This document shows positions 1 to 64,000 of a stretch of 64,000 nt of DNA, piece by piece; the stretch's first letter is position 1, and the number at the start of each line of letters is the position of its first letter. Source of the DNA: Myxococcota bacterium (GTDB lineage Bacteria > Myxococcota_A > UBA9160 > UBA4427); the NCBI GenBank assembly GCA_029268645.1, contig JAQWNI010000248.1, positions 4,346 to 68,345 of the forward strand. The letters run 5' to 3'. The notes below the pieces were generated by a model, which was not told the origin of the DNA, did no database searches, and saw only the letters and a list, made by a program, of their open reading frames with translations. Both the position numbers and the translations under genes were made by a program.

Positions 1-866
1 CCGTGGTCGCAGAGACGATGGGATATCACGCTGCGCCGGGACCGTTTTTGGGACATGCGTTGGCGATTGAAGCCATCGTTTCAGGGGGTAGCGAGGCCCA
101 GAAAAAGAAATGGTTGCCGGACCTGGCCAGCGGCGCGCGGATTGGGGCAGTGGCCATCGCGGATTCCGATGGGGGCTGGGCCAGCGGGCATTGGAAGATC
201 GAGCCCGGCGATCAAGTCTCGGGAACGCAATCCTTTGCAACCGGCGGTCAGCACGCAGACCTGTTTGTGGTCGGCCTGGCTGGGGGTCGGCTTGGTGTCG
301 TGGATGCTGAGGCTGCGGGTTTTTCGAGGCAGTCGGTCGACGGCGCCGATCTGACCCGGCGTCTTGTCGCTCTGGAGTTCGATCGCACTCCTTGTGAATT
401 GCTGGCTGACGACGATGCGCAGGCGGCGCGTCGTCTACATGACGTGGGTTGCGTGCTCCTCGCGGCGGATGCCTTCGGCGGGTCTGTCCGTTTGCTGGAA
501 ATGAGCGTCGAATATGCCAAAACCCGCGAGCAATTCGGCGTCAAAATCGGGCACTTTCAAGCTCTTAAGCATCAGCTGGCCAGCATGGCACTTGATGTCG
601 AGCCAGGGCGCGGGCTCTATTGGTATGCGGCGTATGCCCAGGACCACGTAGCCGACGAGTCGGAGCGGATCGCTGCGGTCGCGAAAGCTCACATGACTGA
701 CCGGTATATGGATGTCGCGCGAAACGCGGTTGAGGCCCATGGGGGCATCGGGTTTACCTGGGAATGCGACGTTCAAATTTGGTTCAAACGGGCGATGTTC
801 AATCGTGCTTTTCTAGGGCATCCCGGGGAACACCGTCGTCGTCAGGCGGAGATGGCTGGCTGGTAG
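1..866 (+). CDS. Acyl-CoA dehydrogenase, 5'-truncated at the window edge
   Basis: ACAD C-terminal motifs YAKTREQFGVKIGHFQALKH and HGGIGFTWE. Confidence 0.9.
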   Translation, partial: VVAETMGYHAAPGPFLGHALAIEAIVSGGSEAQKKKWLPDLASGARIGAVAIADSDGGWASGHWKIEPGDQVSGTQSFATGGQHADLFVVGLAGGRLGVVDAEAAGFSRQSVDGADLTRRLVALEFDRTPCELLADDDAQAARRLHDVGCVLLAADAFGGSVRLLEMSVEYAKTREQFGVKIGHFQALKHQLASMALDVEPGRGLYWYAAYAQDHVADESERIAAVAKAHMTDRYMDVARNAVEAHGGIGFTWECDVQIWFKRAMFNRAFLGHPGEHRRRQAEMAGW

Positions 867-2706
867 TCGGGGGGCCGACCCTGAGACTCCTCATGCGATT
901 GAGAGCGGCCGCGATCTCATGTCGTCGGGGCCGGCTGAGGCGACCGGGGTAAAAACGGCGTGCGGGGCCGTTATGATTGCTGGCCTCGAGCCAGTCAAGG
1001 CCGTCGTGGTCAAGGGCATCGTCGATGCGGTCGAGTATCTCCGCGAGCGAGAGAAGAGTATGTCGTGGCCAGGCCTCCTCGCGACTCATGAACTGCTGGC
1101 TCGCCTGGTAAATGGCCAGTCCGATCGCTCGGGTTTGGCTGCTCTCCACAATCTGTGGAACTTGGCGAAGATCGATCTGATCTTCGCCGAAGACAAGCGT
1201 TTCACGGCCCTTGGCGGCGATTTTAATACGCTTGCGCCCCTTTGATGCATCGAAAGCCTCTGCGAAAGGATGTCGTGATGGGATGGCCGTGAGGCGCTGA
1301 CGGACTTCGTTGGAGCGACCATTAGGTGAGGCGGCGGCGATGTCGCGAGCCTCTTGGGTGACGTCTTCCACTCGATACTCTTGGAGACGGATCACCGTGT
1401 CGGCGACCTCGAAGTAGTCGCCGCTTCCTCCCATTACGAGGAGAGTTGAGATTCCCCAGCGATCGTAGATTTCTCTGACACGGTCAACCAGCGGGGTGAT
1501 GGGTTCGTGATCTCGGTGCACAAGTTTTTGCATCCGGGCGTCGCGAACCATGAAGTTGGTGGCGCAAGTGTCTTCATCAAGCAGAATTCCAGAGGCACCG
1601 GACTCGATGGCTTCGGAAATGGCTGCCGCTTGGCTGGTGGAGCCACTCGCGTCCGCCGTCGAAAAGAAATGGGTCCGATGTGGATAGGACTCTTCTGCTC
1701 TCTTACGCGATGCTGGAAGCCGGTCGATGAATCCATGGATATCGACGCCGGTGACGGCTCTTCCGTCTTCTGCTCTGATCTTAATGAGGTCTCGATCCGA
1801 GATCACATACTCCCGGCCGTCTCCGGGCACATGGGGGTATACGGCGGATTCTAGAGCTTGTAGGAGCGTCGATTTTCCATGGTACCCACCGCCTACGATC
1901 AGATTGACTCCTTTAGGAATCCCCATTCCGAGGATCGAAGAGTGGCTTCCGTTCTCGGGCCCAATGGGATGCATTAGAGGTGCTTCCACTTGCAAGAATT
2001 TGGGTGACCGAAAGGCGACGGCATGGCTTTTGGCCATTGGGCGGTCGCTGGCTCCACTTTCTCGTGGGAGGATGGAGCCATTCGCGACAAAGGCCATCAG
2101 GCCCCGCTCGCGAAGCCAATTCCGAAGATGTTCCTGATTTTCGACTGTGTCGACGTGATGCTTGGCAGATCGCTGATCGATTTGAGACCAGTGCAACGCC
2201 TGCCGGGCAACTTCCGGAAGTTGGTAGAGCAGGATTTCCGCAGCAGCGTCGCCGAGAACTCGCCTGCCCTGAGCGGGCAGGCCCACTTCCAGACGTGCTT
2301 CGACGCATTCCGTATTTAAAAAGATTGAACTGCGCTCCAGAACTTCTTGTCCGCCCGCGTCAATCGTGATCAAACCGCTTCGGCCACTGCCCGATGACGA
2401 TCGCCGTCTTGCTGGCTCTCGGCGAAAACTTCCTTCGGCCAAAGTGGAGCCGACTTGCCGCGCTAGAAAATCGGCCATGGCGATTCGTCGGATTCCGTGG
2501 GTCAGAAGGCTTGAAGGGAAAGCGGCCTCCCTTCCATCGAGACGGATGCGGATCCGAGAGGGCGCGGCAAAAGGGTCTGCCTGAATATGATCGATGCAAA
2601 GGGTCAGCCCACCGAGGTCGTAATCCCCACGGAGGTCGCGATAAGCCGAGTAGCCTCGGCGGTCGATTCGCGTCAGAATGGTTTTGAGGTCACTGAAGGC
2701 ACGCAA
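799..2706 (-). CDS. ABC-class ATPase domain protein (ABC_ATPase/MRB1590 family)
   Basis: Walker A GGGYHGKST, DASGSTSQAA, LLDEDTCATNFM, HIQADPFAAPSR; TTG start at 2706 chosen because AAGGA lies upstream. Confidence 0.85.
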   Translation of the reverse strand: MRAFSDLKTILTRIDRRGYSAYRDLRGDYDLGGLTLCIDHIQADPFAAPSRIRIRLDGREAAFPSSLLTHGIRRIAMADFLARQVGSTLAEGSFRREPARRRSSSGSGRSGLITIDAGGQEVLERSSIFLNTECVEARLEVGLPAQGRRVLGDAAAEILLYQLPEVARQALHWSQIDQRSAKHHVDTVENQEHLRNWLRERGLMAFVANGSILPRESGASDRPMAKSHAVAFRSPKFLQVEAPLMHPIGPENGSHSSILGMGIPKGVNLIVGGGYHGKSTLLQALESAVYPHVPGDGREYVISDRDLIKIRAEDGRAVTGVDIHGFIDRLPASRKRAEESYPHRTHFFSTADASGSTSQAAAISEAIESGASGILLDEDTCATNFMVRDARMQKLVHRDHEPITPLVDRVREIYDRWGISTLLVMGGSGDYFEVADTVIRLQEYRVEDVTQEARDIAAASPNGRSNEVRQRLTAIPSRHPFAEAFDASKGRKRIKIAAKGRETLVFGEDQIDLRQVPQIVESSQTRAIGLAIYQASQQFMSREEAWPRHTLLSLAEILDRIDDALDHDGLDWLEASNHNGPARRFYPGRLSRPRRHEIAAALNRMRSLRVGPPTTSQPSPPDDDGVPRDALEKHD

Positions 2707-2885
2707 GTCTGAAGTCCTTTTAAGTGATGAAGCTGTGCTTCCCTGCGGTTCGACAGCTGATGTGAAGTTTGTCCGCACGAAGAGCTTCGCCTGTGGACCC
2801 TCTTTAGTCGAGTGTGACAAAAATCTGTTGGGGCCCCGGAGAGATCCTCGCTACAATCGCTTTTTCGCTGGGGAGGCAGGGCGTC

Positions 2886-3434
2886 TTGGCTCGAATTTCG
2901 GAAGCGTCACTGGCTCGCGTGGTTAGCGGTGTGAACTTGATGCCTGGAACTTTGTCCGACCAGATCGGCGAGTCCGAAACACTCTTGGTATTTCTCCGTC
3001 ACTTTGGCTGTATTTTTTGTCGAGAGATGGTCTCCGACATTCGCACAGCGAAAGAATCGGATTCGAATTATCCTGAGGTTCTCTTTTTCTTTCAGGGCAC
3101 TCCGACCGAAGGGCGAGCTTTTTTGCGCCGAGATTGGCCAGATGTTCGGGCGATCGCAGACGCGGACCAAAGTTTCTATGTCGATTTTGGTGTGAACCAA
3201 GGAACTCTCCTGCAAATTTTTGGGCCCAGAGCACTTCTCTCGACCCCCCGAGCGCGGGCGAAGGGGCATTCGCCAGGAGAACGCTCGGGCGATATTTTGC
3301 GCATGCCGGGGCTCTTCTTGGTCCGCGGTCCGGAGATTCTGTGGTCTCACCGTTTCCGCCATCAGGCGGATCATCCAGACTTCAAGCTGCTGCCAACCGT
3401 GGCGCGTGCGGGCGCTGGGTCCTCGGGATTCTAA
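2886..3434 (+). CDS. Peroxiredoxin-like/SelL-related thioredoxin-fold protein
   Basis: FLRHFGCIFCRE CxxC motif and MPGLFLV; TTG start after GGAGG. Confidence 0.75.
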   Translation: MARISEASLARVVSGVNLMPGTLSDQIGESETLLVFLRHFGCIFCREMVSDIRTAKESDSNYPEVLFFFQGTPTEGRAFLRRDWPDVRAIADADQSFYVDFGVNQGTLLQIFGPRALLSTPRARAKGHSPGERSGDILRMPGLFLVRGPEILWSHRFRHQADHPDFKLLPTVARAGAGSSGF

Positions 3435-3534
3435 CGCCTGTCATTGGCTCGGTGCAGCCGTTGACTAGGCAGAGCCCTCTAAAACGGTATGGTTCTCCGA
3501 GCCGAACGGTTCGACCTTGAACTGGGGGAGGGGG

Positions 3535-4875
3535 ATGGCGAACGCAGAGCGTGAGCAGTGGAGCACCTCCTTCGGCTTCGTCGCGGCGGCCGTTGGCTCG
3601 GCCGTGGGCCTCGGAAATATGTGGAGATTCTCCTACCTAACCGCAGAAAAGGGCGGTGCGGCCTTCGTTGGTCTTTACCTGATCTTCACATTGCTTGTGG
3701 GTCTGCCCATCCTCTTGGCAGAGATGACGATCGGTCGGGGCGCAAGCCGTAGTCCAGTTCTTGCTCTTGAGCACTACGGAGGCCGGAGCTGGCGCCTCTT
3801 GGGTGTCCTTTTTGTTCTCACGGGATTCTTGATCCTGTCCTACTACTCGGTGATCGCAGGCTGGACGCTCCGGTATGCCGGAGAACTCCTTTGGCATGGT
3901 GTTCCTCTGAACCCCGGAGATCACTTTTCTCAGGTCAGTCAGGGCTGGCCCGCTTTTCTGTTTCACGTGAGTTTCATGGCGCTGACAATGGCGATTGTGG
4001 CGGGTGGCGTGAAGCGAGGCATCGAAAGAGTATCGGTTATTGCGATGCCGGTTCTATTTGTGTTTGTCTGCGGACTGGCCTTGTATGCCGCAACCTTATC
4101 TGGGTCTGAGGCGGGCTACGCGTACTATCTGAACGCAAATTTCACGAACGCCCTGTCGATGGACGTTGTCGTCTCAGCAGCGGGTCAGAGTTTCTTTAGC
4201 TTGAGCCTGGGAATGGGCGCCATGTTGACCTTCGCCAGTTATCTCTCGCGGCAGAGTGATTTGCCGCGGGAGGCGATTCGAATTGCGGCGGCTGACTTTG
4301 GCGTGGCTTTTGTCGCTGGCTTGATGGTGTTCCCCATTGTTTTTGCGTTGGGTGTAGAAGGGGATGTGAGCGAAAGCACGCTGGGGGCCTTGTTTGTTGC
4401 TCTCCCAGAAGCTTTTTCCAGCATGGGTCTAGTCGGTCGTTTCGTCGGAGTGATCTTTTTTGTTGCTCTGATCGTAGGCGCTCTGACGTCAGCCATTTCT
4501 CTCCTTGAAGTAGTCGTCTCGGCGGCGGTGGACGGGTGGGCCTGGAGTCGAGGCCGTGCGGTGATTGTTGCCGGTGGACTGATTACTCTCATAGGCTCGT
4601 TTGCAGCTTGGGATCTCGCGCTCCTCGATGCGATGGATCAGGTCGCGAATAACATTCTGCTCCTATTGGGAGCTCTCCTGCTTTCGGTTTTTGTCGGATG
4701 GGTGATGAAAAATGCTGAGACTGAGCTTGCGCAGGGAGCTGGCCGACTGAATTGGGTGGGGGTATGGCGGTTTCTGCTTCGCTGGTGGGTGCCAATCGTC
4801 TTGTTGTTTGTACTCTTTCATTCTGTTCCAAAGACGCTTTCCAACGTCCGAAATCTTGTATTCGGATTGGATTAG
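3535..4875 (+). CDS. Sodium-dependent transporter, NSS/SNF family
   Basis: REQWS...GSAVGLGNMWRF, GQSFFSLSLG, about 11 hydrophobic segments. Confidence 0.95.
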   Translation: MANAEREQWSTSFGFVAAAVGSAVGLGNMWRFSYLTAEKGGAAFVGLYLIFTLLVGLPILLAEMTIGRGASRSPVLALEHYGGRSWRLLGVLFVLTGFLILSYYSVIAGWTLRYAGELLWHGVPLNPGDHFSQVSQGWPAFLFHVSFMALTMAIVAGGVKRGIERVSVIAMPVLFVFVCGLALYAATLSGSEAGYAYYLNANFTNALSMDVVVSAAGQSFFSLSLGMGAMLTFASYLSRQSDLPREAIRIAAADFGVAFVAGLMVFPIVFALGVEGDVSESTLGALFVALPEAFSSMGLVGRFVGVIFFVALIVGALTSAISLLEVVVSAAVDGWAWSRGRAVIVAGGLITLIGSFAAWDLALLDAMDQVANNILLLLGALLLSVFVGWVMKNAETELAQGAGRLNWVGVWRFLLRWWVPIVLLFVLFHSVPKTLSNVRNLVFGLD

Positions 4876-4896
4876 CCCATCGGCAAAGGGATAAAT

Positions 4897-5328
4897 GTGA
4901 AGTGGATTCTGATCTCTTTGGGGTCGGTCGTCGCTGTGCCCCTGCTCTTTTTGGCATTGGTTTATGGAGTGAGCGAGGTCGGCGGCGAGGTGGTCGTCTT
5001 GCATCGAGTTCGGTCCCACGACGCAGACGAGCAAGGCATTGATCGGATCCGGATCTGGATTGTGGAGGACGAGCAGGGTACCTGGGTTGAACATGGCGGC
5101 CCGCAATCAGCGTGGGTGTCGGCTCTATCGCAGAATCAGACCATCGTGCTTGAGCGGGGAGGGGAAACGGGCTCGTATAGGGCCTCGGCCGACCCTTCCG
5201 CTCACGATCACTATCACGCACTCCGGCGAGATCGTTACGGTTGGGCCGATGCCTTGATTAGTTGGGTGTCAGGTGGTTCTGAGTCCTGCGAGGGCATACC
5301 TGTACGGGTCGAGAGACTACCCATATAG
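4897..5328 (+). CDS. Membrane-anchored hypothetical protein, possibly split-barrel/DUF385-like
   Basis: N-terminal TM, RIWIVED and RDRYGWAD pattern; 21 nt after the NSS gene. Confidence 0.5.
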   Translation: MKWILISLGSVVAVPLLFLALVYGVSEVGGEVVVLHRVRSHDADEQGIDRIRIWIVEDEQGTWVEHGGPQSAWVSALSQNQTIVLERGGETGSYRASADPSAHDHYHALRRDRYGWADALISWVSGGSESCEGIPVRVERLPI

Positions 5329-5452
5329 ACGAGAGAACCCCGCCCGGTTGTGATCATTGACGCTCTGTTCCACGATAGCTTTAGACTGGAAATTTGAAGA
5401 ACCGGAGACGAAGATCAGAGCTCGAGCCGAGAACGGCTTTGGAAAAGTGTAT

Positions 5453-5887
5453 TCATTCCTCATCTGGGAGATAGGTTTGAAAATGTTGGCCGAGGTCGGA
5501 ATCGACGTGAGAGGGGACTCGGTAGTACGTACGGATCACCACGGATCCGTCGTCTTCGAACCGATAGGTCTCGACGCTTAATCCGACCCGGTTCCCTTCC
5601 GCTGTCTTAATGTGATTTTCGAGCACCCAGGCTACCTCGTTGCCGCAAACAAAAAGACCACCTTCTGCGATCTTGAACGTGACTTCTTTTTGGAAGAGGT
5701 CGAAAGATTCAACACAGCAATGTTCGAAGCCGTGCTTTTCCGGAGTCCCGACAGGGTCGAGCATTCGAAAGTCGCCCGGAGCAACTTTCCGCCAATTGCG
5801 AATCCAGGCGTCTTTATCACCGGCGTTCCAGAGCGAGACGTAGTTTCGCGCCCACTCCAGCAGTTCTTTTTTACTCGGTGTGGCCAT
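5453..5887 (-). CDS. SnoaL/NTF2-like (ketosteroid isomerase-like) protein
   Basis: YVSLWNAGDKDAW...DPVGTP...G pattern; GGAGG RBS. Confidence 0.7.
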   Translation of the reverse strand: MATPSKKELLEWARNYVSLWNAGDKDAWIRNWRKVAPGDFRMLDPVGTPEKHGFEHCCVESFDLFQKEVTFKIAEGGLFVCGNEVAWVLENHIKTAEGNRVGLSVETYRFEDDGSVVIRTYYRVPSHVDSDLGQHFQTYLPDEE

Positions 5888-5992
5888 ATGTCCTCCGAAG
5901 CGTCTGCTTTATGTTCTGAATTCATCGAAGAAGTAAGGGTGGATGCTGCCAATTTCGGCCCTTCAGTGCCATTCTATTCCTGAACCGCCTGA

Positions 5993-8398
5993 CTACACGA
6001 TGACGCCGGCTCGGCGGCTTGCAGCCAGCGCGACGATCACCTGGACACGGCGATTGGCGTCGGCGATCTCAGCTGCAAAAGCCCGTCGGGTCTCGTGAAT
6101 GTCGGGGTCACGGTGGTCGAGTAGAGATCGGTTCTCAGCTAGTTTGCGCGCATTCTCAAAAAGTACCTTCGAGATCGAAGAGGTGCTTTGAACGAAGTGC
6201 TGGAGCTGATACTGCTTGCCTAGTCCTAGGCAGCTTGAGACCAAAGCGTCGGGATCGATGCGCTCGGTGGATTCAAATCTGAGGAGAGCATCTGCAAAAA
6301 CGCGGTAGCTCTCAAGAAACGGCCTGAGAATGCGATGGGAGGTGAAGGGCTTGAACGATTGAACGAGCTTTCGGCTCGCGGCGCCGCCTTGCTTAAGCGC
6401 GGATTCCCATTTTTCGTTTTGTCGCCTGAGTTCAGCTCGAATTTCTTCTCGAAACTCCTCTTTGCCGGCGAAGAAAAATTCAAATTTCAGTAAGTCGCGC
6501 AGTCCCATGGCCTCATCCCAGAAGACCGGAAGAGCTTTCTCCGCTGGGGCCTCAGAGGCCTTGATTGCGGCGAGTTCCGCAATGGCTGCATTGACGAAGA
6601 AATGGATCACTGTGTTTCGGTAGTAGGCCGCTTCAAGTTGTTGATCTGGGCCGATTCGGTAAACCTGTTCGGGGCCTCCGTCAAAACGGCTCACGACACC
6701 ATTTTCAACTAAAGCGTCCAGTGTGCGGGCGATGCCCTCTTGAGTCTCGAGCTGAGAGAATTGGGCTGTTGTTGGAAGTTTGCGCTCCCGTACGGACTGC
6801 ATGAGGTTCGCCAAGCCCCTCTGGGCCTGAGGCACTGTGAGGGCGGTTTCCCCGGTTCCCAACAGGGCAAGAGTGAGGAGCGATGTGGGGGTGATAGGTG
6901 TGACTCGATTGATGCGAACGGAAACCTCGAAAGCCAGCTTCTGGAGATCAATATCTTGTTCGTCAGGGCCGTCATTTTGGATTTCGTGAGGAGCGCCGAG
7001 TTGATCTGCGATGGAAACGGGCTCACCGAACCGGACATGAATTTGCCCGTAACGCTTTCGGAGCGCTCGAATAACCCCGACCAGCCAGCCTAGATTTTCC
7101 TTCTGCTTGGCGGCCCCTTGCTGCTCATTGCTGTAACCGCCGACCTCTTGAATTTGATCGTAGGCGATCGAAACGGGGATCAGCATCACGTCCTCTGATT
7201 TCCCGCGCCGCCAGGCATCGACCACGTAGGCCAAGAGCCCGAATTTTGGAGGCAAGAGCTTGCCCGATCGTGAACGACCTCCTTCGATGTACCACTCCAG
7301 AGCAAACCGTTTCTCGATCAGGTAATCGATATAGTTTCGAAGGACGAGCTTGTAAATCGGTTGATCTCGGAAGCTCCGCCGAATAAAAAACACACCGCTC
7401 CGTCGAATGATGGGCCCGAGCGGGAAAAAATTCATGTTGATTCCGCCCGCAGTGTGATTGGGCGGTAAACCATTCTCGTAAAGCATGTATTGCAGTGCGA
7501 GGTGGTCCAGGTTCGATTTATGAGTGGGTAGGAAGACGACTGGATGTCGTTGGCTAAGACTTGCGACATGCCGAAGCTCGTCCTGACTGTATTCGATGTC
7601 TTCAGCGTAGCCCTGGCTGTAGACCTTTCGAATCAGCCTCGCAGCCAAGTCGATAACGTAGGTACTGTGCGTGGCCGCGATTTCCTGTAGGTTGGCCGTA
7701 GCTTCTTTGAGCACCTTACTGTCTGAAAGGCCGGCCTCTCGCGCGAGCTGAGTGAGTCGCCCTCGAAAATCCGGCCGATCCAGAATTTCGGCATTGATCA
7801 ACTTGGGCACCTTGTAGCGCGCCCCCCGGATTCTACGCTCGGCTCTCTCGAGGGCTAGGATGGCTTGTCGCGCCACGAACTCGGGGAGTCCGGCAACGGT
7901 TCCTCCACCGTGCTGGCCCGCTTCATTCCACCGGGCGCGGAGTTCGCTGCTGCGCGCGGGTTGCGCGACCACGATGCGACAGCGGTCGGGATGGCGCTCT
8001 TTAATGACGCGCTGCTTGAGGCGACCCGGGTCGCGGGGGTCGCCGAAAAGGAGAAGGTCGCGCCCCCGGACCACGCGCTCACCATCCAGCATGGGTGCGA
8101 GCCAGGCGACGCGAACCGGGGTAAAGAGCGCGTCTTCGTTGGCGGAGAGCAGTGCCTCCAAGCTGGGGTCGAGGGGCTCTTTTCGTCGCGGCCGTGGGCG
8201 GCGGGAAGGGGGCAGGGAGAGTACTCGGACACCGCCCGGCGCCCGGTCCGGTGGGTGGGATCGGGTGATCCACTCTTCGAGCATTTGCTGCTCGAGAGGG
8301 CTTGATGCGTCGAGAAGAAATACGAGGAGCCGATCGTCTTCGCAGTCCGGCCATTTCGGTAAGGACGGTTCGGCGTGGCCTGTTTGGCTCGCGGTCAT
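5993..8398 (-). CDS. plsB: Glycerol-3-phosphate O-acyltransferase (PlsB type)
   Basis: HKSNLD (HxxxxD), GVFFIRR, YIEGGRSRSGK, IPVSIAYD. Confidence 0.92.
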   Translation of the reverse strand: MTASQTGHAEPSLPKWPDCEDDRLLVFLLDASSPLEQQMLEEWITRSHPPDRAPGGVRVLSLPPSRRPRPRRKEPLDPSLEALLSANEDALFTPVRVAWLAPMLDGERVVRGRDLLLFGDPRDPGRLKQRVIKERHPDRCRIVVAQPARSSELRARWNEAGQHGGGTVAGLPEFVARQAILALERAERRIRGARYKVPKLINAEILDRPDFRGRLTQLAREAGLSDSKVLKEATANLQEIAATHSTYVIDLAARLIRKVYSQGYAEDIEYSQDELRHVASLSQRHPVVFLPTHKSNLDHLALQYMLYENGLPPNHTAGGINMNFFPLGPIIRRSGVFFIRRSFRDQPIYKLVLRNYIDYLIEKRFALEWYIEGGRSRSGKLLPPKFGLLAYVVDAWRRGKSEDVMLIPVSIAYDQIQEVGGYSNEQQGAAKQKENLGWLVGVIRALRKRYGQIHVRFGEPVSIADQLGAPHEIQNDGPDEQDIDLQKLAFEVSVRINRVTPITPTSLLTLALLGTGETALTVPQAQRGLANLMQSVRERKLPTTAQFSQLETQEGIARTLDALVENGVVSRFDGGPEQVYRIGPDQQLEAAYYRNTVIHFFVNAAIAELAAIKASEAPAEKALPVFWDEAMGLRDLLKFEFFFAGKEEFREEIRAELRRQNEKWESALKQGGAASRKLVQSFKPFTSHRILRPFLESYRVFADALLRFESTERIDPDALVSSCLGLGKQYQLQHFVQSTSSISKVLFENARKLAENRSLLDHRDPDIHETRRAFAAEIADANRRVQVIVALAASRRAGVIV

Positions 8399-8407
8399 CG
8401 CCCCATT

Positions 8408-9784
8408 CTACACGGGGTGGTCCGGAGCGGGACTGCTTTCCTCAGGGGTTGGCGTTGCGCTCCGTTGGGCAATTTGGAGCTGGATCCAAGTGTGTCGGAT
8501 GCGAGTGAGAGGGTAGTGGCGCAGCCCGATCAGGGCGCTGGCAATAAAAGCTGCTGGGATCAGGGTCCCGAGGACCCGAATAGTCCAGATCGCCCCTTCG
8601 GGTTGGGTACTGAGTTGGCCATCATAGCCAGCCCAGGAGAGCGCAAAGCCTCCCAACATGTAGGCGCTGGCCCCCCCCACTTTTCGAATGAAAGTGAATA
8701 CGCCGTTATACATTCCTTCGCGGCGGGCTCCTGTTGAGAGTTCGTCCTGGTCGATGACTTCGCCCAGCATGGCCCATGGAAAGAGGTCGACGACGGCGTA
8801 GCCGGCTCCGAGTCCGCCGGCAATGAGGAAGAGAGTCCATCGAGGCCAGTTGGGGTCGCTGACGAAAATAAAAATCAGACAGGTGACGAACCAGAGAGAT
8901 CCGAGAGCCAGAATTCGATGCTTTTCTCGGTTTTGTGCGAAACGAAGCCAGAGGGGAAGAGAGAGAATCACCACAGACAACATACAGAGCAGGGTCCAGG
9001 TCACGTCCCCGGGTCGGCCTAGCCAAACGATGACGAAGAGGGGGATGGCGAGTCCCAGCAGGTCTATCGCAATACGACCCATTAGGTAGATGCCACATAA
9101 GCGCAGGTAGGTGGAGTGGTAGAACAGACTGACAAGGGATGGCCAGAGGGGCTCGTTTCGTTGCGGCGCAATGCCCGTACGCTCGAAGCTCACAGCCCAG
9201 ACGATGGGCCACGGAATGATGAGGCCAATGGCCAGGATAGCTCCGGCTTTCTCGTAGCCCTGCGCGCCACCTCCAAACAGTTCAGCCATTTCGAAAAGGC
9301 TTGCGGCGACCATCGTTCCGAGGACAGCCCCGCCTGAACGCCAGGTGTTCAGAGTCGTTCTCTCATCGTAATCCAGGGCCATTTCCGGGATGAGCGCCAT
9401 GTACGGCACAGAGAGAACGGTCATCGCCAGGGCGATTCCGATGTAAATTCCGAGGTACCAGAGGAACATCGGGGTTTGTTCGCTGTACGGCGTTCTCCAG
9501 AGCAGCGCGAATAAAATGCCCAAGGGCAGCATGCCAATCAAAAAAAACGGACGGCGACGCCCGATTTTCCAGCGCAGGCTATCGGAGAATCGCCCCATCA
9601 AAGGGTCTGTGAAGGCGTCGACGAGGCGTGCCAGCCAGGCAATCATCCCAGCCAACCACGGCTCAAGGCCCGCAACGGTCACAAGAAAAGTGAAGAAGAC
9701 GAGTGTGAGTGAACTCAGGGCCGTATTGGTCGAGAGGTCACCGAGTCCGTAGGCGGCTTTACGGGTGGTGCTGAGCGCGGGCAC
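8408..9784 (-). CDS. MFS transporter, GPH/MelB (MFS_2) family
   Basis: KAAYGLGD, DAFTDPLMGRFSD, GRRRPF, GARREGMY. Confidence 0.9.
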   Translation of the reverse strand: MPALSTTRKAAYGLGDLSTNTALSSLTLVFFTFLVTVAGLEPWLAGMIAWLARLVDAFTDPLMGRFSDSLRWKIGRRRPFFLIGMLPLGILFALLWRTPYSEQTPMFLWYLGIYIGIALAMTVLSVPYMALIPEMALDYDERTTLNTWRSGGAVLGTMVAASLFEMAELFGGGAQGYEKAGAILAIGLIIPWPIVWAVSFERTGIAPQRNEPLWPSLVSLFYHSTYLRLCGIYLMGRIAIDLLGLAIPLFVIVWLGRPGDVTWTLLCMLSVVILSLPLWLRFAQNREKHRILALGSLWFVTCLIFIFVSDPNWPRWTLFLIAGGLGAGYAVVDLFPWAMLGEVIDQDELSTGARREGMYNGVFTFIRKVGGASAYMLGGFALSWAGYDGQLSTQPEGAIWTIRVLGTLIPAAFIASALIGLRHYPLTRIRHTWIQLQIAQRSATPTPEESSPAPDHPV

Positions 9785-9786
9785 GG

Positions 9787-10980
9787 TCAGATAGAGTCGG
9801 CCTTGCGATAAAGGGTGACGACCGCAGCTCCTCCCAGGCCCAAATTATGTTGGAGAGCGGCTCGTGGGTTTTCGACTTGGCGTTTTTCGGCATCTCCTCG
9901 AAGTTGCCAGGTGAGTTCGCAACATTGGGCGAGACCCGTGGCGCCCAGGGGATGTCCTTTAGAGATCAAGCCGCCAGAGGGGTTGACGACCACCTGCCCT
10001 CCATAAGTCTGAGCCCCCGAGTCGACAAATTCTCCCGCTTGGCCCTCCGGGCAAAGCCCGAGTGCTTCGTAGGTAATCAATTCGTTGCAGGAAAAGCAGT
10101 CATGCAGTTCGACGACGTCGATATTCTCGGGCCCGATGCCCGATTGCTCGTAGACCTTGTGTGCGGCGGCCTTTGTCATATCAGCACCGACCATCTTGAT
10201 CATGCTGCCTTCGTAAGAAGAGGGAAAGTCGGTCGTCATGGCCATGCCAGCAATTTCAACGGCCCGATCTTGGAGGCCATGTTTTCGCACGAAATCTTCG
10301 CTCGCGAGAACAGCGGCTCCCGATCCATCGGAAGTCGGGCAGCATTGAAGCTTAGTGAGAGGGCCAAAGACTTGCGGAGCGTTCTTGATATCTTCGAGGC
10401 TGTATTCGTCCTGAAATTGCGAGTACGGGTTGTTGACTGAATGCTTGTGGTTCTTCCACCCAATCTTCGCGAAGTGTTCGGGGGTCGTTCCGTATCGTTC
10501 ATTATGCTCAAGGCCGGCATTCCCAAACATTTGAGGCGCGGCGGGAGCTTGGGCGAAGCCATGGCGATCAACCATCACTTGGAAGTGTTTGTCCAGGGCG
10601 ATCGTGCGATCCGTGTACTTCATGCCGAGAGAACCCTTTTCCATCTTCTCGAACCCAAGTGCCATCACGCAATCGGCGAGTCCCCCCTCGACAAACTGCT
10701 TCGCCATAAATAGGGCTGTTGAACCCGTGGAGCAGTTGTTGTTGACGTTGTAGATGGGAATGCCCGAGTGACCGAGTTCGTAAAATGCGCGTTCTCCGCA
10801 AGTGGAATCTCCATAGCAGTACCCTACGGCGGCCTGTTCGATTTCTTCGAACGAAATGCCGGCATCTTCGATGGCTTTGTTGCCAGCCTCCCGCGCCATG
10901 TCGGGGTAGTCCCAGTCTCGACTTCCAGGTTTTTCGAATGCCGTCATGCCTACGCCGACCACATACACTTTTCGACTCAT
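9787..10980 (-). CDS. SCP-x-type thiolase (lipid-transfer protein)
   Basis: [40 protein letters not shown]. Confidence 0.95.
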
Positions 10981-11127
10981 CTGGGACTCCTTCGCGGATG
11001 TATACCGAAACTCATAGCGACTGTTAGAAACACCCAGAGCCTAGCAATCGCATCTCGGCATTGCTGTGGGGGTGGGTGTCGTGCAATTAGCCCGGGCTTT
11101 CTCTAGCCTGGGGAAACGAGGAAGGAG

Positions 11128-11556
11128 GTGAGTGTGGCGACTCTTTTTACCCAGATTATTGAAGGTCATCTCCCCGCTCATTTTGTATGGCGAGATCCAG
11201 TCTGTGTCGGATTCCTTTCCATTGCGCCTCTCAAGCCGGGGCACACCCTGGTGGTTCCCAGAGCAGAAGTGGATCACTGGCTCGACTTGGATCCGGATTG
11301 CGTCGCGCATTTGTCCGTTGTGGCGCAGAAGATCGGGAAGGCTCAGATGCAGGCCTATCAGCCGGTGCGCATCGGAACGATGGTTTTGGGGCTGGAGGTC
11401 CCTCATGTGCACGTCCATGTGGCTCCGATCTGGAATCCGACGGATCTCGATTTTCAGAATGCTCAGTCGAATACGTCTCAGGAGGAGCTGGCACGGGAGG
11501 GCTCCGTGCTTCGTCAAGCACTCCGTGAACTGGGGTATGCTGAAGTCAGCGAGTGA
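11128..11556 (+). CDS. HIT family nucleotide hydrolase
   Basis: GHTLVVP and histidine triad HVHVH. Confidence 0.92.
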   Translation: MSVATLFTQIIEGHLPAHFVWRDPVCVGFLSIAPLKPGHTLVVPRAEVDHWLDLDPDCVAHLSVVAQKIGKAQMQAYQPVRIGTMVLGLEVPHVHVHVAPIWNPTDLDFQNAQSNTSQEELAREGSVLRQALRELGYAEVSE

Positions 11557-11565
11557 TGGGAGTGC

Positions 11566-12333
11566 TCAGCGCCCTTCGAAATGGGGGACCTGCCTCTTCG
11601 CCATGGCGCGGACGCCCTCTCGAAAGTCTTCCGTCTTTTGAAGTCGGGCCTGCTCTGCTGCCTCGCGCTCGATGGCGACGCGAATCGCCCCAGGCAGATC
11701 TCCCCTGAGCGTTTGGCGAATGGAGTGGACGGCGAGGGGCGCGGAGCTCGCGATTTCTCGAGCAAACGCACGGGCCTCTTCACGGAGCGTGGATTGCGTA
11801 GCGAGCCGATCGCAGAGACCCAACTGCAGCGCCTCCTGACCGGGAACGCGACGCCCTGTGTAGAGCATTTCCTGGGCGGCCTGGGCCCCCACGAGTTGTG
11901 GAAGGGTGATCGATAAACCAAAACCCTGATGGAAACCCAGCCGGGCAAAGTTGGCGCTGAATCGAGATTCTGGGGCAGCAACCCGAAAATCGGGCATCAG
12001 AGCGAGGCCCAGCCCTCCGCCTACGGCGGCGCCTTGGATCGCGGCGATCACGGGGGGGCCGGGGGCGAACAGACGGATTGCTGCTTCGTAGAGTCGCCGG
12101 GTGTCGTCTTCTCCGCCTTGGCTCAAATTGGCGCCGGCACAAAAATGCTTGCCCTCTGAGCACAGAATGATGACGCGACATTCTGATGTGCCGAGCCGTT
12201 CGAAGGCCTCGGCGAGGGATTCGATCAAGTGACTGTCAAAGAAGTTCTCGGGTGGTCTGCACAGTTCGACCTCGGCGACGTAGTCTGAACCCAGCTTGAC
12301 GCTGACATCGCCAATTTTTTCGAAGGTTTCCAT
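11566..12333 (-). CDS. Enoyl-CoA hydratase/isomerase family protein
   Basis: HFCAGANL, GAAVGGGLGLAL, EDFREGVRA. Confidence 0.92.
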   Translation of the reverse strand: METFEKIGDVSVKLGSDYVAEVELCRPPENFFDSHLIESLAEAFERLGTSECRVIILCSEGKHFCAGANLSQGGEDDTRRLYEAAIRLFAPGPPVIAAIQGAAVGGGLGLALMPDFRVAAPESRFSANFARLGFHQGFGLSITLPQLVGAQAAQEMLYTGRRVPGQEALQLGLCDRLATQSTLREEARAFAREIASSAPLAVHSIRQTLRGDLPGAIRVAIEREAAEQARLQKTEDFREGVRAMAKRQVPHFEGR

Positions 12334-12392
12334 GGCCCTAACCTCGCTCGCTTCATTCGCTGCCGTCGTACTAGCGATTCGTAAGATGGCTT

Positions 12393-13559
12393 TTAACGAG
12401 GCAAACCGACAAGTTGACGCGCCATAATGACGCGTTGGATCTGTCCCGTTCCCTCCACGATGTCCATAGCCTTGGTATCGCGGTAGAGTTTTTCGATGAG
12501 GTGCGTTCCGGTGCCCGCCACATTTCCAAGGATTTCGAGACCGAGCCCCGCGGCTTGCTGTGAAACTTGGGCCCCTAAGGCCTTGGCCATCGAAGCCTCC
12601 ATGACGTTTGGGCGTTGCTGATCCACCAACCAGCAGGCGCGCAGGCAGATCAATCGTGCACTACGGATTTTTCGGCTCATGCACTCGATCCGATCTCGGA
12701 TGCGCTCCCGTTTTATCAAACCCGTCTCTTGGGCGAAGTGTATCGCCTCGTCCAAAGCGGCCCGACCCATGCCGACCGCCATCGCGCCGATAATCGGTCT
12801 GCCGGCGTTGAATGTCCGCATCGCGGTTTTAAAGCCCGCTTGGCCTTTTGGTCGGCTTTCTCCTCCAAGAAGATTCTCCAAAGGGACTCGGCAGGATTGC
12901 AAGGTGAAGGAGGTCGATTCGTACGCTTTGAGTCCCATTTTTTTCTCGATTTTGAAATCACCCAGCCCCGGGGTGCCTTGTTCGACGAAAAAAGATCGCT
13001 GGGCGTTCCGCCCCTGGCTGGCATCCAATGTGGCTTGGACGAGAATCCAGTCAGATCGACTCGCGCCCCCAATAAAGCATTTAGCGCCATTGAGAACCCA
13101 GGCGTGGCCGTCTTTATGGGCGGTTGTTTTGATGGCCGCTGCGTCCGATCCGGCGCTGGGCTCCGTCATGGCGAAGCAGGCCCAGCGCGGGCGATCGGGT
13201 TCGATAAAGGGCCCCAGGTATTTCTCTTTTTGTTCTTCTGTTCCCTGGGCCAGGACACTGGCTTCAGGCAGTCCTGGCCCTGGGTTGGCCACCATGACCC
13301 CCCGATCCCAATAAGCGCCTTCCTCGGCGAGCCACATGGCGTGAACGGCCGCTCCGGGCCTGCCTGCGGCTGATGCTCCCGGCCGCCATTTCGTCCGGCC
13401 CTCGCCGTGCTCAAGGCTGCGATGAAAATACGGATGGTCGACAGGGAGAGGGCTTCCGAGGCGGTCGGCCTCGAGGCCCGCGGGCCTCATCGCATCGCGG
13501 CCCCACTTGCGAACTTCCTCGACGGCCTTCAGGGTTTCCTGGGGAATTAAAAAATCCAT
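12393..13559 (-). CDS. Acyl-CoA dehydrogenase (catalytic subunit, FadE23-like)
   Basis: FAMTEPSAGSD, LNGAKCFI, DIVEGTGQIQR. Confidence 0.9.
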   Translation of the reverse strand: MDFLIPQETLKAVEEVRKWGRDAMRPAGLEADRLGSPLPVDHPYFHRSLEHGEGRTKWRPGASAAGRPGAAVHAMWLAEEGAYWDRGVMVANPGPGLPEASVLAQGTEEQKEKYLGPFIEPDRPRWACFAMTEPSAGSDAAAIKTTAHKDGHAWVLNGAKCFIGGASRSDWILVQATLDASQGRNAQRSFFVEQGTPGLGDFKIEKKMGLKAYESTSFTLQSCRVPLENLLGGESRPKGQAGFKTAMRTFNAGRPIIGAMAVGMGRAALDEAIHFAQETGLIKRERIRDRIECMSRKIRSARLICLRACWLVDQQRPNVMEASMAKALGAQVSQQAAGLGLEILGNVAGTGTHLIEKLYRDTKAMDIVEGTGQIQRVIMARQLVGLPR

Positions 13560-14641
13560 TATTCCCCCTCCCCGGTAGGCATCGCGATGTCTAAGGGGGG
13601 GGCACCGGCCTCCAATTTTCGGCCGGCGGTTTCGAGAGCCGCGTCAAGGCCCCCGGCCATGAGTCCCAGCGTACGGACCTCTCTCATGTGTTTCTCGACG
13701 GGGTAATCCGCCATGAATCCATGGCCGCCCAAGATTTGGACCCCAGATGGGCCGATCCAACGTGCAGATTCGATGCACTCGATGAGAGCCGATGCGCTCT
13801 CCAGACTGGCCTCTTCGCCTTGATCAAGTCGCCATGCGGCTTCGTGCACCAAGAGGCGAGCAGCCTCTAGAGCCATATTCATTTCGACAATCAAAAAAGC
13901 CAGCCCCTGGTGATGCGCAATGGGTTTTCCAAAAGTCTCGCGTTCTCCGGCGTAGCGACGAGAAAAATCGCAGGTCGCCCGAAGAACACCCAGCATCATC
14001 GAGGCCACCCAAAGCCGGCTCCGAGCTTGAGCTCGACTGGCGGCCGCAGGGTCAGTCCAATGCTCCGTTGCGAGAGCGTCTGTCAGGGTCAGCGCACTTG
14101 CTCCCGCGGCCCTGAGCCCCGAAGCGGGAAGCGGCTGCGTTTCGATTCCGTCCACGACCAAGCAGGCGCGGGTGGGGCCCAGCAGCATCAACGCCGCAAC
14201 ATCTTGAGCGGGAACCCAATCAACATGTAGAGAAATGGGTTGGTGGGGATCGCGATCGGTTTCTTCGATGACTAAAACCACGCGCCGAGGGATGGAGCCG
14301 TTACAGAGATCTTGCAGATGGGCGACAGCCGCCGCGCCTTGAAATTCGAGGGCTGGATACAGGGCCGGGCCCAGTCGGTCTAAGGCGATGGCCGCGCCGA
14401 CGTCACAGGCGGCTAGTTCTTCGTTGACGAGGCATTTTGCAAGAGAGCCGAGTTCCGCACCTTCGAGCGAGTCGGGTGTTTCGAGATCTGCGAGTCCCAT
14501 TTCCGTGTAAGCATCTTGAAGATTGTCTCCGACGCTTCGCTGATGCTCATGCACTCGCTCGTTGCTCGCCAGTTTTTGAGCCCCAAAGAGTGCCGTGGTT
14601 TCGACCAAAAGGTGGAGTTCGTCCTCGATCCGGAAGTCCAT
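13559..14641 (-). CDS. Acyl-CoA dehydrogenase-like partner subunit (FadE24-like)
   Basis: RETFGKPIAHHQG and GGHGFMADYPVEK; degenerate N-terminal half; stop overlaps the next start. Confidence 0.85.
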   Translation of the reverse strand: MDFRIEDELHLLVETTALFGAQKLASNERVHEHQRSVGDNLQDAYTEMGLADLETPDSLEGAELGSLAKCLVNEELAACDVGAAIALDRLGPALYPALEFQGAAAVAHLQDLCNGSIPRRVVLVIEETDRDPHQPISLHVDWVPAQDVAALMLLGPTRACLVVDGIETQPLPASGLRAAGASALTLTDALATEHWTDPAAASRAQARSRLWVASMMLGVLRATCDFSRRYAGERETFGKPIAHHQGLAFLIVEMNMALEAARLLVHEAAWRLDQGEEASLESASALIECIESARWIGPSGVQILGGHGFMADYPVEKHMREVRTLGLMAGGLDAALETAGRKLEAGAPPLDIAMPTGEGE

Positions 14642-14675
14642 GCGTTCGTGCCTCACTCTGATTGAGCATTTCATA

Positions 14676-16676
14676 TTACAGCGTCATGGAGGGGGGCGGC
14701 GGATCGATGCCCAGCGTCTGCATATTGATGTAGTGACGATATCGTCCTTCGGGGAGGTTCATCAGCGTATCGTGATCCCCCCGTTCGATGATCCGGCCGT
14801 CTTCAACAAATAGAATCTGATCGGCTTCCCGGATCGTTGATAAGCGGTGCGCGATGACGAGCACGAGACGCGTTTGGCTTGCTTCGCGTAGAGCCGTGAC
14901 AAGCTTCTGCTCGGTCTCCGGGTCGAGTGCGGAAGTCGGCTCGTCGAGAATGAGGATGGGCGTATCGCGAACGAGCGCTCGGGCGATTGCGATCCGCTGC
15001 CTCTGTCCCACGGATAGCTTGCCGCCTCCTCGACCGAGTCGGGTTTGGTATCCGTCTGGTAAGGCTTGGATGAAATCAGATGCTCCGGCTAGACGGGCTG
15101 CTTCGCGAATTTCGGTCTCCGTGGCCTCTGGCCGACCCAGCTTGATGTTGTCTGCGATGGTGGCATCAAAAAGAATTGTTTCCTGGAAGACGAATGATAT
15201 TTGAGACCGGAGTGAGTCGAGGGAGTATTCCGCGACGTTCTGTCCATCGATGAGCACGCGACCCAGGTCCGGAGTGATAAAACGAGGGATAAGGTGAGCG
15301 ATGGTTGTCTTTCCAGCCCCTGCGGGTCCCGCGAGGGCGATGACTTGGCCTCGCTGCGCGGTCAGGTCGACTTGGTCAAGGGTCAGTCGCCCCGCTTCAT
15401 ACGCAAAGGAAACCTCCTGGATTTCCAGTTTGTCCTGAAGAGGTCGGAGAGCGCTGTCTGGGTCAACGTCTCGTTCCGAAGGAGCATCCATCAGAAAGAA
15501 AACCCGATTGAGACCCGTCGAGTCGCCTTGTAGGCGAATCCAGAGGGCTCCGAGCTCGATGCTGGCGCTGGCAATGCCGATGAAGAAGGGCAGGAGTACC
15601 GCAAAATCGCCCGGACTGTAGAGACCGTCGACGATTCCATCACCGACATAAAGAAAGACGTAAATCACAAGACCTGCGCCAAAGACGGCTGCAACAGAGT
15701 AGGTAATGAGGTCGATGAGAATTTTGAGACGGTATTGTTTGAAAGAATCCGCGCTGTCAGCGTCGAACCGGGTCCGTTCTCGTTCTTCCCCGCCCAGGCT
15801 CTGAACAGCCAGAACATTTGACATGGATTCTTCGATGGCAGAAGTCGTCGTCGCGCCGGCCCGACGGCTTCGGCTTGCGTAAAGGCGTTGCAAGCCCGCG
15901 AAAGGCAGGGTCGGGACCAGTGCAACCAGCATAAAGGCGAGGCCCGCAAAGATGATGGGGGAGACCCATCCGTAGACCAACCCCAAAATCCATACGCTGA
16001 GGAAGATGTATAAGGGAGAGGCCAAGGGCGTCAGAATTAACGCGTAGCAAGCCTGGGTAATCGCTGTGGTGTCGTACATCACTCGATAGACAGCGTCGCC
16101 GATGCGTTCATCGTCGAGGCTCGTCATCGGCAAAGATTGAATTCGACCGAATAGCTGAGTCCGGTAGTGATGGTTGAACTTTTGAGTCAATTTCATCGTG
16201 AAGCGGTAGTCGAGCAATCCGAATAGGCCCCCGACGAGGCTGAAGCCCGAATTGGCTTCGTTCTCCGTGCGCGTCGCGGTGTCCCAACCTTGGGGGATCC
16301 CGTTGCTGTTCGCGCTGTCGCGCTCACGGGAGGCGATTCCGAAGGCTCCGATTGCGACCAGCAAGACAAATTGGGCGCCGATTGTCCAAACGAGGACCGC
16401 GGTCGGCGAAAGTTCCGATGCCAGCTGGATCAATGGCTCAAGAAAAAAGGGGTAGGGCCTTGGCTGATCACCAAAGGGGATGCCGCGAATGACGTGGTCA
16501 ACGAGAATCTTTGTTGGCCACGGCAAGAGCATCATAGGGACGAAGCTGAAAAGAAGTAAGGCAAGCTTGATGCCAAAGTCCCGACGAAACGGGCGGACGT
16601 ATCGGAGCGCTCGCACGATTGTCTGAGCGGCGGCCAAGCCACTTTGCTTTTCTTCCTCCTGAAACGGACGGGCCAC
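14676..16676 (-). CDS. ABC exporter, fused TMD-NBD
   Basis: GPAGAGKTT, LSVGQRQR, ILDEPTSALD, AHRLS. Confidence 0.93.
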   Translation of the reverse strand: MARPFQEEEKQSGLAAAQTIVRALRYVRPFRRDFGIKLALLLFSFVPMMLLPWPTKILVDHVIRGIPFGDQPRPYPFFLEPLIQLASELSPTAVLVWTIGAQFVLLVAIGAFGIASRERDSANSNGIPQGWDTATRTENEANSGFSLVGGLFGLLDYRFTMKLTQKFNHHYRTQLFGRIQSLPMTSLDDERIGDAVYRVMYDTTAITQACYALILTPLASPLYIFLSVWILGLVYGWVSPIIFAGLAFMLVALVPTLPFAGLQRLYASRSRRAGATTTSAIEESMSNVLAVQSLGGEERERTRFDADSADSFKQYRLKILIDLITYSVAAVFGAGLVIYVFLYVGDGIVDGLYSPGDFAVLLPFFIGIASASIELGALWIRLQGDSTGLNRVFFLMDAPSERDVDPDSALRPLQDKLEIQEVSFAYEAGRLTLDQVDLTAQRGQVIALAGPAGAGKTTIAHLIPRFITPDLGRVLIDGQNVAEYSLDSLRSQISFVFQETILFDATIADNIKLGRPEATETEIREAARLAGASDFIQALPDGYQTRLGRGGGKLSVGQRQRIAIARALVRDTPILILDEPTSALDPETEQKLVTALREASQTRLVLVIAHRLSTIREADQILFVEDGRIIERGDHDTLMNLPEGRYRHYINMQTLGIDPPPPSMTL

Positions 16677-16679
16677 GCG

Positions 16680-18689
16680 TCAGGGCTCCCGAGCCGAAGG
16701 GTTTGCTGGGCGTTGTGGACGATTTTTTCCAGCTTCAATTTCGAAGAGCCTGCGGTAGATACCGCCTTCTTTCTTGAGCAGGTGCTGTGGTTCGCCCCAC
16801 TCCGCCAGCCGGGCGTCTCGGATGACGGCGACTCGGTCAGCGCGTCGAACCGTCGAGAGGCGGTGGGTGATCAAAAAGATGACGCGACCTTCTCCCCATC
16901 GAGCCAGGTTCTCGAGGACCCTATGTTCTGTTGCTGCGTCCAGTGAGGCGGTTGGTTCGTCGAGGATGAGAATCGGCGTATCCTTGAGGATGGCTCTGGC
17001 GATCGAGATTCTCTGCCTCTGGCCGGTGGAAAGCTTGGCTCCACGTTCACCGAGCTGGGTGTTGTAGGCCTCGGGGAGCGCCTCGATGAACTCCTCCGCG
17101 CAGGCGATTCGAGCCGCTCGACGAACGGATTCGTCGCTTGACCCCGGGACGGCATACCGGATATTTTCACCGACCGTGGTTCCAAAGAGGACGTTTTCTT
17201 GGAGCGCGATGGATACGTTTTTCCTCAGGCTCTCGAGAGTGAATTGACGGATGTCGCAGCCATCGACCTCGATCCCACCCTCGTTGGGATCATACAGTCG
17301 AAGAAGAAGGTTCATCAGGGTGCTCTTGCCGGAACCCGTCGGTCCGACGATGGCCACGATTGAGCCCGTAGGCACATCGAAGTCGATCTGGTCGAGAATG
17401 AGTTTCTCGGCTTCGTAGCCGAACGAGACATCGCGATAGCGTATTCCTTGACGAATCGGCGGCATGCTCACGGCGTCTTGAGCGTCCTCGACTTCTGTTT
17501 CTAGATCGAGTAATTCGAAAGTTCGATCGAGTCCCGTCGCGACGTCTTGGACCGTTCCCCAAAGGTCAAGGAGGTGATGCTGAGAATGAGCGCCATCGCC
17601 AAAACGATCTTTGAAGTTGTTGTAGAAGCCGAGATTCCAGACCCCAGAATTGGCTGCGGCGAATCCCATGCTGATCATGAATTGCTCGCCATAAAGAGGC
17701 GCATCGGCTGAGGACAGGCCTGTTGCAATGCCGATTCCAGAGACGAGGGCCAATCCGACACACCAAAAGGTGAGTACTTTGAAGCCGACAAATCGATTCC
17801 GGGCGACGTAGGCCGCTCGGAAAGCTTCTTGGGAAGCTTGGGCGAAGCGGTCCTGTTCCGCCCCCTCGGCTCCGTAGGCCTTGATAGTTTTGAGGCCAGC
17901 CAAGGTTTCCTGAATGATTGAGGTTAGGCGGCTATTCGCCTCGCGGGCTTGGCGAAAGCCTACTCGCATGGGTCTTGCGAAGCGGTGGCCCAAGTAGAGT
18001 AAAGGTGGCCACGCCAGCAGCAGAAGGAGGGCAAGTCGAGGGTCCCAGAGAAAAATTAGGCCGAGGGTAAAGATGAAGCGGCTGATGCTTTCCAGAGGAC
18101 TCAGGAAAAGCACGTTGATCAACTGTGTCACCATCGCACTGTCCTGAAACAGTCGGTATATCGAATCGCCCACTCTCTGCTCGTCGTGGAAGCGGAGCGA
18201 AAGAGTCTGCAATTTTTCGATCATGAGCATACGCAGATTCTGGTTGACTCGTTGTAAAATCCAAATTCGCCAGTAGGTGAGTCCGATGAAGATGGGCGTC
18301 AAGGCGAGAAGGAGACCGCTCACACTCCAGACGAGATGGCGGAGCACCTCCTTTCGAGCGGGGTCGGTGAGTCTGCTTTCGCTGGAGAACCGCTCGGGGT
18401 TCAATCCAATCATTGTGGCTTGGAGATCGGAGAGCGGCGCACCCTCGAGGACGCCGTTCCAAAAGATATTGACCACATTAATCACAGGGATCGCGAAAAG
18501 AGCGATCAGAAGAGCCCCGCACGCAACCAGACCTGCAAGGGACCCCCGAACCGTTCGCAGCAGGGGGAGGCAGCGCCAGAGGAGTCGAAGGATCAAGCCG
18601 AACGAGAGAGAGTCAGCGTGGCCGCCTCGGCCGAGCTGGGCGAACTCCTGATAGCGAGCCGTTTTGTCCGGGGCAGTTGAGTCGCTCAC
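16680..18689 (-). CDS. ABC exporter, fused TMD-NBD
   Basis: GPTGSGKST, LSTGQRQR, ILDEPTASLD, THRLS. Confidence 0.93.
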   Translation of the reverse strand: MSDSTAPDKTARYQEFAQLGRGGHADSLSFGLILRLLWRCLPLLRTVRGSLAGLVACGALLIALFAIPVINVVNIFWNGVLEGAPLSDLQATMIGLNPERFSSESRLTDPARKEVLRHLVWSVSGLLLALTPIFIGLTYWRIWILQRVNQNLRMLMIEKLQTLSLRFHDEQRVGDSIYRLFQDSAMVTQLINVLFLSPLESISRFIFTLGLIFLWDPRLALLLLLAWPPLLYLGHRFARPMRVGFRQAREANSRLTSIIQETLAGLKTIKAYGAEGAEQDRFAQASQEAFRAAYVARNRFVGFKVLTFWCVGLALVSGIGIATGLSSADAPLYGEQFMISMGFAAANSGVWNLGFYNNFKDRFGDGAHSQHHLLDLWGTVQDVATGLDRTFELLDLETEVEDAQDAVSMPPIRQGIRYRDVSFGYEAEKLILDQIDFDVPTGSIVAIVGPTGSGKSTLMNLLLRLYDPNEGGIEVDGCDIRQFTLESLRKNVSIALQENVLFGTTVGENIRYAVPGSSDESVRRAARIACAEEFIEALPEAYNTQLGERGAKLSTGQRQRISIARAILKDTPILILDEPTASLDAATEHRVLENLARWGEGRVIFLITHRLSTVRRADRVAVIRDARLAEWGEPQHLLKKEGGIYRRLFEIEAGKNRPQRPANPSAREP

Positions 18690-18723
18690 GATTCAGTCGG
18701 GGAAATGAAAGTTAGAAGCCGAC

Positions 18724-19893
18724 CTAAAGGGCACGCATTCCAGTGACGTGTTCGCCCAAAATGAGCGTATGAATGTCATGTGTGCCCTCATAAGTGCGGA
18801 CAGTCTCAAGATTCATCATATGCCGCATACTCTGATAATCGTCGACGATCCCATTGGCTCCCAGCAGGTCACGAGCCTCGCGAGCGACTCGCAACGCGAT
18901 GTCGACGTTGTTGCGCTTAATCATTGAGACCATCGAATGGTGGAGTTGTCCGGCATCTTTGATGCGTCCGACCTGGAGTGCGAGCAGTTGCGCTTTGGTG
19001 ATTTCGGTAATCATCTCAGCAAACTTCATTTGAGTCAGTTGTTTACTGGCCAACGGGCCGCCCTGGACGATGCGATCGCGTGAGTATTGGACGGCCTCAT
19101 CGAAGCACGCCATCGCCGCGCCCGTGACGCCCCAGGCAATGCCATAGCGAGCTTGGGTGAGGCATCCGAGGGGACCACCCAACCCCTTGGCCCCCGGCAG
19201 CTGGTTTTCTTCAGGGATCTCGACGTTTTCAAGGAAGAGCTCGGATGTGACGCTCGCCCGTAGTGAAAATTTCCCCTTGATGTCCCGAGCTTCGAACCCG
19301 GCGCGGTCCGTTTCGACCAGGAATCCGCGGACCCCATCGTCTGTAACCGCCCAAACGACGGCGACGTGGGCCAGCGAACCGTTTGTGATCCATCGTTTAA
19401 CCCCGTTGAGAACCCAGCCTTTCCCCTTTCGTTCAGCTCGGGTCGTCATCCCGGAGACAAAGCTCCCGTGGTCCGGTTCGGTCAGGCCGAAGCATCCGAT
19501 GACCTCGCCCGCGGCCATCGGCGGGAGCCATCGTTCTTTCTGTTCCTCGCTCCCGTAAGCGTGAATGGGGTACATGCAGAGGGCGCCCTGGACGGAGGCA
19601 AACGAGCGAAGCCCGGAGTCACCCCGTTCGAGTTCTTGCATCAGCAGGCCATAGGCCACGTTATTCATGCCTGCACATCCATACCCCCTCAGGTTTGCGC
19701 CAAACATGCCGAGTTCGGCCATTTCAGGGACAAGTTCCATCGGGAAGGATCCATCTTGGCGGATATGATCCTGAATTCGAGGGAGAAATTCTCCGCTCAC
19801 CCAGGCTCGGGCCGAGTCTCGAATGAGGCGCTCTTCTTCCGCGAATTGGGTTTCGTCGAGTTTTAGAAAATCGGGCGCTTCGAACGCAGGCAT
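18724..19893 (-). CDS. gcdH: Glutaryl-CoA dehydrogenase-like acyl-CoA dehydrogenase
   Basis: ELERGDSGLRSFASVQ, GCFGLTEPDHGS, TYEGTHDIH; ATG at 19893 with GGAG RBS. Confidence 0.82.
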   Translation of the reverse strand: MPAFEAPDFLKLDETQFAEEERLIRDSARAWVSGEFLPRIQDHIRQDGSFPMELVPEMAELGMFGANLRGYGCAGMNNVAYGLLMQELERGDSGLRSFASVQGALCMYPIHAYGSEEQKERWLPPMAAGEVIGCFGLTEPDHGSFVSGMTTRAERKGKGWVLNGVKRWITNGSLAHVAVVWAVTDDGVRGFLVETDRAGFEARDIKGKFSLRASVTSELFLENVEIPEENQLPGAKGLGGPLGCLTQARYGIAWGVTGAAMACFDEAVQYSRDRIVQGGPLASKQLTQMKFAEMITEITKAQLLALQVGRIKDAGQLHHSMVSMIKRNNVDIALRVAREARDLLGANGIVDDYQSMRHMMNLETVRTYEGTHDIHTLILGEHVTGMRAL

Positions 19894-20165
19894 GGGGTTC
19901 TCCGAGAGGGCTTGAGCGGTCGCTTTGGGGCGGGCCCGGGGCAGGGGGTCACCGTGAGTGAAGTGACGCTGTTCTCGAATAGTAGCCGATTCGGACTGGG
20001 GTGAATTTCCGGTTGATGGCCGCCGTGGCGGGATCGCGGGGGGCTGGGCTTCCCAACGCAGAGAGGGCCTGATGGCTATGCCACCAGACCCTCTGAAACG
20101 CACTCATTTGCGACAGACCGGATGCGGCGGTCCGCCGCAAAATGAGCTTTGCGCGGTTTACGCCG

Positions 20166-20576
20166 CTATTCGGCGGTGGCGGCCTTGTCCTCTCCGCTGA
20201 GGGTTTTGTCCAGTGCGTTCAGTCGACGGCTGATTCGGTTCAGCTTCTTATCGAGCTTTTTTAGGTCGCTGCTTGAGGCAATCTGAAAAGTCCCCAGAAC
20301 CGAAGCCAAGCCGGTTTCTACCTGGCCTCCAAATTCCTTGCGCCGCTTTTCAAATCCCTTTGAAACATCGCTCCAGCGCGACTCCACTTGTTGGACGGCT
20401 TCGTTCTTGCGGAGATCCTTACGGAAGCGCTTGACGCGCTTTTCGGTCTCCTTGTTGAACTGAGTGGTTCGCTTCTCAAACTGCGTTTGGAGTCGCTGAA
20501 CCTCTTCTTCTGCAGATCGAAAGGCCGCCTGGATCCGGTCAATTCCATCATCGATCACGTTGGCTCGGGTGCTCAT
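20166..20576 (-). CDS. Coiled-coil phasin-like (PHA granule-associated) protein
   Basis: Charged amphipathic helices ending LGTFQIASSSDLKKLDKKLNRI, resembling the PhaI/PhaF tail; AAGGAG RBS. Confidence 0.55.
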   Translation of the reverse strand: MSTRANVIDDGIDRIQAAFRSAEEEVQRLQTQFEKRTTQFNKETEKRVKRFRKDLRKNEAVQQVESRWSDVSKGFEKRRKEFGGQVETGLASVLGTFQIASSSDLKKLDKKLNRISRRLNALDKTLSGEDKAATAE

Positions 20577-20696
20577 GCTCTTTTCTCCTTCAGGCCGACC
20601 ATCGGGTTCGTTCCGGCGGCCAAGCGCTCGGTCCGCGAGTGGATCTCGCGGCGGGGCGACGCCAATGACGCAATGCGGCAGACTGGCGCCCCGAGA

Positions 20697-20725
20697 AGAG
20701 TAGACACGATGCGTCATCAGGTCAA
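20697..20725 (-). promoter_or_regulatory. Sigma70-type promoter for the phasin-like gene
   Basis: Minus strand TTGACC-N17-TACTCT next to an AT-rich upstream tract. Confidence 0.55.
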
Positions 20726-20812
20726 GTGTGAAGAGTTTTTAAAATATCTAATGAAAACAGACACTTGTGAAAATTGAGCTAAAAAATGACGCGCCGCGCT
20801 AGCAGGGTGGCT

Positions 20813-21826
20813 CTACCAGCGCACCACCGCGCTGCCCCAGGTGAAACCGGAGCCGAAGGCCGTCATGGAGACGACTTTACCGGGGCTGAGGAGGCCACTG
20901 CGTTCGGCCTCGGCCAGAAGCATTGGAATCGAAGCTGCTGAGCAGTTCCCGTAGCGCTGGATGTTATTGAAGACGCGCTCCTCGGGGATTTCGAGTTTCT
21001 GAGCGACGAATTCATTAATGCGAAGGTTGGCCTGGTGGAACAAGAAGAGGTCCACGTCGTCGATCTTGACGCTGGCCGCGGACAACGATTCGAGCAAAAC
21101 CTCCGGCATCCGGGTCACTGCATTCTTGAAGACGTAGCGGCCTTCCATTTGCGGGAAGTGCCTGCCCTCATCAATCATTTCCTTGGTGATGCGTTGGGGC
21201 CAATCTGCCGAAGACGGGGCATCGATCCAAAGTCTTTTTGCGTGCTTACCCTGGGCATGCAGGCGAACCTGGAGAAGGCCGGCCGGATCATTTTCAGCAT
21301 CGACCGCTTCCAGAATGACAGCCCCAGCCCCATCTCCGAAGATCACGGTGACGTCTCGGCCTTCCGTAGAGACATTCAGTCCGGTCGAGTGAACTTCGCA
21401 TCCGACGACCAATACTCTCTGGCTTTTCCCTGATTGAATCAAGCTGTCGGCAAAATTTAATGCGTAAAGGAAACCGCTGCATTGTGCTCGAAGATCGATG
21501 CAGGGGGTTTCGCCCGCGCCCAGTTGCTCGTGCAGGAAGAAGGATGTGCCGGGGAATTCGTGTTGGGGCGAAAGGGTGGCCAGTAGGATGAAGTCGATGT
21601 CTCCGGCATCGAGTCGGGCGGCCTGAAGCGCTTGTTCGCAGGCGGCTTGAGCCAAATCGGCTGGGGTTTCTCCATCGACGATCCAGCGCCGTTCTTTGAT
21701 GCCGGTTCGTTGCTGGATCCATTCGTCGGTCGTGTCCATTCGCTGGGCCAGATCGTCATTGGTGATGATCTGGTCCGGCACACACATTCCGGTTCCAATG
21801 ATCTTTGAGCGCAGGTTGCGATTCAT
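20813..21826 (-). CDS. fabH: 3-oxoacyl-ACP synthase III
   Basis: Catalytic triad motifs AQCSGF, HQANLRIN, GNCSAAS; GSGFTWG. Confidence 0.92.
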   Translation of the reverse strand: MNRNLRSKIIGTGMCVPDQIITNDDLAQRMDTTDEWIQQRTGIKERRWIVDGETPADLAQAACEQALQAARLDAGDIDFILLATLSPQHEFPGTSFFLHEQLGAGETPCIDLRAQCSGFLYALNFADSLIQSGKSQRVLVVGCEVHSTGLNVSTEGRDVTVIFGDGAGAVILEAVDAENDPAGLLQVRLHAQGKHAKRLWIDAPSSADWPQRITKEMIDEGRHFPQMEGRYVFKNAVTRMPEVLLESLSAASVKIDDVDLFLFHQANLRINEFVAQKLEIPEERVFNNIQRYGNCSAASIPMLLAEAERSGLLSPGKVVSMTAFGSGFTWGSAVVRW

Positions 21827-21895
21827 CCTTTGGGTCCCCCCGATTCGGGCCGTTCTGACCGGCACCTCTTTCAAGATTGATGCATCCAGCCTTGA

Positions 21896-23575
21896 TCAGG
21901 CCCGTTCCTCACTCCAGTCGGCGACCGTTTGTTGATGCCCCTCAGACGACTGCTCTTCCCAAACCAAGCGTTCAGCCCGGATCAGTAGTTCGTTGATCCC
22001 GCGTCGCTCGAGGGCTGAGACGGCTACGCAGCCATGACGTCGCTCTAAGACCGCAGCGGCGCCCTCGGGCAATCTGTCGATTTGGTTGAAGACGAGGAGC
22101 TCGGGTTTCTTAGATAATCCGAGATCCGCGAGCACTTTTTGAACCGCTTCGATTCTTCGCTCGAAATCAGGGGAGGCTGCGTCCACTACGTGAATCAAGA
22201 GGCTCGCGTCGCGCAGTTCTTCGAGGGTGGCATGGAAGGCTGCGACGAGGTCCTCGGGAAGGTCTCGAATGAAGCCCACGGTGTCGGTGATGATTACTTC
22301 TCGTTCTCTGGGAAACCGGAGCCGCCTCGAGACGGGGTCAAGTGTCGCGAACATCGTGTCTTCGACGAAAACCTCTGTCTGGGTGAGGGTGCGAAGGAGC
22401 GTACTCTTCCCAGCATTCGTGTAGCCCACGATCGATAAAACCGGGACGTGCCGTCGTTCTCGACGCTTCCGGCGCCCCGCCCGTTGTTTCGAGAGCCGGG
22501 CCAGGTCTCGCTCAAGTCGAGTGATTCGCTCGCGCACCCGCCGCCGATCCATCTCGAGTTTCGTTTCCCCGGGCCCCCGGCCACCGATTCCGCCCGCGAG
22601 GCGCGAAAGGGAAAGTTCGGCTCGTTGGGCGAGCCGGGGCAGCCGGTACTTGAGCTGTGCGAGTTCGACCTGGAGCTTTCCGTCTCCGGTCGTGGCTCTC
22701 TGGGCGAAAATGTCGAGGATCAGCTGGGTGCGGTCGATGACCCGTAATTCCATGCGCTCGGCCAGATTTCGCGCTTGTGTGGGCGTTAGGTCCTGGTCGA
22801 AGATCACCAGCTCGATCCCCGATTGGAAGCACTGAATGACGAGATCCGACAACTTCCCCGTTCCCACGACGGTCTTCGGGTCGACCCGAGGGCGAGTCTG
22901 GGTGATCACGTCCACAACGTCCACGCCGGCCGCCCGGGCGAGTTCCTTTAACTCCGCCACGTGGAGGTCGAGAGCGGCTCGGTCGCGACCTCCGGTGACC
23001 GCGACCAAGAGGGCCCGTTCGCCGTCTTCGACGGCGTGGCCTTCCGTGCTGCGCGACAGCTCGCTTTCGAGTTGCCGGATGTATTCGTCAAAGTGGAGAT
23101 CAAGGTCGGCTGGAAGGGTGGGCTTGAGTTGCTCGGTCGTTCGTCCTTCGGAGTTAGCTGGCGCGAGGAAGGCGGTGTGGGCCAGCCCCGGCAAGGCGTC
23201 CTCACGAACCGCGATGCTCACCATGGCGTCAAGGCGGAGGACGGCAAGATCTGTGAGGTCGTCGCGCGAGAGCCCCTCCTCGCGGAGGTGAGTCTTCAGG
23301 CACCTCAGCCCGCGCAGTCGGCCGCGGCCTGCCCGCAGTCGCCCCCAATCCGGAAGCTCTGTGCTGCCGCTGTCTCCAACCATGACGTGTTGCACTTCCC
23401 CACGTCGGTCGACCAGAACGCCGACTTGCCGGCGAACGTCATGGCTGATTTCGGTGAGATGGCGCGCAAACTCGTGGGTGACTACCCGGTCTCCGCTCAG
23501 CGGCCGCTGAAAGAGCCGCTCCAGCTGCTTGACTTGGCTGGCCTTGAGGCCGCGGGTGTTGCCGTAAATCTGGAT
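21896..23575 (-). CDS. hflX: GTPase HflX, long N-terminal form
   Basis: GYTNAGKST, FATLDP, DTVGF, GPGETKLE; start codon uncertain (ATC 23575 or TTG 23599). Confidence 0.93.
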   Translation of the reverse strand: MQIYGNTRGLKASQVKQLERLFQRPLSGDRVVTHEFARHLTEISHDVRRQVGVLVDRRGEVQHVMVGDSGSTELPDWGRLRAGRGRLRGLRCLKTHLREEGLSRDDLTDLAVLRLDAMVSIAVREDALPGLAHTAFLAPANSEGRTTEQLKPTLPADLDLHFDEYIRQLESELSRSTEGHAVEDGERALLVAVTGGRDRAALDLHVAELKELARAAGVDVVDVITQTRPRVDPKTVVGTGKLSDLVIQCFQSGIELVIFDQDLTPTQARNLAERMELRVIDRTQLILDIFAQRATTGDGKLQVELAQLKYRLPRLAQRAELSLSRLAGGIGGRGPGETKLEMDRRRVRERITRLERDLARLSKQRAGRRKRRERRHVPVLSIVGYTNAGKSTLLRTLTQTEVFVEDTMFATLDPVSRRLRFPREREVIITDTVGFIRDLPEDLVAAFHATLEELRDASLLIHVVDAASPDFERRIEAVQKVLADLGLSKKPELLVFNQIDRLPEGAAAVLERRHGCVAVSALERRGINELLIRAERLVWEEQSSEGHQQTVADWSEERA

Positions 23576-23996
23576 GAGAGGATGCTCCAGCGGCCTCAAT
23601 TCGACCGCGCTGGGGGAGAGAGCGGCGGGCTGATTTGCTCGGGAGCCGACGCCGGGCGGAAGGTAGGAGCGGCCCGAAGGCAGGGCAACATCCCAGCTCT
23701 TGAGTCGTTGCAAAAATACCCCGCTCACGAGGCCAGCTGCGCTGAGTACCCTTTCGGGCAATGCCGTTCGTCGCGGGAACCAAAAATATCCCACGGGGGT
23801 CCTAGGGAGGACCGGAGAAGGACTCGGCCTTGCGGGATCGGCCTGTCCGGTCGGAGGATTAGCCCGATAATGTGTCCGGGGACCCGCTCAAGGCGCTTTA
23901 CTTGAGAGTCGAATCTTCCGATGCAACCGGGGTGGGCAAAGCCCCGATCCCGCGCGGGAAAAGGGCCAAACTGTAAGGCAGGAGGCAAGGCGGAGC

Positions 23997-25475
23997 GTGG
24001 AGAGTCAGGATCCGAATACGAATCGTGAAGTGGCCGTCGTGGTTCTGGCCGCGGGCAAGGGCACACGAATGAAGTCGGCCCGAGCGAAGGTCCTCCACGA
24101 AATCTGCGGCCTGCCGATGTTGGGCCATACCCAACGGGTCGCCGAAGGACTTCAAGCCCAGCGCCTGTTGGTCGTGATTGGCCGAGACGCCGATGAGGTG
24201 CGGCGTGCTTTTGGCGAGAGTGCCGAATTCGTCCATCAGGCTGAACAAAATGGAACGGGCCATGCGGTCATGATGACCGAAGCGGCTCTAAACGATTTTG
24301 CCGGCGATATTTTTATTCTCTATGGGGACACCCCCCTCCTGACTGTTGAAACCCTGGAGCGCATGCGGGCGGTGAAGGCTGATCGCTCGGCGGATCTCGT
24401 CATGCTGACGGCCCGGGGTGAAATTCCCGGTCGTGTGGTTCGTGATGCGGACGGCTGTGTCGAGCGCATCGTCGAGGCTCAGGATGCGACCTCTGAAGAA
24501 CTGAAGATCGAAGAGCGAAACACGGGTGTCTATCTCGTGGGGGCGGACTTGCTCTGGGCTGCTCTTTCTCAGGTCGGAACAGATAACCAGCAGGGCGAAC
24601 TTTACTTAACCGACATCGTTGGATACGCGGTTCAGAAGGGACACAGAGTAGAGGCGCTGTGGCTCGAAGACGCCTCGGAGTGCCTTGGTATCAATGATCG
24701 AACCGAGTTGGCTGAGGCAACTCGACTCATGCAGGCTCGCATTAACGCCCAGGTGATGGCTTCTGGAGTCACGTTGATTGATCCCGCCAGCACCTATATT
24801 GATGCGACCGCCGAAATCGGGGCTGATACGGTCATTGAGCCCGGTTGTTGCATTAAGGGAAAAACCGTGATCGGCCCCAACGTGCTGATTCGAGCCGGTT
24901 GTTACGTCGAAGATTCCCGGCTTGATGAAGGCGTTCAGTTTGGTCCCTATTCCCATCTGCGGCCAGGGTCTCATCTGATGGCCGGCGTGAAGGTGGGAAA
25001 TTTTGTCGAGATCAAAAATTCGACGCTTGGACCTGGGAGCAAGTCCGCTCATCTTACTTATATCGGAGATGCTGATGTCGGCGCCGAGGTGAATTTTGGA
25101 TGCGGCTCGGTGGTGGTGAACTATGACGGCTATCAAAAGCACCGCAGTGTGATCGGCAAGGGTGCGTTCGTCGGATGCAACGTCAATCTAATTTCGCCCG
25201 TTCACGTTTCAGACAAGGCTTTTCTCGCGGCGGGCTCCACCATCACCCAGGACGTTCCAGAAGACGCGTTGGGCGTAGCGCGGGCCCGTCAGCGAAATTT
25301 GGATGGATGGGTCGCGCGGAAAGAGGGCCGAACCGCCGCGAGGGGCGAGGCTGCGACACCGAACGCTCCCGCTGGGCCACCCACGGAGAGGCGGCACCAA
25401 AACGATCGAGGCGGCTCCGAGTCCGGCGCCGAATCAACACTGATCCCCGAGGGAAACCCCGAGGTCAAAGAATAG
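23997..25475 (+). CDS. glmU: Bifunctional UDP-GlcNAc pyrophosphorylase/GlcN-1-P acetyltransferase
   Basis: LAAGKGTRMKS, EQNGTGHAV, ELYLTD, GNFVEIKNS, NYDG. Confidence 0.97.
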   Translation: MESQDPNTNREVAVVVLAAGKGTRMKSARAKVLHEICGLPMLGHTQRVAEGLQAQRLLVVIGRDADEVRRAFGESAEFVHQAEQNGTGHAVMMTEAALNDFAGDIFILYGDTPLLTVETLERMRAVKADRSADLVMLTARGEIPGRVVRDADGCVERIVEAQDATSEELKIEERNTGVYLVGADLLWAALSQVGTDNQQGELYLTDIVGYAVQKGHRVEALWLEDASECLGINDRTELAEATRLMQARINAQVMASGVTLIDPASTYIDATAEIGADTVIEPGCCIKGKTVIGPNVLIRAGCYVEDSRLDEGVQFGPYSHLRPGSHLMAGVKVGNFVEIKNSTLGPGSKSAHLTYIGDADVGAEVNFGCGSVVVNYDGYQKHRSVIGKGAFVGCNVNLISPVHVSDKAFLAAGSTITQDVPEDALGVARARQRNLDGWVARKEGRTAARGEAATPNAPAGPPTERRHQNDRGGSESGAESTLIPEGNPEVKE

Positions 25476-25522
25476 GTTGAGCACGCGTCGCGGTTTTTCG
25501 CGGCGAAGGGAGAGTCCATCTC

Positions 25523-27358
25523 ATGTGTGGAATCGTCGGATACATCGGTGTCGAGGATCGGGCCGTCGAGGTTTTGGTCGATGGGCTTCGTCGTCTGGAG
25601 TACCGGGGCTATGACTCGGCCGGGGTGGCGATCTTTGATGGTGAGCAAACCCAGATTCGTCGGGCCGAGGGCAAGCTGATCAATCTTGAGGGCGCCTTGC
25701 GCGAGAGGCCTCTGCGGGGCGTCGTGGGCATCGGTCACACGCGCTGGGCCACCCATGGCAAACCCTCTGAGCGCAACGCGCATCCGCATCGCGCGGGGTC
25801 CGTCTCGATCGTTCATAACGGCATCATCGAAAACTACTCAACCATTCGGTCGGAACTCGAGGGCGCGGGTGCCTGCGTGAACTCGGATACGGATACAGAG
25901 CTGATCGCTCATCTGATCGATGAGGAGATCCGTGAGGGCCGCTCGCTTCTGGAGGCCGTTCGAAGGGCCTGTGGCCGCCTGACCGGATCCTATGCGTTTG
26001 GCGCAATGTCGGATACCGAGCCCGGCTGCTTGGTGGCTGCGAAGAACGGGGGGAGCCCCATTATCGTGGGCCAGGGCGAGAAAGAATGCTTTCTCGGAAG
26101 CGACATCCCAGCCATCCTGCCTTACACGCGACAGATGATCTCGCTTTGGGACGGGGACTTTGCGGTTCTCTCGGAAGAGGGAGTCCAAGTGGTTGATGGC
26201 GAGGGAAGGCCCGTCGATCGAGAATTTATGACTATTCAGTGGGATCCGGTATCCGCCGAGCGCGGTGGATACGACCACTTTATGCAAAAGGAAATCTTCG
26301 AGCAGCCGCGAGCCATTACGGATACGATCGGAACTCGGATCGATGAGTCCTCCACTGCGGTTGACCTTGATGGGATCGAAGTGAGCCGCGAATTCGCGGA
26401 GAACTTGCGTTCGATTGAGTTGGTCGCCTGCGGAACCGCTTCGTATGCATGCATGGTCGGCCAGTACATGATCGAGCAACTTGCGGGAATTCCTTGCCAC
26501 GTGGACTTGGCGAGCGAATTCCGTTACCGGAAGCCGATCGTGGATTCGAATTGCATGATTATTCCCGTCTCCCAGTCAGGAGAGACGGCGGATACACTCG
26601 CCGCTCTTCGTGAGGCCAAGGAACAGGGGGCCCGTGTCCTTTCAGTATGCAACGTTCGAGAGTCAACGATCGCGCGTGAGAGCGACGATGTGCTTTATAC
26701 CCATGCGGGTCCCGAAATCGGTGTTGCCTCGACGAAAGCTTTTGTCACCCAAGTCGTCGGTTTGTATCTGATCGCTCTCAAGCTGGGCGTCGCCCGGGGG
26801 CGAATTGAATCGTCCGAAATGCGGGAAAGGCTTCACGACCTGACCCGGCTGCCGCGCTTTGTCGAACGGACGCTTCAACTCGATGACCAGATCCAGAAAA
26901 TCGCTCGTCAGTACTTCAAGGCCCAGGATTTTCTTTTTCTAGGTCGGGGGATCATGTATCCCATCGCCATGGAGGGAGCGCTCAAGCTCAAGGAAATCTC
27001 GTATATCCATGCAGAGGGCTACGCGGCGGGCGAAATGAAGCACGGTCCGATCGCCCTGATCGATGAGAACATGCCTGTGGTCGTCATCGCCAACGACGGG
27101 CCGCTGAAGGACAAGCTGATTTCGAACCTTGAGCAAGTCCGTGCCCGGGATGGCCGAGTGATTGCGGTCGCGACGGTAGGCGATGCGGAAATCGCCCAGA
27201 AGGCGAACGAAGTCATCTTTATTGACGATCTCGGAGAATTTCTAACCTCGGTCCTCGCCACCGTGCCGCTTCAGCTTTTGGCCTACCACGTGGCGACCCT
27301 GCGTGGAACGGACGTCGATCAGCCCAGAAATCTGGCCAAGAGTGTGACTGTGGAATAG
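25523..27358 (+). CDS. glmS: Glutamine--fructose-6-phosphate transaminase
   Basis: MCGIVG, GHTRWATHG, SQSGETAD, PRNLAKSVTVE. Confidence 0.98.
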   Translation: MCGIVGYIGVEDRAVEVLVDGLRRLEYRGYDSAGVAIFDGEQTQIRRAEGKLINLEGALRERPLRGVVGIGHTRWATHGKPSERNAHPHRAGSVSIVHNGIIENYSTIRSELEGAGACVNSDTDTELIAHLIDEEIREGRSLLEAVRRACGRLTGSYAFGAMSDTEPGCLVAAKNGGSPIIVGQGEKECFLGSDIPAILPYTRQMISLWDGDFAVLSEEGVQVVDGEGRPVDREFMTIQWDPVSAERGGYDHFMQKEIFEQPRAITDTIGTRIDESSTAVDLDGIEVSREFAENLRSIELVACGTASYACMVGQYMIEQLAGIPCHVDLASEFRYRKPIVDSNCMIIPVSQSGETADTLAALREAKEQGARVLSVCNVRESTIARESDDVLYTHAGPEIGVASTKAFVTQVVGLYLIALKLGVARGRIESSEMRERLHDLTRLPRFVERTLQLDDQIQKIARQYFKAQDFLFLGRGIMYPIAMEGALKLKEISYIHAEGYAAGEMKHGPIALIDENMPVVVIANDGPLKDKLISNLEQVRARDGRVIAVATVGDAEIAQKANEVIFIDDLGEFLTSVLATVPLQLLAYHVATLRGTDVDQPRNLAKSVTVE

Positions 27359-27479
27359 TGCGGTTCCGGCTTGACGTCAGCGCGTCAGCCCATACTCTGA
27401 CGGTCCCCCCAGGCCTCCTATCCACCCCCTAGCTTTGCTACGCACTGTGCGAGGCGCGAGCTAGGCGGAGGCAGTCAGC

Positions 27480-29678
27480 GTGTTGAGTGAGTCGATCGTA
27501 GAGGGTCTGAATCCCGAACAGCGTCAGGCCGTCGAGAATACGGAAGGCCCGTCGCTCGTTTTAGCGGGCGCCGGAAGCGGCAAGACCCGGGTCTTGACCA
27601 GCCGCATCGCCTATCTGATTGGTGGATGCGGGATTCCTTCCGAGTCGATCCTCGCGGTGACGTTTACCAATAAAGCTGCCGGGGAAATGAAGGAGCGCGT
27701 CGAGAAACTTTTGGGACCCGAAGCCCGGGATCTGGCAATCGGGACGTTCCATTCGATTTGCGTTCGAATTCTGCGGCGAGATATCGGTCACCTCGGCCGA
27801 AGCCGTGGGTTCGTGATCTACGATGATTCGGATAGCCTCGGAGTCATCAAAGAAGTTCTTCGCCGAAACGATCTGGATCCCAAGGCCCACGACCCAAGAA
27901 GGATCCGTTGGCGGATAGATCAATGGAAAAATGCGGGGACTCTTCCTGCGGGTGCGATGGAGTCGGCGTATGACATAGATGATGAACTGTCGGCCAAGAT
28001 CTACGCCGGCTATCAGCGGATGCTTGTTGACGCCAACGCGCTCGACTTTGGCGACATCATTCTGGCCACGGTGCAGCTCTTTCGGCAGCACCCCCGTGTG
28101 CTTGAATTTTACCAGCGTCGATGGCAGTACGTGCTCGTGGATGAGTATCAAGATACAAATGGTGTTCAATATGAGCTCGTTCATTTGCTGGCTGCGGAGC
28201 ACCGGAATCTCTGCGTGGTGGGGGATCCAGATCAGTCGATCTACGCGTGGCGAGGTGCCAACGTTCGGAATATTCTGGAATTCGAGAACGATTACGCTGA
28301 GGCTCAGGTCATCAAGCTCGAGCGCAACTATCGATCGACGCAGCCGATTCTTTCCGCCGCCTCAGCTGTCGTGTCGAACAATGTGGCGCGTCGGGACAAG
28401 CGCCTCGTCACTGAGCGAGAGGGTGGGGAACCGATCCACATCTTTGAGGCTGAGGACGACCGGGAGGAGGCGCAATTCGTTGTTCGCCGGATCTTGCAAG
28501 CCAAGGGTGACGGCGAGTCCTTTGGGGGATGCGCGGTTCTCTACCGAACGAACGCGCAGTCTCGAGCCCTTGAAGAAGAGTTGCTTAAATACGATGTACC
28601 CTACACGGTTGTCGGCGGCGTTCGGTTCTACGACCGGGCCGAAATCAAAGACGCGATGGCCTACCTTCGACTTCTGGTCAATCCGCGCGACGATCAAGCG
28701 CTCAGACGAATCGTCAATCGACCCACCCGGGGCATTGGCAAGACGACGATTGAGCGAGCCTCCGAAAAGGCGGTTCAGGAAGAGCTGACTCTACTTGAGG
28801 CTCTCGAACAGACCGCGGCGTCCGGAGGAGGCCGCACAGGATCGAAAGTTCGGGCGTTTCTCAACATCATCGAGGCGCTCCGAGAAGATGTTGCCCAACT
28901 GCCGCTCGATCAGTTGGTCGGCCGTATTTTGGATCAAAGTGGCTATCTGGATGCCTTGATTAAGGAAGCGACGCCCGAGGCCGAATCTCGACGAGACAAT
29001 TTGCTTGAACTGGTGGCGAGCGCACGGGACTTTGACGCGGCCAATTCAGATCTTCCTGATGAGGATCGAACGGTCTTGGATCTGTTCTTGGACCAAGTGG
29101 CCCTCATTTCCGACCTCGATCAATGGGAAGACCGATCGGATCGGGTCTCCCTGATGACTGTGCATTCGGCTAAAGGCTTGGAATTTCCATTCGTTTTTCT
29201 GGTTGGCTTGGAGGAGCGAATTTTCCCACATGCGAGCTCGTCCGGCGATGAAGAGTCGCTGGAAGAGGAGAGACGCCTTTGTTACGTGGCGATGACTCGA
29301 GCCATGGATCGACTCTTTATCACCCATGCCTCCGCTCGCATGCGCTACGGCGAGCGTTCTTTTCAGTCTCCAAGCCGTTTTCTAGACGAGATTCCGGACG
29401 AGCTGGTCGAACGGCTCGAGTCTCGACGTTCGAAATCGCCCTCGCGATCGCCTCGGGATTCTCGTCGAGAGTCCTCATTTGACTACTCGTATTCTCAGGA
29501 AACGTCAGGAGGGGAAGGCGAGATTCAGCCAGGGACACGAGTTCGCCATCCGGTATTTGGAATTGGGGAAATCGTCGCGGTTCAAGGGGCGGGGCTGAAT
29601 CAAAAATTGAAGATTCGGTTTGAAAGAGCGGGGGTTAAAACCGTCGTTGTACGCTTTGCCAATCTGGAAATGGCTTGA
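27480..29678 (+). CDS. pcrA: ATP-dependent DNA helicase PcrA/UvrD
   Basis: AGAGSGKT, VDEYQD, GDPDQSIY, EEERRLCYVAMTRA, C-terminal Tudor-like RVRHPVFGIG. Confidence 0.95.
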   Translation: MLSESIVEGLNPEQRQAVENTEGPSLVLAGAGSGKTRVLTSRIAYLIGGCGIPSESILAVTFTNKAAGEMKERVEKLLGPEARDLAIGTFHSICVRILRRDIGHLGRSRGFVIYDDSDSLGVIKEVLRRNDLDPKAHDPRRIRWRIDQWKNAGTLPAGAMESAYDIDDELSAKIYAGYQRMLVDANALDFGDIILATVQLFRQHPRVLEFYQRRWQYVLVDEYQDTNGVQYELVHLLAAEHRNLCVVGDPDQSIYAWRGANVRNILEFENDYAEAQVIKLERNYRSTQPILSAASAVVSNNVARRDKRLVTEREGGEPIHIFEAEDDREEAQFVVRRILQAKGDGESFGGCAVLYRTNAQSRALEEELLKYDVPYTVVGGVRFYDRAEIKDAMAYLRLLVNPRDDQALRRIVNRPTRGIGKTTIERASEKAVQEELTLLEALEQTAASGGGRTGSKVRAFLNIIEALREDVAQLPLDQLVGRILDQSGYLDALIKEATPEAESRRDNLLELVASARDFDAANSDLPDEDRTVLDLFLDQVALISDLDQWEDRSDRVSLMTVHSAKGLEFPFVFLVGLEERIFPHASSSGDEESLEEERRLCYVAMTRAMDRLFITHASARMRYGERSFQSPSRFLDEIPDELVERLESRRSKSPSRSPRDSRRESSFDYSYSQETSGGEGEIQPGTRVRHPVFGIGEIVAVQGAGLNQKLKIRFERAGVKTVVVRFANLEMA

Positions 29679-29819
29679 GGCTGAGCGTTTAAAATACTGA
29701 CGCCCATTTAAGTATTTAGGCCGGACGCTTTTTACGCATACAGTTCCAGCTTTATGCGTAGGAAGCTTGAAAGCGACTTCTCCTGAGAGTGAGGGCTATA
29801 AGCCACTTTCTCGAGTGCG

Positions 29820-29847
29820 TTGCCATTTGCACCCTTTTGTGTAGACT
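29820..29847 (+). promoter_or_regulatory. Putative sigma70 promoter with no downstream CDS
   Basis: TTGCCA-N16-TAGACT. Confidence 0.45.
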
Positions 29848-29902
29848 GCATCCGCCAGATTTATCGTGGATGAGTGAAAATTTTGCATCAACGCAGAGTT
29901 TA

Positions 29903-30041
29903 TTCCGTGAAGTTGGGTTGCGAGAGGGCTCGCTCGGCCAGAAAGCTCCACAAGAGGAAGCCGACCGCATCCGGCCTTCCAGAGGTGGAGCCTCGAACCG
30001 GCCGCCTGAGCTCACTGCGAGGAGCGGTCTGATTCACGGAA
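29903..30041 (+). ncRNA. Candidate rod-shaped structured ncRNA (6S-like)
   Basis: Nested helices TTCCGTGAA/TTCACGGAA, GGGCTC/GAGCTC, GGCC/GGCC, GCTCCAC/GTGGAGC, GGAAG/CTTCC; G-U pairs favour the + strand. Confidence 0.5.
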
Positions 30042-30042
30042 A

Positions 30043-30073
30043 GCAGGAGGGGCGGCCCTGCTGCCCCTCCTGC
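30043..30073. terminator. Strong hairpin between convergent units
   Basis: GCAGGAGGGGCGGC-CCT-GCTGCCCCTCCTGC, 13 nt past the stop of the minus-strand gene; U-tracts weak. Confidence 0.65.
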
Positions 30074-30086
30074 CCCGTCCTTTGAC

Positions 30087-32105
30087 TTAGCTCGCGAAAG
30101 CCAGGACGACGACGGCGACAAGTGTTCCGGCCCAACCCCATAAGACCACGAGCCCCGCTCGCCCCGCAACTCGTTCAACGCACCGCTTAGCCACGCCGAG
30201 GCCTTGTGCGCAACAAAGGGCTAGTGGCAGCGTGCCGGCGAGCACGTAGGGGGCCTTCGCCTGGGCGTAGAAGGGAAGCCGTAGCGTGATGAAGAAGAGC
30301 GAGAAGCTGAGGACGAAGATCACGCTGGTGAGCAGGGAAAGAATCAATTTGCGCCGTGGGTCCGGGTTGCGAAATGACTCGATCAGAAAAGAAAAGAATC
30401 CGCCGAACATCGCCGCTGTTGCCGGAAGGGCCAGGGCGGGAATCAAGGTCATGAAGTCGTAACGCCAAAACGAATGGCGGGTGGAAACTCGAATCATCCC
30501 GGCGACGAGCCCGTCTGCCCAGAGCGTCGAGTAGATGCCATCCCAAAAAGAAACGAAGCCCGAAAAGAATGGATAGGAGAGGGACTCGCCGAATCTCAGG
30601 TAACTGTCCGCGGAGCGGAAGCCGGGAAGCATCCACCAGGTGGGCTTCCCTGGAACGTCGAGGTTCCAAACGACGGGGTCGCCAAAGAGAATCCAGTTGC
30701 GGACGTAGAACCAGCCCGCGATCGAGGCGGCAACAAGCATCAGGCCGCCACCGGCGGCCAGGACCCTATGAATCGGTTGTCGGTCAACGATCCAGAGCCG
30801 GCTGCTCGCTAATCCGGCAACCAGAGGAGCCAGGGCCAGGCTTGTGAATTTCGTCAGTAGACCGAGGCCGAGAGTCACGCCAAGAAGAAGAGATCGCCGC
30901 CAGACCCAAGCGGGCGCTAGGATCAGTTCCGTTGCTAAGACCAGTGATGCGCTTACCCAGGTCGCATGAAGAGACTCGTTTGAGATGTAAGTCGACATGT
31001 AGAGATTCATTGGGAGAAGTCCGGCGACCGCGATCGCGACAGCCGGGCGAAGCGCTTCTTTAGGCCAAAGCCTTCGGGCCGCTCGGCCCGTTAGCCAGAC
31101 TGTGGTCCAGCCCGATGCCATGGGGATCAGCCTGTATACGCCCGCCGCCCATTCACTCGCTGGGGAGACCCCTGTGATTCGGGAAGCCAACGCAACGAGT
31201 GTGTGAAAGGCCGGAGGGTGGTAGGTCGAGAACCCGTAGTCTGCTGTCGGAGGCTTTCCCTCTTGGACGAGGTAGTCGATATAGGCCAAGTGGGCGTGAG
31301 CATCAAAACCCAGTGGGAGAGGCATTCGGACAGCCTTGTAGAAGTAGAGAACGGCCCAGACCGTGCTGACGAAGAAGAGGGTGATCGTCGGAGCGTGACG
31401 GCGAACGCCCTCAGGCGCCCGGCCCATAATCCCCCAGGCTAGGCCAGCCGAAACCACGAAGAGTCCAAACAGAGCCGGCCCGTGAGTCTGGGCGACTCGC
31501 CATGCGGGAGGCACTTGGCGCGATTCCGGGTGGATTTGGGAATCCTGGGCGAAAACTGCCGGCCGCGGAGAACCACGGGGGCCGACCACGGTCCAATCGC
31601 GACCCGTCGAAAGAGCTTCGGTCCCGGGACCGCTCAGAGAGAGCGCAAGCAATGGAGGCCCATGGACATTGCGCACCGTGGCCCGGAGTTCATTTCGACC
31701 GGGTCGGAGCCAACGGCCGACATCGATCTCGAACCCCTGCTTCCAGTTGTCGCCGTTTGCAGGGGCGACTTCAATCTTCCGTCCGTTGATTTCCAGTTCG
31801 AGGGTGCGCAAGGCGCGACCACGGAGCAGCGTCTCATTTGACGGTTGGGTCGATTCGAAACGCCGGACGAATGTGAAGCTCGGTGGGCTTTCGGGGAGGA
31901 CCGCAATTAAATCGGCGGTTGGTCGCCAAGGGGAGGTGATCCATTCGCCGGTGTCTGCGCGGGTAATAAAGGGCACCTCGTCGTCGATGAGCGTGGCCCG
32001 GCCGAGGGCAAGGGCGGCGCCTGCAAGCATCAGGCCCCAGGCGATCCATTGGATACGCAGCAAGGTTAATGTGCGCAAAGGCGGGGCGGGAGTGGCCCGA
32101 TTCAT
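30087..32105 (-). CDS. GT-C fold (ArnT/PMT-like) glycosyltransferase with N-terminal galactose-binding-like domain
   Basis: GFDAHAH, YHPPAFH, ISNESL, GLLTKFTS, multiple TMs; ATGA overlap with the upstream GT2. Confidence 0.75.
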   Translation of the reverse strand: MNRATPAPPLRTLTLLRIQWIAWGLMLAGAALALGRATLIDDEVPFITRADTGEWITSPWRPTADLIAVLPESPPSFTFVRRFESTQPSNETLLRGRALRTLELEINGRKIEVAPANGDNWKQGFEIDVGRWLRPGRNELRATVRNVHGPPLLALSLSGPGTEALSTGRDWTVVGPRGSPRPAVFAQDSQIHPESRQVPPAWRVAQTHGPALFGLFVVSAGLAWGIMGRAPEGVRRHAPTITLFFVSTVWAVLYFYKAVRMPLPLGFDAHAHLAYIDYLVQEGKPPTADYGFSTYHPPAFHTLVALASRITGVSPASEWAAGVYRLIPMASGWTTVWLTGRAARRLWPKEALRPAVAIAVAGLLPMNLYMSTYISNESLHATWVSASLVLATELILAPAWVWRRSLLLGVTLGLGLLTKFTSLALAPLVAGLASSRLWIVDRQPIHRVLAAGGGLMLVAASIAGWFYVRNWILFGDPVVWNLDVPGKPTWWMLPGFRSADSYLRFGESLSYPFFSGFVSFWDGIYSTLWADGLVAGMIRVSTRHSFWRYDFMTLIPALALPATAAMFGGFFSFLIESFRNPDPRRKLILSLLTSVIFVLSFSLFFITLRLPFYAQAKAPYVLAGTLPLALCCAQGLGVAKRCVERVAGRAGLVVLWGWAGTLVAVVVLAFAS

Positions 32106-32893
32106 TCCTTGGCCGTACCCGTCTCGGAAGGCCATCGTGTGGCGCGCGCGCCGAGGTATCGCCGATGAAGCTTGCGCAATGCGATGGAGGCGCGTAGGAA
32201 ATCAAGAGCACGGACCTTGGACCCCCCGACGTCGACCCATGAATCCAGGGGGAATTCGTAGAGCACATTTTCGATCGGCGGTCGTCCATCCCAACGGCTG
32301 GCAGCCATTCGGCGCGCGAGAATCTCGACGTCAAAAATCCAGCCGCCTTCGAAGGGCTCTGTGAAAAGTTTTCTATTCGAATCGATATTCCGAAAGAGCT
32401 TGGCACCGCATTGTGTGTCGTAGACGGCCAGCCCCAAGGTCACGGAAGCGATCGTTGCAAAGACCCGACCCAGATAGTGACGTACTCGGTTCCGTTCAAT
32501 CCTTCGTCCAACCAATTGGACACGGGCGCCAAACACCATTTCGATTTCGGCGTTCTCATTGAGGATTCGACGTAGTGGTTGAATTTGATGAAGCGGTGCA
32601 GCGAGGTCTGCATCGAAATACCCAGCATTCTGGCACCCCAATTCGAATGCTCGCTGCATGCCCCGGCGGACGGCTTCGGCTTTTCCGAGGTTGATTTCCT
32701 GGTCAATGACGGTGATTCGATGTGGATTCTTTTCCTCGATCGAGCGAAGCACGGCAAGCGTCCCATCCCGGCTTCCATCATTGACGAGGATGAAGTCGGT
32801 TTGGGCATCCTGCTGTAAATGTGCCATGAAGGCTTCTGCGGGAAGCCGGTGGGCTTCGTTGAAGCAGGGAACGACGATGAAGGTCTCGGGCAT
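32102..32893 (-). CDS. GT2, polyprenyl-phosphate sugar synthase-like (ALG5/DPG type)
   Basis: VVPCFNE, VNDGSRD, NLGKAEAV, DADL, DTQCGAKLF, WIFDVE. Confidence 0.9.
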   Translation of the reverse strand: MPETFIVVPCFNEAHRLPAEAFMAHLQQDAQTDFILVNDGSRDGTLAVLRSIEEKNPHRITVIDQEINLGKAEAVRRGMQRAFELGCQNAGYFDADLAAPLHQIQPLRRILNENAEIEMVFGARVQLVGRRIERNRVRHYLGRVFATIASVTLGLAVYDTQCGAKLFRNIDSNRKLFTEPFEGGWIFDVEILARRMAASRWDGRPPIENVLYEFPLDSWVDVGGSKVRALDFLRASIALRKLHRRYLGARATRWPSETGTAKE

Positions 32894-33009
32894 GCGACTG
32901 TCAGTCTACCCCGACCCTGGAGATCTGCCTGGGGGGCCTTTATCTTGCTGGGGCATCATCGGACTGGCCGATGCACCGTGTCGTCTGCGATGGGCGGGGG
33001 AAGGGCGAT

Positions 33010-34725
33010 GTGACCGATTCGGGGAAGTTGGACGAGCAGGGGGCCGAAGGAGGGCGTCGAGGCGTTTTCTTGGTGTTCTTCGTGCTTATGGCGCTGCTCT
33101 ATGGCGTTCTGCAGTTGGGTTCTCTTGGTCATCCTCTCTTTTGGCAGGACGAGGGCGAGACGGCCATGTTCGGTCGTCGGATTCTGGAATTTGGATTCCC
33201 TAAAGTGCACGGATCCGAAGGCGTTGTTTATGGAATGGGGATCCCCCTCGAGGTCGGGACCGATTTAGATCAGGATTCTTACCGAGGAAGCCTTTGGGGG
33301 CAGTACTACGCCGCCGCACTGGGCGTAGCCTGGGCAGACGGCTCAGACGACGTGTATGAGAAGACAGCGCGGGTGCGGTTGCCCTTTGTTTTGGCTGGGC
33401 TGCTGGGCTTGCTGGCTCTGCTCTCCTCCTTCTGGAAGGAGCTAGCGGCTCGTTCTGGGCATGCTCTGCCCGCTGCCACGGTTTTTATGGCTCTGTTGTG
33501 TGCGTCGACTTCCCTTCAATTGCATTTGCGGGAGGCCCGCTACTACGGCCTCGTTGTTGGGGCCGTTGGGCTTGCAGTTGCCTGTGTGCGTTCCTTGTTG
33601 GTTTGCCGGGGTGGGGTTGGGGCGTGGCTTAGGTCGCTCGCACTTGGCGGCATTCTGGTGGGTCTTCTCAATGTTTTCTATCCGGCGGCGCTTGCGGTGA
33701 TGGGTTGGATCGTCCTCGAAACGTGGATCGGTGGGCTCAAAGCGCGTCGGCAGGGGCTTGCGTGGGGTTTGCGATCCACTTGGCTCCTGATGCCAGTCGG
33801 CCTAGCGCTCTTCGCGGCGATTTACTTGGCCGTGACCTTCGATGTGTTGACGGTTTCTCGCGCCTTGGCTTCCCGTTGGCCCTTCGGTCCGAAGCTCTAT
33901 CTAGAAAACCTGGTTCATCTCGGGATCTTTCTTTTTCGTTGGGAATTCTTGGGTCTCCTGGTCGTAGTTGAGGCTCTTCTTTTTTGGCTGGGCCGGCGCG
34001 GCCCCCGGCTCAAAGTAGACCGGCGGCCTGCATGGTCGCTTCTTCGGCTGGCGGGCTGGTTGGGCGGCGTGGGGGCGTTCAATCCCGTTTTCTTTGAACG
34101 CTATTTCGTCGCGCTGAGCCCTTTGATCTCTCTCTCGTTGGTTCTAGAGGGGGAAGTTTTGATCGAACGCCTCGGGTTACGCAATGCCTCGGGGAGAACT
34201 CTGCGAACAGGGGTTCTAGGGACGGTATTGGGGGTCGCGGTGCTGACTCTCTGGCTGCGCACGGGAGAGATCCTTGGGCATGCGGATGAAGTCTTGAATC
34301 CGGTCTCGGGGCCCATCGATCATGTGGTTGAGGTGATTGGGACCGAGGAGACAAGCCCCCAGGAAGTCATCATCGCAACCAACTATGAAGCCGAGCCCCT
34401 GATGTTCTACCTCGGGAGTCGCGTCCTCGGCCGATTCGAATCCGGTTCCTTGGAAGACCTCGAGCGTGCCGGTCGGGAGCAGCCGGGCTGGGTAATCCCT
34501 CGAACGGCCCAGCCCCGGGGCCTGGAAGCGGTACGCCGCTATCTCCTACGGGGCGATTTTGAAGCCCTAAGGCTTCCTGTGGCCGACATGCCCTACAACC
34601 ACTTGCCCGAACTTTACTCTGGTCGCGTTCTGAGCGAGACCCATTGGTTCGAGTCGCCAGCTCCGAGTTCGGGGAGACCGAATTTGATCATTTATCGGCG
34701 GTCGCAGGTCCGTGACCTGAATTAG
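33010..34725 (+). CDS. GT-C fold membrane glycosyltransferase
   Basis: TM1 followed by FWQDEGET, ARVRLPF, REARYYGL, FERYF, periplasmic C-terminal domain. Confidence 0.7.
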   Translation: MTDSGKLDEQGAEGGRRGVFLVFFVLMALLYGVLQLGSLGHPLFWQDEGETAMFGRRILEFGFPKVHGSEGVVYGMGIPLEVGTDLDQDSYRGSLWGQYYAAALGVAWADGSDDVYEKTARVRLPFVLAGLLGLLALLSSFWKELAARSGHALPAATVFMALLCASTSLQLHLREARYYGLVVGAVGLAVACVRSLLVCRGGVGAWLRSLALGGILVGLLNVFYPAALAVMGWIVLETWIGGLKARRQGLAWGLRSTWLLMPVGLALFAAIYLAVTFDVLTVSRALASRWPFGPKLYLENLVHLGIFLFRWEFLGLLVVVEALLFWLGRRGPRLKVDRRPAWSLLRLAGWLGGVGAFNPVFFERYFVALSPLISLSLVLEGEVLIERLGLRNASGRTLRTGVLGTVLGVAVLTLWLRTGEILGHADEVLNPVSGPIDHVVEVIGTEETSPQEVIIATNYEAEPLMFYLGSRVLGRFESGSLEDLERAGREQPGWVIPRTAQPRGLEAVRRYLLRGDFEALRLPVADMPYNHLPELYSGRVLSETHWFESPAPSSGRPNLIIYRRSQVRDLN

Positions 34726-34737
34726 CGAGCGGCTTAT

Positions 34738-35724
34738 TTATCCGCGAAGCCAGAGATCCTGGGCGGCGCTCTTCCAGCCATAGCCGTAGCGAGCGTATCG
34801 CCCACTTGACCACTCTCGGAATACGAGGGGCAGGCGTTTCCAAAAAAAATTGGGCATGGCGGAGCGGCTCCCGGCGTGATCTCGCTTTTCTTCGATCAGT
34901 CGCCGGATCGGACTTCCAGCCGGGAGACCGGGGGCATGATCCTGAAGGCGTTCGAGGGCGAGGCTGAAAAAATCAAATTCCTCTTTGAAGGCGTTTCTGG
35001 CGACTTGCGCTCGGGCTTGGCGAAATTGATCGACTAGGCCCCGCTGCCGAATTCCAATTTGATTCTGGCCGTGGAGGCGGTAGCGAATCAAGGGATCATT
35101 GACGAGCGCGCAGGGCGCCCGGCAGGCAATGATGAACGCAACCCAGGCATCATGGACGCTGGGAAGGTCGGGGAAAGGAAAGAGGATATCGCGAAAATCA
35201 GCACGGAAGGCGAGGGTGGTGCCGGCTGCGACGACCCGGCGAGCAAAAACGGCAGGGGCCTCTCCTTGGCGGACTCGCTCTTGATCGGACGCGTCGAAAA
35301 AGAGTGCATCCCAAAGATCGTCCCCGATGGGAGTCAGGGTTTCGTCTACGATCTCGGCGTTCGAGAAGGCGAGTCCGACATCGGGCCGATTTTCGAAGTT
35401 TTTTGCGAGGGTTTCGATTTTGTGGGTCGCCCAGAGGTCATCTTGGTCTGCAAGAAATATCAGAGAACCTCGGCACATCGAAATGGCTCGTTCAAAATTG
35501 GCGGTGGATCCCTTCCGCTCTTGGGTCCCCTCAAGTCTGACCGGGAACGGAGCGCTCTGGGCGAAGGTCTCGATTTCTCGAACCGTCTGGTCTGTTGAGG
35601 CATCATCGCAGATGACCAGTTCGTCCGGCAGTCGCGTCTGTTCCGCAAGGCTCTGAAGCTGCTGCTGGACAAACGCGCTGCCTTCGCAGGTGGCCATGGC
35701 AATGGAGATTTTTTCGCGAGGCAT
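34738..35724 (-). CDS. GT2 glycosyltransferase (WfgS/rhamnosyltransferase-like)
   Basis: ICDDASTD, ADQDDLW, HDAW, YRLHGQNQIG. Confidence 0.9.
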   Translation of the reverse strand: MPREKISIAMATCEGSAFVQQQLQSLAEQTRLPDELVICDDASTDQTVREIETFAQSAPFPVRLEGTQERKGSTANFERAISMCRGSLIFLADQDDLWATHKIETLAKNFENRPDVGLAFSNAEIVDETLTPIGDDLWDALFFDASDQERVRQGEAPAVFARRVVAAGTTLAFRADFRDILFPFPDLPSVHDAWVAFIIACRAPCALVNDPLIRYRLHGQNQIGIRQRGLVDQFRQARAQVARNAFKEEFDFFSLALERLQDHAPGLPAGSPIRRLIEEKRDHAGSRSAMPNFFWKRLPLVFREWSSGRYARYGYGWKSAAQDLWLRG

Positions 35725-35875
35725 CCGGTCTCCACTCAATCAGCTGGGCGGGCCCATGGGCCACCAACGGCTACGGATCTGCCCGCTCATCTGCTTGCCC
35801 TCCAGTGTATCGCGGGGAATGGATTGCGGGGCACTGAGAATGGATTGGAATCTGTTGCAGAGGTATCTTGAGCAG

Positions 35876-37360
35876 ATGGGCTCCCCGAAACTCTTCGATC
35901 GATGGCCGTCGACCGCGTGGACTCGGGGGCATCGGAGAGTCTTTGATCGCCGCAACTTCACCCTGGGGCCTCCGGCCAAGCTGCTTCCGGGGCTTGGTCT
36001 CGTCGTGCTTTCGATGGTTCTCGCCGCCTGCGGTCCAGATTCTCAGACCCAGCGAATTCAGGATCCAAGGCCTAACGTCTTGTTTATTTCTGTGGATACG
36101 ATTCGGGCGGATCACCTTTCGGCCTATGGCTATGGCCGAGAGACATCGCCTTTTTTGAGCGGTTTGGCCCGCGACGGGGTTCAAGTGCAGGCCGCCTACG
36201 CCCCTTCTGCGACAACGGGCCCAACCCATGCCAGTGTGTTCACCGCGCAGCCTCCGATGGCTCACGGGGTTCGAAAAAACGGTCAGCCTCTGCCGGAAAA
36301 CGAGAAGACCTTGGCCGAGCGCCTTTCGGAAATCGGTTTCGAAACCGGTGCCGTGGTGAGTTCCTATGTACTGAGCGATCGCTTTGGCTATGGCCAAGGC
36401 TTCGATTCTTTCGACGATGATTTCTCCAAATCGAAGACCCCAGTGGGCTCTACTCTTTGGGAAGGCGAAACGATTGAGGAGCGTTTTTACGGTCGCGCGG
36501 ATGACACGACGGATCGTGCTCTTCGCTGGTTGGACGAAAGATCAGATGAGGCCGCACCGTTTTTTCTATTTGTTCACTACTACGATCCGCACGATCCGTA
36601 TGTTCCGCCGGAGAATTTTACGCCACCGTTTGCCCCCGGACGGAAAGAGTCCCTCAAACTCAATCGAACCATTTACCTCTATGATTGGTTGATTGCCTAT
36701 ACGGACCAACAAATCGGACGGCTTCTCGAAGGCTTGGATCTGGCGGGCTTGGCGGAAGACACACTGGTGATCGTGACGGGTGATCATGGAGAGGGCCTCA
36801 TGACTCACGGCCATATGTTTCATGGCGTCCACGTCTACGAGGAAGCCGTAAAAGTCCCCTTGATTCTTCGCTGGCCAGGGCATCTTCCCCAAGGTTTGAA
36901 AGTAGAGGGACCCTTTCCACTGGTTGAGTTGGCGCCTGCGCTTCTTGAGTTGATTGGTGATTCACCGAACGGGCCTTTGGCCTCGGCGGGGAGTGCGAGT
37001 CGCTTGTTGGGGAGAGGGGAATCGGCCGATGAGGAGATTCCGATCTTTCTTTACCGCCGACACTATGCGGATCCTAAGGAAGGCGATGGCCCCACCGCGC
37101 CTCGGGGAGAAAAGTTTGGTGTCCGCCTCGGCGGGTGGAAGTTGATCGTGGGGCCGGCTGAGGGCACCTTGGAACTCTATGGCTTGGTCGATGACCCCCT
37201 GGAGCAGATTAACCTCGCTTCGGAAGAGCCGGAGCGGGTGGCAAGGCTGTCGGCCTTGATCGACGCCTGGCGCCTTGAGCACGAAAGAAATGTCATTGAA
37301 CCGGCCCCGGTTCTTCAGCAGGATCGGGAGCGTCTGAAGGCGCTGGGGTACGTCGAGTGA
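35876..37360 (+). CDS. Sulfatase/alkaline-phosphatase-superfamily lipoprotein
   Basis: Lipobox LAAC, PNVLFISVDTIRAD, TTGPTHAS, DPHDPY, DHGE, LKALGY; start uncertain. Confidence 0.85.
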   Translation: MGSPKLFDRWPSTAWTRGHRRVFDRRNFTLGPPAKLLPGLGLVVLSMVLAACGPDSQTQRIQDPRPNVLFISVDTIRADHLSAYGYGRETSPFLSGLARDGVQVQAAYAPSATTGPTHASVFTAQPPMAHGVRKNGQPLPENEKTLAERLSEIGFETGAVVSSYVLSDRFGYGQGFDSFDDDFSKSKTPVGSTLWEGETIEERFYGRADDTTDRALRWLDERSDEAAPFFLFVHYYDPHDPYVPPENFTPPFAPGRKESLKLNRTIYLYDWLIAYTDQQIGRLLEGLDLAGLAEDTLVIVTGDHGEGLMTHGHMFHGVHVYEEAVKVPLILRWPGHLPQGLKVEGPFPLVELAPALLELIGDSPNGPLASAGSASRLLGRGESADEEIPIFLYRRHYADPKEGDGPTAPRGEKFGVRLGGWKLIVGPAEGTLELYGLVDDPLEQINLASEEPERVARLSALIDAWRLEHERNVIEPAPVLQQDRERLKALGYVE

Positions 37361-38808
37361 TGAAACGGGTCGATTGGCGGGGAAGCTTGTGGCGGCCTCT
37401 CATCAGGTCAGTCTGGGTCATTGTTCTATCGCTGAATGCTTGTTCGGCTGATAAAGGTCCAAGGCCGGATGTCCTACTCATTACCATCGATACATTGAGA
37501 GCCGATTGGATTCATGCCTATGGTTTCGAGGGGGAGACGACGCCGCAAATCGATGCCCTTGCAGCGCGAGGCGTTTTGTTCGAGAAGGCGATTGCAGCAG
37601 CGAGCCTGACGGCCCCCGCCCATGCCTCCATCATGACTTCACGCTACGCGCGGGAACACTCGATTGGGACTTTTAACGGCGAAACACGCCTCTTCGGGGG
37701 TGAGACATTGGCCGAGCGATTTCGAAGCGCGGGATACGAAACAGCTGCTTTTGTCAGCAACATTGTTTTGCGCCGTCGCAGTGGATTGGATCGAGGTTTT
37801 CAGACCTACGACGATGAACTGGAAGATTCTGAAGTTAACCGGGCGGCGTATTTCGAGCGCGTAGCAGCCAAAACGGCGGCGCGGGCAATGGACTGGTTGG
37901 CGAGTCGCCCCCGAAACCAGCCGGTTTTCGTTTGGCTCCATCTTCAGGATCCTCATGGACCGTATACCCCTCCTGAGGAATTTGAGGGCCAGGTGGGGGA
38001 TTGGCCGCTACGTATGAAGCGGCCACTGCCGTTCTTGAAGAACAATATTGGTAGGGCCGGGATTCCCGCCTATCAGGCCCTGAATGATGTCCGACAGCCT
38101 GAGTTTTACGCCGGCCGATATGGTGAGGAGCTGCTGTATGCGGACTACTGGGTGGGCGAGGTGGTCGAATTTTTCGAAACGCGGGCGGCCCCACGTGGTG
38201 GAATCGTTTTGCTGACAGCGGATCATGGCGAGAGCATGGGTGAACTGGGGTGGTTTTTTCAGCACGGGCACGCCACGACACCCGATCTCGCCCGCGTTCC
38301 GCTGTTGGTTGTCGCTCCGGGGGCCTCATCGAGTCGAGTCGAGTCGCTCGTGAGCCACGTCGACATTGCCCCCACTCTTCTTGATCTTGCCGGGTTGAAC
38401 CCTCTTCCACATTCGAGCGGACTTTCTTTGGCTCCCGTGATCTTTGGGGCTGCTCCAGGGGAATCCCGTTCGATTTTTACCGACACAGACGGAGAAGCGG
38501 CGGTCTACACAGCGAACCGGTTGACCCGTTTGAGTAGCCCTCAGCTTGTTGGAAATTACAGTGGCCCGCCGCACCCCCCAGAGGTTCAAACTTTGGAATG
38601 GGGAGAGGAGGGACCGTGGAAAAACCTCGAGAATGATGTCGAAGCTACTGAGCTGCTGATGCGCTACATCCAAAACAGCGCCCCACTTACGTCTGCGGAA
38701 GCGATGCGCCCGGAGCATATTGAGCAACTCAGGGCACTGGGCTATTTGCCTCCGGAAGACGAGCGGGGCGAGACCGATTCCAGTCAGAGTGCGCCTTCTT
38801 CACGATGA
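37357..38808 (+). CDS. Sulfatase/alkaline-phosphatase-superfamily lipoprotein
   Basis: Lipobox-like LNAC, IDTLRAD, LTAPAHAS, DPHGPY, DHGE, LRALGY. Confidence 0.85.
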   Translation: MMKRVDWRGSLWRPLIRSVWVIVLSLNACSADKGPRPDVLLITIDTLRADWIHAYGFEGETTPQIDALAARGVLFEKAIAAASLTAPAHASIMTSRYAREHSIGTFNGETRLFGGETLAERFRSAGYETAAFVSNIVLRRRSGLDRGFQTYDDELEDSEVNRAAYFERVAAKTAARAMDWLASRPRNQPVFVWLHLQDPHGPYTPPEEFEGQVGDWPLRMKRPLPFLKNNIGRAGIPAYQALNDVRQPEFYAGRYGEELLYADYWVGEVVEFFETRAAPRGGIVLLTADHGESMGELGWFFQHGHATTPDLARVPLLVVAPGASSSRVESLVSHVDIAPTLLDLAGLNPLPHSSGLSLAPVIFGAAPGESRSIFTDTDGEAAVYTANRLTRLSSPQLVGNYSGPPHPPEVQTLEWGEEGPWKNLENDVEATELLMRYIQNSAPLTSAEAMRPEHIEQLRALGYLPPEDERGETDSSQSAPSSR

Positions 38809-38871
38809 CACAGGGAAAAGCCCCGTGCTTTTTGTGTCTCTACGCAATGATCCAATGATAGACTCCGGGGT

Positions 38872-39594
38872 ATGTATCGAGGCCTTTCGGTCATTGCCAT
38901 TGCCCCCGTTTTAGACGAGGAAGTCAAAGTGGGCGACGTGGTGCGTCGGACACCTCGTCCCTTAGTTGATGCCGTCCTCATCGTTGATGATGGCTCAACG
39001 GACCGGTCCGCAGAGGTGGCTCGGAGCTTGGGCGCTCGTGTCCATTCGATGGGCCGGGTGGCCGGCGTGGGGGCCGCGATCCGTGCAGGTTATCGTATCG
39101 CGGTGGAGGAAGGATTCGACGTTGCCGTCGTGATGGCCGGCAACAATAAAGATGCGCCGGAGGAGATTCCGATTCTGTTGGATCCGATCGTCGAGGGAAA
39201 AGCTGATTTCGTGCAAGGTTCGCGCTTCTTGAAGAAGGATCGCAATTTTGGACCGATGCCGCTCTATCGTCGCTGGGCGACCCGGATCCATCCTCTGCTC
39301 TTTTCTTGGGTTGCAGGGCGTCGGGTTTCCGAATCAACCAACGGATTTCGAGCCATTCGTAGAGAAGTTCTGACCGATCCTCGGCTCGATTTGGATCAGG
39401 ACTGGCTGGATGAATATGAACTTGAACCCTACCTCTATATCCGAACGATTCGATTGAATTACCGTACCGCCGAGGTGCCCGTAACTAAGATTTACCCTCC
39501 GCGGAGCCTTGGCCAAACTAAGATGAAGCCGATCATTGGGTGGTGGTCTATGCTGCGCCCTCTCGTGTTCCTCGGTCTGCGGATGAGGAAATAG
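38872..39594 (+). CDS. GT2, polyprenol-monophosphate sugar synthase-like (DPM1 type)
   Basis: VDDGSTD, GVGAAIRAG, FVQGSRF, STNGFRA; DxD position reads AGN. Confidence 0.85.
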   Translation: MYRGLSVIAIAPVLDEEVKVGDVVRRTPRPLVDAVLIVDDGSTDRSAEVARSLGARVHSMGRVAGVGAAIRAGYRIAVEEGFDVAVVMAGNNKDAPEEIPILLDPIVEGKADFVQGSRFLKKDRNFGPMPLYRRWATRIHPLLFSWVAGRRVSESTNGFRAIRREVLTDPRLDLDQDWLDEYELEPYLYIRTIRLNYRTAEVPVTKIYPPRSLGQTKMKPIIGWWSMLRPLVFLGLRMRK

Positions 39595-39598
39595 AACG

Positions 39599-40627
39599 AT
39601 GATCGGAGTAGCCGTTATCGGAGCCGGGCATTGGGGCCCGAACTTGGTTGCCAATTTCGATCGGAGCGATCGAAGCCATTTGACCTACGTGGTCGATGCT
39701 GACTCCGAGCGTCTCGCCGCAATTTCTGGCCGCTATCCCTCAGCGAGGACGACATCCGACCTGTCAGGTGAGCTGGCAGATGACTCAGTCCAGGCCGTCG
39801 TGATCGCCACGCCCACCGGGTCCCATTTTGAGTTGGCTCGATCCGCCTTGGAGGCGGGCAAGCATGTGCTCGTCGAGAAGCCGATGACTCACTCGATCGA
39901 AACGAGCCAGGCCTTGTGCGCCCTCGCGGAAGAAAGGGGCCGAGTCATCATGGTCGGGCACGTATTCGTCTACAATCCAGCCGCACTCCGGGTCAAGGAA
40001 TATATTGAAGAGGGCTCGCTTGGCCAACTCCATTACATCTCGATGGTGCGAACGAACCTTGGTCCTATCCGAGTGGATGTGGACGCGGCGTGGGACCTTG
40101 CTGCCCACGACATCGCCCTCGCTAATTTCTGGTTGGGCTCAGAGCCGAAAACGATTTCCTCGACCGGAGGGGCATACATCAATCAGGGGATTTGCGACGT
40201 TGTTTTTGCGACGCTGCGATATCCCAATGACATTCTGGTCAATCTGCATGCCTCGTGGCTCAATCCAAGGAAAGCCCGGGATATCACAATTGTGGGGGAG
40301 CGCCGTATGCTCACCTTTGATGACCTTCAGGTCAATGAGCCCCTTCGCCTCTATGACAAGCGAGTCGGCCAGGCGGCGCCTGGGCCGGAGCTAGTTGATT
40401 CGATTGAGTCTTTTCGAACCAGCGTCCGCGTTGGGGACATCACCGTTCCACATGTTGCCCAGGATGAACCGCTGATGGCGGAGTGCGATCACTTCCTCGA
40501 CTGCATCTTGAAAGGAGAGTCGTCGCGTTCCGGCGGATCGGCGGGCTTGTCCGTCGTTCGGGTGTTGGAGGCTCTCTCTCAATCTCGCGCGTTGGGCGGA
40601 CGAGAAGTGAGCCTTGAGCTCTCATGA
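39599..40627 (+). CDS. Gfo/Idh/MocA NDP-sugar 3-dehydrogenase (WbpB/WlbA-like)
   Basis: GAGHWG, VEKPM, DLAAHD. Confidence 0.85.
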   Translation: MIGVAVIGAGHWGPNLVANFDRSDRSHLTYVVDADSERLAAISGRYPSARTTSDLSGELADDSVQAVVIATPTGSHFELARSALEAGKHVLVEKPMTHSIETSQALCALAEERGRVIMVGHVFVYNPAALRVKEYIEEGSLGQLHYISMVRTNLGPIRVDVDAAWDLAAHDIALANFWLGSEPKTISSTGGAYINQGICDVVFATLRYPNDILVNLHASWLNPRKARDITIVGERRMLTFDDLQVNEPLRLYDKRVGQAAPGPELVDSIESFRTSVRVGDITVPHVAQDEPLMAECDHFLDCILKGESSRSGGSAGLSVVRVLEALSQSRALGGREVSLELS

Positions 40628-41739
40628 AGATTCCTCTCGTCGATTTATCTTGGCAGCATCGCGAGATCGAGCGCGAAGTTCGGTCCGGATTCGATCGGGT
40701 GATGGCCTCTTCGGATTTCGTTTTAGGGACTGACGTCGATGAATTCGAACAGGAATTTGCGAAATTTTGCGATGTTCCGTTTTGCGTTGGCGTCGCCAAC
40801 GGAACGGATGCGATCGAGTTGGGATTGAGGGCTCTTTGTATCGGACCCGGTGATGAGGTCATCGTGCCGGCGAATACCTTTATCGCCTCAGCCCTGGCTG
40901 TCGTGCGGTCTGGGGCCAAGCCTGTTTTTGTCGACTGCGAAAGTGACTTTCACCTGATCGACGTCAAAAATGCTGAGGCACAAATCGGAGACCGGACGCG
41001 GGCAATTTTGGCGGTGGATCTCTTTGGGCAATTGCCCGACATGGGCGCCTTGGAAAATCTGGCCAAGCGGCACGGACTGTCGCTCGTGGAGGATGCCGCG
41101 CAGGCGCATGGGGCGACCCAGGGGATTCGCCGTGCAGGAGCCTTCGGGGCTCTCTCCGGGACTAGTTTTTATCCAGGGAAAAATCTAGGCGCCTACGGCG
41201 ATGCGGGAGCCGTGACAACGAGGGATCCAGACCTCGCCCATCATTTGCGAAAGCTTCGGAACTACGGGAGTGATGTGAAGTATCAGCATCCCGTCATCGG
41301 CTTCAACTCCCGCTTGGACAGTCTGCAAAGTGTCGTCCTTCGGGCGAAGCTCACTCACCTGTCCTCTTGGAACGCGGCTCGGGCCGAAGCGGCGGGTCGC
41401 TATGCCGAGATGCTAGCCGGTACGTCGGGCGTGGCTCTTCCGAAGGTGGCTCCCGGAAATGAACACGTATGGCATATCTATGCCATTCGCGTTCAGGCCC
41501 GATCACGAGTTCTGGAAACGCTCCAGCGAGCCGGAATCGGCGCATCGGTCCACTACCCGATTCCGATCCATTTGACCCAGGCCTTTGCTGATGGGAACCA
41601 CCGACGGGGCGACTTTCCGAATGCGGAAGCTGCAGCAGAAGAGATGATTTCCTTGCCCATCTTTCCAGGCATCACCGCTTCCCAGCAAGAGCAGGTCGCG
41701 GGCGTGCTCAAAAGAGCCGTTGAAGAGGCGTCGGGCTGA
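40624..41739 (+). CDS. DegT/DnrJ/EryC1/StrS aminotransferase (WbpE/FdtB-like)
   Basis: NGTDA, EDAAQAHG, SFYPGKNLGAYGDAG, NSRLD. Confidence 0.93.
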   Translation: MKIPLVDLSWQHREIEREVRSGFDRVMASSDFVLGTDVDEFEQEFAKFCDVPFCVGVANGTDAIELGLRALCIGPGDEVIVPANTFIASALAVVRSGAKPVFVDCESDFHLIDVKNAEAQIGDRTRAILAVDLFGQLPDMGALENLAKRHGLSLVEDAAQAHGATQGIRRAGAFGALSGTSFYPGKNLGAYGDAGAVTTRDPDLAHHLRKLRNYGSDVKYQHPVIGFNSRLDSLQSVVLRAKLTHLSSWNAARAEAAGRYAEMLAGTSGVALPKVAPGNEHVWHIYAIRVQARSRVLETLQRAGIGASVHYPIPIHLTQAFADGNHRRGDFPNAEAAAEEMISLPIFPGITASQQEQVAGVLKRAVEEASG

Positions 41740-41742
41740 ACT

Positions 41743-42309
41743 GTGGAAGACGTATTCGTCCATTCATTGGCTCTCTGCGAGAGTGAGAAGGTTGGTTCTG
41801 GAACCCGGATCTGGGCCTTTGCCCATGTGATGAAGGGGGCTCGGATTGGTCGCCGATGTAATATTGGAGGGGGGAGTTTCGTCGAGTCCAAAGCAATCGT
41901 CGGAGACGACTGCACGATCAAGAATGGGGTTCAGGTCTGGGAAGGCGTTCGTCTCGGCAATAATGTTTTTGTTGGCCCAAACGCAACCTTCACCAACGAT
42001 TTGCGCCCTCGCGCGGGACGTGATTCGGAGCCCTTCGAGCCCATCGCAACCAAGGTTGAAGACGGCGTGACAGTTGGAGCCAATGCCACCATCGTATGCG
42101 GCGTGCGTTTGGGCGCAAATGCCTTCGTGGCGGCGGGGGCCGTGGTGACTCGGGATGTCCCCGCCCACGCCCTCGTTGTTGGTTCCCCAGCGCGAAATCG
42201 GGGTTGGGTCTGTCGTTGCGGGGCTTCCCTGCCCGAAAACCTCGCTTGCGAGTGTGGTCGCCGGTACCGTCTCATGGATGGGGAATCCGGTCTATCGCCC
42301 GAGGAATGA
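41743..42309 (+). CDS. Hexapeptide-repeat N-acetyltransferase (WbpD/WlbB-like)
   Basis: TRIWAFAH, GPNATFTND, GANATIVCG, C-terminal CRCG...CECG. Confidence 0.88.
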   Translation: MEDVFVHSLALCESEKVGSGTRIWAFAHVMKGARIGRRCNIGGGSFVESKAIVGDDCTIKNGVQVWEGVRLGNNVFVGPNATFTNDLRPRAGRDSEPFEPIATKVEDGVTVGANATIVCGVRLGANAFVAAGAVVTRDVPAHALVVGSPARNRGWVCRCGASLPENLACECGRRYRLMDGESGLSPEE

Positions 42310-42336
42310 GTCCGCGCATCGGGAGGGCCTCGCCTC

Positions 42337-44640
42337 GTGAAAGATCTTGATTTGCGGGGTAGACCACTGATCTTCATTGGGTTGGTCGTGTTGGCGGCGG
42401 CGGCCCTGGGGATTCGAGCACTCGGTTTTGAGTATGTTTTTGTCGGCGGCGAGGTCGTTTTTCCACCGGCAGACCCTCAATACCACCTGCGCCGAGCGCT
42501 CTTTACGATGATGCAGTTCCCGGACGTCCTGCTCTTCGATCCCTACATTAATTTTCCAGGCGGAGCGCCGGTGCCCTGGCCCCCTTTGTTCGATTGGTTG
42601 CTCGGGGCCGGGGGCTGGCTCGCAGGGGGAACGACAGGCGACTTGGAGAGGGTGGCTGCTTGGGCCCCCCCGGTCTGCGCCGCGCTTTCGATCTGGCCTC
42701 TCTATCTCGCCGGATGCCAGCTCTCCTCACGCCGAGTCGGCTTCTTGGCGGGCTTCTTCTTTGCCCTGTTGCCGATCAGCGTCGTGTACACCCGGTTGGG
42801 GAACGCGGATCATCATGGTGCGGTGGCTCTGATCGGAGCTTGGCTGCTGTATTGCCTGCTGGGTTTGGTGGATCCGGCAGCATCGCGGGTGAGAATGATT
42901 GCTCTGGCCGGTCTTTTGACCCTTCTCTCCTCGCTGATGCTGCTGACATGGCACGGCAGCCTTCTCTATCTGGCTCCGGCGCAGGGCCTGCTTCTCGTGG
43001 CCGGCATTCTTTCCGGAAGAAGGCGCCTTCTGGTCGCCCAGGCTTGCAGTGCTTTCTTGGCCGGGTGCGGTGTGGTGCTCTGGCTTGTCGTGTCACCCAC
43101 GCCGCTCGGAGGAGACTACTCCTCCATCGCACTTTCGAGGCTACATGCTCTCGCTTTGGGGGCCGCTTTTATCACGGCCGGCCTCCTTTGGTGCGTGATC
43201 AAAGTCGGCTTGGCGGACACTGTATTGCGACGTTTTCTTTGGGCGGCGGGCCTAGTGGTCGCATTGGGTATGGCGATCGTTTTCCTGCCCGGGCCTCGAG
43301 AGGGATTGGAGCTTGCCTATCAATTTCTGACCCTTTCGGATCAAGTGGGTGCGAGCACGGGTGAGCAGACCCCTCTTTTTTCAATCGGCAATCGGCTACA
43401 AGGGCCGCCCGCATCGCGTAGTTGGGGCCTTTTCGCCTATCTCTTGCCCGTGATACCGCTGGCGGCATGGTTTGCGGGGCGACGGCCAACCGCTGAGCCG
43501 GGCGCTCGCGCAGCAGGTTGGGTTCTTTTTGCCTGGGGGTTGTTTTTTTGTCTTTTGGCCTCGCTTCAGCGTCGTTACGGCAATGACGCTGCGCCCGCCG
43601 CGGCACTGCTGTTTGCACTTTTGTTGTCGTCGCTCGCGGATCGGCTGGGCCAAGTGATCGCTCGAAGGTCTGGCCCGCGGACGGGTTCGCTGATGGCATT
43701 CGGGCTGTCGGCTTCGATCGTGCTGCTGGGATTTTGGCCCGCTTTTCGTGCGGTCTACCAGCCGCGAGTGATGGCTTCTTGGTCCGCGTGGCAAAACCCT
43801 CTGCCTTCGGAGGGCGCCTCATCAAAGAGCATCGCGGCTACGCTCCACCAGTTCGCGGGCCAGGTGAGAGAGTGGACGCCGGAAACCTCGGGTTATTTGG
43901 AATCGGGGCGGGGGCCGGAGTATGGGATCATCGCGCATCCAAACTTGGGCCATGCGTTGCAATATCGAGCGCGCAGAGCGACGGCGACGGATCCATTCTG
44001 GTGGTACATCGGTCGCGAGAATTGGGACCGCACTGAAGCATTTCTCCGGGCCAAATCCGAACCCCAAGCCTTGGCTCTCGCGCGCTCTTTGGAGGCTCGA
44101 TATGTGATCACGATGCCCGATTTGTCCCCGGGAACCATTCTGGCTCGGCTGCACGACCGCGACGGGCGGGCCGATGGCGCATTGCCATCACTTAACCACT
44201 TTCGCTTGGTGGGAGAAGCGCCACCGGGGGGACTGCCGATCGGGGCAATTTTTGATCGGCGGGGCGAAGCGAGGATTCCCTACAAGCTTTTCGAGATTGT
44301 TCCGGGTGCGGTGATCGAAGTGTCCGCACCCCCGGGCACACCCGTCGAGGCCAAAGCTCAAATTCAAGTGCCGAGGGGTCGGCGTTTTAGCTACCGCGTC
44401 GTCGGCCTGGCTAACGAACAGGGTTCGGCTCGACTCCGGGTTCCCTATCCGACCTTTGCCGGAGAAGGGGAAACGCTCTCTCACGGTGCCCGGGCCATTG
44501 GGGGATATCGAATTCGTGTGGGCCAGATAAATCAGCCCCCGGTTGAGATTTCGGAACGCGCAGTCCGTGTGGGTCGTGTCGTGCGTGGGGCGTCGGCTGC
44601 CGAGCGGGGCGTTAAGAGCCTGGGAGGCCGTCCATCCTGA
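42337..44640 (+). CDS. STT3/AglB-like oligosaccharyltransferase homolog with a non-canonical WWDYG motif
   Basis: DPQYHLRR, FDPYINFPGG, WPPLFD, DHH, STGE, QRRY, YGIIAHPNLGH, about 13 TMs plus a soluble C-terminal domain. Confidence 0.8.
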   Translation: MKDLDLRGRPLIFIGLVVLAAAALGIRALGFEYVFVGGEVVFPPADPQYHLRRALFTMMQFPDVLLFDPYINFPGGAPVPWPPLFDWLLGAGGWLAGGTTGDLERVAAWAPPVCAALSIWPLYLAGCQLSSRRVGFLAGFFFALLPISVVYTRLGNADHHGAVALIGAWLLYCLLGLVDPAASRVRMIALAGLLTLLSSLMLLTWHGSLLYLAPAQGLLLVAGILSGRRRLLVAQACSAFLAGCGVVLWLVVSPTPLGGDYSSIALSRLHALALGAAFITAGLLWCVIKVGLADTVLRRFLWAAGLVVALGMAIVFLPGPREGLELAYQFLTLSDQVGASTGEQTPLFSIGNRLQGPPASRSWGLFAYLLPVIPLAAWFAGRRPTAEPGARAAGWVLFAWGLFFCLLASLQRRYGNDAAPAAALLFALLLSSLADRLGQVIARRSGPRTGSLMAFGLSASIVLLGFWPAFRAVYQPRVMASWSAWQNPLPSEGASSKSIAATLHQFAGQVREWTPETSGYLESGRGPEYGIIAHPNLGHALQYRARRATATDPFWWYIGRENWDRTEAFLRAKSEPQALALARSLEARYVITMPDLSPGTILARLHDRDGRADGALPSLNHFRLVGEAPPGGLPIGAIFDRRGEARIPYKLFEIVPGAVIEVSAPPGTPVEAKAQIQVPRGRRFSYRVVGLANEQGSARLRVPYPTFAGEGETLSHGARAIGGYRIRVGQINQPPVEISERAVRVGRVVRGASAAERGVKSLGGRPS

Positions 44641-46306
44641 AGCGACCGGAGCCCAAGTAGCGGAAACGGTGCGGCTGAACGAAGCGGATGGAGTAGAAGT
44701 CAACTTGCCCGCTGTGGTTCAGCCAGGGCCGAATCACGACTTGGTCGGGAGGAAGCTGCTTGGCAAATTCCAGCATTGGGGCGCTCAAGCCAAAGGCATC
44801 ATAGGGTGGGGCGTGGACGAGGTAGTGGGTTTGGGGGTCTCCTTCGTGAATCCACGGGTGTCCTGCCGCAAACGCTTGCGGGATCGACCAGATCGCCTCT
44901 TGCACAGCCAGATCCTGGGTTAGAAAGAGCAGGGGTTCGTGAAATCCCCAATCCAGACTAATGGCTTCGGCTCCCGGGGTTGCCTCAAGCTCCTCTGCGA
45001 GGGTCGCGATTGCGGGGCTCCAACGGCCGAGGCCCCCCGTTTCCGAAATTGTTTTTTCTGTCTCGACGACGATCAGGAGCTGGGTGGTGATCACGGCTCC
45101 TAGTGCGAGAATGACCACAATCCGAATCCACCCTCGCCTTGTTCGCTGACTGTGTCTCCAGACAACTTCGAACGCGCAGGCGACGAGGAGCTGGACGAAG
45201 GGCAGGGCATTCAGGTGGTGGTGGGCTCGGACCGCACCCGGCAGTGCGAGGGTTCCCAGGAGAATTGCGAATGTTGTGATCCAGAGCCAACGGCGCGGGT
45301 CACGAGAGGCCAGCTCAGGGGCTTGGCGGATTCCGCGTACGAGATCAAGACCGACGATGAAGAAAGATCCTATGAGGGCAATCCCAAGTAGGCCTCCTTG
45401 AAGGTCAAGCGATCGCGCTTGATCGAACAGGCCACCACTTCGAATGACACGGAGAAATTGGGTTCCGTCGAGGACATTCCAAAGAACCACGAGGCGATCG
45501 GTGAGGTAGCCTCGATCTGCGATGGAGCTACTCACTGCGAGAAGAGAAAGGGCTGAAGACCACATGGGCAGAGATGCGATGAGCAGTGCGCAGCCTGCCA
45601 AAACGAGTTCGGTTTTGCGATCGCGGAGAATCTCGCGGGTCAGAGAGGGGTGCCCCAGCAGAATTCCCAGCCCACAGGCTCCGACGATGAGTGCGAAGTC
45701 GGCGCGGCTGTAGATCCCCAGCCCCAATGCGAGTCCTCCGCTCAAGGCGGCCACTCGCCTTCTCGCCGAACTTGAGGATTGCCAAGCCCAAATTAGTAAA
45801 AGCAGTCCCGCCCCGCGGCAGAGGAAGTTGGTGGTGAAGGGACCCCACTCGAAACGTCCAAATAAAAGAAAGGAGGGATCGGTGGCCACCAAGGCGCCAC
45901 CGATCAACGCGACACGGAGCGAGAAGAGTTTTCTGCTCCAAAGAAGAGTGAGCAGAAGAGCCAAGCAAGCCATACTAAACGTAGCGATTCGAAGGGTAGC
46001 GACGCTGGCTCCGCCGATCCAAAACGCTGGGATCAAGAGCTGACTCTACAACGACCCTAAAAAGGCGGCGTTTCGGATCGGAAACGGCCGCCCGAGCCAC
46101 TCAACGGAGCGCACGCTGGCTGGATGTAAGTTCTCCCGACCCGGTTCAAGAAAGTCTCGAGCCTGCTGGGCGATAAAGGCTTCATCATAATAGAGCCCGA
46201 GGGTTTCGATTCTTGGAAGGAGGAGCACTGCGCAGAGGAGAAGGAACACGGCCCAAGCCGTCCAGAGGACGGCGACCTTGTGATCGTTCAGGGAGGGTTT
46301 ATTCAT
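44612..46306 (-). pseudogene. GT-C fold glycosyltransferase interrupted by one in-frame TAG at 46046-46048
   Basis: The 86-aa ORF (TM plus GLYYDEA) and the 474-aa ORF are in the same frame: FLGSL*SQLLIPAFW. Confidence 0.75.
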
Positions 46307-46911
46307 GAACGACTAAAGCCGAGTCGCGCAATGAAGTGAAGGTCTCGATCAAAAAACCAGCTGAGGGGGGTCGGGTATAGGCCGACGGTTCGAGTCATCG
46401 ATTCGACGCTTAGATGGAGCCTTTCGAATGCGATCCGCCACTGGTCCTCGGTCCAGTAATGATGAGGCAATGCAACATCAAAGCGGGCGTTCCCGATGCG
46501 ATCCATGAAGCGAAGCGTCTGAGAGGCCAGGAGCCCCTTCAGTCGATGGTCCTTGATCACCAGATGATGGCGTGCCACACGGGCCGACTCTTCCAGGAGG
46601 GCTTCCGGATCCTGAGCGTGGTGGAGGACGTCGACAAGCAGGACGGTGTCGACGCTCCGGTCGGGCTCAGGGAGCGTCACGCCATCAAAGGGCCTGACTT
46701 CGATTGCAGTTTCAGATCGAACCATCACATCGGTTCCGCGAATTTTCAGATCGGGCCGCATTTGGGCCAGTCGGGCGGTGAGGTGACCGTCTCCACATCC
46801 CACGTCCAGGAGGGATCCATTGGGGGGGATCACCCGGGCGAAGTGCTCCGAAAGAACACGGACTCGTCGGGAGACTGCGTAGCTCTCGTGTGCATATTCG
46901 ACGGGGTTCAA
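46303..46911 (-). CDS. Class I SAM-dependent methyltransferase
   Basis: LLDVGCGDG, VDVLHH; TTG start overlaps the upstream TGA, stop overlaps the downstream ATG. Confidence 0.88.
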   Translation of the reverse strand: MNPVEYAHESYAVSRRVRVLSEHFARVIPPNGSLLDVGCGDGHLTARLAQMRPDLKIRGTDVMVRSETAIEVRPFDGVTLPEPDRSVDTVLLVDVLHHAQDPEALLEESARVARHHLVIKDHRLKGLLASQTLRFMDRIGNARFDVALPHHYWTEDQWRIAFERLHLSVESMTRTVGLYPTPLSWFFDRDLHFIARLGFSRS

Positions 46912-48107
46912 CGTCGGCCCATTCCGAGGATGCTGACAAAAAAGCCAGACAGAATGGTTTGAAATCCAAGGGCAGCAAGTGTGACACCTGGGATGACCCA
47001 GCGCAGGGTGAACGGGTAGTCGAGGGCTCCGTAGTCGGTGGCTCGCCATTGAAAGAAGGTTGAGCCGATAAAGAGAAGGCCGGTCATCAGGGCGAGCGAG
47101 CCGAGGATGAGGCCGCGCTCGAGGGTGGCCCATTCAAAGAAGCGGTCGAGTCGAGGATCGGGCGGGGCCAAGCCTTCGGAGACGGCGAATGTTTTACTGA
47201 GCAGGGCAAAAAGCACCGACTGAAAGCCCATCAATAGCGCGAGGCTTGAGGCCAGAAGTGTGTGGGCGTCGAGTCTGGCCCCCAAAATTTCTGCGCCGGG
47301 AAGGGCGAGGGCGAACCCCACGCCGCCGAAGGCCATCAGGAGGAGGCCAGGCATGAGAAAGAGCCAGCGGGGACTATTGAGGAGGAAAAAACGAAGCGTT
47401 CGCCACCCATCGCGGAAGGTGCGTAGGTGGGGGCCATGGGCGCGTCGGCCGTCGGGGTGCAGCGTAATGGGAACCTCAGCGATCCGAGCCCCATGAAGAC
47501 TCGACTTTATGATCATCTCGGTCGCGAACTCCATGCCCGTACATCGCTGGTCCAGTTTCTTGTAAAGGGTTTGGGTAAACCCGCGCATTCCGCAATAGGC
47601 GTCTGTCACTGGGGCTTTGAACATGCCCCGAGCGAGCGCGGAAAGAAGAGGGTTGCCGAACCACCGATGTAGAAAGGGCATGGCACCCGGCAGAACGCGA
47701 CCGCCGCCTGCAGGAAGTCGGCACCCCTGCACCAATTCGTAGCCGTCACGCAATTTCTCAACGAAGCGTGGAATCTCAAGGAAGTCGTAGCTGTCGTCGG
47801 CATCCCCCATAAGGACGAAGGGCCCCCGAGCCGCCGCGATGCCGCCCATCAAGGCGCTGCCGTAGCCCCGTCTTTCGACGTGGATCACTCGCGCCCCAGC
47901 CTTTTGAGCAATTTCAGGCGACCCATCCTGACTGCCGTTGTCGGCCACAATGACTTCGCCATGAACCCCTGCTTCTTGCATGGCTGAAAAGGCCTTTTTA
48001 AGGCAAATCGGCAGGGTTTCGGCTTCATCGAGGCAGGGCATGACCACGCTCAGCTCGATCTGTGTCGGGCTCGTTTCTTCGTCATCGGGCCGGTTTCCTT
48101 CAGACAT
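46908..48107 (-). CDS. GT2, DPM/DPG synthase-like with C-terminal membrane domain
   Basis: VMPCLDE, ADNGSQD, RGYGSAL, DADDSY, MEFATEM, four C-terminal TMs. Confidence 0.9.
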   Translation of the reverse strand: MSEGNRPDDEETSPTQIELSVVMPCLDEAETLPICLKKAFSAMQEAGVHGEVIVADNGSQDGSPEIAQKAGARVIHVERRGYGSALMGGIAAARGPFVLMGDADDSYDFLEIPRFVEKLRDGYELVQGCRLPAGGGRVLPGAMPFLHRWFGNPLLSALARGMFKAPVTDAYCGMRGFTQTLYKKLDQRCTGMEFATEMIIKSSLHGARIAEVPITLHPDGRRAHGPHLRTFRDGWRTLRFFLLNSPRWLFLMPGLLLMAFGGVGFALALPGAEILGARLDAHTLLASSLALLMGFQSVLFALLSKTFAVSEGLAPPDPRLDRFFEWATLERGLILGSLALMTGLLFIGSTFFQWRATDYGALDYPFTLRWVIPGVTLAALGFQTILSGFFVSILGMGRR

Positions 48108-48389
48108 TTCGCGCCGGACTCCTTCTGGTCATGAACCGCGCAGGCTAGCAATCCCCTCGGTCCTTGCTTTTTACTTTTTGGAGGATCCCGTAAACGTAGG
48201 GATTATGCAGCGAGCGCACGGAGCTGGTGTATCTTCGCATTGCATTTGTGAGGCCCGGATCGCAGACCGATTGACGGGGCCGCAGGGAGCGACCCGCTGG
48301 CCAGGCGCGTCCGAGATTCCAGAAAACGGAGCCAGGGGAGGCCGAGGCCCCGGGAGGCATCGACCGCCTCAGAGCCTCCGCGAGCGTGG

Positions 48390-50048
48390 GTGTCCTGGGG
48401 CGCCTTTGTCCTCCTAGGTCTGGTTCTGTATTCGCCGGTTCTGGACGGAGCCTTCATCTCTGACGATTCGCATTACGTATTGAAGAATCAGTACGTCCAC
48501 GACTTCACCCTGGACAACCTCGTAGCGATCTGGGACCCCACCAGCGAAGTCGCTGTGCTGGTCGAGAACTATGCGCCGGTGCACCTGACGCTGCATTCCC
48601 TTGAATGGCAGATGTTTGGGTCCGAGGTGACGGGGTATCACGTCGTGAATCTCGTGCTGCACGCCTGGGCCGCCGCTCTTTTGATCCTGCTTTATCGGCG
48701 GAGTGGTCTAGGGCCCTGGGTGGCCTGGGCGGGAGCGGCTTGGTTTTTTCTGCATCCGGGAAACGTCGAGTCAGTGGCCTGGATCTCGCAGCTGAAAAGT
48801 TCGGCGGCGTTGGTTCTCTCCTTGCTGGCCATTCTCGCTCACCCCGCTCGACCGCTGATGGCGCTGATTGGCTTCACGTTGGCGCTTTTTGCCAAGCCGT
48901 TTTCAGCTTTTGCTTTGCCGGTCGTGGTGCTTTTCGGCTGGTGTAGAGGGCGTAGGGTTCGAGAGGCGGGCGAAAAGGAGATCTCATTTCGCTGGGAGTG
49001 GTTGGCGGGCTGGATTTTCGTGGTGATGTTCTTTGCCTGGGTGGAATCGGCGGCGTTTGGTCAGTCCGCGGGCCTCTCGCCACCTCTGTATGCCGAGCTT
49101 GATGTCCGGTATATGACCATTTTTTCGGTATTCATCCGCTACGCCTGGATGAGTCTCAGCGGAACGGGCCTCTCGACTTTCCACGAGCCCCCGCCGGTTG
49201 TGAACCCCTGGGACCCCTTCTTCCTGGCCGGATTAGTTTTGATGATGCTGCTGGGTTGGAGAACCGTCGTCACCTTGCGCAGAGGGAGTGAGGAGTCAGT
49301 CTGGTGGCTCTGGGCGGCCATTGCCTTTGCTCCGCTTTCGGGAGTTTTGCCTCTGCCCTATCCGATGGCCGATCGGTATCTCTACTTCGTACTCCCCGGC
49401 CTCATCGGTGGGAGCTGTCTGGCGTGGCAAGACACGGTGAATCCTTGGCTCGCCGAAGTTCTCGACCCGGAACGGAGAGATCGGCTGAGGCAGGGTCTTG
49501 TCGGGGCGTTCATACTTTGGCTGCTCTGGTTCTCTTGGCAAACCTATGAGCAGGCCCCGGTTTACCGATCCGCCGAAGCTTTGATGGCCGAAGCGGAACG
49601 GAACTATCCGGAAGGCGCGGCGTCACAGATTCGACGGGCCGGTCGCGAGGCCGCACTCGGAAATGTGGCGGTGGCGGTTGAGCACCTCCGCGCTGCGCGC
49701 GCGAGAGGCTATAACCGGGTTGACCATTTGATTGGTGACCAACGCTATGACTCGTTGCGTTCGGATCCGGGATTTATCGCGCTCCGAGACGAGATGGCCG
49801 ATGACTGGATCATCCGACTTGAATTGGATCCGGACCCCTCCCATTATAAGGCGCGGGCTTTGGCGCAGGCCTATGTGGCCAAAGGCGACCTTCGCGGTGC
49901 ATTGGAAGTGATTGAGGGTGCGGCCGCTCGACCGGGTCCGATTGGAGATGGACTGCGCTCCGATGCGGAGCAGTTGCGCTCTCAGATCGCCTTCGAGGAT
50001 CGGCTCGAAGCGGAAAGGAAACGGCTGAGAGCGCGAAGGTCGGACTGA
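48390..50048 (+). CDS. TMTC-like GT-C glycosyltransferase with TPR-like C-terminus
   Basis: FISDD, GYHVVNLVLH, LHPGNVESVAWIS, FAK, MADRYLY. Confidence 0.78.
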   Translation: MSWGAFVLLGLVLYSPVLDGAFISDDSHYVLKNQYVHDFTLDNLVAIWDPTSEVAVLVENYAPVHLTLHSLEWQMFGSEVTGYHVVNLVLHAWAAALLILLYRRSGLGPWVAWAGAAWFFLHPGNVESVAWISQLKSSAALVLSLLAILAHPARPLMALIGFTLALFAKPFSAFALPVVVLFGWCRGRRVREAGEKEISFRWEWLAGWIFVVMFFAWVESAAFGQSAGLSPPLYAELDVRYMTIFSVFIRYAWMSLSGTGLSTFHEPPPVVNPWDPFFLAGLVLMMLLGWRTVVTLRRGSEESVWWLWAAIAFAPLSGVLPLPYPMADRYLYFVLPGLIGGSCLAWQDTVNPWLAEVLDPERRDRLRQGLVGAFILWLLWFSWQTYEQAPVYRSAEALMAEAERNYPEGAASQIRRAGREAALGNVAVAVEHLRAARARGYNRVDHLIGDQRYDSLRSDPGFIALRDEMADDWIIRLELDPDPSHYKARALAQAYVAKGDLRGALEVIEGAAARPGPIGDGLRSDAEQLRSQIAFEDRLEAERKRLRARRSD

Positions 50049-50057
50049 CCGACGAGA

Positions 50058-52577
50058 TCAGGAGGTCGAAGCAGACTTTTCGTGCGCTGGGCGCGTTTGA
50101 TCGAGGCGGTTGAGTGATTGCGTAGCGGGGGGGAAGCCCGGGGTGACTCTGAGGGCTTCCGAAAGGGCCTGTCGGGCCTCGTCAGGCCGTTCGAGTTCGA
50201 TGAGCGCGAGGCCCAGGTGGTACCAGTACTCTGCGCGAGGCGGATCCGCCTCCCCGGTCACGAATCGGAACTGCCAGTAAGCCGCTTCGTAGGCCCCGGA
50301 TCGGAGGTACACATAGCCGAGGGTATCGGCTGTGGTGAGGTTTCTATCCGATCCATCGACGGCTAGGCGGGCGAGTTCAAGCGCGCGTTCGAAGTCCTCC
50401 CCTTCAAGGGCCAGGAGGTGGGCGAGGTCGTTTTTTAAAATGATCAACTCGCTGCCCTCAAGGAGAGCCTGCTCATACAGCGTACGAGCATGTTCGAGTT
50501 GGTCGTTTCGCAAATAAAGGTGGGCCAGGAGAGCAAGGTCGTCAGGGCTGATTTCGCCCCGCGCCTTTTGCGATTCCAATGCTTGAATGGCCGCCCTGCG
50601 CCGGAGGGGCGTCGCAGAGACCTCGATGATGAGCGAGTAGGCCTCGTCCCGGTGCCTCGGATTGAGGGAGGCTGCTTTTTGGGCATCCTTGATGGCGTCA
50701 TCGGTTCGTCCGAGGGCTTTCCAAATCTCAGCCCGAACCAGGTAGAGGCCCCCAGCGCGCGGTCTACGCTGGATGGCTCGTGTGACTCGAGCAACCGCCG
50801 CCGCATTTCGCCCGCGGCCCAGGTCGTCCCGGCTCAGAACTTCTAGGAGCTCGACGTTCTCGGGATAACGCTGGTAGACGGAAGCCAGCAGCGTCCGAAC
50901 CTTTTCTTGACGGCTGGGGTTTTGCAATTCCCAACGTGCGAGGGCGAGCGCCGCCTGTGGCTCGGGATTGGGGCCGTCCAGCAGGCCTTCGAGAATTCGG
51001 CGCCCGTGCAATTCTCCTTTCGACTCGTAGTATCCCCGCGCCATCAAGAGTCGCTCGTCGATGGTCAGGTTCTCTTTTTCGGCAATTTCTCCAAATGAAA
51101 GAGCCGCTTCCCGCCCCCGACCGATTTCAAGCAGGACGCGGGCTTTGATTCGCAGGTTGGGTGTCGTTCGACCGTCGAGCTCGATGGCTTTTTCAATGGC
51201 CGACAGAGCCTTTTCATGAGCCGCGCTCTGGTGTTCGATCTGGGCGATCAATCGCCATGCTTGACTGGTAGGAGCCTCTCGTCTAATCAGCGCTTGGAGG
51301 GTTACAAGGGCTTCCTGTAGGTGCCGCTCCGCGATCTGTTGCTCGGCGATCAGTAGGGTGGTGGAGGCGCTGTCCGGGTAGGCTTTTTGAACCTTCGATA
51401 AGGTTCGCGCCGAATCGGCATAGCGCCCTTGGCCGATCTGAACGTGAAAGACGGCGGTCCAGAGCGGCTCGCTTTCGCCTCCCCGCTCGACCTGATCATT
51501 CAAGTAGGCGACGGCTGCGACCGGGTTTCCGCTTCGGGCGAGGTGTCTCGCGTAGGCAATTTGAACGTCGGTTCCGTGCCCGAGCGTTTTAAACATGTCT
51601 TCAAAGAGCTGATCTTTCGCCTCCGAATTGCCCTGCGCACTGAGGATCGTGGCGAGCCGGGTCCACGTCGCGAGCTGTTGAGGGTTGTTTCGGATCGATT
51701 CTTCGAGGGCGAGTTTTTCGAGTTCCAAGTCGCGGGTACTTCTGCCGTAGGCGGCGGCGGCTTCGAGGGCACGCATCTTTTCGTCGGGGGATCCCTCGGC
51801 GATGGCGATCGAGATCAAATCCCCGTAGGCCCTGCGGGCTTCGGGCGTTCCGGAAGCCCAAGCCTTGAAAGCCCGGGCACGTCCGAGCGCGGCTCCCACT
51901 CGGCGGGTCCCACCTTTTTGGAGATAACGATTGTATGCCGCAAGGATCGCGTTCAGTGGCTCTGACCGTTGTAACGAACTCGCGGAGAGGAGCGTGAGAT
52001 TGCGTGACTGGATCAGGAGCAATTCGGCGAGGGCCCACTCGATATCGGGATCGTCGGGTTGGATGCGCCGAGCTTGTTCAATGATTCGGTGCGCCTCGCG
52101 TGTCTTTCCACTCGACAACAACAAGCGGGCTTGGACGAGGAGGGCTTCAGCCTGTTGGGGTTCCGTTTCGAGGATCGCGTTGATCAGCGAGGTCGCTTGC
52201 TCGGGATCCGAATCGGCGAGCGTGCCTGCGTAGTCGATGGCGACTCGCAGGTCCGTGGGGTCTAAGGCATAGGCTTCTTTGTAGTATTCGCGAGCACTCG
52301 TTTGGTCGCCCGCTTTGGAAAATGTTTCCGCGATTTTGACGGTGAGGGCCCGATCTTCGGGGTGAATCTGGGACGCGGCCCGCAGTTCCAGTACGGCCTC
52401 CGCGTAGCGGCCCTCCTCGATCAGCACGTTTGCCCGGGAGGCGTGCTGATCGGCCCGGTTTGCTCCCGACCCGCATGCGATTGCGAAAGCCAAGAGGGCT
52501 GTGAAGAGGATTGGCTGCCGCCGACTCGGCAACTGGCTTCGACCCGTCGCGGTGTTCGATGTGTCCAGTCGGTTCAC
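50058..52577 (-). CDS. TPR-repeat lipoprotein (PrsT-like)
   Basis: Lipobox-like AIAC, TPR repeats throughout, NDLA...ADTLGYVY...YHLG. Confidence 0.8.
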   Translation of the reverse strand: MNRLDTSNTATGRSQLPSRRQPILFTALLAFAIACGSGANRADQHASRANVLIEEGRYAEAVLELRAASQIHPEDRALTVKIAETFSKAGDQTSAREYYKEAYALDPTDLRVAIDYAGTLADSDPEQATSLINAILETEPQQAEALLVQARLLLSSGKTREAHRIIEQARRIQPDDPDIEWALAELLLIQSRNLTLLSASSLQRSEPLNAILAAYNRYLQKGGTRRVGAALGRARAFKAWASGTPEARRAYGDLISIAIAEGSPDEKMRALEAAAAYGRSTRDLELEKLALEESIRNNPQQLATWTRLATILSAQGNSEAKDQLFEDMFKTLGHGTDVQIAYARHLARSGNPVAAVAYLNDQVERGGESEPLWTAVFHVQIGQGRYADSARTLSKVQKAYPDSASTTLLIAEQQIAERHLQEALVTLQALIRREAPTSQAWRLIAQIEHQSAAHEKALSAIEKAIELDGRTTPNLRIKARVLLEIGRGREAALSFGEIAEKENLTIDERLLMARGYYESKGELHGRRILEGLLDGPNPEPQAALALARWELQNPSRQEKVRTLLASVYQRYPENVELLEVLSRDDLGRGRNAAAVARVTRAIQRRPRAGGLYLVRAEIWKALGRTDDAIKDAQKAASLNPRHRDEAYSLIIEVSATPLRRRAAIQALESQKARGEISPDDLALLAHLYLRNDQLEHARTLYEQALLEGSELIILKNDLAHLLALEGEDFERALELARLAVDGSDRNLTTADTLGYVYLRSGAYEAAYWQFRFVTGEADPPRAEYWYHLGLALIELERPDEARQALSEALRVTPGFPPATQSLNRLDQTRPAHEKSASTS

Positions 52578-52585
52578 GGCGGGGC

Positions 52586-55018
52586 TTAAGAACCTTGTAG
52601 GCTGGCGAGTTGAGCACGCGCTGCGGCGGCTTCAGGAAAGTTCGGTTGGCCGAGGGCCCGCGTGAGAGCGGCCCGCGCGCCTTCGGAATCTCCCGCCGCA
52701 GCTCGTGCGAGACCGAGGCGGTAGGCGAGAGACGGAGACTCTGGATAAGAATCCAGGGCTTTTTTGAGGGTGTTGGTCGCCTCGGGGATTTCACCGCGTT
52801 GAATGTAGACATAGCCGAGGGTGTCCAGGGTTTCCGGACTGGTTTGGAAGCGGACCGCTTGCTTGGCCAGTTCTAAAGCGCCGTCAAGTTGCTGGTTCGA
52901 ACTGGCGAGGATCCAGGCGAGGTCGTTGTTTGCGGCGGCGTGGGTCGGGTCCCGGTCTAGTGCGGCCTGCAGGAGCGTTGCCGCTGCCTCTTGGTTGCCC
53001 TGCATCAAGCGTGTCTGGGCGGCCAAATAAAGCGGCTCGGCGCTCGTATCGTCGGCATTGGCGGCGCGTTCGAAGATCGCAATGGCCCCATCGAGGTCAC
53101 CATCGTTTCTTTTCATCGTGCCAATGGCCTCTAGAGAAGGCGCGAACTCGGCATCCAGAGCCAAGGCTTGTTCGAATGCTTCAACCGCCTGGGCCCGCTG
53201 ACCGCTGAGAAGTAGAACTCTCCCCTTGAGATCGATGAGGGTTGGGGATTCCGGGTTCGGTCGAATCGCCTGATCGACAAGGGAAAGCGCACGGCGAGTC
53301 TGACCCAGCGACAAGTAGTCGATGGCCGCAGAACGGATCGCATCGACATTTTCGGGATCGGTCAAATCGAGACCGCTTTCGGTAATAACGACGAGCGCAG
53401 CTTCGGCACCGTCGTTTTCTCTTCGGATTTTTGCGAATTCGACGTACGCGGCGGGATGATGCGAATCCTTGACGCGAAGGTCGTTTAACAGTGACTCAGC
53501 CTTTGAATCGTCGCCGAGGATTTGGGACGATCGAGCGGCGATGACATGAGCGGTCGGCTCGACATAGGGTCGTTTTCGGATGTGACGCTCCGCGAACTGT
53601 TGCGCGAGAATGAGGTCGCCCTGGGAAAAGTGAATGATCGCTAGGCGGAGGGCCGCATCGGTTTCTTCCTCTCCGACGCGCACCGCTTCTCGGTACTCGG
53701 AGAGCGCCCGTTTTTGGTCCCCCAGTTCTTCAGCGGCCATGCCTGCCAAATAACGTCCGCCGGAATTGTTGGGCCATAGGCGGAGTCCAGCGTCGAAGCT
53801 CTCGAGTGCGCTTTGGGCTTGCCCTTGTTTGAGGAGGATCGCGCCGCGGAGCAGGTGCTTATAGGCGGGCTCGTCGAGGCTATCGGCGATTTGCTCTGCC
53901 CGTTCAAAGTTGCCTTCCTCAATGAGCATGTCGGCGAGGGCAAACCGCATGGGTGCCGATACGTTACGGGTTCTCCCCATGGCCTCTTCGAGTGCCTGCC
54001 TCGCTGAGCCCGGATCGCCGCTTTTTCGATTAAAGCTCGCCAACATGCGCCAAGCTTCGGGTGTGTCGAAGAGCTCAACACTTTCCGTTAAGACGGCGCG
54101 AGCCTCGTCGACGCGCCCCTGCCCGTAGAGCAGGTCGGCGTGTTTGGCTCGGAGGCCAAGATCCTCGGGGGTGGTCTCGACGGCTTGGGCCCAGACCTCA
54201 ATCGCTCGATCCGGTTGACCTGTCTCGACGTAGTAATCCGAGGCCCATTGTTGGAGAAATGGGTGGGCGGGGTAGTCACTCAAGCACTGCTGAAAGGTCT
54301 CCTGCGCCTGCTCCTGTTTCTTTCGGCCACTATAGAAATTGGCCAGGGCCGCACACTTTCGGGCGGCGTCGTCCTGGTTATCCGCAAGGGCCGCTTCTTC
54401 CGACATGGCTTGAAAAACGTTCTCTGCTTCGTCGAGTCGATCGAGGTCAATCAGCGCGCTTCCCTTGAGAACCGTGGCGTGATGACTCGTGGGGTCGGTC
54501 TCCAAAATAGTTTCGGCGTCTTCCAGCGCCTTTTCCGGCTTACCGGCGACGAGGTAGGACTTGCCCCGCGTGAACAGGGCGAGCGAGTTTTCGGGTTCGA
54601 CCGCCAGAACTTTTGTTGAGGCCCGTATGGCTTCCTCGTTGGCGCCATTCGTGGCGAGCGTGGTGGCCAGCACCAAGCCAGCGACCACCGCGTAGTCGTC
54701 GTTTTCGGCGGCCTTTTGGAGGGGCCATACGGCCAGACTGGGCCGCCCTGTTTGCCGTAAGGCGATGCCGAGTAAATAGTTCGCTTCCGGGTTCTGGGGC
54801 TCGTCGGCCAACACTTGCCGGAGTGGGGCAATGGAGGGGTCGAACTGGCCGGCTTGATGGAGCGACCGGACTTCCTCGAGTTGGGCCTGGGAATTGCCGC
54901 TGCATCCCACGGCGCTCAAGATTCCGACTCCCAGCAGAGCCAGGGCGAGTGCCGTGAGGTAAGAACCGACTCCCCCCTTCGGAAGATGGCCGAGGTTAAA
55001 TAGGTCTTTCAGATTCAT
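52586..55018 (-). CDS. TPR-repeat lipoprotein (PrsT-like)
   Basis: Lipobox-like AVGC, TPR repeats, NNDLAW...LDTLGYVY...YRLG. Confidence 0.82.
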   Translation of the reverse strand: MNLKDLFNLGHLPKGGVGSYLTALALALLGVGILSAVGCSGNSQAQLEEVRSLHQAGQFDPSIAPLRQVLADEPQNPEANYLLGIALRQTGRPSLAVWPLQKAAENDDYAVVAGLVLATTLATNGANEEAIRASTKVLAVEPENSLALFTRGKSYLVAGKPEKALEDAETILETDPTSHHATVLKGSALIDLDRLDEAENVFQAMSEEAALADNQDDAARKCAALANFYSGRKKQEQAQETFQQCLSDYPAHPFLQQWASDYYVETGQPDRAIEVWAQAVETTPEDLGLRAKHADLLYGQGRVDEARAVLTESVELFDTPEAWRMLASFNRKSGDPGSARQALEEAMGRTRNVSAPMRFALADMLIEEGNFERAEQIADSLDEPAYKHLLRGAILLKQGQAQSALESFDAGLRLWPNNSGGRYLAGMAAEELGDQKRALSEYREAVRVGEEETDAALRLAIIHFSQGDLILAQQFAERHIRKRPYVEPTAHVIAARSSQILGDDSKAESLLNDLRVKDSHHPAAYVEFAKIRRENDGAEAALVVITESGLDLTDPENVDAIRSAAIDYLSLGQTRRALSLVDQAIRPNPESPTLIDLKGRVLLLSGQRAQAVEAFEQALALDAEFAPSLEAIGTMKRNDGDLDGAIAIFERAANADDTSAEPLYLAAQTRLMQGNQEAAATLLQAALDRDPTHAAANNDLAWILASSNQQLDGALELAKQAVRFQTSPETLDTLGYVYIQRGEIPEATNTLKKALDSYPESPSLAYRLGLARAAAGDSEGARAALTRALGQPNFPEAAAARAQLASLQGS

Positions 55019-55655
55019 CGGGCTGGGTGCCTCCGGGGAAAACCGATTTTTTTCAAGAACGCCGAGCGCAGAGGATAAAGTGGTTCGGCTTCACGTTCCA
55101 AACCGTTTCTGCCGGTTTCCTGCGCGCCTCGCACTTTTCGGACGAAGCAGTGCTTCACATAACCGCAACATGGCATAATCCAACTGAGGGAGGCCGCGGA
55201 CTGGACGTGGGTTCCCGTCTGGGTGCGGGTTCGAATCGAGATTCAAATGAAGGCTTAGGTGCCCCCGGGGAAAATCAGGGCCGGCACTCGCCTCCACTTG
55301 TCAATTTACCCTGGGGGATTGGTGGGCGACAAAAAGATTGGGAGCGCCCAGAAAAACGCTGGACAGTTGTGTGATTTCCAATGCAAGATGGAAACATTCC
55401 GGCACGCGTGTCCTTGATTGGATGAGGCGCTCGCGGGTCGGTGCGAAGGGTAGAAGGCGTTTCTCCTCACAGATCAAAGATCAGGGCAGAGTGTAATCCG
55501 GGAGTGGCTCAAAATCTTTCGACACACTTCAGCTTGTGAGGGCACTCACCCAATACCCGAACCAGAAGAGCTCTGACAGTCAGAGTTCGAAAAAAAACGG
55601 GTCAGGCTCAGATGGGCCGGACCCAAAAAAGCAAGACAGGAAAGGGAACCCAGTG

Positions 55656-56651
55656 ATGTTACGAAAATTACTCGGTCTCGTTGCTGCCGCTGCGATGGTG
55701 AGTGCGTTCGCTTCGAACGCCTGGGCCGGAGTCTTCCTCCCGCTCAGCAGTGATCTCAGCGTCAACCTCGGTGGCAACCCGACCATTAGCGTCCCCGGCA
55801 CCTACAACGGGACTGGCTGGGCCACGCTAAGCAACAATGGCTCTGAGCACGATCTGTCTGTTGGTGCGGGCATCTGGAAGGGCTCGGGGATCAATGCCGG
55901 GAACGGCACGGGAACCGCGCTTCTGACGGGTGTGGCGCTGCTCGATAACTTGACTCTCTCTGTGACCAACCAGGCCGGTAACTTGACCGCGAGCTTCAGC
56001 ACCGCGAATCCGGTGGGCGGTGGCTTGACCGGGACCGCAACTACGCCCAGTTCTGCCACGCTCTGCCCCTCGGGTTGCTTGGGCGGCCAGCAGGGACTCA
56101 GCGGCAACGTGTTCCTGTACGCATTGGGCGGCAGCTTGCCCTTCCCGCTGAACCCCTCAGCGACTGTGGGTGTAGGCATCGGTGGGACCACTACCGTCAT
56201 GCTGGGTACGGTCCCGATTGTTGTGACCAACGCTCCGTGGATCACCGGCAAGGTGCGAATCACCTCCTTGACCACCAACGTGATCCAGGTTGTGCGCAAC
56301 GCAACCGCCATAACGGGTGTCGGTGTCACGCTGGCTCCGGAAGGCACGGAAGACGTCCGAACGTTCACCACGGGTCTCGGCTGGCGCTCAACGGCGAGCA
56401 CTAACCCGATCGAGACGCGCGGTACGGTGACCGTCGGCGGGACGAACATCCTGGCCTCGGCTTCCGCCGGTGGTGCGGTCACTTTGATCTCGCCGCAGCG
56501 CATCAACACTGGTCCGATCGGCCTGGGCAACATCCCGGCGGTTTGGCGCGAACAGTTCCTGTTCGTGCCCGAGCCCGGAACTGTCCTGCTGCTGGTATCG
56601 GGTGCTGCTGGCCTCGTGGTCATCGGCCGGAACCGGATGAAGCGCAAGTAG
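55656..56651 (+). CDS. PEP-CTERM sorting-domain surface protein
   Basis: Sec signal ending AWA, Thr/Gly/Ser-rich body, C-terminal VPEPG, TM helix, then RNRMKRK. Confidence 0.92.
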   Translation: MLRKLLGLVAAAAMVSAFASNAWAGVFLPLSSDLSVNLGGNPTISVPGTYNGTGWATLSNNGSEHDLSVGAGIWKGSGINAGNGTGTALLTGVALLDNLTLSVTNQAGNLTASFSTANPVGGGLTGTATTPSSATLCPSGCLGGQQGLSGNVFLYALGGSLPFPLNPSATVGVGIGGTTTVMLGTVPIVVTNAPWITGKVRITSLTTNVIQVVRNATAITGVGVTLAPEGTEDVRTFTTGLGWRSTASTNPIETRGTVTVGGTNILASASAGGAVTLISPQRINTGPIGLGNIPAVWREQFLFVPEPGTVLLLVSGAAGLVVIGRNRMKRK

Positions 56652-56680
56652 GATTGCTGTAGCTCCCTCGGGAGCTGAGC

Positions 56681-56719
56681 AAGGCGGCCATCCCGATCCG
56701 GGGTGGCCGCCTTTTTTTT
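56681..56719 (+). terminator. Rho-independent terminator
   Basis: GGCGGCCATCCCG-ATC-CGGGGTGGCCGCC followed by T8. Confidence 0.92.
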
Positions 56720-56920
56720 GCTTAGGCAGGTCCCCCCTCTGACCCTTCAGCGATCGCAAGAAGTCCGGTGCTTTACATCGCGTCTCGAGGGAGGCTCGCT
56801 CTGCCATGGGGTTCGCTGGTGTGATTGTCTAGAGTCTGCCCGAGGGTTGGACCGATAAGCTGTTCCGAATTGCGATCCGGGCATTGATGTCCGCGCTGGT
56901 TTTGGAAGGAGGCGTGAAGG

Positions 56921-58402
56921 GTGTTCAGTCGGCTGTTTAATTCGCCCTGGTTCTTCTTTGGAGTCGCGGCTCTGCTGATCTGTGTGGCCGTCGCTTCGCA
57001 GTTCCAAAGGGCGGACGTTGAGGCTCCGCCTGGTGACGTGGAGGATGTTCTCTCTCTGAAGGAGCATAAGCCCTACAACGTCGTTTTTATCCTCATCGAT
57101 ACTCTACGTGCAGACCGCCTGTCCGCGTATGGCTACGACCGAGAGACGAGCCCCAATTTGGAAGCTTTGGCCCAGCGCGGGGTCCGTTTTGCTCAGGTTG
57201 AAAGTCAAAGCAGCTGGACGAAGGCCTCAATGGCCTCATTGTGGACCGGGCTGTACCCCCAGCGCACGGGCGTGATTCGATTTCCGCACGCCCTACCCGA
57301 AGATGCCGTGATGCCCGCCGAGATTTTTCAAGAGGCCGGTTACCGGACCGGCGGCGTGTGGCGCAATGGTTGGGTGGCCAACAATTTTGGCTTCAGCCAG
57401 GGATTTGATCTGTACCTTCGACCGACTCAGAGTAAGTCCAGAGCAGATATGCGTCGCTTCGCACCCTCGTCATTCTCCCTATCTGGAACCGATCTCGATG
57501 TCACGATATCAGCATCTGAATTTGTTATGGGCACGAGCGGCGAACCGTTTCTGCTCTATCTGCACTACATGGATGTCCACCAATACGTGTATTCCGATGT
57601 GTCTCCGGTTTATGGAACAGACATCTCTGACATTTACGACAGCTCGATCCATTGGACAGACCAAAATGTCGGACTCGTGGTTGAAATGCTTCGCGTTCGC
57701 GGATTGTTGGACGACACGTGGATCATCGTTGCCTCAGATCACGGTGAGGCCTTCTTTGAACACGGTGGGGAAGGACATGCAAGAAATCTATATAGCGAAG
57801 TGCAGCAGGTTCCTCTGATTATCGCGCCTCCGGTCTCGCTGAGCCCAGGGCTGGTCGTCGAAGAGCGAGTCGCCAACGTCGATATTTGGCCGACTGTGCT
57901 CGATTTGCTGGGACTTCCGCCCTTGCCAGATGCACAAGGCCAGTCTTTGGTGCCTTTGATCGAGGCCGCAGCCGGTTTGAGAGAAGTCCCTGAAGAGCTG
58001 GTTGAGCGGCCTCTCTTTGCACAGCTCGATCGGACTTGGGGGCGCGCCACCAGTGATCCTGACCCAATGGTTTCAGTCATGAAGAAAGACTTCAAAATGC
58101 TTCATCGGTTCAGCGAGCCCGACCGTAATGAGCTCTATGACCGGTCGGTGGACCCAAGCGAGCAGACGAATCTGGCCGGTTCGGAGCCGAAGGTTCAGGC
58201 GGAGCTGGCTGATGAAATCAAACAATTCGCCAAGCAGGGAGTCGTTTGGGACGAGTCGTTCGAAGTTGAAATCGATGAGTTGAATGCAGCCCAGCTTCGG
58301 GCCTTGGGCTACGTCCTTCCGGCGGCCCACCAAGCGGTCGAAGGGGCCAAGCCGGTGGCGCCTGGTGTGGCGCGGAAGCCGAAGGCTTGGGGAGAAAACT
58401 GA
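56921..58402 (+). CDS. Sulfatase/alkaline-phosphatase-superfamily protein, N-terminally anchored
   Basis: IDTLRAD, SWTKASMAS, DVH, DHGE, LRALGY. Confidence 0.85.
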   Translation: MFSRLFNSPWFFFGVAALLICVAVASQFQRADVEAPPGDVEDVLSLKEHKPYNVVFILIDTLRADRLSAYGYDRETSPNLEALAQRGVRFAQVESQSSWTKASMASLWTGLYPQRTGVIRFPHALPEDAVMPAEIFQEAGYRTGGVWRNGWVANNFGFSQGFDLYLRPTQSKSRADMRRFAPSSFSLSGTDLDVTISASEFVMGTSGEPFLLYLHYMDVHQYVYSDVSPVYGTDISDIYDSSIHWTDQNVGLVVEMLRVRGLLDDTWIIVASDHGEAFFEHGGEGHARNLYSEVQQVPLIIAPPVSLSPGLVVEERVANVDIWPTVLDLLGLPPLPDAQGQSLVPLIEAAAGLREVPEELVERPLFAQLDRTWGRATSDPDPMVSVMKKDFKMLHRFSEPDRNELYDRSVDPSEQTNLAGSEPKVQAELADEIKQFAKQGVVWDESFEVEIDELNAAQLRALGYVLPAAHQAVEGAKPVAPGVARKPKAWGEN

Positions 58403-58427
58403 GCCCGGGCGCCGCAGCCCGAGCAGC

Positions 58428-59537
58428 CTAAAGAGCGGCCGGGGGGGCTCCGGTTCGAAAGTTGACGCGTTGGCTATGACGTTCTCGTGCGAAGTCAATC
58501 AGCTGGTCGAGTAACGTGCCGAAAGGGATACCACTTTCGGCCCAAAGCCGAGGATACATCGATCCTGACGTGAATCCCGGCAGGCTGTTGAGTTCATTGA
58601 TCCAGACGTTCTCGGTTTCCCGCTCGACCAAAAAGTCGACTCGGGTCATGCCTCGAGCCTCTAGGGCTGTGGCGGATCGTATGGCGAGGTCTTGAAGTTT
58701 CTTCGTCAGTGAGGGGGGAATCTCGGCGGGGATGATGAGTTCAGTCGATTCGTCTTGGTACTTGGCATGGTAGTCGTAAAAATCGTGGCGGGGGATGATC
58801 TCGCCTGGCACTGAGGCTTTGCAGTGTTCGTTACCCAGAATCGCAATTTCGAGTTCTCTGGCATCAACAGCGCGCTCGACGATCACCTTGTCGTCGTAGT
58901 AGGCTGCTTCTTTTAGGCTTAAGGCCAGTGAAGCGACATCTTGAGCCCTAGAAATACCGACGGATGAACCCGAGTTGGCCGGCTTGACAAAAACCGGGAG
59001 CGAGAGTTGCCGGTTGATCTTCTCCACCCACTGATCCCCGCCTCGCTTCAGCTCACTAGAGCGGATCGTGACCCAGGGTAGGACGGGAAGGTCGGCGGAT
59101 TTCAGGATCTGCTTAGCCAAGTCCTTGTCCATTTGAAGCGCAGAGCTCAAAACCCCCGAACCCACATATGGAACTGAGGCCAATTCGAGTAATCCTTGGA
59201 GGGCCCCATCCTCGCCGCCGCGGCCATGGGCGATTGGGAAGATGACATCGAGGGTCTCATCTCCGAATTGAATCGACCTTTCCCGATCGACCTGATCGAG
59301 GCGGCCGCCGCTGGCGTCGGCGCGGAGGACAACCTCGGGTGCCTGCAAAATGCTTTCGAGGGAGCCTCCGTGATCGTTCGGCGCTAGGTGCCAGCGTCCC
59401 TCGGGATCGACCAAGATGAGGGAAACGTCGTATTTCTGGCGGTCTAGGGCTTGGAGAATGGCCATCGCCGAAACGATCGAAACTTGATGCTCGACCGATC
59501 TGCCTCCAAAGAGCAAGCCCACTCTCAGCTTGGCCAT
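58428..59537 (-). CDS. ddl: D-alanine--D-alanine ligase
   Basis: FGGRSVEH, HGRGGEDG, KPANSGSSVG, FYDYHAKY, NELNSLPG. Confidence 0.95.
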   Translation of the reverse strand: MAKLRVGLLFGGRSVEHQVSIVSAMAILQALDRQKYDVSLILVDPEGRWHLAPNDHGGSLESILQAPEVVLRADASGGRLDQVDRERSIQFGDETLDVIFPIAHGRGGEDGALQGLLELASVPYVGSGVLSSALQMDKDLAKQILKSADLPVLPWVTIRSSELKRGGDQWVEKINRQLSLPVFVKPANSGSSVGISRAQDVASLALSLKEAAYYDDKVIVERAVDARELEIAILGNEHCKASVPGEIIPRHDFYDYHAKYQDESTELIIPAEIPPSLTKKLQDLAIRSATALEARGMTRVDFLVERETENVWINELNSLPGFTSGSMYPRLWAESGIPFGTLLDQLIDFARERHSQRVNFRTGAPPAAL

Positions 59538-59645
59538 GCGCCGACTTCTCCCTCCTGTCTCACGATAGCGGAACCCAAGCCACTTGCCGGCGAGTCGGAA
59601 CCCGCCCGTGTTGACCCCGATCCGGGGGCTTCGTACCTTGCGGCA

Positions 59646-60512
59646 GTGGAAAAGCAACTCTCGCCGCGACTGCTTGCTCAGCAAGAGGCACTCTTGTCCC
59701 GCTTATCCGGGGCCGGGCGCGTTCTCGTAGCCTTTTCGGGAGGAGTCGATTCGAGCTATCTCGCTTGGGCGGCCCGGCGGGCTCTCGGCACGGATGCTTT
59801 GGCGGTGACAGCGGTTTCCCCCTCGTACCCGGCGGCTCATCGGGAAATGGCTGAACGGATCGCTCAGGACTTCGACATCGCCCACCGATTCGTCGAAACC
59901 CATGAGATGGATCAGGTCAGTTACCGACGCAACGCGCCTGATCGCTGTTATCACTGCAAGACGGAACTTTTCGTCCGCATGGAATGGCTTCTTGAAGAAC
60001 TCGATTTTGATGCCCTCGCATACGGGATCAACCTCGACGATCGATCCGACCATCGACCGGGCCATCAGGCGGCGACTGAGCACCGAGTCTTGTCTCCCTT
60101 GCTGGATGTCGGCTTAGACAAGGCGGGGATTCGTCTTCTTTCCCGTGAGGCGGGTCTGCCTTGTTGGGACCTGCCGGCTTCGGCCTGCTTGGCCTCCCGT
60201 CTTCCTTACGGGACAGAGGTCACTCCACAGAGGCTCAGCCAAGTGGAAGAAGGTGAGGAACGCCTTCGGTCGCTGGGCTTCCACCAAGTCCGTTTGCGTC
60301 ACCATGGGGACGTGGCCAGGATTGAGATCGACCCGGCCGAAATGCGCGACGGTATGAGCGCAGAGCAGCTGGAGGCCATCTCATTGGCCATCAAACCCCT
60401 CGGTTTTCGTTGGGTTTGCATCGATGCGGATGGCTATCGGACGGGTTCTCTCAATGATGCTTTGTTGAGCCCACTGAGCGCTTCTTCTTCTTCCACGGTT
60501 GAGCCGTCCTGA
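59646..60512 (+). CDS. larE: ATP-dependent sulfur transferase LarE family
   Basis: PP-loop AFSGGVDS, RCYHCK, DHRPG, ACLASRLPYG, RLRHHG; start approximate. Confidence 0.88.
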   Translation: MEKQLSPRLLAQQEALLSRLSGAGRVLVAFSGGVDSSYLAWAARRALGTDALAVTAVSPSYPAAHREMAERIAQDFDIAHRFVETHEMDQVSYRRNAPDRCYHCKTELFVRMEWLLEELDFDALAYGINLDDRSDHRPGHQAATEHRVLSPLLDVGLDKAGIRLLSREAGLPCWDLPASACLASRLPYGTEVTPQRLSQVEEGEERLRSLGFHQVRLRHHGDVARIEIDPAEMRDGMSAEQLEAISLAIKPLGFRWVCIDADGYRTGSLNDALLSPLSASSSSTVEPS

Positions 60513-61489
60513 TGTGGACGATCCTCGACGCGGAGGGGCATCCTCGCGATATGGGAGAGGCGCAGGGCCGCCAGTTGGCCCTTCAAATCCAAGAGCATGC
60601 TAGGGCGGTGGACGGATTTCGTCGCGCCCGGATTCCGTCACTCCGGGGCTTGACCTTTGGAAGCCGCCGCGGAACAGGCGTCGGGCGCGAGATGATTCGG
60701 CACTACACGCATCTTGCGGAAAGAATGGATGGTTTGGCTCGGGGAGCTGGCGTCTCGATCGATTCCATCTTGGCACTTCATGCCCGAGATGGAGAAGGCA
60801 CCCAGGCCTCCGATCCGACTTCTTGCAAAGCGACGGCCTTGTCGGTGATGGGGCAGAACGAGGAGGGCGGCGTCACACTGGCTCGGAGCTTGTCCGAGGG
60901 ATCGATGGCGAATCAAGGCTTTTGTATTCGGAAGAGCCGCCCGGCGGTGGGTTTTGCCTCCGTTGAGATCGTGTTGCCCTGGATGTGCGCCTCACTGGCG
61001 GGGGTTAATCAGGCGGGGTTAGCCGCCTGCATCGTGCCGGCAGCTGGTCAGCTATCGCAAGATCAGGCCGATCAGGATGGGTTCCTGGATCCTCCGCCTC
61101 TTCTTTTAGTGCAGGAGTGCCTTCAGCGATTCGAATCGGTCGAGACGGCCCAGGACTGGGCGATGAGTCGACCCGCCTGGGGGCATGCCACCCTATTGTT
61201 GGCCGATGCAGAAGGGGATCGGGTCCAGGTTCAATATGAAGGTGGCCAAAGGTGTGACCAGAGAGCCTTGGATGAACCGGTCTGGATCGGAGCCTCTGCC
61301 TCGGACGGTGAGCTTCTTTTGGGGGGTAAGCCTCTGCAAGACGCCCTTCTTTCGGGTGAGGCAGATATTGTCCAAGCGCTTGAGGTTGCAGCGGGCGAAA
61401 CGCCCGTCGAGAACTGGGTTCTTCTACAGCCAGGTCGCCGAGCCTTGGAATGGCGGGGCCAGAATTCTCATTTCAGAATCGAAATCTGA
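60512..61489 (+). CDS. C45-family Ntn hydrolase/acyltransferase-like protein
   Basis: GHPRDMGEAQG, internal SC candidate autocleavage site, LARS, GVNQAGLA, LLLADAEG. Confidence 0.6.
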   Translation: MWTILDAEGHPRDMGEAQGRQLALQIQEHARAVDGFRRARIPSLRGLTFGSRRGTGVGREMIRHYTHLAERMDGLARGAGVSIDSILALHARDGEGTQASDPTSCKATALSVMGQNEEGGVTLARSLSEGSMANQGFCIRKSRPAVGFASVEIVLPWMCASLAGVNQAGLAACIVPAAGQLSQDQADQDGFLDPPPLLLVQECLQRFESVETAQDWAMSRPAWGHATLLLADAEGDRVQVQYEGGQRCDQRALDEPVWIGASASDGELLLGGKPLQDALLSGEADIVQALEVAAGETPVENWVLLQPGRRALEWRGQNSHFRIEI

Positions 61490-61580
61490 GCCGTCGAGAT
61501 TGGGATCGCGGCTTGTTTCGGGGTCACCCGTGTCTCGTCTTGTTGCCAAACTTCGTGTCTGGCCCTGGGGCGGTGCCGGT

Positions 61581-62009
61581 CTAGCGCAGGGTGATGTCCA
61601 GTGTCTTTGGTGACGAGTCAACGTCGAAAGAAATGTCTGAGAAGTTCGGTGGACCAAACCGTCCTCGGGCATTCTGGCTGAATCCGTAGGGTTCTTTAGG
61701 CAGGCCTAGAAACGAAGTGTCCAATTTTTCGTTGCCGTTCACGTCATGAAATGCAGAAATGCCATACCGCCCCGGTGGTAGGTTTTCGAAGGTCAGCCAA
61801 ACCTCGTCGATGTGAGCCGGAACTTCTTTCTGCATCTGAGGGGCGCTCGATTTGAAAGCCTGCTCGTTTGCGAACAAGGCAACCCGAACGGTTCCCTGAT
61901 CGTTCTCGATGCCCAAGAGGCGGACCCGAAGGTCGCTGGCGTAGGCGGGGAGGGCTATGAGCCAGGTCCCTAAGACCGCAAAGCCGATGAAGTTCGTCAG
62001 GCTCTTCAT
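61581..62009 (-). CDS. DUF2141 secreted protein
   Basis: Signal peptide, PGRYGISAFHDVNGN, GLPKEPYGFSQN. Confidence 0.88.
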   Translation of the reverse strand: MKSLTNFIGFAVLGTWLIALPAYASDLRVRLLGIENDQGTVRVALFANEQAFKSSAPQMQKEVPAHIDEVWLTFENLPPGRYGISAFHDVNGNEKLDTSFLGLPKEPYGFSQNARGRFGPPNFSDISFDVDSSPKTLDITLR

Positions 62010-62144
62010 TTAGAAACCTCGAATTCGATGGTCGATTTGAGTTCGTGAGCATACCTCGGGGAAAGGTTCGTCTTCAAGCGGAGAGCGAATACTCTCGGCC
62101 CCTCTGTTCCCCCATGCTTAGCGTTCGCCCTAGAGGGAAGCCGC

Positions 62145-63335
62145 TTAACGTTTTTGGCGTCGTTTGTTGCGGGCGCGGATTTCATCGAGGGTCCTAGGAC
62201 GGCGACCGATGAACCTTCCCGCGATTTCTTGAATGACGACATCGGGCTTTTCCATCAAAACGGCTTCCGGGTCGACATCACGGTCCCAAATGAAGACGCT
62301 CCGAGAAAAATCCTCCGCGAGATAAGGGATTAAGGCATTAGCAAATGAATCACGAAAAACGAGGGCTCGAGGTCGTGAAGGATCAGGCAGTTCAAAGACT
62401 CTTGGCTTGAGTACTCTGCGCCCACTGCGCCGCGCCTCTTCCTTTACACTTCGCTCTCTTGCTCGGGCCGAGATGATCGGTCGTGCGTGCACCGATTCTG
62501 GGTACTGATCTTCCATGGAAACGGTGACGGCGAGCCCCAAGCCGGGTCGCACGTATTCTTCAGAGGTCACGAGAGTGGGCGCAGTGCCCCTTAGTGACGG
62601 CAGGGCCGCCTCGAGTCGTCTGCGGATTTCTTGATAGCCGAGGTAGGCGCCGGCTTCATTCCAATGAGAGTCAGTTTTGTGGTAGAGGCGAGTGGTTTCC
62701 TTGTTCTCCAATATGACTCTCTGAAGGTCGAGCCATGGCAAATCAGAGTTGTGCTCAAGGTGGCTAGAGAGCTGGCCCAGTGGATGGTCTAGGCTGCTTC
62801 GAGGAAGTGAATCGGGCATGTATTCGCTGTAGACGAGGTTTTTATCGGGGACGAAGACGACGAGGTATTCGATGCCTTGTGAAGCCAGCCAATCCCTTCG
62901 CTCGGTCAGGACGTCTTGCCACCGCTCAAGCTCAAGTGGTGTCAGCGGGGCTAATCCACGGTAGTTGAGAAGCGTGTCGCGGTCGCCCAAGAAAAGCCAA
63001 CCCTCTTTTCCGATCACGGTCAGAGGGGAGGGTGAAACGCCGAAGCCTTGAACGTTAAATCGGGCCCATGAGCCGATCAGCCAGTCACGAAAACCGAGGT
63101 GGTCGTCATACCAAGCATCGACGGCGGCTGGCCATGCGCTCAGTCCCTCTGTGGACCCATCGAGAGAGGGCCACGGCGCAAGGAATCTCTTTTCAGTCAA
63201 GGATTGAGAGGGCGTGGGGAGAATAATCTGGCCGAGCGTGGGCAGCCACATGGCCGCCATAAGGAGGCCCACCGTGATGATGTGGAAACGTCTGGACATC
63301 GGGTCAGGCTGCTCTGGTTCGCGATCGCCCCGCAT
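62145..63335 (-). CDS. AlgJ/AlgX-type SGNH polysaccharide O-acetyltransferase
   Basis: GKEGWLF, PDKNLVY, KTDSHWN, RDSF. Confidence 0.85.
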   Translation of the reverse strand: MRGDREPEQPDPMSRRFHIITVGLLMAAMWLPTLGQIILPTPSQSLTEKRFLAPWPSLDGSTEGLSAWPAAVDAWYDDHLGFRDWLIGSWARFNVQGFGVSPSPLTVIGKEGWLFLGDRDTLLNYRGLAPLTPLELERWQDVLTERRDWLASQGIEYLVVFVPDKNLVYSEYMPDSLPRSSLDHPLGQLSSHLEHNSDLPWLDLQRVILENKETTRLYHKTDSHWNEAGAYLGYQEIRRRLEAALPSLRGTAPTLVTSEEYVRPGLGLAVTVSMEDQYPESVHARPIISARARERSVKEEARRSGRRVLKPRVFELPDPSRPRALVFRDSFANALIPYLAEDFSRSVFIWDRDVDPEAVLMEKPDVVIQEIAGRFIGRRPRTLDEIRARNKRRQKR

Positions 63336-63351
63336 GGGGTTTCTCCTTTCC

Positions 63352-64000
63352 TCAGAATCGGAAATAGATAAACGGATTATGGGTCCCAGCGGCCAAGGAC
63401 ATTACGCAGAGCAACCCCAGTCCGCATACGGCGATGAGCCGTGCAGTTTCAAGCACAAAAGTGGGGTGGTTGAGGCGCTCTGCGAATCGAGAAGAGAGGT
63501 TCCGCGAGAAGCGCCAAGTCGAGGCCACGGCAATTCCCAGAACGAGCAGAATCCTTGCATCGAATACCGTAATGAGAGGCCAAGGCCCCCCCGCGCTTTG
63601 GGTCCATCCACTGAGGACGCCGAGGTAGTGGAGGGCTTGGTCTATATCGTCGGCTCTGAAGAAGACCCAGGCAATGATAACGACGACGAGCGTATAGGTC
63701 TGCTGGAGTGAAGCAGGCAGCCTTTCGAGCACGTCTCCGAAGGGCGTTCGTTCTAGGGCCAGAAAAAATCCGTGAACCAAACCCCAAATGACGAAGGTCC
63801 ATGCGGCACCGTGCCACAATCCACAGAGTAAGAATACTGCAAAGAGGTTGATGGCGGTTCGCGCGGACCCTAGGCGGTTTCCGCCGAGGGGGATGTAGAC
63901 GTAATCTCGGAAAAAAGCCGAAAGCGTCATGTGCCAGCGACGCCAGAATTCGCGAAGTGAGCGTGACGTATACGGCCAGTTGAAGTTTTCTGGAAAGGTG
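63352..64000 (-). CDS. MBOAT O-acyltransferase (AlgI-like), 5'-truncated at the window edge
   Basis: ENFNWPY, EFWRRWHMTLS, DYVYIPLGGN, GLWHGA, NPFIYFRF. Confidence 0.93.
   Translation of the reverse strand, partial: TFPENFNWPYTSRSLREFWRRWHMTLSAFFRDYVYIPLGGNRLGSARTAINLFAVFLLCGLWHGAAWTFVIWGLVHGFFLALERTPFGDVLERLPASLQQTYTLVVVIIAWVFFRADDIDQALHYLGVLSGWTQSAGGPWPLITVFDARILLVLGIAVASTWRFSRNLSSRFAERLNHPTFVLETARLIAVCGLGLLCVMSLAAGTHNPFIYFRF

Follow-up and report, generated by a model that had tools for sequence, protein, structure and literature searches.

Computational analysis of positions 30087–58402 of a 64,000-nucleotide stretch of DNA (the window) from an uncultured marine bacterium supports the reading of this region as a locus for GT-C-based, lipid-carrier-dependent glycosylation outside the cytoplasm. 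The best explanation in our view, to which we give even chances of being correct, is periplasmic glycosylation of the PEP-CTERM cargo encoded in the same cluster, dependent on a lipid carrier and with non-canonical acceptor recognition. We found no published description of such a system in the literature.

Gene content and conservation of the locus

The source is a metagenome-assembled genome, 83% complete, whose order is labelled Myxococcota. Besides five GT-C membrane glycosyltransferases and four GT2 enzymes, the region encodes a methyltransferase, two TPR lipoproteins, one PEP-CTERM protein, three sulfatase-fold proteins with a Thr nucleophile, and a trio made up of a 3-dehydrogenase, an aminotransferase and an acetyltransferase. 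This is the inventory of the first-pass annotation: the ORFs lie where it placed them, profile and structure searches agreed with the family assignments, and classification of each of the five GT-C proteins or its orthologues by Pfam/NCBIfam, ESM Atlas or Foldseek upheld the fold. The whole 4.08-Mb genome yields 16 PMT_2 matches, whereas the locus holds five GT-C genes within 20 kb, so their clustering is above chance. The glmU-glmS pair noted earlier does lie upstream of the cluster, with uvrD in between, and a co-directional run from 35690 to 44640 (Sulf556, Sulf483, GT2_240, GFO, DegT, acetyltransferase, STT3) has starts and stops that overlap or nearly so. Families for Wzx, Wzy, Wzz, Wza, Wzc and PglC/WecA-type initiators had been reported as missing, and none matched any of the 27 ORFs scanned between 23997 and 63930; WaaL and ABC-exporter families were likewise not found among the locus ORFs scanned. 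Three syntenic genes follow directly downstream: one Asn-synthase/PP-loop-like, one C45 acyltransferase-like, and one for an ATP-grasp Ddl. An AlgX-like/MBOAT pair is located a short way downstream of the cluster.

Examination of relatives, which the first-pass annotation had named as a check, showed that, in four families of a single order, a core set of genes remains clustered although gene order and flanks differ. The core comprises the STT3-like enzyme, a PMT_2-like GT-C, a GT-C carrying a TPR domain (GT-C+TPR), GT2_399 and its accompanying methyltransferase, both TPR lipoproteins (TPR810 and TPR839), sulfatase-fold proteins, and between one and five PEP-CTERM genes; sugar-synthesis genes differ between genomes. 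Of the 12 genome loci in which the STT3-like protein was found, 11 have this arrangement in common as far as the contigs extend, and a PEP-CTERM orthologue (44–66% identical, with a single match in each genome) is a neighbor in all five genomes tested. Linkage to PEP-CTERM genes also outlasts rearrangement. In the rearranged loci of genomes G313 (family f1), G113 (f7), G318 and G173 (f4), and G465 (f5), the genes for the STT3-like enzyme, TPR810, TPR839, GT-C+TPR and sulfatase-fold proteins are clustered in altered order, with one to five PEP-CTERM genes in G313, G113, G318 and G465 and none in the short G173 contig. Among these loci, only G313, G113 and G465 have the PMT_2-like gene, and the stretches fetched from G318/G173 and G465 contain neither the uvrD nor the Ddl flank. 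TPR810, TPR839 and STT3 are co-directional in G318 and G173, with gaps of 45–152 nt.

PEP-CTERM genes occur in all five TPR-pair loci that are long enough, versus two of eight paralogue-type STT3 loci. Within family f1, 15 genomes have an STT3 match scoring 560 bits or more, and every one of them has the PEP-CTERM orthologue (partial in G278); in genus g4 the PEP-CTERM protein is found in 0 of 16 genomes and an STT3 match above 350 bits in none of the 10 scanned, counts that come from non-independent kin with very few gain or loss events behind them. Synteny in close relatives extends to the housekeeping flanks, HflX-glmU-glmS-uvrD and Ddl-PP-loop-C45-AlgX-MBOAT, and that share of the conservation therefore says little.

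The STT3-like enzyme and the PEP-CTERM protein

The STT3/AglB-like GT-C (767 aa; 42337–44640, + strand), a core gene product recognized by Pfam and NCBIfam models and by its catalytic residues, matches PF02516 at 41.9 bits (cut-off 24.5) and AglB_L1 at 55.9 bits (cut-off 23.6). Its best NCBIfam model is TIGR04154, the archaeosortase-A-associated AglB, at 241.8 bits, under the cut-off of 450. The catalytic residues D46, D158-H159-H160, E343 and R413 are kept, align with D47, D161-H163, the TIAE Glu and the Arg of AfAglB (3WAJ), and are conserved across the 236 family members (D46 in 231, DHH in 228, E343 in 235, and R413 in 235). The enzyme thus has the metal-binding, donor-binding and amide-activating residues of oligosaccharyltransferases but lacks their WWDYG Ser/Thr pocket. 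HPNLG occupies the WWDYG position (H(A/P)NLG in the family), WWD[YWNF]G appears nowhere in any of the 236 members, and the position aligned to the DK-motif Lys is Ser/Thr in 160 members and Lys in two. A Ser/Thr pocket is reported for all oligosaccharyltransferases, with WWDYG forming this +2 Ser/Thr pocket in every characterized one (PMC3703281). A family in which WWDYG is missing from every member is therefore not one of canonical N-X-S/T oligosaccharyltransferases; judged by its motifs, canonical N-X-S/T priming by this enzyme is unlikely.

The candidate acceptor or cargo is a core PEP-CTERM protein of about 331 aa with a signal peptide (55656–56651, + strand), whose start is the ATG at 55656 and not 55536. 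It matches TIGR02595 at 17.7 bits (cut-off 16; 23.1 bits in the genome scan), ends in the tail VPEPGTVLLLVSGAAGLVVIGRNRMKRK, consists of 21% Ser+Thr, and has a conserved Cys pair. The earlier description of this protein as sequon-rich did not survive a shuffling test: its 328 aa contain six NxS/T, shuffled versions averaged 4.27 (sd 1.84), 24.6% of 2000 shuffles reached at least six, and eight orthologues and paralogues, with two to five NxS/T each, showed no enrichment either. Together with the missing WWDYG, this also undercuts the proposal that the STT3-like enzyme primes Asn sites at N-X-S/T. One Asn is invariant in all nine orthologues and paralogues in the context T-N-x-[S/T/A]-G, the +2 residue being S/T in five and Ala in four, and all nine have at least one NxS/T inside a 20-column stretch. 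If the STT3-like enzyme modifies Asn, N-X-S/T would go unread. Given unenriched sequons and an enzyme without the peptide-recognition motif, the acceptor could instead be a glycan or lipid. With at least 36 PEP-CTERM matches in the genome, chance could account for the adjacency in any single genome. A search for the exosortase elsewhere in the genome, as had been suggested, returned six matches; none lies in the window or the fetched loci (0.84 Mb in total, including four exosortase loci excluded from the search).

Sugar enzymes, sulfatase-fold proteins and the remaining GT-C enzymes

Four GT2s had been claimed and four were found. GT2_240 (240 aa; 38872–39594, + strand) and the core GT2_399 (399 aa; 46908–48107, − strand) resemble AglJ and Dol-P-hexose synthases, GT2_240 being PpgS-like as well, and are candidate polyprenyl-phosphate sugar synthases. 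GT2_240 scores 86.3, 66 and 56.9 bits against TIGR04182, NF041391 and NF058614, all under the cut-offs, and is 76–82% identical in relatives; GT2_399 (PF00535, 82.6 bits; TIGR04182, 105.1; NF041391, 91.6) has about four C-terminal hydrophobic segments and is 67–92% identical. GT2_263 (263 aa; 32102–32893, − strand; PF00535, 59.2 bits), in the variable part, has no TM segment, and its likeness to PpgS is weak (36 bits). GT2_333 (333 aa; 34738–35739, − strand; PF00535, 70 bits) is soluble, TuaG/EpsE/PglI-like at low scores, and present in five of nine close loci covering its position.

The amino-sugar trio consists of a UDP-GlcNAc 3-dehydrogenase-like GFO/IDH/MocA oxidoreductase (39599–40627, + strand; PF01408, 95.4 bits; NF040723, 159.2 bits, cut-off 450), a DegT/DnrJ/EryC1 sugar aminotransferase (40624–41739, + strand; PF01041, 365.4 bits), and a NeuD/PglB/VioB-like hexapeptide-repeat sugar N-acetyltransferase (41743–42309, + strand; PF00132, 91.5 bits; TIGR03570, 92.3 bits, cut-off 160.8) that is missing from three of 11 close loci. 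The archaeal style attributed to the pathway is borne out insofar as the nearest named models (AglJ-like GT2, archaeal-type UDP-GlcNAc 3-dehydrogenase, and TIGR04154) are archaeal, though every score is under its cut-off. The class I SAM methyltransferase (46303–47133, − strand; PF08241, 46.4 bits) has about 90 low-complexity N-terminal residues in its listed ORF, which overlaps GT2_399, so the true start is probably later. It travels with GT2_399 and the PMT_2-like gene, a trio also present in G465.

All three sulfatase-fold proteins have Thr at the nucleophile position, in contrast to the Cys/Ser of sulfatases, and match EptA, MCR, LtaS, OpgB and YejM models weakly. The first, a lipoprotein of the alkaline-phosphatase superfamily with TGPTH (35690–37360, + strand; PF00884, 167.6 bits; PF01663, 54 bits), aligns with relatives from about residue 100 and probably starts near its lipobox LAAC; the second is a lipoprotein with TAPAH and lipobox LNAC (37357–38808, + strand; PF00884, 147 bits). 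In the third, a membrane-anchored core protein (56921–58402, + strand; PF00884, 160.4 bits), TKASM replaces the S/C-x-P-x-R of sulfatases in a residue-level alignment to 5g2v; in relatives it is 46–70% identical and adjoins the PEP-CTERM gene. The core TPR lipoproteins TPR839 (839 aa; 50058–52577, − strand; lipobox AIAC) and TPR810 (810 aa; 52586–55018, − strand; lipobox AVGC) are PrsT-like, scoring 163.9 and 255.4 bits against TIGR02917 (cut-off 312.2).

Two of the other GT-C enzymes belong to the variable part. A 682-aa membrane protein (30087–32135, − strand) has a PMT_2-like GT-C domain preceded by a periplasmic N-terminal domain (about 210 aa), with about nine hydrophobic segments and the motifs FDAHAHLAYIDYL and YHPPAFH. 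It has no Pfam match itself; PMT_2 is matched by two of seven orthologues (best E 2.2e-6) and DUF2142 by one of seven, and 27–38% of members of the nearest ESM Atlas clusters carry PMT_2. The 584-aa enzyme (32971–34725, + strand), without a Pfam family, was assigned from an AlphaFold2 model (pLDDT 70.7, pTM 0.77) for which Foldseek PDB ranks 1–38 are GT-C enzymes only, including STT3, ALG9/12, ArnT, AftA and PglB; it has the invariant motif WQDEGETAMFG. The core PMT_2-like GT-C (565 codons; 44612–46306, − strand) was confirmed as to family (PMT_2, 29.9 bits; cut-off 26.1) and not as an intact ORF, the window copy having an in-frame TAG at 46046–46048. All nine relatives have AAG or AAA there, and both public runs covering the site have AAG, with TAT five codons upstream where the window has TTT. 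Since relatives and runs alike encode Lys, the TAG is probably an assembly error or a rare variant.

TMTC1-4 are protein O-mannosyltransferases carrying a TPR domain, and the core 552-aa GT-C+TPR protein (48390–50048, + strand) has the same combination, in which the TPR domain, by analogy, suggests a protein acceptor. Its AlphaFold2 model (pLDDT 79.9, pTM 0.80) best matches GT-C enzymes in Foldseek (yeast STT3, E 1.4e-3; ArnT; PglB; Pmt4, TMq 0.45), its C-terminus is matched by TPR proteins, FISDD..HYV..N is an invariant motif, and nine of 10 family members have TPR matches.

A proposed pathway and its alternatives

From the genes present, their folds, the state of their motifs and the conserved clustering, all of which were observed, we infer the chemical steps and acceptor identity as follows. 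UDP-GlcNAc would be converted to a 2,3-diacetamido sugar by the dehydrogenase, aminotransferase and acetyltransferase, AglJ/DPM1-like GT2s would place sugars on polyprenyl phosphate at the inner membrane face, and soluble GT2s would extend them. After flipping, for which no flippase was identified for the pathway, the STT3-like enzyme would transfer the lipid-linked glycan, and the PMT_2-like enzymes, GT-C+TPR and the 584-aa GT-C could attach individual sugars taken from polyprenyl-phosphate donors. The pair of large TPR lipoproteins may serve to hold the substrate or present it, the three sulfatase-fold enzymes with a Thr nucleophile may add or remove phospho-groups, and an exosortase encoded elsewhere would sort the product.

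An alternative that we rate as improbable has the locus making an amino-sugar lipid-linked glycan or glycolipid to which exosortase joins the cleaved PEP-CTERM C-terminus, the GT-Cs extending this glycan and not protein. Its parallel is type IX secretion (T9SS), in which an amide bond joins cargo to an A-LPS sugar from the Wbp/Vim pathway; Veith et al. (2020; PMC7468200) show that T9SS cargo is linked through a Wbp/Vim sugar and speculate that PEP-CTERM proteins become conjugated by exosortases to a sugar carrying an amino-acid modification, made by VimA-like and Asn-synthase-like enzymes. The WbpB/WbpE/WbpD-like trio immediately upstream of the STT3-like gene, the syntenic Asn-synthase/PP-loop-like, C45 acyltransferase-like and Ddl genes directly downstream, and the missing peptide Ser/Thr pocket are all consistent with such anchor synthesis. 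However, the trio is outside the core (no tblastn match in the fetched stretches of G313, G113, G318 and G465), exosortase is unlinked to the locus, and both the conserved acceptor-amide-activating residues and the TPR-bearing GT-C argue for another role.

Modification of LPS and envelope glycans is a typical setting for PMT_2/ArnT-type GT-Cs, for Thr-type enzymes of the alkaline-phosphatase superfamily and for Wbp-type sugars. In a second alternative, which we find as improbable as anchor synthesis, LPS, exopolysaccharide or periplasmic glycan would be decorated by the GT-Cs, the Thr-type sulfatase-fold enzymes and the synthases of polyprenyl-phosphate sugars, much as in the Arn, Gtr, Ept and Opg systems, next to an independent PEP-CTERM/TPR module. 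That module nevertheless stays with the STT3-like and GT-C+TPR genes (and the PMT_2-like gene where present) in four families, TPR810, TPR839 and STT3 are operon-like in G318 and G173, and the scanned ORFs of the locus include no Wzx, Wzy, Wzz, WaaL or ABC-exporter family; these facts weigh against the many PMT_2 genes, the EptA- to YejM-type matches, the nearby AlgX-like/MBOAT pair, and the STT3-like paralogue loci that lack the TPR pair, and mostly any PEP-CTERM gene, yet have sulfatase-fold and GT2_399-like neighbors. Canonical AglB-type glycosylation of Asn in PEP-CTERM sequons is far less probable still: the above-threshold STT3 and AglB_L1 domains, the archaeosortase-associated best model and the recurrent NxS/T stretch are outweighed by the replaced WWDYG, the altered DK-motif position, the pocket reported for all oligosaccharyltransferases, unenriched sequons, and a TIGR04154 score far below cut-off. 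Under the favored explanation, periplasmic glycosylation of PEP-CTERM cargo, variable sugar genes alongside constant transferases and cargo are what one would expect if the transferase were relaxed in its choice of glycan.

The STT3-like enzyme and its active-site residues

In eukaryotes and archaea, N-glycosylation by enzymes of the STT3 family is regarded as universal, in bacteria as rare; to our knowledge, every characterised member of the family reads N-X-S/T via a WWDYG pocket. The STT3-like protein of the locus (767 aa, window positions 42337-44640) matched two Pfam families, PF02516 (41.9 bits against 24.5) and AglB_L1 (55.9 bits against 23.6). Its sole NCBIfam match was TIGR04154, the archaeosortase-A-associated oligosaccharyltransferase, at 241.8 bits, short of the cut-off of 450. 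Alignment to AglB-L of A. fulgidus (3WAJ) placed D46 (PPADPQYHLRR on GGNDPWYYYR) on the catalytic Asp, D158-H159-H160 (GNADHH on GFNDHH) on the DHH motif, E343 (TGEQ on TIAE) on the Glu of TIXE/SVSE, and R413 (QRRY on QNRF) on the donor-phosphate Arg. Among 236 full-length family members, taken from the best matches of two database searches, D46 was conserved in 231, DHH in 228, and E343 and R413 in 235 each.

The acceptor-side motif gave a different picture. WWDYG of 3WAJ aligned to HPNLG, the family reads HPNLG or HANLG at this position, and the pattern WWD[YWNF]G occurred anywhere in the sequence in none of the 236 full-length members. Paralogues at a greater distance within the phylum have xW(S/G/P/N)xGH, with one Trp at most. 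By sequence alignment alone, the Lys of the DK motif (K618 in AfAglB) fell on T600, where 160 of the 236 members have Ser or Thr and two have Lys; the available text of PMC3703281 describes the DK/MI motif as hard to place without a structure. Judged from these residues, the protein would work like an STT3-family transferase but lacks a defining feature of a canonical oligosaccharyltransferase.

The family is sizeable: a profile search returned 849 clusters at 50% identity (E<=1e-30), and 74 of the 401 genomes of the phylum examined for the protein had a match. The relatives are annotated in their source records as 'STT3 domain-containing protein', 'glycosyltransferase family 39 protein' or with an automatic Stt3 label, and none is characterised. 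In the literature we searched, no bacterial STT3-like enzyme lacking WWDYG is described, nor any bacterial oligosaccharyltransferase linked to PEP-CTERM proteins, nor this system; the available excerpt of Lombard 2016 (PMC4973528) contains nothing relevant.

The remaining GT-C enzymes and glycan genes

The ORFs were confirmed at the positions assigned by the first-pass annotation, and its count of five GT-C enzymes was borne out by Pfam, orthologue matches and structure models. The PMT_2-like gene (44612-46306) scored 29.9 bits against PMT_2 (ORF 44612-46036; gathering score 26.1). The protein encoded at 30087-32135 had no family match of its own, and its assignment came from relatives: PMT_2 was found in two and DUF2142 in one of seven orthologues, and PMT_2 was carried by 27-38% of members in the nearest ESM Atlas clusters. 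The 584-aa GT-C protein (32971-34725) likewise matched no family, and Pfam searches with individual members of its family gave nothing useful; its structure model (pLDDT 70.7, pTM 0.77) retrieved GT-C enzymes exclusively at Foldseek ranks 1-38. For the 552-aa protein (48390-50048), the model (pLDDT 79.9) matched GT-C enzymes in its N-terminal part, namely STT3, ArnT, PglB and Pmt4, and TPR proteins at its C-terminus, and nine of ten members of its family carry TPR_19. A GT-C membrane domain followed by TPR repeats, which is the architecture of TMTC proteins, is thus present in this protein. It had no Pfam family at E<=0.01, weak TPR matches alone at E<=1, and no PDB sequence match. For the three membrane-protein families without an assignment, profile searches against PDB sequences returned nothing below E 0.5, and hhalign comparisons with family A4, based on thin alignments, gave E-values of 0.033 for family A2, 0.33 for A3 and 0.15 for A6. 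Complex prediction for the GT-C+TPR protein with the mature PEP-CTERM protein gave a score of 0.00 (mark, 0.32), a result that speaks neither for nor against binding.

In the window copy, the PMT_2-like gene is interrupted by an in-frame TAG at 46046-46048. Nine relatives have AAG or AAA at this site. Among four public sequencing runs (X1-X4), X1 and X4, which come from different studies, cover the site and both read AAG, at depths of only ~5 and ~4; X2 and X3 do not reach it. Five codons upstream, X1 and X4 read TAT and the window TTT, and TAT restores the family motif AAYLGSLKSQ. Window positions 46046-46062 thus hold two A/T differences, 14 bases apart, from the public-run contigs and the family consensus. 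Because relatives read Lys codons and two runs read AAG, the gene is most likely intact in nature, and the differences look like a local MAG assembly error or a rare defective variant. Recoding of the stop codon, as selenocysteine or otherwise, was rejected on the strength of the TAG itself, the Lys codons of relatives and the AAG of the public contigs.

Among the GT2 proteins, named by their length in amino acids, GT2_240 and GT2_399 resemble AglJ, Dol-P-hexose synthase and PpgS, with about four C-terminal hydrophobic segments in GT2_399; GT2_263 resembles PpgS weakly, and GT2_333 is a soluble GT2. In several relatives an extra gene lies between those for GT2_399 and the GT-C+TPR protein. In one fetched locus (L009, 15834-16886) it encodes 350 aa with an SDR-type GxxGxxG start, UDP-hexose 4-epimerase-like by eye, and four other loci (L005, L008, L010 and L011) have a ~1.2 kb gap there; the gene is absent from the window.

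Upstream of the STT3-like gene, 39599-42309 encodes a Wbp-like trio: a dehydrogenase of the GFO family, an aminotransferase of the DegT family and a hexapeptide acetyltransferase. Its proteins matched the general families and scored below the cut-offs of the specific models (NF040723, 159 of 450 bits; TIGR03570, 92 of 160.8 bits). Seven co-directional genes with overlaps or gaps of <=63 nt span 35690-44640. Two Bac_transf and three MraY/WecA-family genes were found elsewhere in the genome, on other contigs.

The three sulfatase-fold proteins (Pfam Sulfatase, 147-168 bits) are either lipoproteins or anchored in the membrane. Each has Thr at the nucleophile position (TGPTH, TAPAH and TKASM; residue alignment to 5g2v), and the motif of S1 formylglycine sulfatases, C/S-x-P-x-R, was absent from all three. 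Directly downstream of the locus, 58428-63930 is syntenic in relatives and encodes an N-terminally extended ATP-grasp ligase of the Ddl type together with PP-loop/Asn-synthase-like, C45 acyltransferase-like, AlgX-like SGNH and MBOAT proteins; as a set, they could produce the acyl or aminoacyl decoration of a glycan or transfer it.

PEP-CTERM cargo and conservation of the cluster

The cargo gene (55656-56651) starts at 55656 and encodes a protein ending in VPEPG, a hydrophobic stretch and a basic tail. It scored 17.7 bits against TIGR02595 (cut-off 16); against PF07589 (20.7) it scored 17.8 bits as a protein, below the threshold, and 23.1 bits in the genome scan. Its description as sequon-rich did not hold up, as its six NxS/T in 328 aa were reached by 24.6% of 2000 shuffles; eight relatives have two to five each. 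One Asn is invariant in all nine cargo orthologues and paralogues, with Ser or Thr at +2 in five and Ala in four. Such a mixed +2 position might be tolerable to an enzyme without a Ser/Thr pocket.

Both TPR proteins beside the cargo, TPR839 (50058-52577) and TPR810 (52586-55018), have a lipobox. PrsT was defined by Haft et al. 2006 (PMC1569441, available text); both TPR lipoproteins resemble it, but its model scored 255.4 bits on TPR810 and 163.9 on TPR839, below the cut-off of 312.2. The genome contains six exosortase (PF09721) matches, all on other contigs, and none was found in the window or any fetched locus. Of the two exosortase ORFs that were typed, one reached the 8TM_EpsH cut-off of 105.55 bits (155.8) and the other did not (92.4), and neither reached the cut-off of a named subtype, XrtA-type included. 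No sigma-54-type motif was found upstream of the cargo gene; a single match lay far away, and 96 of 100 shuffles gave at least one.

Among 12 genome loci with the STT3-like protein, 11 had the same flanking genes as far as their contigs reach, the twelfth holding an N-terminal piece only, and a PEP-CTERM orthologue was adjacent in all five genomes tested. This adjacency in close relatives is weak evidence on its own, because the housekeeping flanks are also syntenic and PEP-CTERM matches number at least 36 in the genome. Stronger evidence for the clustering came from more distant genomes of the same order, where the core set is kept and gene order has changed. Two of these, G313 (STT3 43% identical) and G113 (31%), keep the STT3-like, PMT_2-like and GT-C+TPR genes, both TPR lipoproteins and the three sulfatase-fold genes, and have their sugar-synthesis genes replaced. 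Three others (G318, G173 and G465) keep most of the same set rearranged, and their fetched stretches contain neither uvrD nor Ddl; TPR810, TPR839 and STT3 form one co-directional run in G318 and G173, and tblastn gave no PMT_2-like match in these two.

The orthologous locus contains one PEP-CTERM gene in G313, two in G465, three in G318 and five in G113, a member of another family, where they lie in tandem at ~34.6-38.9 kb of the stretch L041+L042; the cargo seems to expand within the locus. PEP-CTERM ORFs were present in 5/5 loci of sufficient length with the TPR pair versus 2/8 STT3-paralogue loci without it. Among the 151 genomes examined for the cargo protein, all 15 of family f1 with a strong STT3 match had a cargo orthologue and genus g4 had neither protein, a pattern that reflects very few evolutionary events, in counts uncorrected for kinship. 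In four other genomes (G078, G088, G193 and G233; loci L033-L048), WWDYG-less STT3-like paralogues adjoin a sulfatase-fold and/or a GT2_399-like gene with no TPR pair; the two matches of G078, sulfatase-fold and STT3-like, share ~50 nt on one strand. STT3-like and Thr-type sulfatase-fold genes are paired repeatedly in the order.

Related systems, possible functions and source genome

The locus would belong, as a variant, among the known lipid-linked glycosylation systems and calls for no new category. With archaeal Agl (TIGR04154 AglB; 3WAJ) it shares an STT3 fold with AglB_L1 as its peripheral domain, a second motif of the archaeal type (DHH), GT2s resembling AglJ and Dol-P-hexose synthase in place of a PglC/WecA initiator, a putative diacetamido-sugar pathway, and a genomic tie to cargo of exosortase/archaeosortase-family sorting. 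Its extra GT-C enzymes could perhaps add sugars after transfer, as AglS does in archaeal Agl. Unlike Agl, the locus is bacterial, its enzyme has no WWDYG, stays below the TIGR04154 cut-off and, by sequence alignment, has no recognisable Lys or Ile of the DK/MI motif, its cargo is PEP-CTERM rather than PGF-CTERM, and its five GT-Cs share one locus with three sulfatase-fold proteins of the Thr type and two giant TPR lipoproteins. Campylobacter Pgl uses a bacterial single-subunit STT3-family enzyme, the periplasmic PglB, encoded with acetamido-sugar synthesis genes. A single STT3-family enzyme with putative genes of this kind is found here too, and PglB structures are among the fold matches of the locus GT-Cs. 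However, PglB recognises D/E-X-N-X-S/T and carries both WWDYG and an MI motif, and its locus encodes the PglC initiator and the PglK flippase; by sequence alignment neither motif was recognised in the STT3-like protein, and neither PglC nor PglK was found among the locus ORFs scanned.

PMT/TMTC and GtrB/CsbB-type systems likewise combine a polyprenyl-phosphate sugar synthase GT2 with GT-Cs acting outside the membrane, and TMTC1-4 are GT-Cs fused to TPR repeats as in the 552-aa protein (available text of PMC7801869 and PMC8035078). That protein, however, has no Pfam TMTC, DUF1736 or PMT match, no GtrA-type flippase was recognised, and the locus adds an STT3-like enzyme and a PEP-CTERM cargo to these enzymes. 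The XrtA/PEP-CTERM exopolysaccharide system, as set out in the accessible text of PMC1569441, also places cargo beside glycosyltransferases and PrsT-like TPR lipoproteins in genomes with exosortases. It differs in that our TPR proteins fall below the PrsT cut-off, no exosortase lies in or near the locus, the cargo gene is preceded by no sigma-54-like motif, and no EPS polymerisation or export genes are present.

On the best-supported reading of this gene content, the locus would glycosylate in the periplasm, drawing on polyprenyl-linked donors, and the PEP-CTERM protein of the cluster would be the probable acceptor; the sugar genes would be variable, and the transferases, TPR lipoproteins and cargo constant. 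The locus may instead build a glycoconjugate to which an exosortase attaches the cargo. Type IX secretion offers a precedent and shares with the locus a C-terminal sorting signal on the cargo and WbpB/E/D-like genes, putatively for a 2,3-diamino sugar: its cargo is linked to A-LPS via a Wbp/Vim sugar, and the authors speculate likewise for exosortases (Veith et al. 2020, PMC7468200, available text). The sorting system is a different one. Against synthesis of such an anchor, the aminosugar trio lies outside the conserved core here. Alternatively, the locus may simply decorate LPS or another envelope glycan. Under either alternative, abundant marine bacteria that are still uncultured would have an envelope-glycan locus with five GT-Cs that is so far undescribed.

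Returning to glycosylation of the cargo itself, a bolder and rather improbable version makes the STT3-like protein the founder of a large bacterial oligosaccharyltransferase branch that kept catalysis, discarded the Ser/Thr pocket and glycosylates exosortase cargo without an N-X-S/T sequon, helped by the TPR lipoproteins; an example site would be the invariant Asn in T-N-x-[S/T/A]-G. If so, the archaeosortase-AglB pairing would have its counterpart in bacteria, and an oligosaccharyltransferase independent of sequons would exist in nature. The catalytic residues are kept, and the WWDYG pocket is missing, in a bacterial family of considerable size that genome organisation links to PEP-CTERM proteins; what becomes of these proteins after translation has been debated as an open question since 2006. 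Glycosylation of the cargo, if true, would supply a concrete candidate for how exosortase cargo is modified, an evolutionary parallel between archaeosortase and exosortase systems, and possibly a new acceptor specificity for glyco-engineering.

The window, positions 4346-68345 of contig C248, comes from a MAG that comprises 4.08 Mb in 284 contigs and is 83% complete. Near-identical contigs were found in public runs, three of the four compared being labelled marine metagenome. Close homologues occur in records labelled Myxococcota, Deltaproteobacteria or 'bacterium', and in three third-party records under Spirochaetaceae or Spirochaetales. Composition gave no sign of a foreign origin of the locus, GC being even (0.55-0.63) across the whole window with no break at the locus. 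With 16 PMT_2, at least 36 PEP-CTERM and six exosortase matches, the genome is unusually rich in GT-C enzymes and exosortase cargo. The first part of the window (1-23794) holds ordinary genes to which no link with the locus is drawn, among them several acyl-CoA dehydrogenases, a thiolase, an enoyl-CoA hydratase, a PlsB-like acyltransferase, FabH and a phasin, all of lipid and fatty-acid metabolism, along with two ABC exporters and HflX.

Follow-up and report, generated by a model that had tools for sequence, protein, structure and literature searches.

Replacement of the WWD motif across a bacterial clade of AglB-like glycosyltransferases, with a possible link to PEP-CTERM proteins

A passage of PMC11407970 describes WWDxG as a motif common to AglB, PglB and Stt3 and involved in their mechanism, which makes it an obvious marker in genome searches for N-glycosylation. 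What, then, does an AglB-like protein do when the motif is absent? This question is raised by a gene in a 64,000-nucleotide stretch of DNA (the window) from an uncultured marine Myxococcota bacterium. Its 767-residue product, encoded by an intact frame with a GTG start, reads HPNLGH where WWDYGH would be expected. A sequence-only reading had described the protein as an archaeal-type STT3/AglB homologue that retains its catalytic and metal residues while its acceptor recognition has changed.

Both profile scores and predicted fold place the protein with AglB/STT3, as had been proposed, and not with ArnT. It scores above the Pfam cut-offs for STT3 (PF02516, 41.9 bits versus 24.5) and AglB_L1 (PF18079, 55.9 versus 23.6) and below that for PMT_2 (PF13231, 16.9 versus 26.1); TIGR04154 is the sole NCBIfam model matched (241.8 bits, under its cut-off of 450). 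From Pfam and the AlphaFold model (pLDDT 93.2, pTM 0.92), a GT-C membrane domain and the entire periplasmic domain, including the AglB_L1 unit, are present. The top four Foldseek matches are all Archaeoglobus fulgidus AglB-L (AfAglB-L; TMq 0.69-0.77, best 7e9s), with eukaryotic STT3 next. AfAglB-L reaches E 8e-30 and TMq 0.77, as against E 9e-7 and TMq 0.36 for ArnT, which appears at ranks 24 and 26 (TMq 0.33-0.36); together with the PMT_2 score, this led us to reject membership of the ArnT/PMT group. When PDB sequences were searched with a profile of the clade described below, AfAglB-L matched at E 4.5e-48 and human STT3A at E 0.005, and PglB gave no row at E <=0.01. The STT3/AglB/PglB family is CAZy GT66, and ArnT and PMT are GT83 and GT39. 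The label "archaeal-type" thus stands as a statement of ancestry or likeness, but not of the host, which is a bacterium.

Alignment confirms the substitution. phmmer puts 'iiaHPNLGH' under 'visWWDYGH' of AfAglB-L (3waj), with the other motifs in register (DPQY with DPWY, DHH with DHH, astgE with ltiaE, QRRY with QNRF), and in profile and MAFFT alignments the WWDYGY of canonical relatives occupies the same columns as HPNLGH. The Gly and His that follow the triplet are conserved in 264 and 247 of 267 relatives, respectively, and the replacement goes beyond chance, being common to all 48 aligned relatives. The hallmarks first noticed in the sequence (DPQYH, FDPYINFPGG, WPPLFD, DHH, STGE, QRRY and ATDPFW) all occur in the translation, and D46, D158/H160, W205, E343 and R413 are each conserved in at least 98% of relatives (254-271 scored per site; 260 of 262 for W205). 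Retention of the catalytic and metal residues (D46, D158-H-H160 and E343) is therefore borne out, both by the alignment to AfAglB-L and by these relatives. W205 and R413, also retained, would be the donor-phosphate binders, as in AfAglB.

Table 1. Features of the locus, with positions in the window.
Feature	Position	Strand	Basis
Membrane protein, left part of conserved cluster	30087..32135	-	
GT2, left part of conserved cluster	32102..32893	-	
Membrane protein, left part of conserved cluster	32971..34725	+	
GT2, left part of conserved cluster	34738..35739	-	
Sulfatase-fold protein	35690..37360	+	Pfam, NCBIfam
Sulfatase-fold protein	37357..38808	+	Pfam, NCBIfam
GT2, AglJ/polyprenyl-phosphate hexose transferase-like; first gene of apparent operon	38872..39594	+	Pfam Glycos_transf_2
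GFO/IDH/MocA oxidoreductase, UDP-GlcNAc 3-dehydrogenase-like	39599..40627	+	Pfam; NF040723 159 bits, under cut-off
DegT-family sugar aminotransferase	40624..41739	+	Pfam 365 bits
Hexapeptide-repeat sugar N-acetyltransferase (NeuD/PglB/VioB-like)	41743..42309	+	Pfam, NCBIfam
AglB/STT3-family GT-C glycosyltransferase without WWD	42337..44640	+	ORF, Pfam, NCBIfam, AlphaFold, Foldseek
Asp46 codon (first acidic motif, DPQYH)	42472..42474	+	D in 253/254 relatives; aligns with D of AfAglB 'DPWY'
Asp158-His159-His160 codons (DHH)	42808..42816	+	D158 259/259, H159 246/259, H160 254/259
Glu343 codon (E of TIxE, here STGE)	43363..43365	+	E in 265/270 relatives
Arg413 codon (QRRY)	43573..43575	+	R in 266/271 relatives
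HPNLGH, in the columns where canonical AglB has WWDYG[HY]	43936..43953	+	Residues 534-539
PMT_2-like GT-C, in-frame TAG at 46046-46048	44612..46306	-	Pfam
SAM-dependent methyltransferase (listed ORF; true start probably further in)	46303..47133	-	Pfam
GT2 with C-terminal membrane part, AglJ/Dol-P-hexose transferase-like	46908..48107	-	Pfam, NCBIfam
Polytopic membrane protein with C-terminal TPR; conserved cluster member	48390..50048	+	
TPR protein, best NCBIfam match PrsT	50058..52577	-	TIGR02917 163.9 bits, under 312 cut-off
TPR protein, best NCBIfam match PrsT	52586..55018	-	TIGR02917 255.4 bits, under 312 cut-off
Secreted PEP-CTERM protein and candidate acceptor; starts probably at Met41 (nt 55656)	55536..56651	+	PF07589 23.1 bits vs 20.7 cut-off
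Sulfatase-fold (alkaline-phosphatase superfamily) protein 3	56921..58402	+	

Is the missing motif a peculiarity of this one gene? WWD is replaced in all 48 relatives aligned, the most distant at 36% identity, so that close orthologues do not keep it, and it stands in the triplet columns of only 1 of 258 proteins. On a 109-row FastTree tree, for which support values are local only, the proteins without WWD fall together in a single clade (70 rows, support 99) nested among WWDYG AglB homologues, and the WWD trait takes 4 changes versus 31.7 with shuffled labels. The nearest outgroup is formed by TIGR04154-type proteins, 105 of 119 of which have WWDxG; the taxa of the bridging proteins were taken from the names of their database records. 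The clade fills at least the top 150 clusters at 50% identity, with up to six copies in a genome, and the triplet is particular to each subgroup: H[AP]N in the group of the query, and DPS, YPG, PWS, KPS and others elsewhere. Five related Myxococcota genomes contain one to six family copies each, none with WWD. In the genome from which the window comes (83% complete), neither a second STT3 gene nor a canonical WWD paralogue was found, and the only WWDxG among six-frame ORFs of at least 100 aa lies in a 256-aa ORF (contig C263) that has no clade-profile match. These data show that a large bacterial clade lost the Ser/Thr-binding WWD once and then kept subgroup-specific triplets. Loss of WWD is an ancient, family-wide trait of that clade, not an oddity of one gene. 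We rejected recent decay, since none of the 48 relatives has WWD while catalytic and donor-phosphate residues stay, and the WWD-less proteins form one clade.

A hallmark motif might also disappear from a protein that no longer glycosylates anything. It could be a relic, non-enzymatic or in decay, or it could hydrolyse lipid-linked oligosaccharides and do no more than release free glycan; PglB, too, releases free oligosaccharides. A neighbouring GT-C gene carries an apparent TAG stop, which was reached by only one read contig (run X4), 27 bases from the contig end. We consider a relic or hydrolase very improbable, given the intact frame, the nearly invariant catalytic residues, the many subgroups and copies, the conserved synteny, and identical pieces in marine metagenomes of several studies. 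Two 151-base contigs from one oligo-dT RNA library are likewise identical to positions 43822-43972 and 43946-44096, with DNA carry-over possible as their source.

If the enzyme is active, it could still be an ordinary N-X-S/T N-oligosaccharyltransferase in which the +2 hydroxyl is hydrogen-bonded by other residues instead, such as His534 and Asn536. In favour of this, N536 is conserved in 38 of 48 relatives within the query's group, where triplet positions 2 and 3 (entropies 0.99 and 1.05) vary less than the average column (1.84; 120 sequences), and the neighbouring PEP-CTERM protein has six N-X-S/T sites. Those sites, however, number two to six per protein among four orthologues, too few to define another motif, and are not conserved in position. 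Family-wide, triplet positions 1 and 3 (entropies 3.09 and 2.46) exceed the mean of 2.17. Triplets so different between subgroups, beside fixed catalytic residues, would be unexpected if all subgroups read the same sequon. WWD mutants of PglB and of yeast Stt3 are inactive. The canonical sister proteins have largely retained WWDxG, the shared motif that PMC11407970, in its passage on the motif, ties to mechanism. We therefore think it improbable that the clade reads the ordinary sequon. His and Asn could both hydrogen-bond a hydroxyl, which we count against our main reading: a Ser/Thr-type sequon is possible.

The opposite wall of the Ser/Thr pocket may also differ. It would be formed by the DK (or MI) motif, to which the Lys of 'etgKyya' and the Asp of 'YVVVD' probably belong. 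In regions that align poorly, a Thr sits under the Lys of AfAglB, and canonical 'YVVVD' reads 'YV[IV]T' in the WWD-less clade, where this residue, Thr592, is nearly invariant. With its WWD replaced, the enzyme probably glycosylates something by rules other than the N-X-S/T tag. Judged from its sequence, we lean towards a catalytically competent AglB-lineage (STT3 family, GT-C) transferase, and this forms part of our main explanation.

The neighbouring genes bear on what is transferred and to what. The genes from 38872 to 44640 share a strand and are tightly spaced, and of 56 related loci about 20 retain the cluster. A separate all-against-all BLAST of flanking ORFs took in 31 distant loci (6-kb flanks, ORFs of at least 170 aa). 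The first GT2 is 72-82% identical across 19 related loci; its best NCBIfam matches are AglJ (TIGR04182, 86 bits), followed by Dol-P hexose transferase, PpgS and ArnC, all under cut-offs. The model matched by the oxidoreductase is an archaeal UDP-GlcNAc 3-dehydrogenase. Because the best matches of the neighbours all fall under curated equivalog cut-offs, the sugar and PrsT identities are likenesses only. Among the matches for the cluster ORFs scanned there was no phosphoglycosyl-transferase family, which fits a monophosphate-linked donor. Pfam gave nothing for the three membrane proteins of the cluster, which resemble GT-C proteins solely by D/E motifs in their first loops. The layout of the operon, with aminosugar enzymes, a polyprenyl-phosphate GT2 and a GT-C enzyme, would also suit a lipid or glycan acceptor served in the manner of ArnC/ArnT.

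The acceptor might accordingly not be a protein at all, but a lipid, a cell-envelope glycan, or a glycan anchor for the exosortase-cut C-terminus of PEP-CTERM proteins. By ArnC/ArnT-like logic, a modified aminosugar on polyprenyl phosphate would be flipped and passed on by the GT-C enzyme. The gene order (a GT2 with ArnC among its matches, oxidoreductase, DegT aminotransferase, acetyltransferase, GT-C) suits this route, the further polytopic membrane and sulfatase-fold proteins are typical of envelope-glycan loci, and both walls of the Ser/Thr pocket appear to have changed. However, the full periplasmic domain with its AglB_L1 unit is retained, the fold is far less like ArnT than AglB, and to our knowledge every STT3, AglB or PglB enzyme of known function acts on protein Asn. 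Also in favour is a section of PMC7468200, according to which a 'linking sugar' of the Wbp pathway is amide-bonded to the cargo C-terminus in type IX secretion; its authors speculate there that an amino-acid-modified sugar of this sort serves PEP-CTERM/exosortase systems as well. Neither a WbpA-like uronic-acid step nor a VimA-like gene was found in the ORFs scanned. Taken together, we regard a non-protein acceptor as unlikely, though worth keeping in view.

A protein acceptor is suggested by the PEP-CTERM gene in the same cluster. The C-terminus of its product consists of FVPEPGT, a hydrophobic helix and RNRMKRK. The gene is syntenic in two of three testable orthologous loci (in two other genomes) and absent from the expected place in the third, and for another paralogue group, five loci encode related PEP-CTERM proteins at a distance of 3-6 kb upstream. 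By a crude regular expression, PEP-CTERM genes are about 2.6-fold enriched in the flanks (13 in 0.768 Mb versus 27 in 4.08 Mb), with several of the 13 stemming from loci of one paralogue group. The genome has 31 PEP-CTERM matches over the cut-off and, on other contigs, six exosortase (EpsH family) matches, some of which may be fragments of one gene at contig ends; no exosortase gene lies within the window. Of 151 genomes sampled from the phylum, the clade profile finds a match (E <=1e-30) in 24, and 50 have an exosortase. This co-occurrence is confounded by kinship, as exosortases occur almost throughout the order, whether or not the enzyme is present. The conserved, Agl-like and PEP-CTERM-associated cluster thus suggests a candidate acceptor.

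Based upon these observations, we somewhat favour the view that the enzyme is a working oligosaccharyltransferase which has departed from N-X-S/T in choosing its acceptor, and which possibly acts on PEP-CTERM proteins. The donor would be a polyprenyl-phosphate-linked glycan built by the enzyme's own operon. Starting from UDP-GlcNAc, the 3-dehydrogenase, aminotransferase and acetyltransferase may make a 2,3-diacetamido sugar, with which the AglJ-like GT2 could load polyprenyl phosphate. The other GT-C enzymes, the second AglJ-like GT2 and the methyltransferase may elaborate the glycan, much as AglD, AglS and AglP do in Haloferax. The AglB-like enzyme would then transfer it at the periplasmic face, choosing its acceptor by something other than the +2 Ser/Thr of N-X-S/T. 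Most speculatively, that acceptor may be a surface protein, for which the PEP-CTERM family of the same conserved cluster is the best candidate.

More tentatively still, the WWD-less branch could have given up the universal N-X-S/T reading head, diversified it, and become the dedicated glycosylation enzyme of PEP-CTERM/exosortase systems, mirroring archaeal AglB with PGF-CTERM/archaeosortase. Each paralogue might read its own PEP-CTERM family through a non-sequon determinant, or might build a sugar anchor that exosortase joins to the cut C-terminus. In the published full-text literature, most subscription journals excepted, we found no report of STT3/AglB homologues without WWD or of a link to PEP-CTERM. 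The branch may be previously undescribed; we put this forward jointly with the proposed PEP-CTERM/exosortase role, and as a combination it is doubtful. A whole bacterial clade has kept the catalytic machinery, yet dropped WWDxG. If its members are active, STT3-type protein or envelope glycosylation in bacteria is wider than motif-based surveys suggest, and the clade supplies oligosaccharyltransferases that nature itself has re-targeted, which could interest glyco-engineers who want to go past N-X-S/T. Which modification accompanies exosortase sorting is an old question, left open in passages of PMC1569441 and PMC7468200; given activity, the conserved link between the enzyme gene and genes for PrsT-like and PEP-CTERM proteins would provide a testable answer.

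How does this system compare with those already known? The closest solved structure, by both sequence and predicted fold, is AfAglB-L (3waj/3wak/5gmy/7e9s), a euryarchaeal 'long' AglB, which the single protein matches at E 1.6e-9. Their DxxY, DHH, TIxE-type Glu and Arg motifs line up, and the AglB_L1 peripheral domain is common to both. The two are, however, only 17-19% identical, the present protein is bacterial and about 100 residues shorter, and it has HPNLGH and a Thr where AfAglB-L has WWDYGH and the Lys of the 'etgKyya' segment. The TIGR04154 family ('oligosaccharyl transferase, archaeosortase A system-associated') has bacterial members in Acidobacteriota, Chloroflexota, Rokubacteria and other groups. 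By name or context it shares a connection to C-terminal sorting, through PGF-CTERM/archaeosortase there and PEP-CTERM/exosortase here, but its proteins mostly keep WWDxG, which the query's clade lacks, and the query scores below its cut-off. Campylobacter PglB and eukaryotic STT3 share the GT-C superfamily and overall fold (Foldseek ranks 5-23) but are much more distant (TMq 0.40-0.49 for PglB), and both keep WWD according to the same passage of PMC11407970. ArnT/PMT enzymes resemble the present system in their GT-C fold, their polyprenyl-phosphate sugar donors and a similar operon plan that pairs an ArnC-like GT2 with a DegT aminotransferase, but they differ in profile score and fold, and ArnT lacks the AglB periplasmic domain. 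The Agl pathway of Haloferax volcanii comprises AglJ, AglG/I/E, AglB, AglD, AglS and AglP. By family, the present cluster parallels it with AglJ-like GT2s, further GT2s, an AglB-type transferase, a PMT_2-like GT-C protein and a SAM methyltransferase. In contrast to that pathway, it is bacterial, its matches fall under equivalog cut-offs, its transferase has no WWD, and it adds sulfatase-fold, PrsT-like TPR and PEP-CTERM proteins.

The AglB-like gene starts with a GTG codon and encodes 767 residues, and every motif quoted for it in the sequence-only reading is present in the translation. It matches Pfam STT3 over residues 32-252 (41.9 bits, cut-off 24.5) and AglB_L1 over residues 657-749 (55.9 bits, cut-off 23.6), and its sole NCBIfam match is TIGR04154 ('oligosaccharyl transferase, archaeosortase A system-associated'; 241.8 bits, subfamily cut-off 450). 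The closest solved-structure sequence is A. fulgidus AglB-L (3waj, E 1.6e-9); this alignment sets 'iiaHPNLGH' against 'visWWDYGH', which places HPN in the WWD columns as proposed, and pairs DPQY with DPWY, DHH with DHH, astgE with ltiaE and QRRY with QNRF. An alignment with 48 of the 120 homologues listed, sampled across the entire list, yielded an AlphaFold model with mean pLDDT 93.2 and pTM 0.92. When this model was compared with the PDB using Foldseek, AfAglB-L entries took ranks 1-4 (E 8e-30 to 7e-28, TMq 0.69-0.77), followed by eukaryotic STT3 (0.49-0.60), the C-mannosyltransferase DPY19, PglB (0.40-0.49) and ArnT (0.33-0.36). As a profile against solved-structure sequences, the same alignment found AfAglB-L at E 4.5e-48 and human STT3A at 0.005, with no match to PglB at E <=0.01. 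Based upon this ranking and these profile matches, the protein is an AglB-type member of the STT3 family, as had been anticipated. An ArnT-like identity was rejected, since PMT_2 remains below its cut-off (16.9 against 26.1 bits), ArnT comes last in this ranking and AglB-L leads in both sequence and fold. The description 'archaeal-type' holds for the likeness to archaeal AglB, whereas the host is a bacterium of the Myxococcota. By sequence, fold and catalytic motifs the protein belongs to the STT3/AglB family, without the hallmark WWDxG and under the TIGR04154 cut-off.

A passage in a review states that AglB, like PglB and Stt3, contains WWDXG (PMC11407970). None of the 48 aligned relatives, with identity down to 36%, has WWD, which argues against recent decay; at HPNLGH their columns hold H (36/48), A (26) or P (20), N (38), L/I/F, G (47) and H (44). 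An exhaustive profile search of 1.84 billion cluster representatives yielded 5,135 matches at E <=1e-3, of which 1,698 reach E <=1e-30; canonical AglBs are counted in both totals. Among 258 proteins inspected (the 150 best-listed of the 5,135 matches plus the homologues listed earlier), WWD was found in one, P0255, and the other 257 have subgroup triplets in these columns, including HAN, HPN, PAN, DPS, YPG, KPS and xWG. Over 267 non-canonical rows, position 1 of the triplet is mostly H (99), P (57) or R (17), position 2 P (117), A (99) or W (36), and position 3 N (125), S (45) or G (34). In the query's own group, 120 sequences joined by single linkage at 48% identity, positions 2 and 3 have entropies of 0.99 and 1.05 vs a column average of 1.84; over all 236 near-complete sequences, positions 1 and 3 reach 3.09 and 2.46 vs an average of 2.17. 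Low entropy within the group and high entropy across the family is what specificity-determining positions would be expected to show, though the pattern is not a strong one. Replacement of WWD is old and family-wide, and more general than first thought. Two proteins deep inside the WWD-less clade, P0255 and P0259, read WWDLGH, with TWSRGH, AWGDGH and the like in their nearest relatives; this could be either retention or re-invention of WWD.

Canonical relatives were collected by homology search with P0255 and then with another homologue, P0272. WWDxG is present in 105 of the 119 homologues of P0272, 94 of them with WWDYG, and the few with a source name are all bacterial (Acidobacteriota, Chloroflexota/Dehalococcoidia, Rokuibacteriota, Patescibacteria, Bryobacterales). 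In four canonical bacterial homologues (P0328, P0340, P0354, P0382), a DnaJ domain (PF00226) is fused to the N-terminus of the transferase. For a FastTree tree of 109 rows, one full-length protein in five, three or four was taken from the successive sets, P0259-P0278 were all included and ten rows were forced in; only proteins of 640-1,100 aa were admitted, and four near-identical canonical proteins (793-1,042 aa) served as the root. In this tree the WWD-less proteins group as a single 70-row clade, with local support of 99, that sits within the WWDYG proteins, and presence or absence of WWD takes 4 changes vs 31.7 with shuffled labels. The query's own clade (21 rows, support 100) mostly carries HAN or HPN, with a few PAN, PPN and DPN. 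An earlier 92-row tree gave the same picture. Both trees have SH-like support only and many composition warnings; we trust the main split between WWD and WWD-less proteins, and not the fine branching order.

The catalytic and phosphate-binding residues are retained; the sequence-only reading held this of the catalytic and metal residues. Over 273 non-canonical rows, each count taken over the rows covering that position, D46 is kept in 253/254, D158 in 259/259, H160 in 254/259, W205 in 260/262, E343 in 265/270 and R413 in 266/271 (98-100%). Catalytic and donor-binding positions are thus almost invariant in WWD-less proteins, and loss of function is a less likely reading of the missing motif.

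The genome of the window (4.08 Mb, 284 contigs, 83% complete) was searched for a canonical paralogue. With PF02516 and TIGR04154, nothing but the query came over or near threshold, and the clade profile matched 1 of its 15,919 six-frame ORFs. Five other Myxococcota genomes, reached through related loci, have 1, 4, 3, 1 and 6 profile matches (two of the three in G003 being adjacent pieces of one gene), and WWD is absent from all matches that cover the motif. Some Myxococcota genomes, namely G002, G003, G005 (loci L065-L079), G032, G108 and G128, hold 3-6 paralogues, each with its own triplet; one paralogue match of G005/G128 has an internal TGA, and in G003 and G138 some matches consist of two neighbouring pieces. 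Query homologues with a source name come from MAGs of 'Myxococcota bacterium' or 'Deltaproteobacteria bacterium', as are most of 56 related loci, the others being Spirochaetaceae, Proteobacteria, Gemmatimonadota or simply 'bacterium'. The profile is matched at E <=1e-30 by 24 of 151 genomes sampled evenly over the phylum, and eight of the nine sampled from the window's own family are among these; in genomes beyond the order, the weak matches span the N-terminal half only and may be other STT3 types. Runs of separate studies that are labelled marine metagenome have contigs with near-identical pieces (at least 99%). Lombard 2016, in one passage, notes no more than 'a few bacterial homologues' within the euryarchaeal clade (PMC4973528). 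Our full-text literature search, with most subscription journals beyond its reach, uncovered no account of STT3 homologues lacking WWD, nor of a connection between such homologues and PEP-CTERM. A large, conserved and apparently active STT3 branch without WWD would surprise a specialist.

What might the acceptor be? Clustering of the ORFs flanking 31 more distant paralogues revealed a small PEP-CTERM protein beside TPR and sulfatase-fold proteins. In the window, one ORF between the 810-aa TPR gene and the third sulfatase-fold gene has a C-terminal PEP-CTERM match, a signal peptide from Met41 and an end consisting of FVPEPGT, a hydrophobic helix and RNRMKRK. G004 has this gene order with an orthologue of 62% identity, and G001 has it with a tandem pair at 52%; the orthologue is absent from the expected place in G005, and the G002 contig ends before the site. 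PEP-CTERM proteins also lie 3-6 kb upstream of another paralogue group, carrying YPGIGH or HPNVGH, at five loci (L038, L042, L044, L047, L061); over their last 56-78 residues they share 38-45% identity with the C-terminus of the window protein, and that of L061 also aligns full length (28%). The window's two TPR proteins best match PrsT, the TPR protein of the XrtA/PEP-CTERM system (163.9 and 255.4 bits, cut-off 312). The genome has 36 PEP-CTERM matches at E <=0.1, 31 over the Pfam cut-off, and six exosortase matches, all on other contigs and some of them fragments at contig ends. A crude regular expression found 13 PEP-CTERM ORFs in 0.768 Mb of flanks (11/56 loci), several from loci of one paralogue group, vs 27 in the 4.08-Mb genome, about 2.6-fold. 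Exosortases occur in 50 of the 151 genomes; co-occurrence adds nothing beyond kinship, because nearly the whole order has them, with or without an AglB-like gene. The PEP-CTERM family, which also has members in L116 and L117, is rich in Gly (15-17%) and Thr (13%). Its four orthologues share an invariant CP[ST]GCLGG motif and two unvarying Asn that lie outside sequons, in TTN[VL] and GTN[IVA]L.

We favour a protein acceptor, with the PEP-CTERM family as first candidate, because the whole AglB periplasmic domain is kept, because in AglB and PglB the acceptor carboxamide is held by D46 and E343, and because synteny with PEP-CTERM and PrsT-like genes recurs. Retained N-X-S/T specificity is less likely. 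The main rival is a lipid or glycan acceptor, one form being a sugar anchor for exosortase products. A passage of Haft et al. 2006, which defines PrsT, places PEP-CTERM genes near exopolysaccharide genes (PMC1569441), and passages of Veith et al. 2020 show that in type IX secretion the C-terminus of the cargo is joined by an amide bond to a sugar of the Wbp pathway, and speculate on a similar compound in exosortase systems (PMC7468200). With a PEP-CTERM protein as the favoured acceptor, an old question becomes a testable one.

Features of the glycan cluster and its surroundings (NCBIfam matches are all under equivalog cut-offs; locus counts are tblastn matches among 56 related loci, many ended by contig ends)
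Feature	Position	Strand	Best NCBIfam match	Loci
GlmU- and GlmS-like genes	23997-27358	+		
Polytopic protein	30087-32135	-		
Polytopic protein	32971-34725	+		
Sulfatase-fold protein	35690-37360	+		
Sulfatase-fold protein	37357-38808	+		
Five-gene series	38872-44640	+		
240-aa GT2	first in series	+	AglJ (86 bits), then haloarchaeal dolichyl-phosphate hexose transferase, PpgS, ArnC	19 (72-82% identity)
GFO/IDH/MocA oxidoreductase	second	+	archaeal UDP-GlcNAc 3-dehydrogenase (159 bits)	21
DegT aminotransferase	third	+		18
Hexapeptide acetyltransferase	fourth	+	NeuD/PglB/VioB family	
AglB-like gene (query)	42337-44640, fifth	+		
HPNLGH, residues 534-539	43936-43953	+		
PMT_2-like GT-C	44612-46306	-		22
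In-frame TAG	46046-46048	-		
SAM methyltransferase				17
399-aa GT2			AglJ, Dol-P hexose transferase	18
Polytopic protein with TPR tail	48390-50048	+		23
TPR protein, 839 aa				
TPR protein, 810 aa				22		
PEP-CTERM ORF	55536-56651 (55656 from Met41)			
Sulfatase-fold protein	56921-58402	+		
AlgX-like SGNH domain protein	62145-63335	-		

The AglB-like gene closes a series of five genes in which neighbours overlap or are separated by no more than 28 bases. Downstream, mostly on the opposite strand, lie the GT-C, methyltransferase and 399-aa GT2 genes, followed by the TPR-containing members; upstream are two sulfatase-fold proteins, two more GT2s and two polytopic proteins. The cluster is kept around the closer orthologues of the query. 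The PMT_2-like GT-C gene is split by a TAG after residue 86, beyond its YYDEA loop motif; this looks like a single AAG-to-TAG change, since 14/14 spanning orthologues have Lys there, and possible explanations are a nonsense mutation, strain variation and a mistake in the assembly. In the three sulfatase-fold proteins, which are members of the conserved cluster, what we take to be the C-x-P-x-R site reads T-x-P-x-H (e.g. LTAPAHAS); they may not be sulfatases, because this resembles Thr-nucleophile phosphodiesterases/phosphotransferases (NPP, EptA, LtaS). They also have weak NCBIfam matches to EptA/MCR and LtaS alongside arylsulfatase matches. Even at E 5 the three conserved polytopic proteins are without a Pfam match, and their acidic first-loop motifs (FWQDEGE, FISDDSHY) are, to our eye, reminiscent of GT-C enzymes; if so, the cluster would have five GT-C proteins. 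A few kb before the glycan cluster are GlmU- and GlmS-like genes for the supply of UDP-GlcNAc, which also flank the AglB-like gene in L044 and L064. The AlgX-like protein, of a polysaccharide O-acetylation family, is near the window's right end.

Based upon these families, we propose that the operon could make a UDP-2,3-diacetamido sugar, which the AglJ-like GT2 would put on polyprenyl phosphate. No phosphoglycosyl-transferase family appeared among the matches of the window ORFs scanned, which would fit a monophosphate-linked donor. After flipping, the AglB-like enzyme, with its AglB fold and its lost and diversified WWD, would hand this sugar, either by itself or lengthened, to an acceptor in the periplasm that is selected through some feature other than a +2 Ser/Thr, in line with the changed recognition first suggested. 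Other GT-C enzymes may add sugars from polyprenyl-P-sugars of the second AglJ-like GT2. The Agl pathway of Haloferax begins with the loading of dolichyl phosphate by AglJ, after which additional GT2s lengthen the glycan for transfer by AglB; AglD and the GT-C AglS add the last sugar from Dol-P-mannose, and AglP methylates. By analogy, the window's cluster appears to resemble this pathway in its cast of families.
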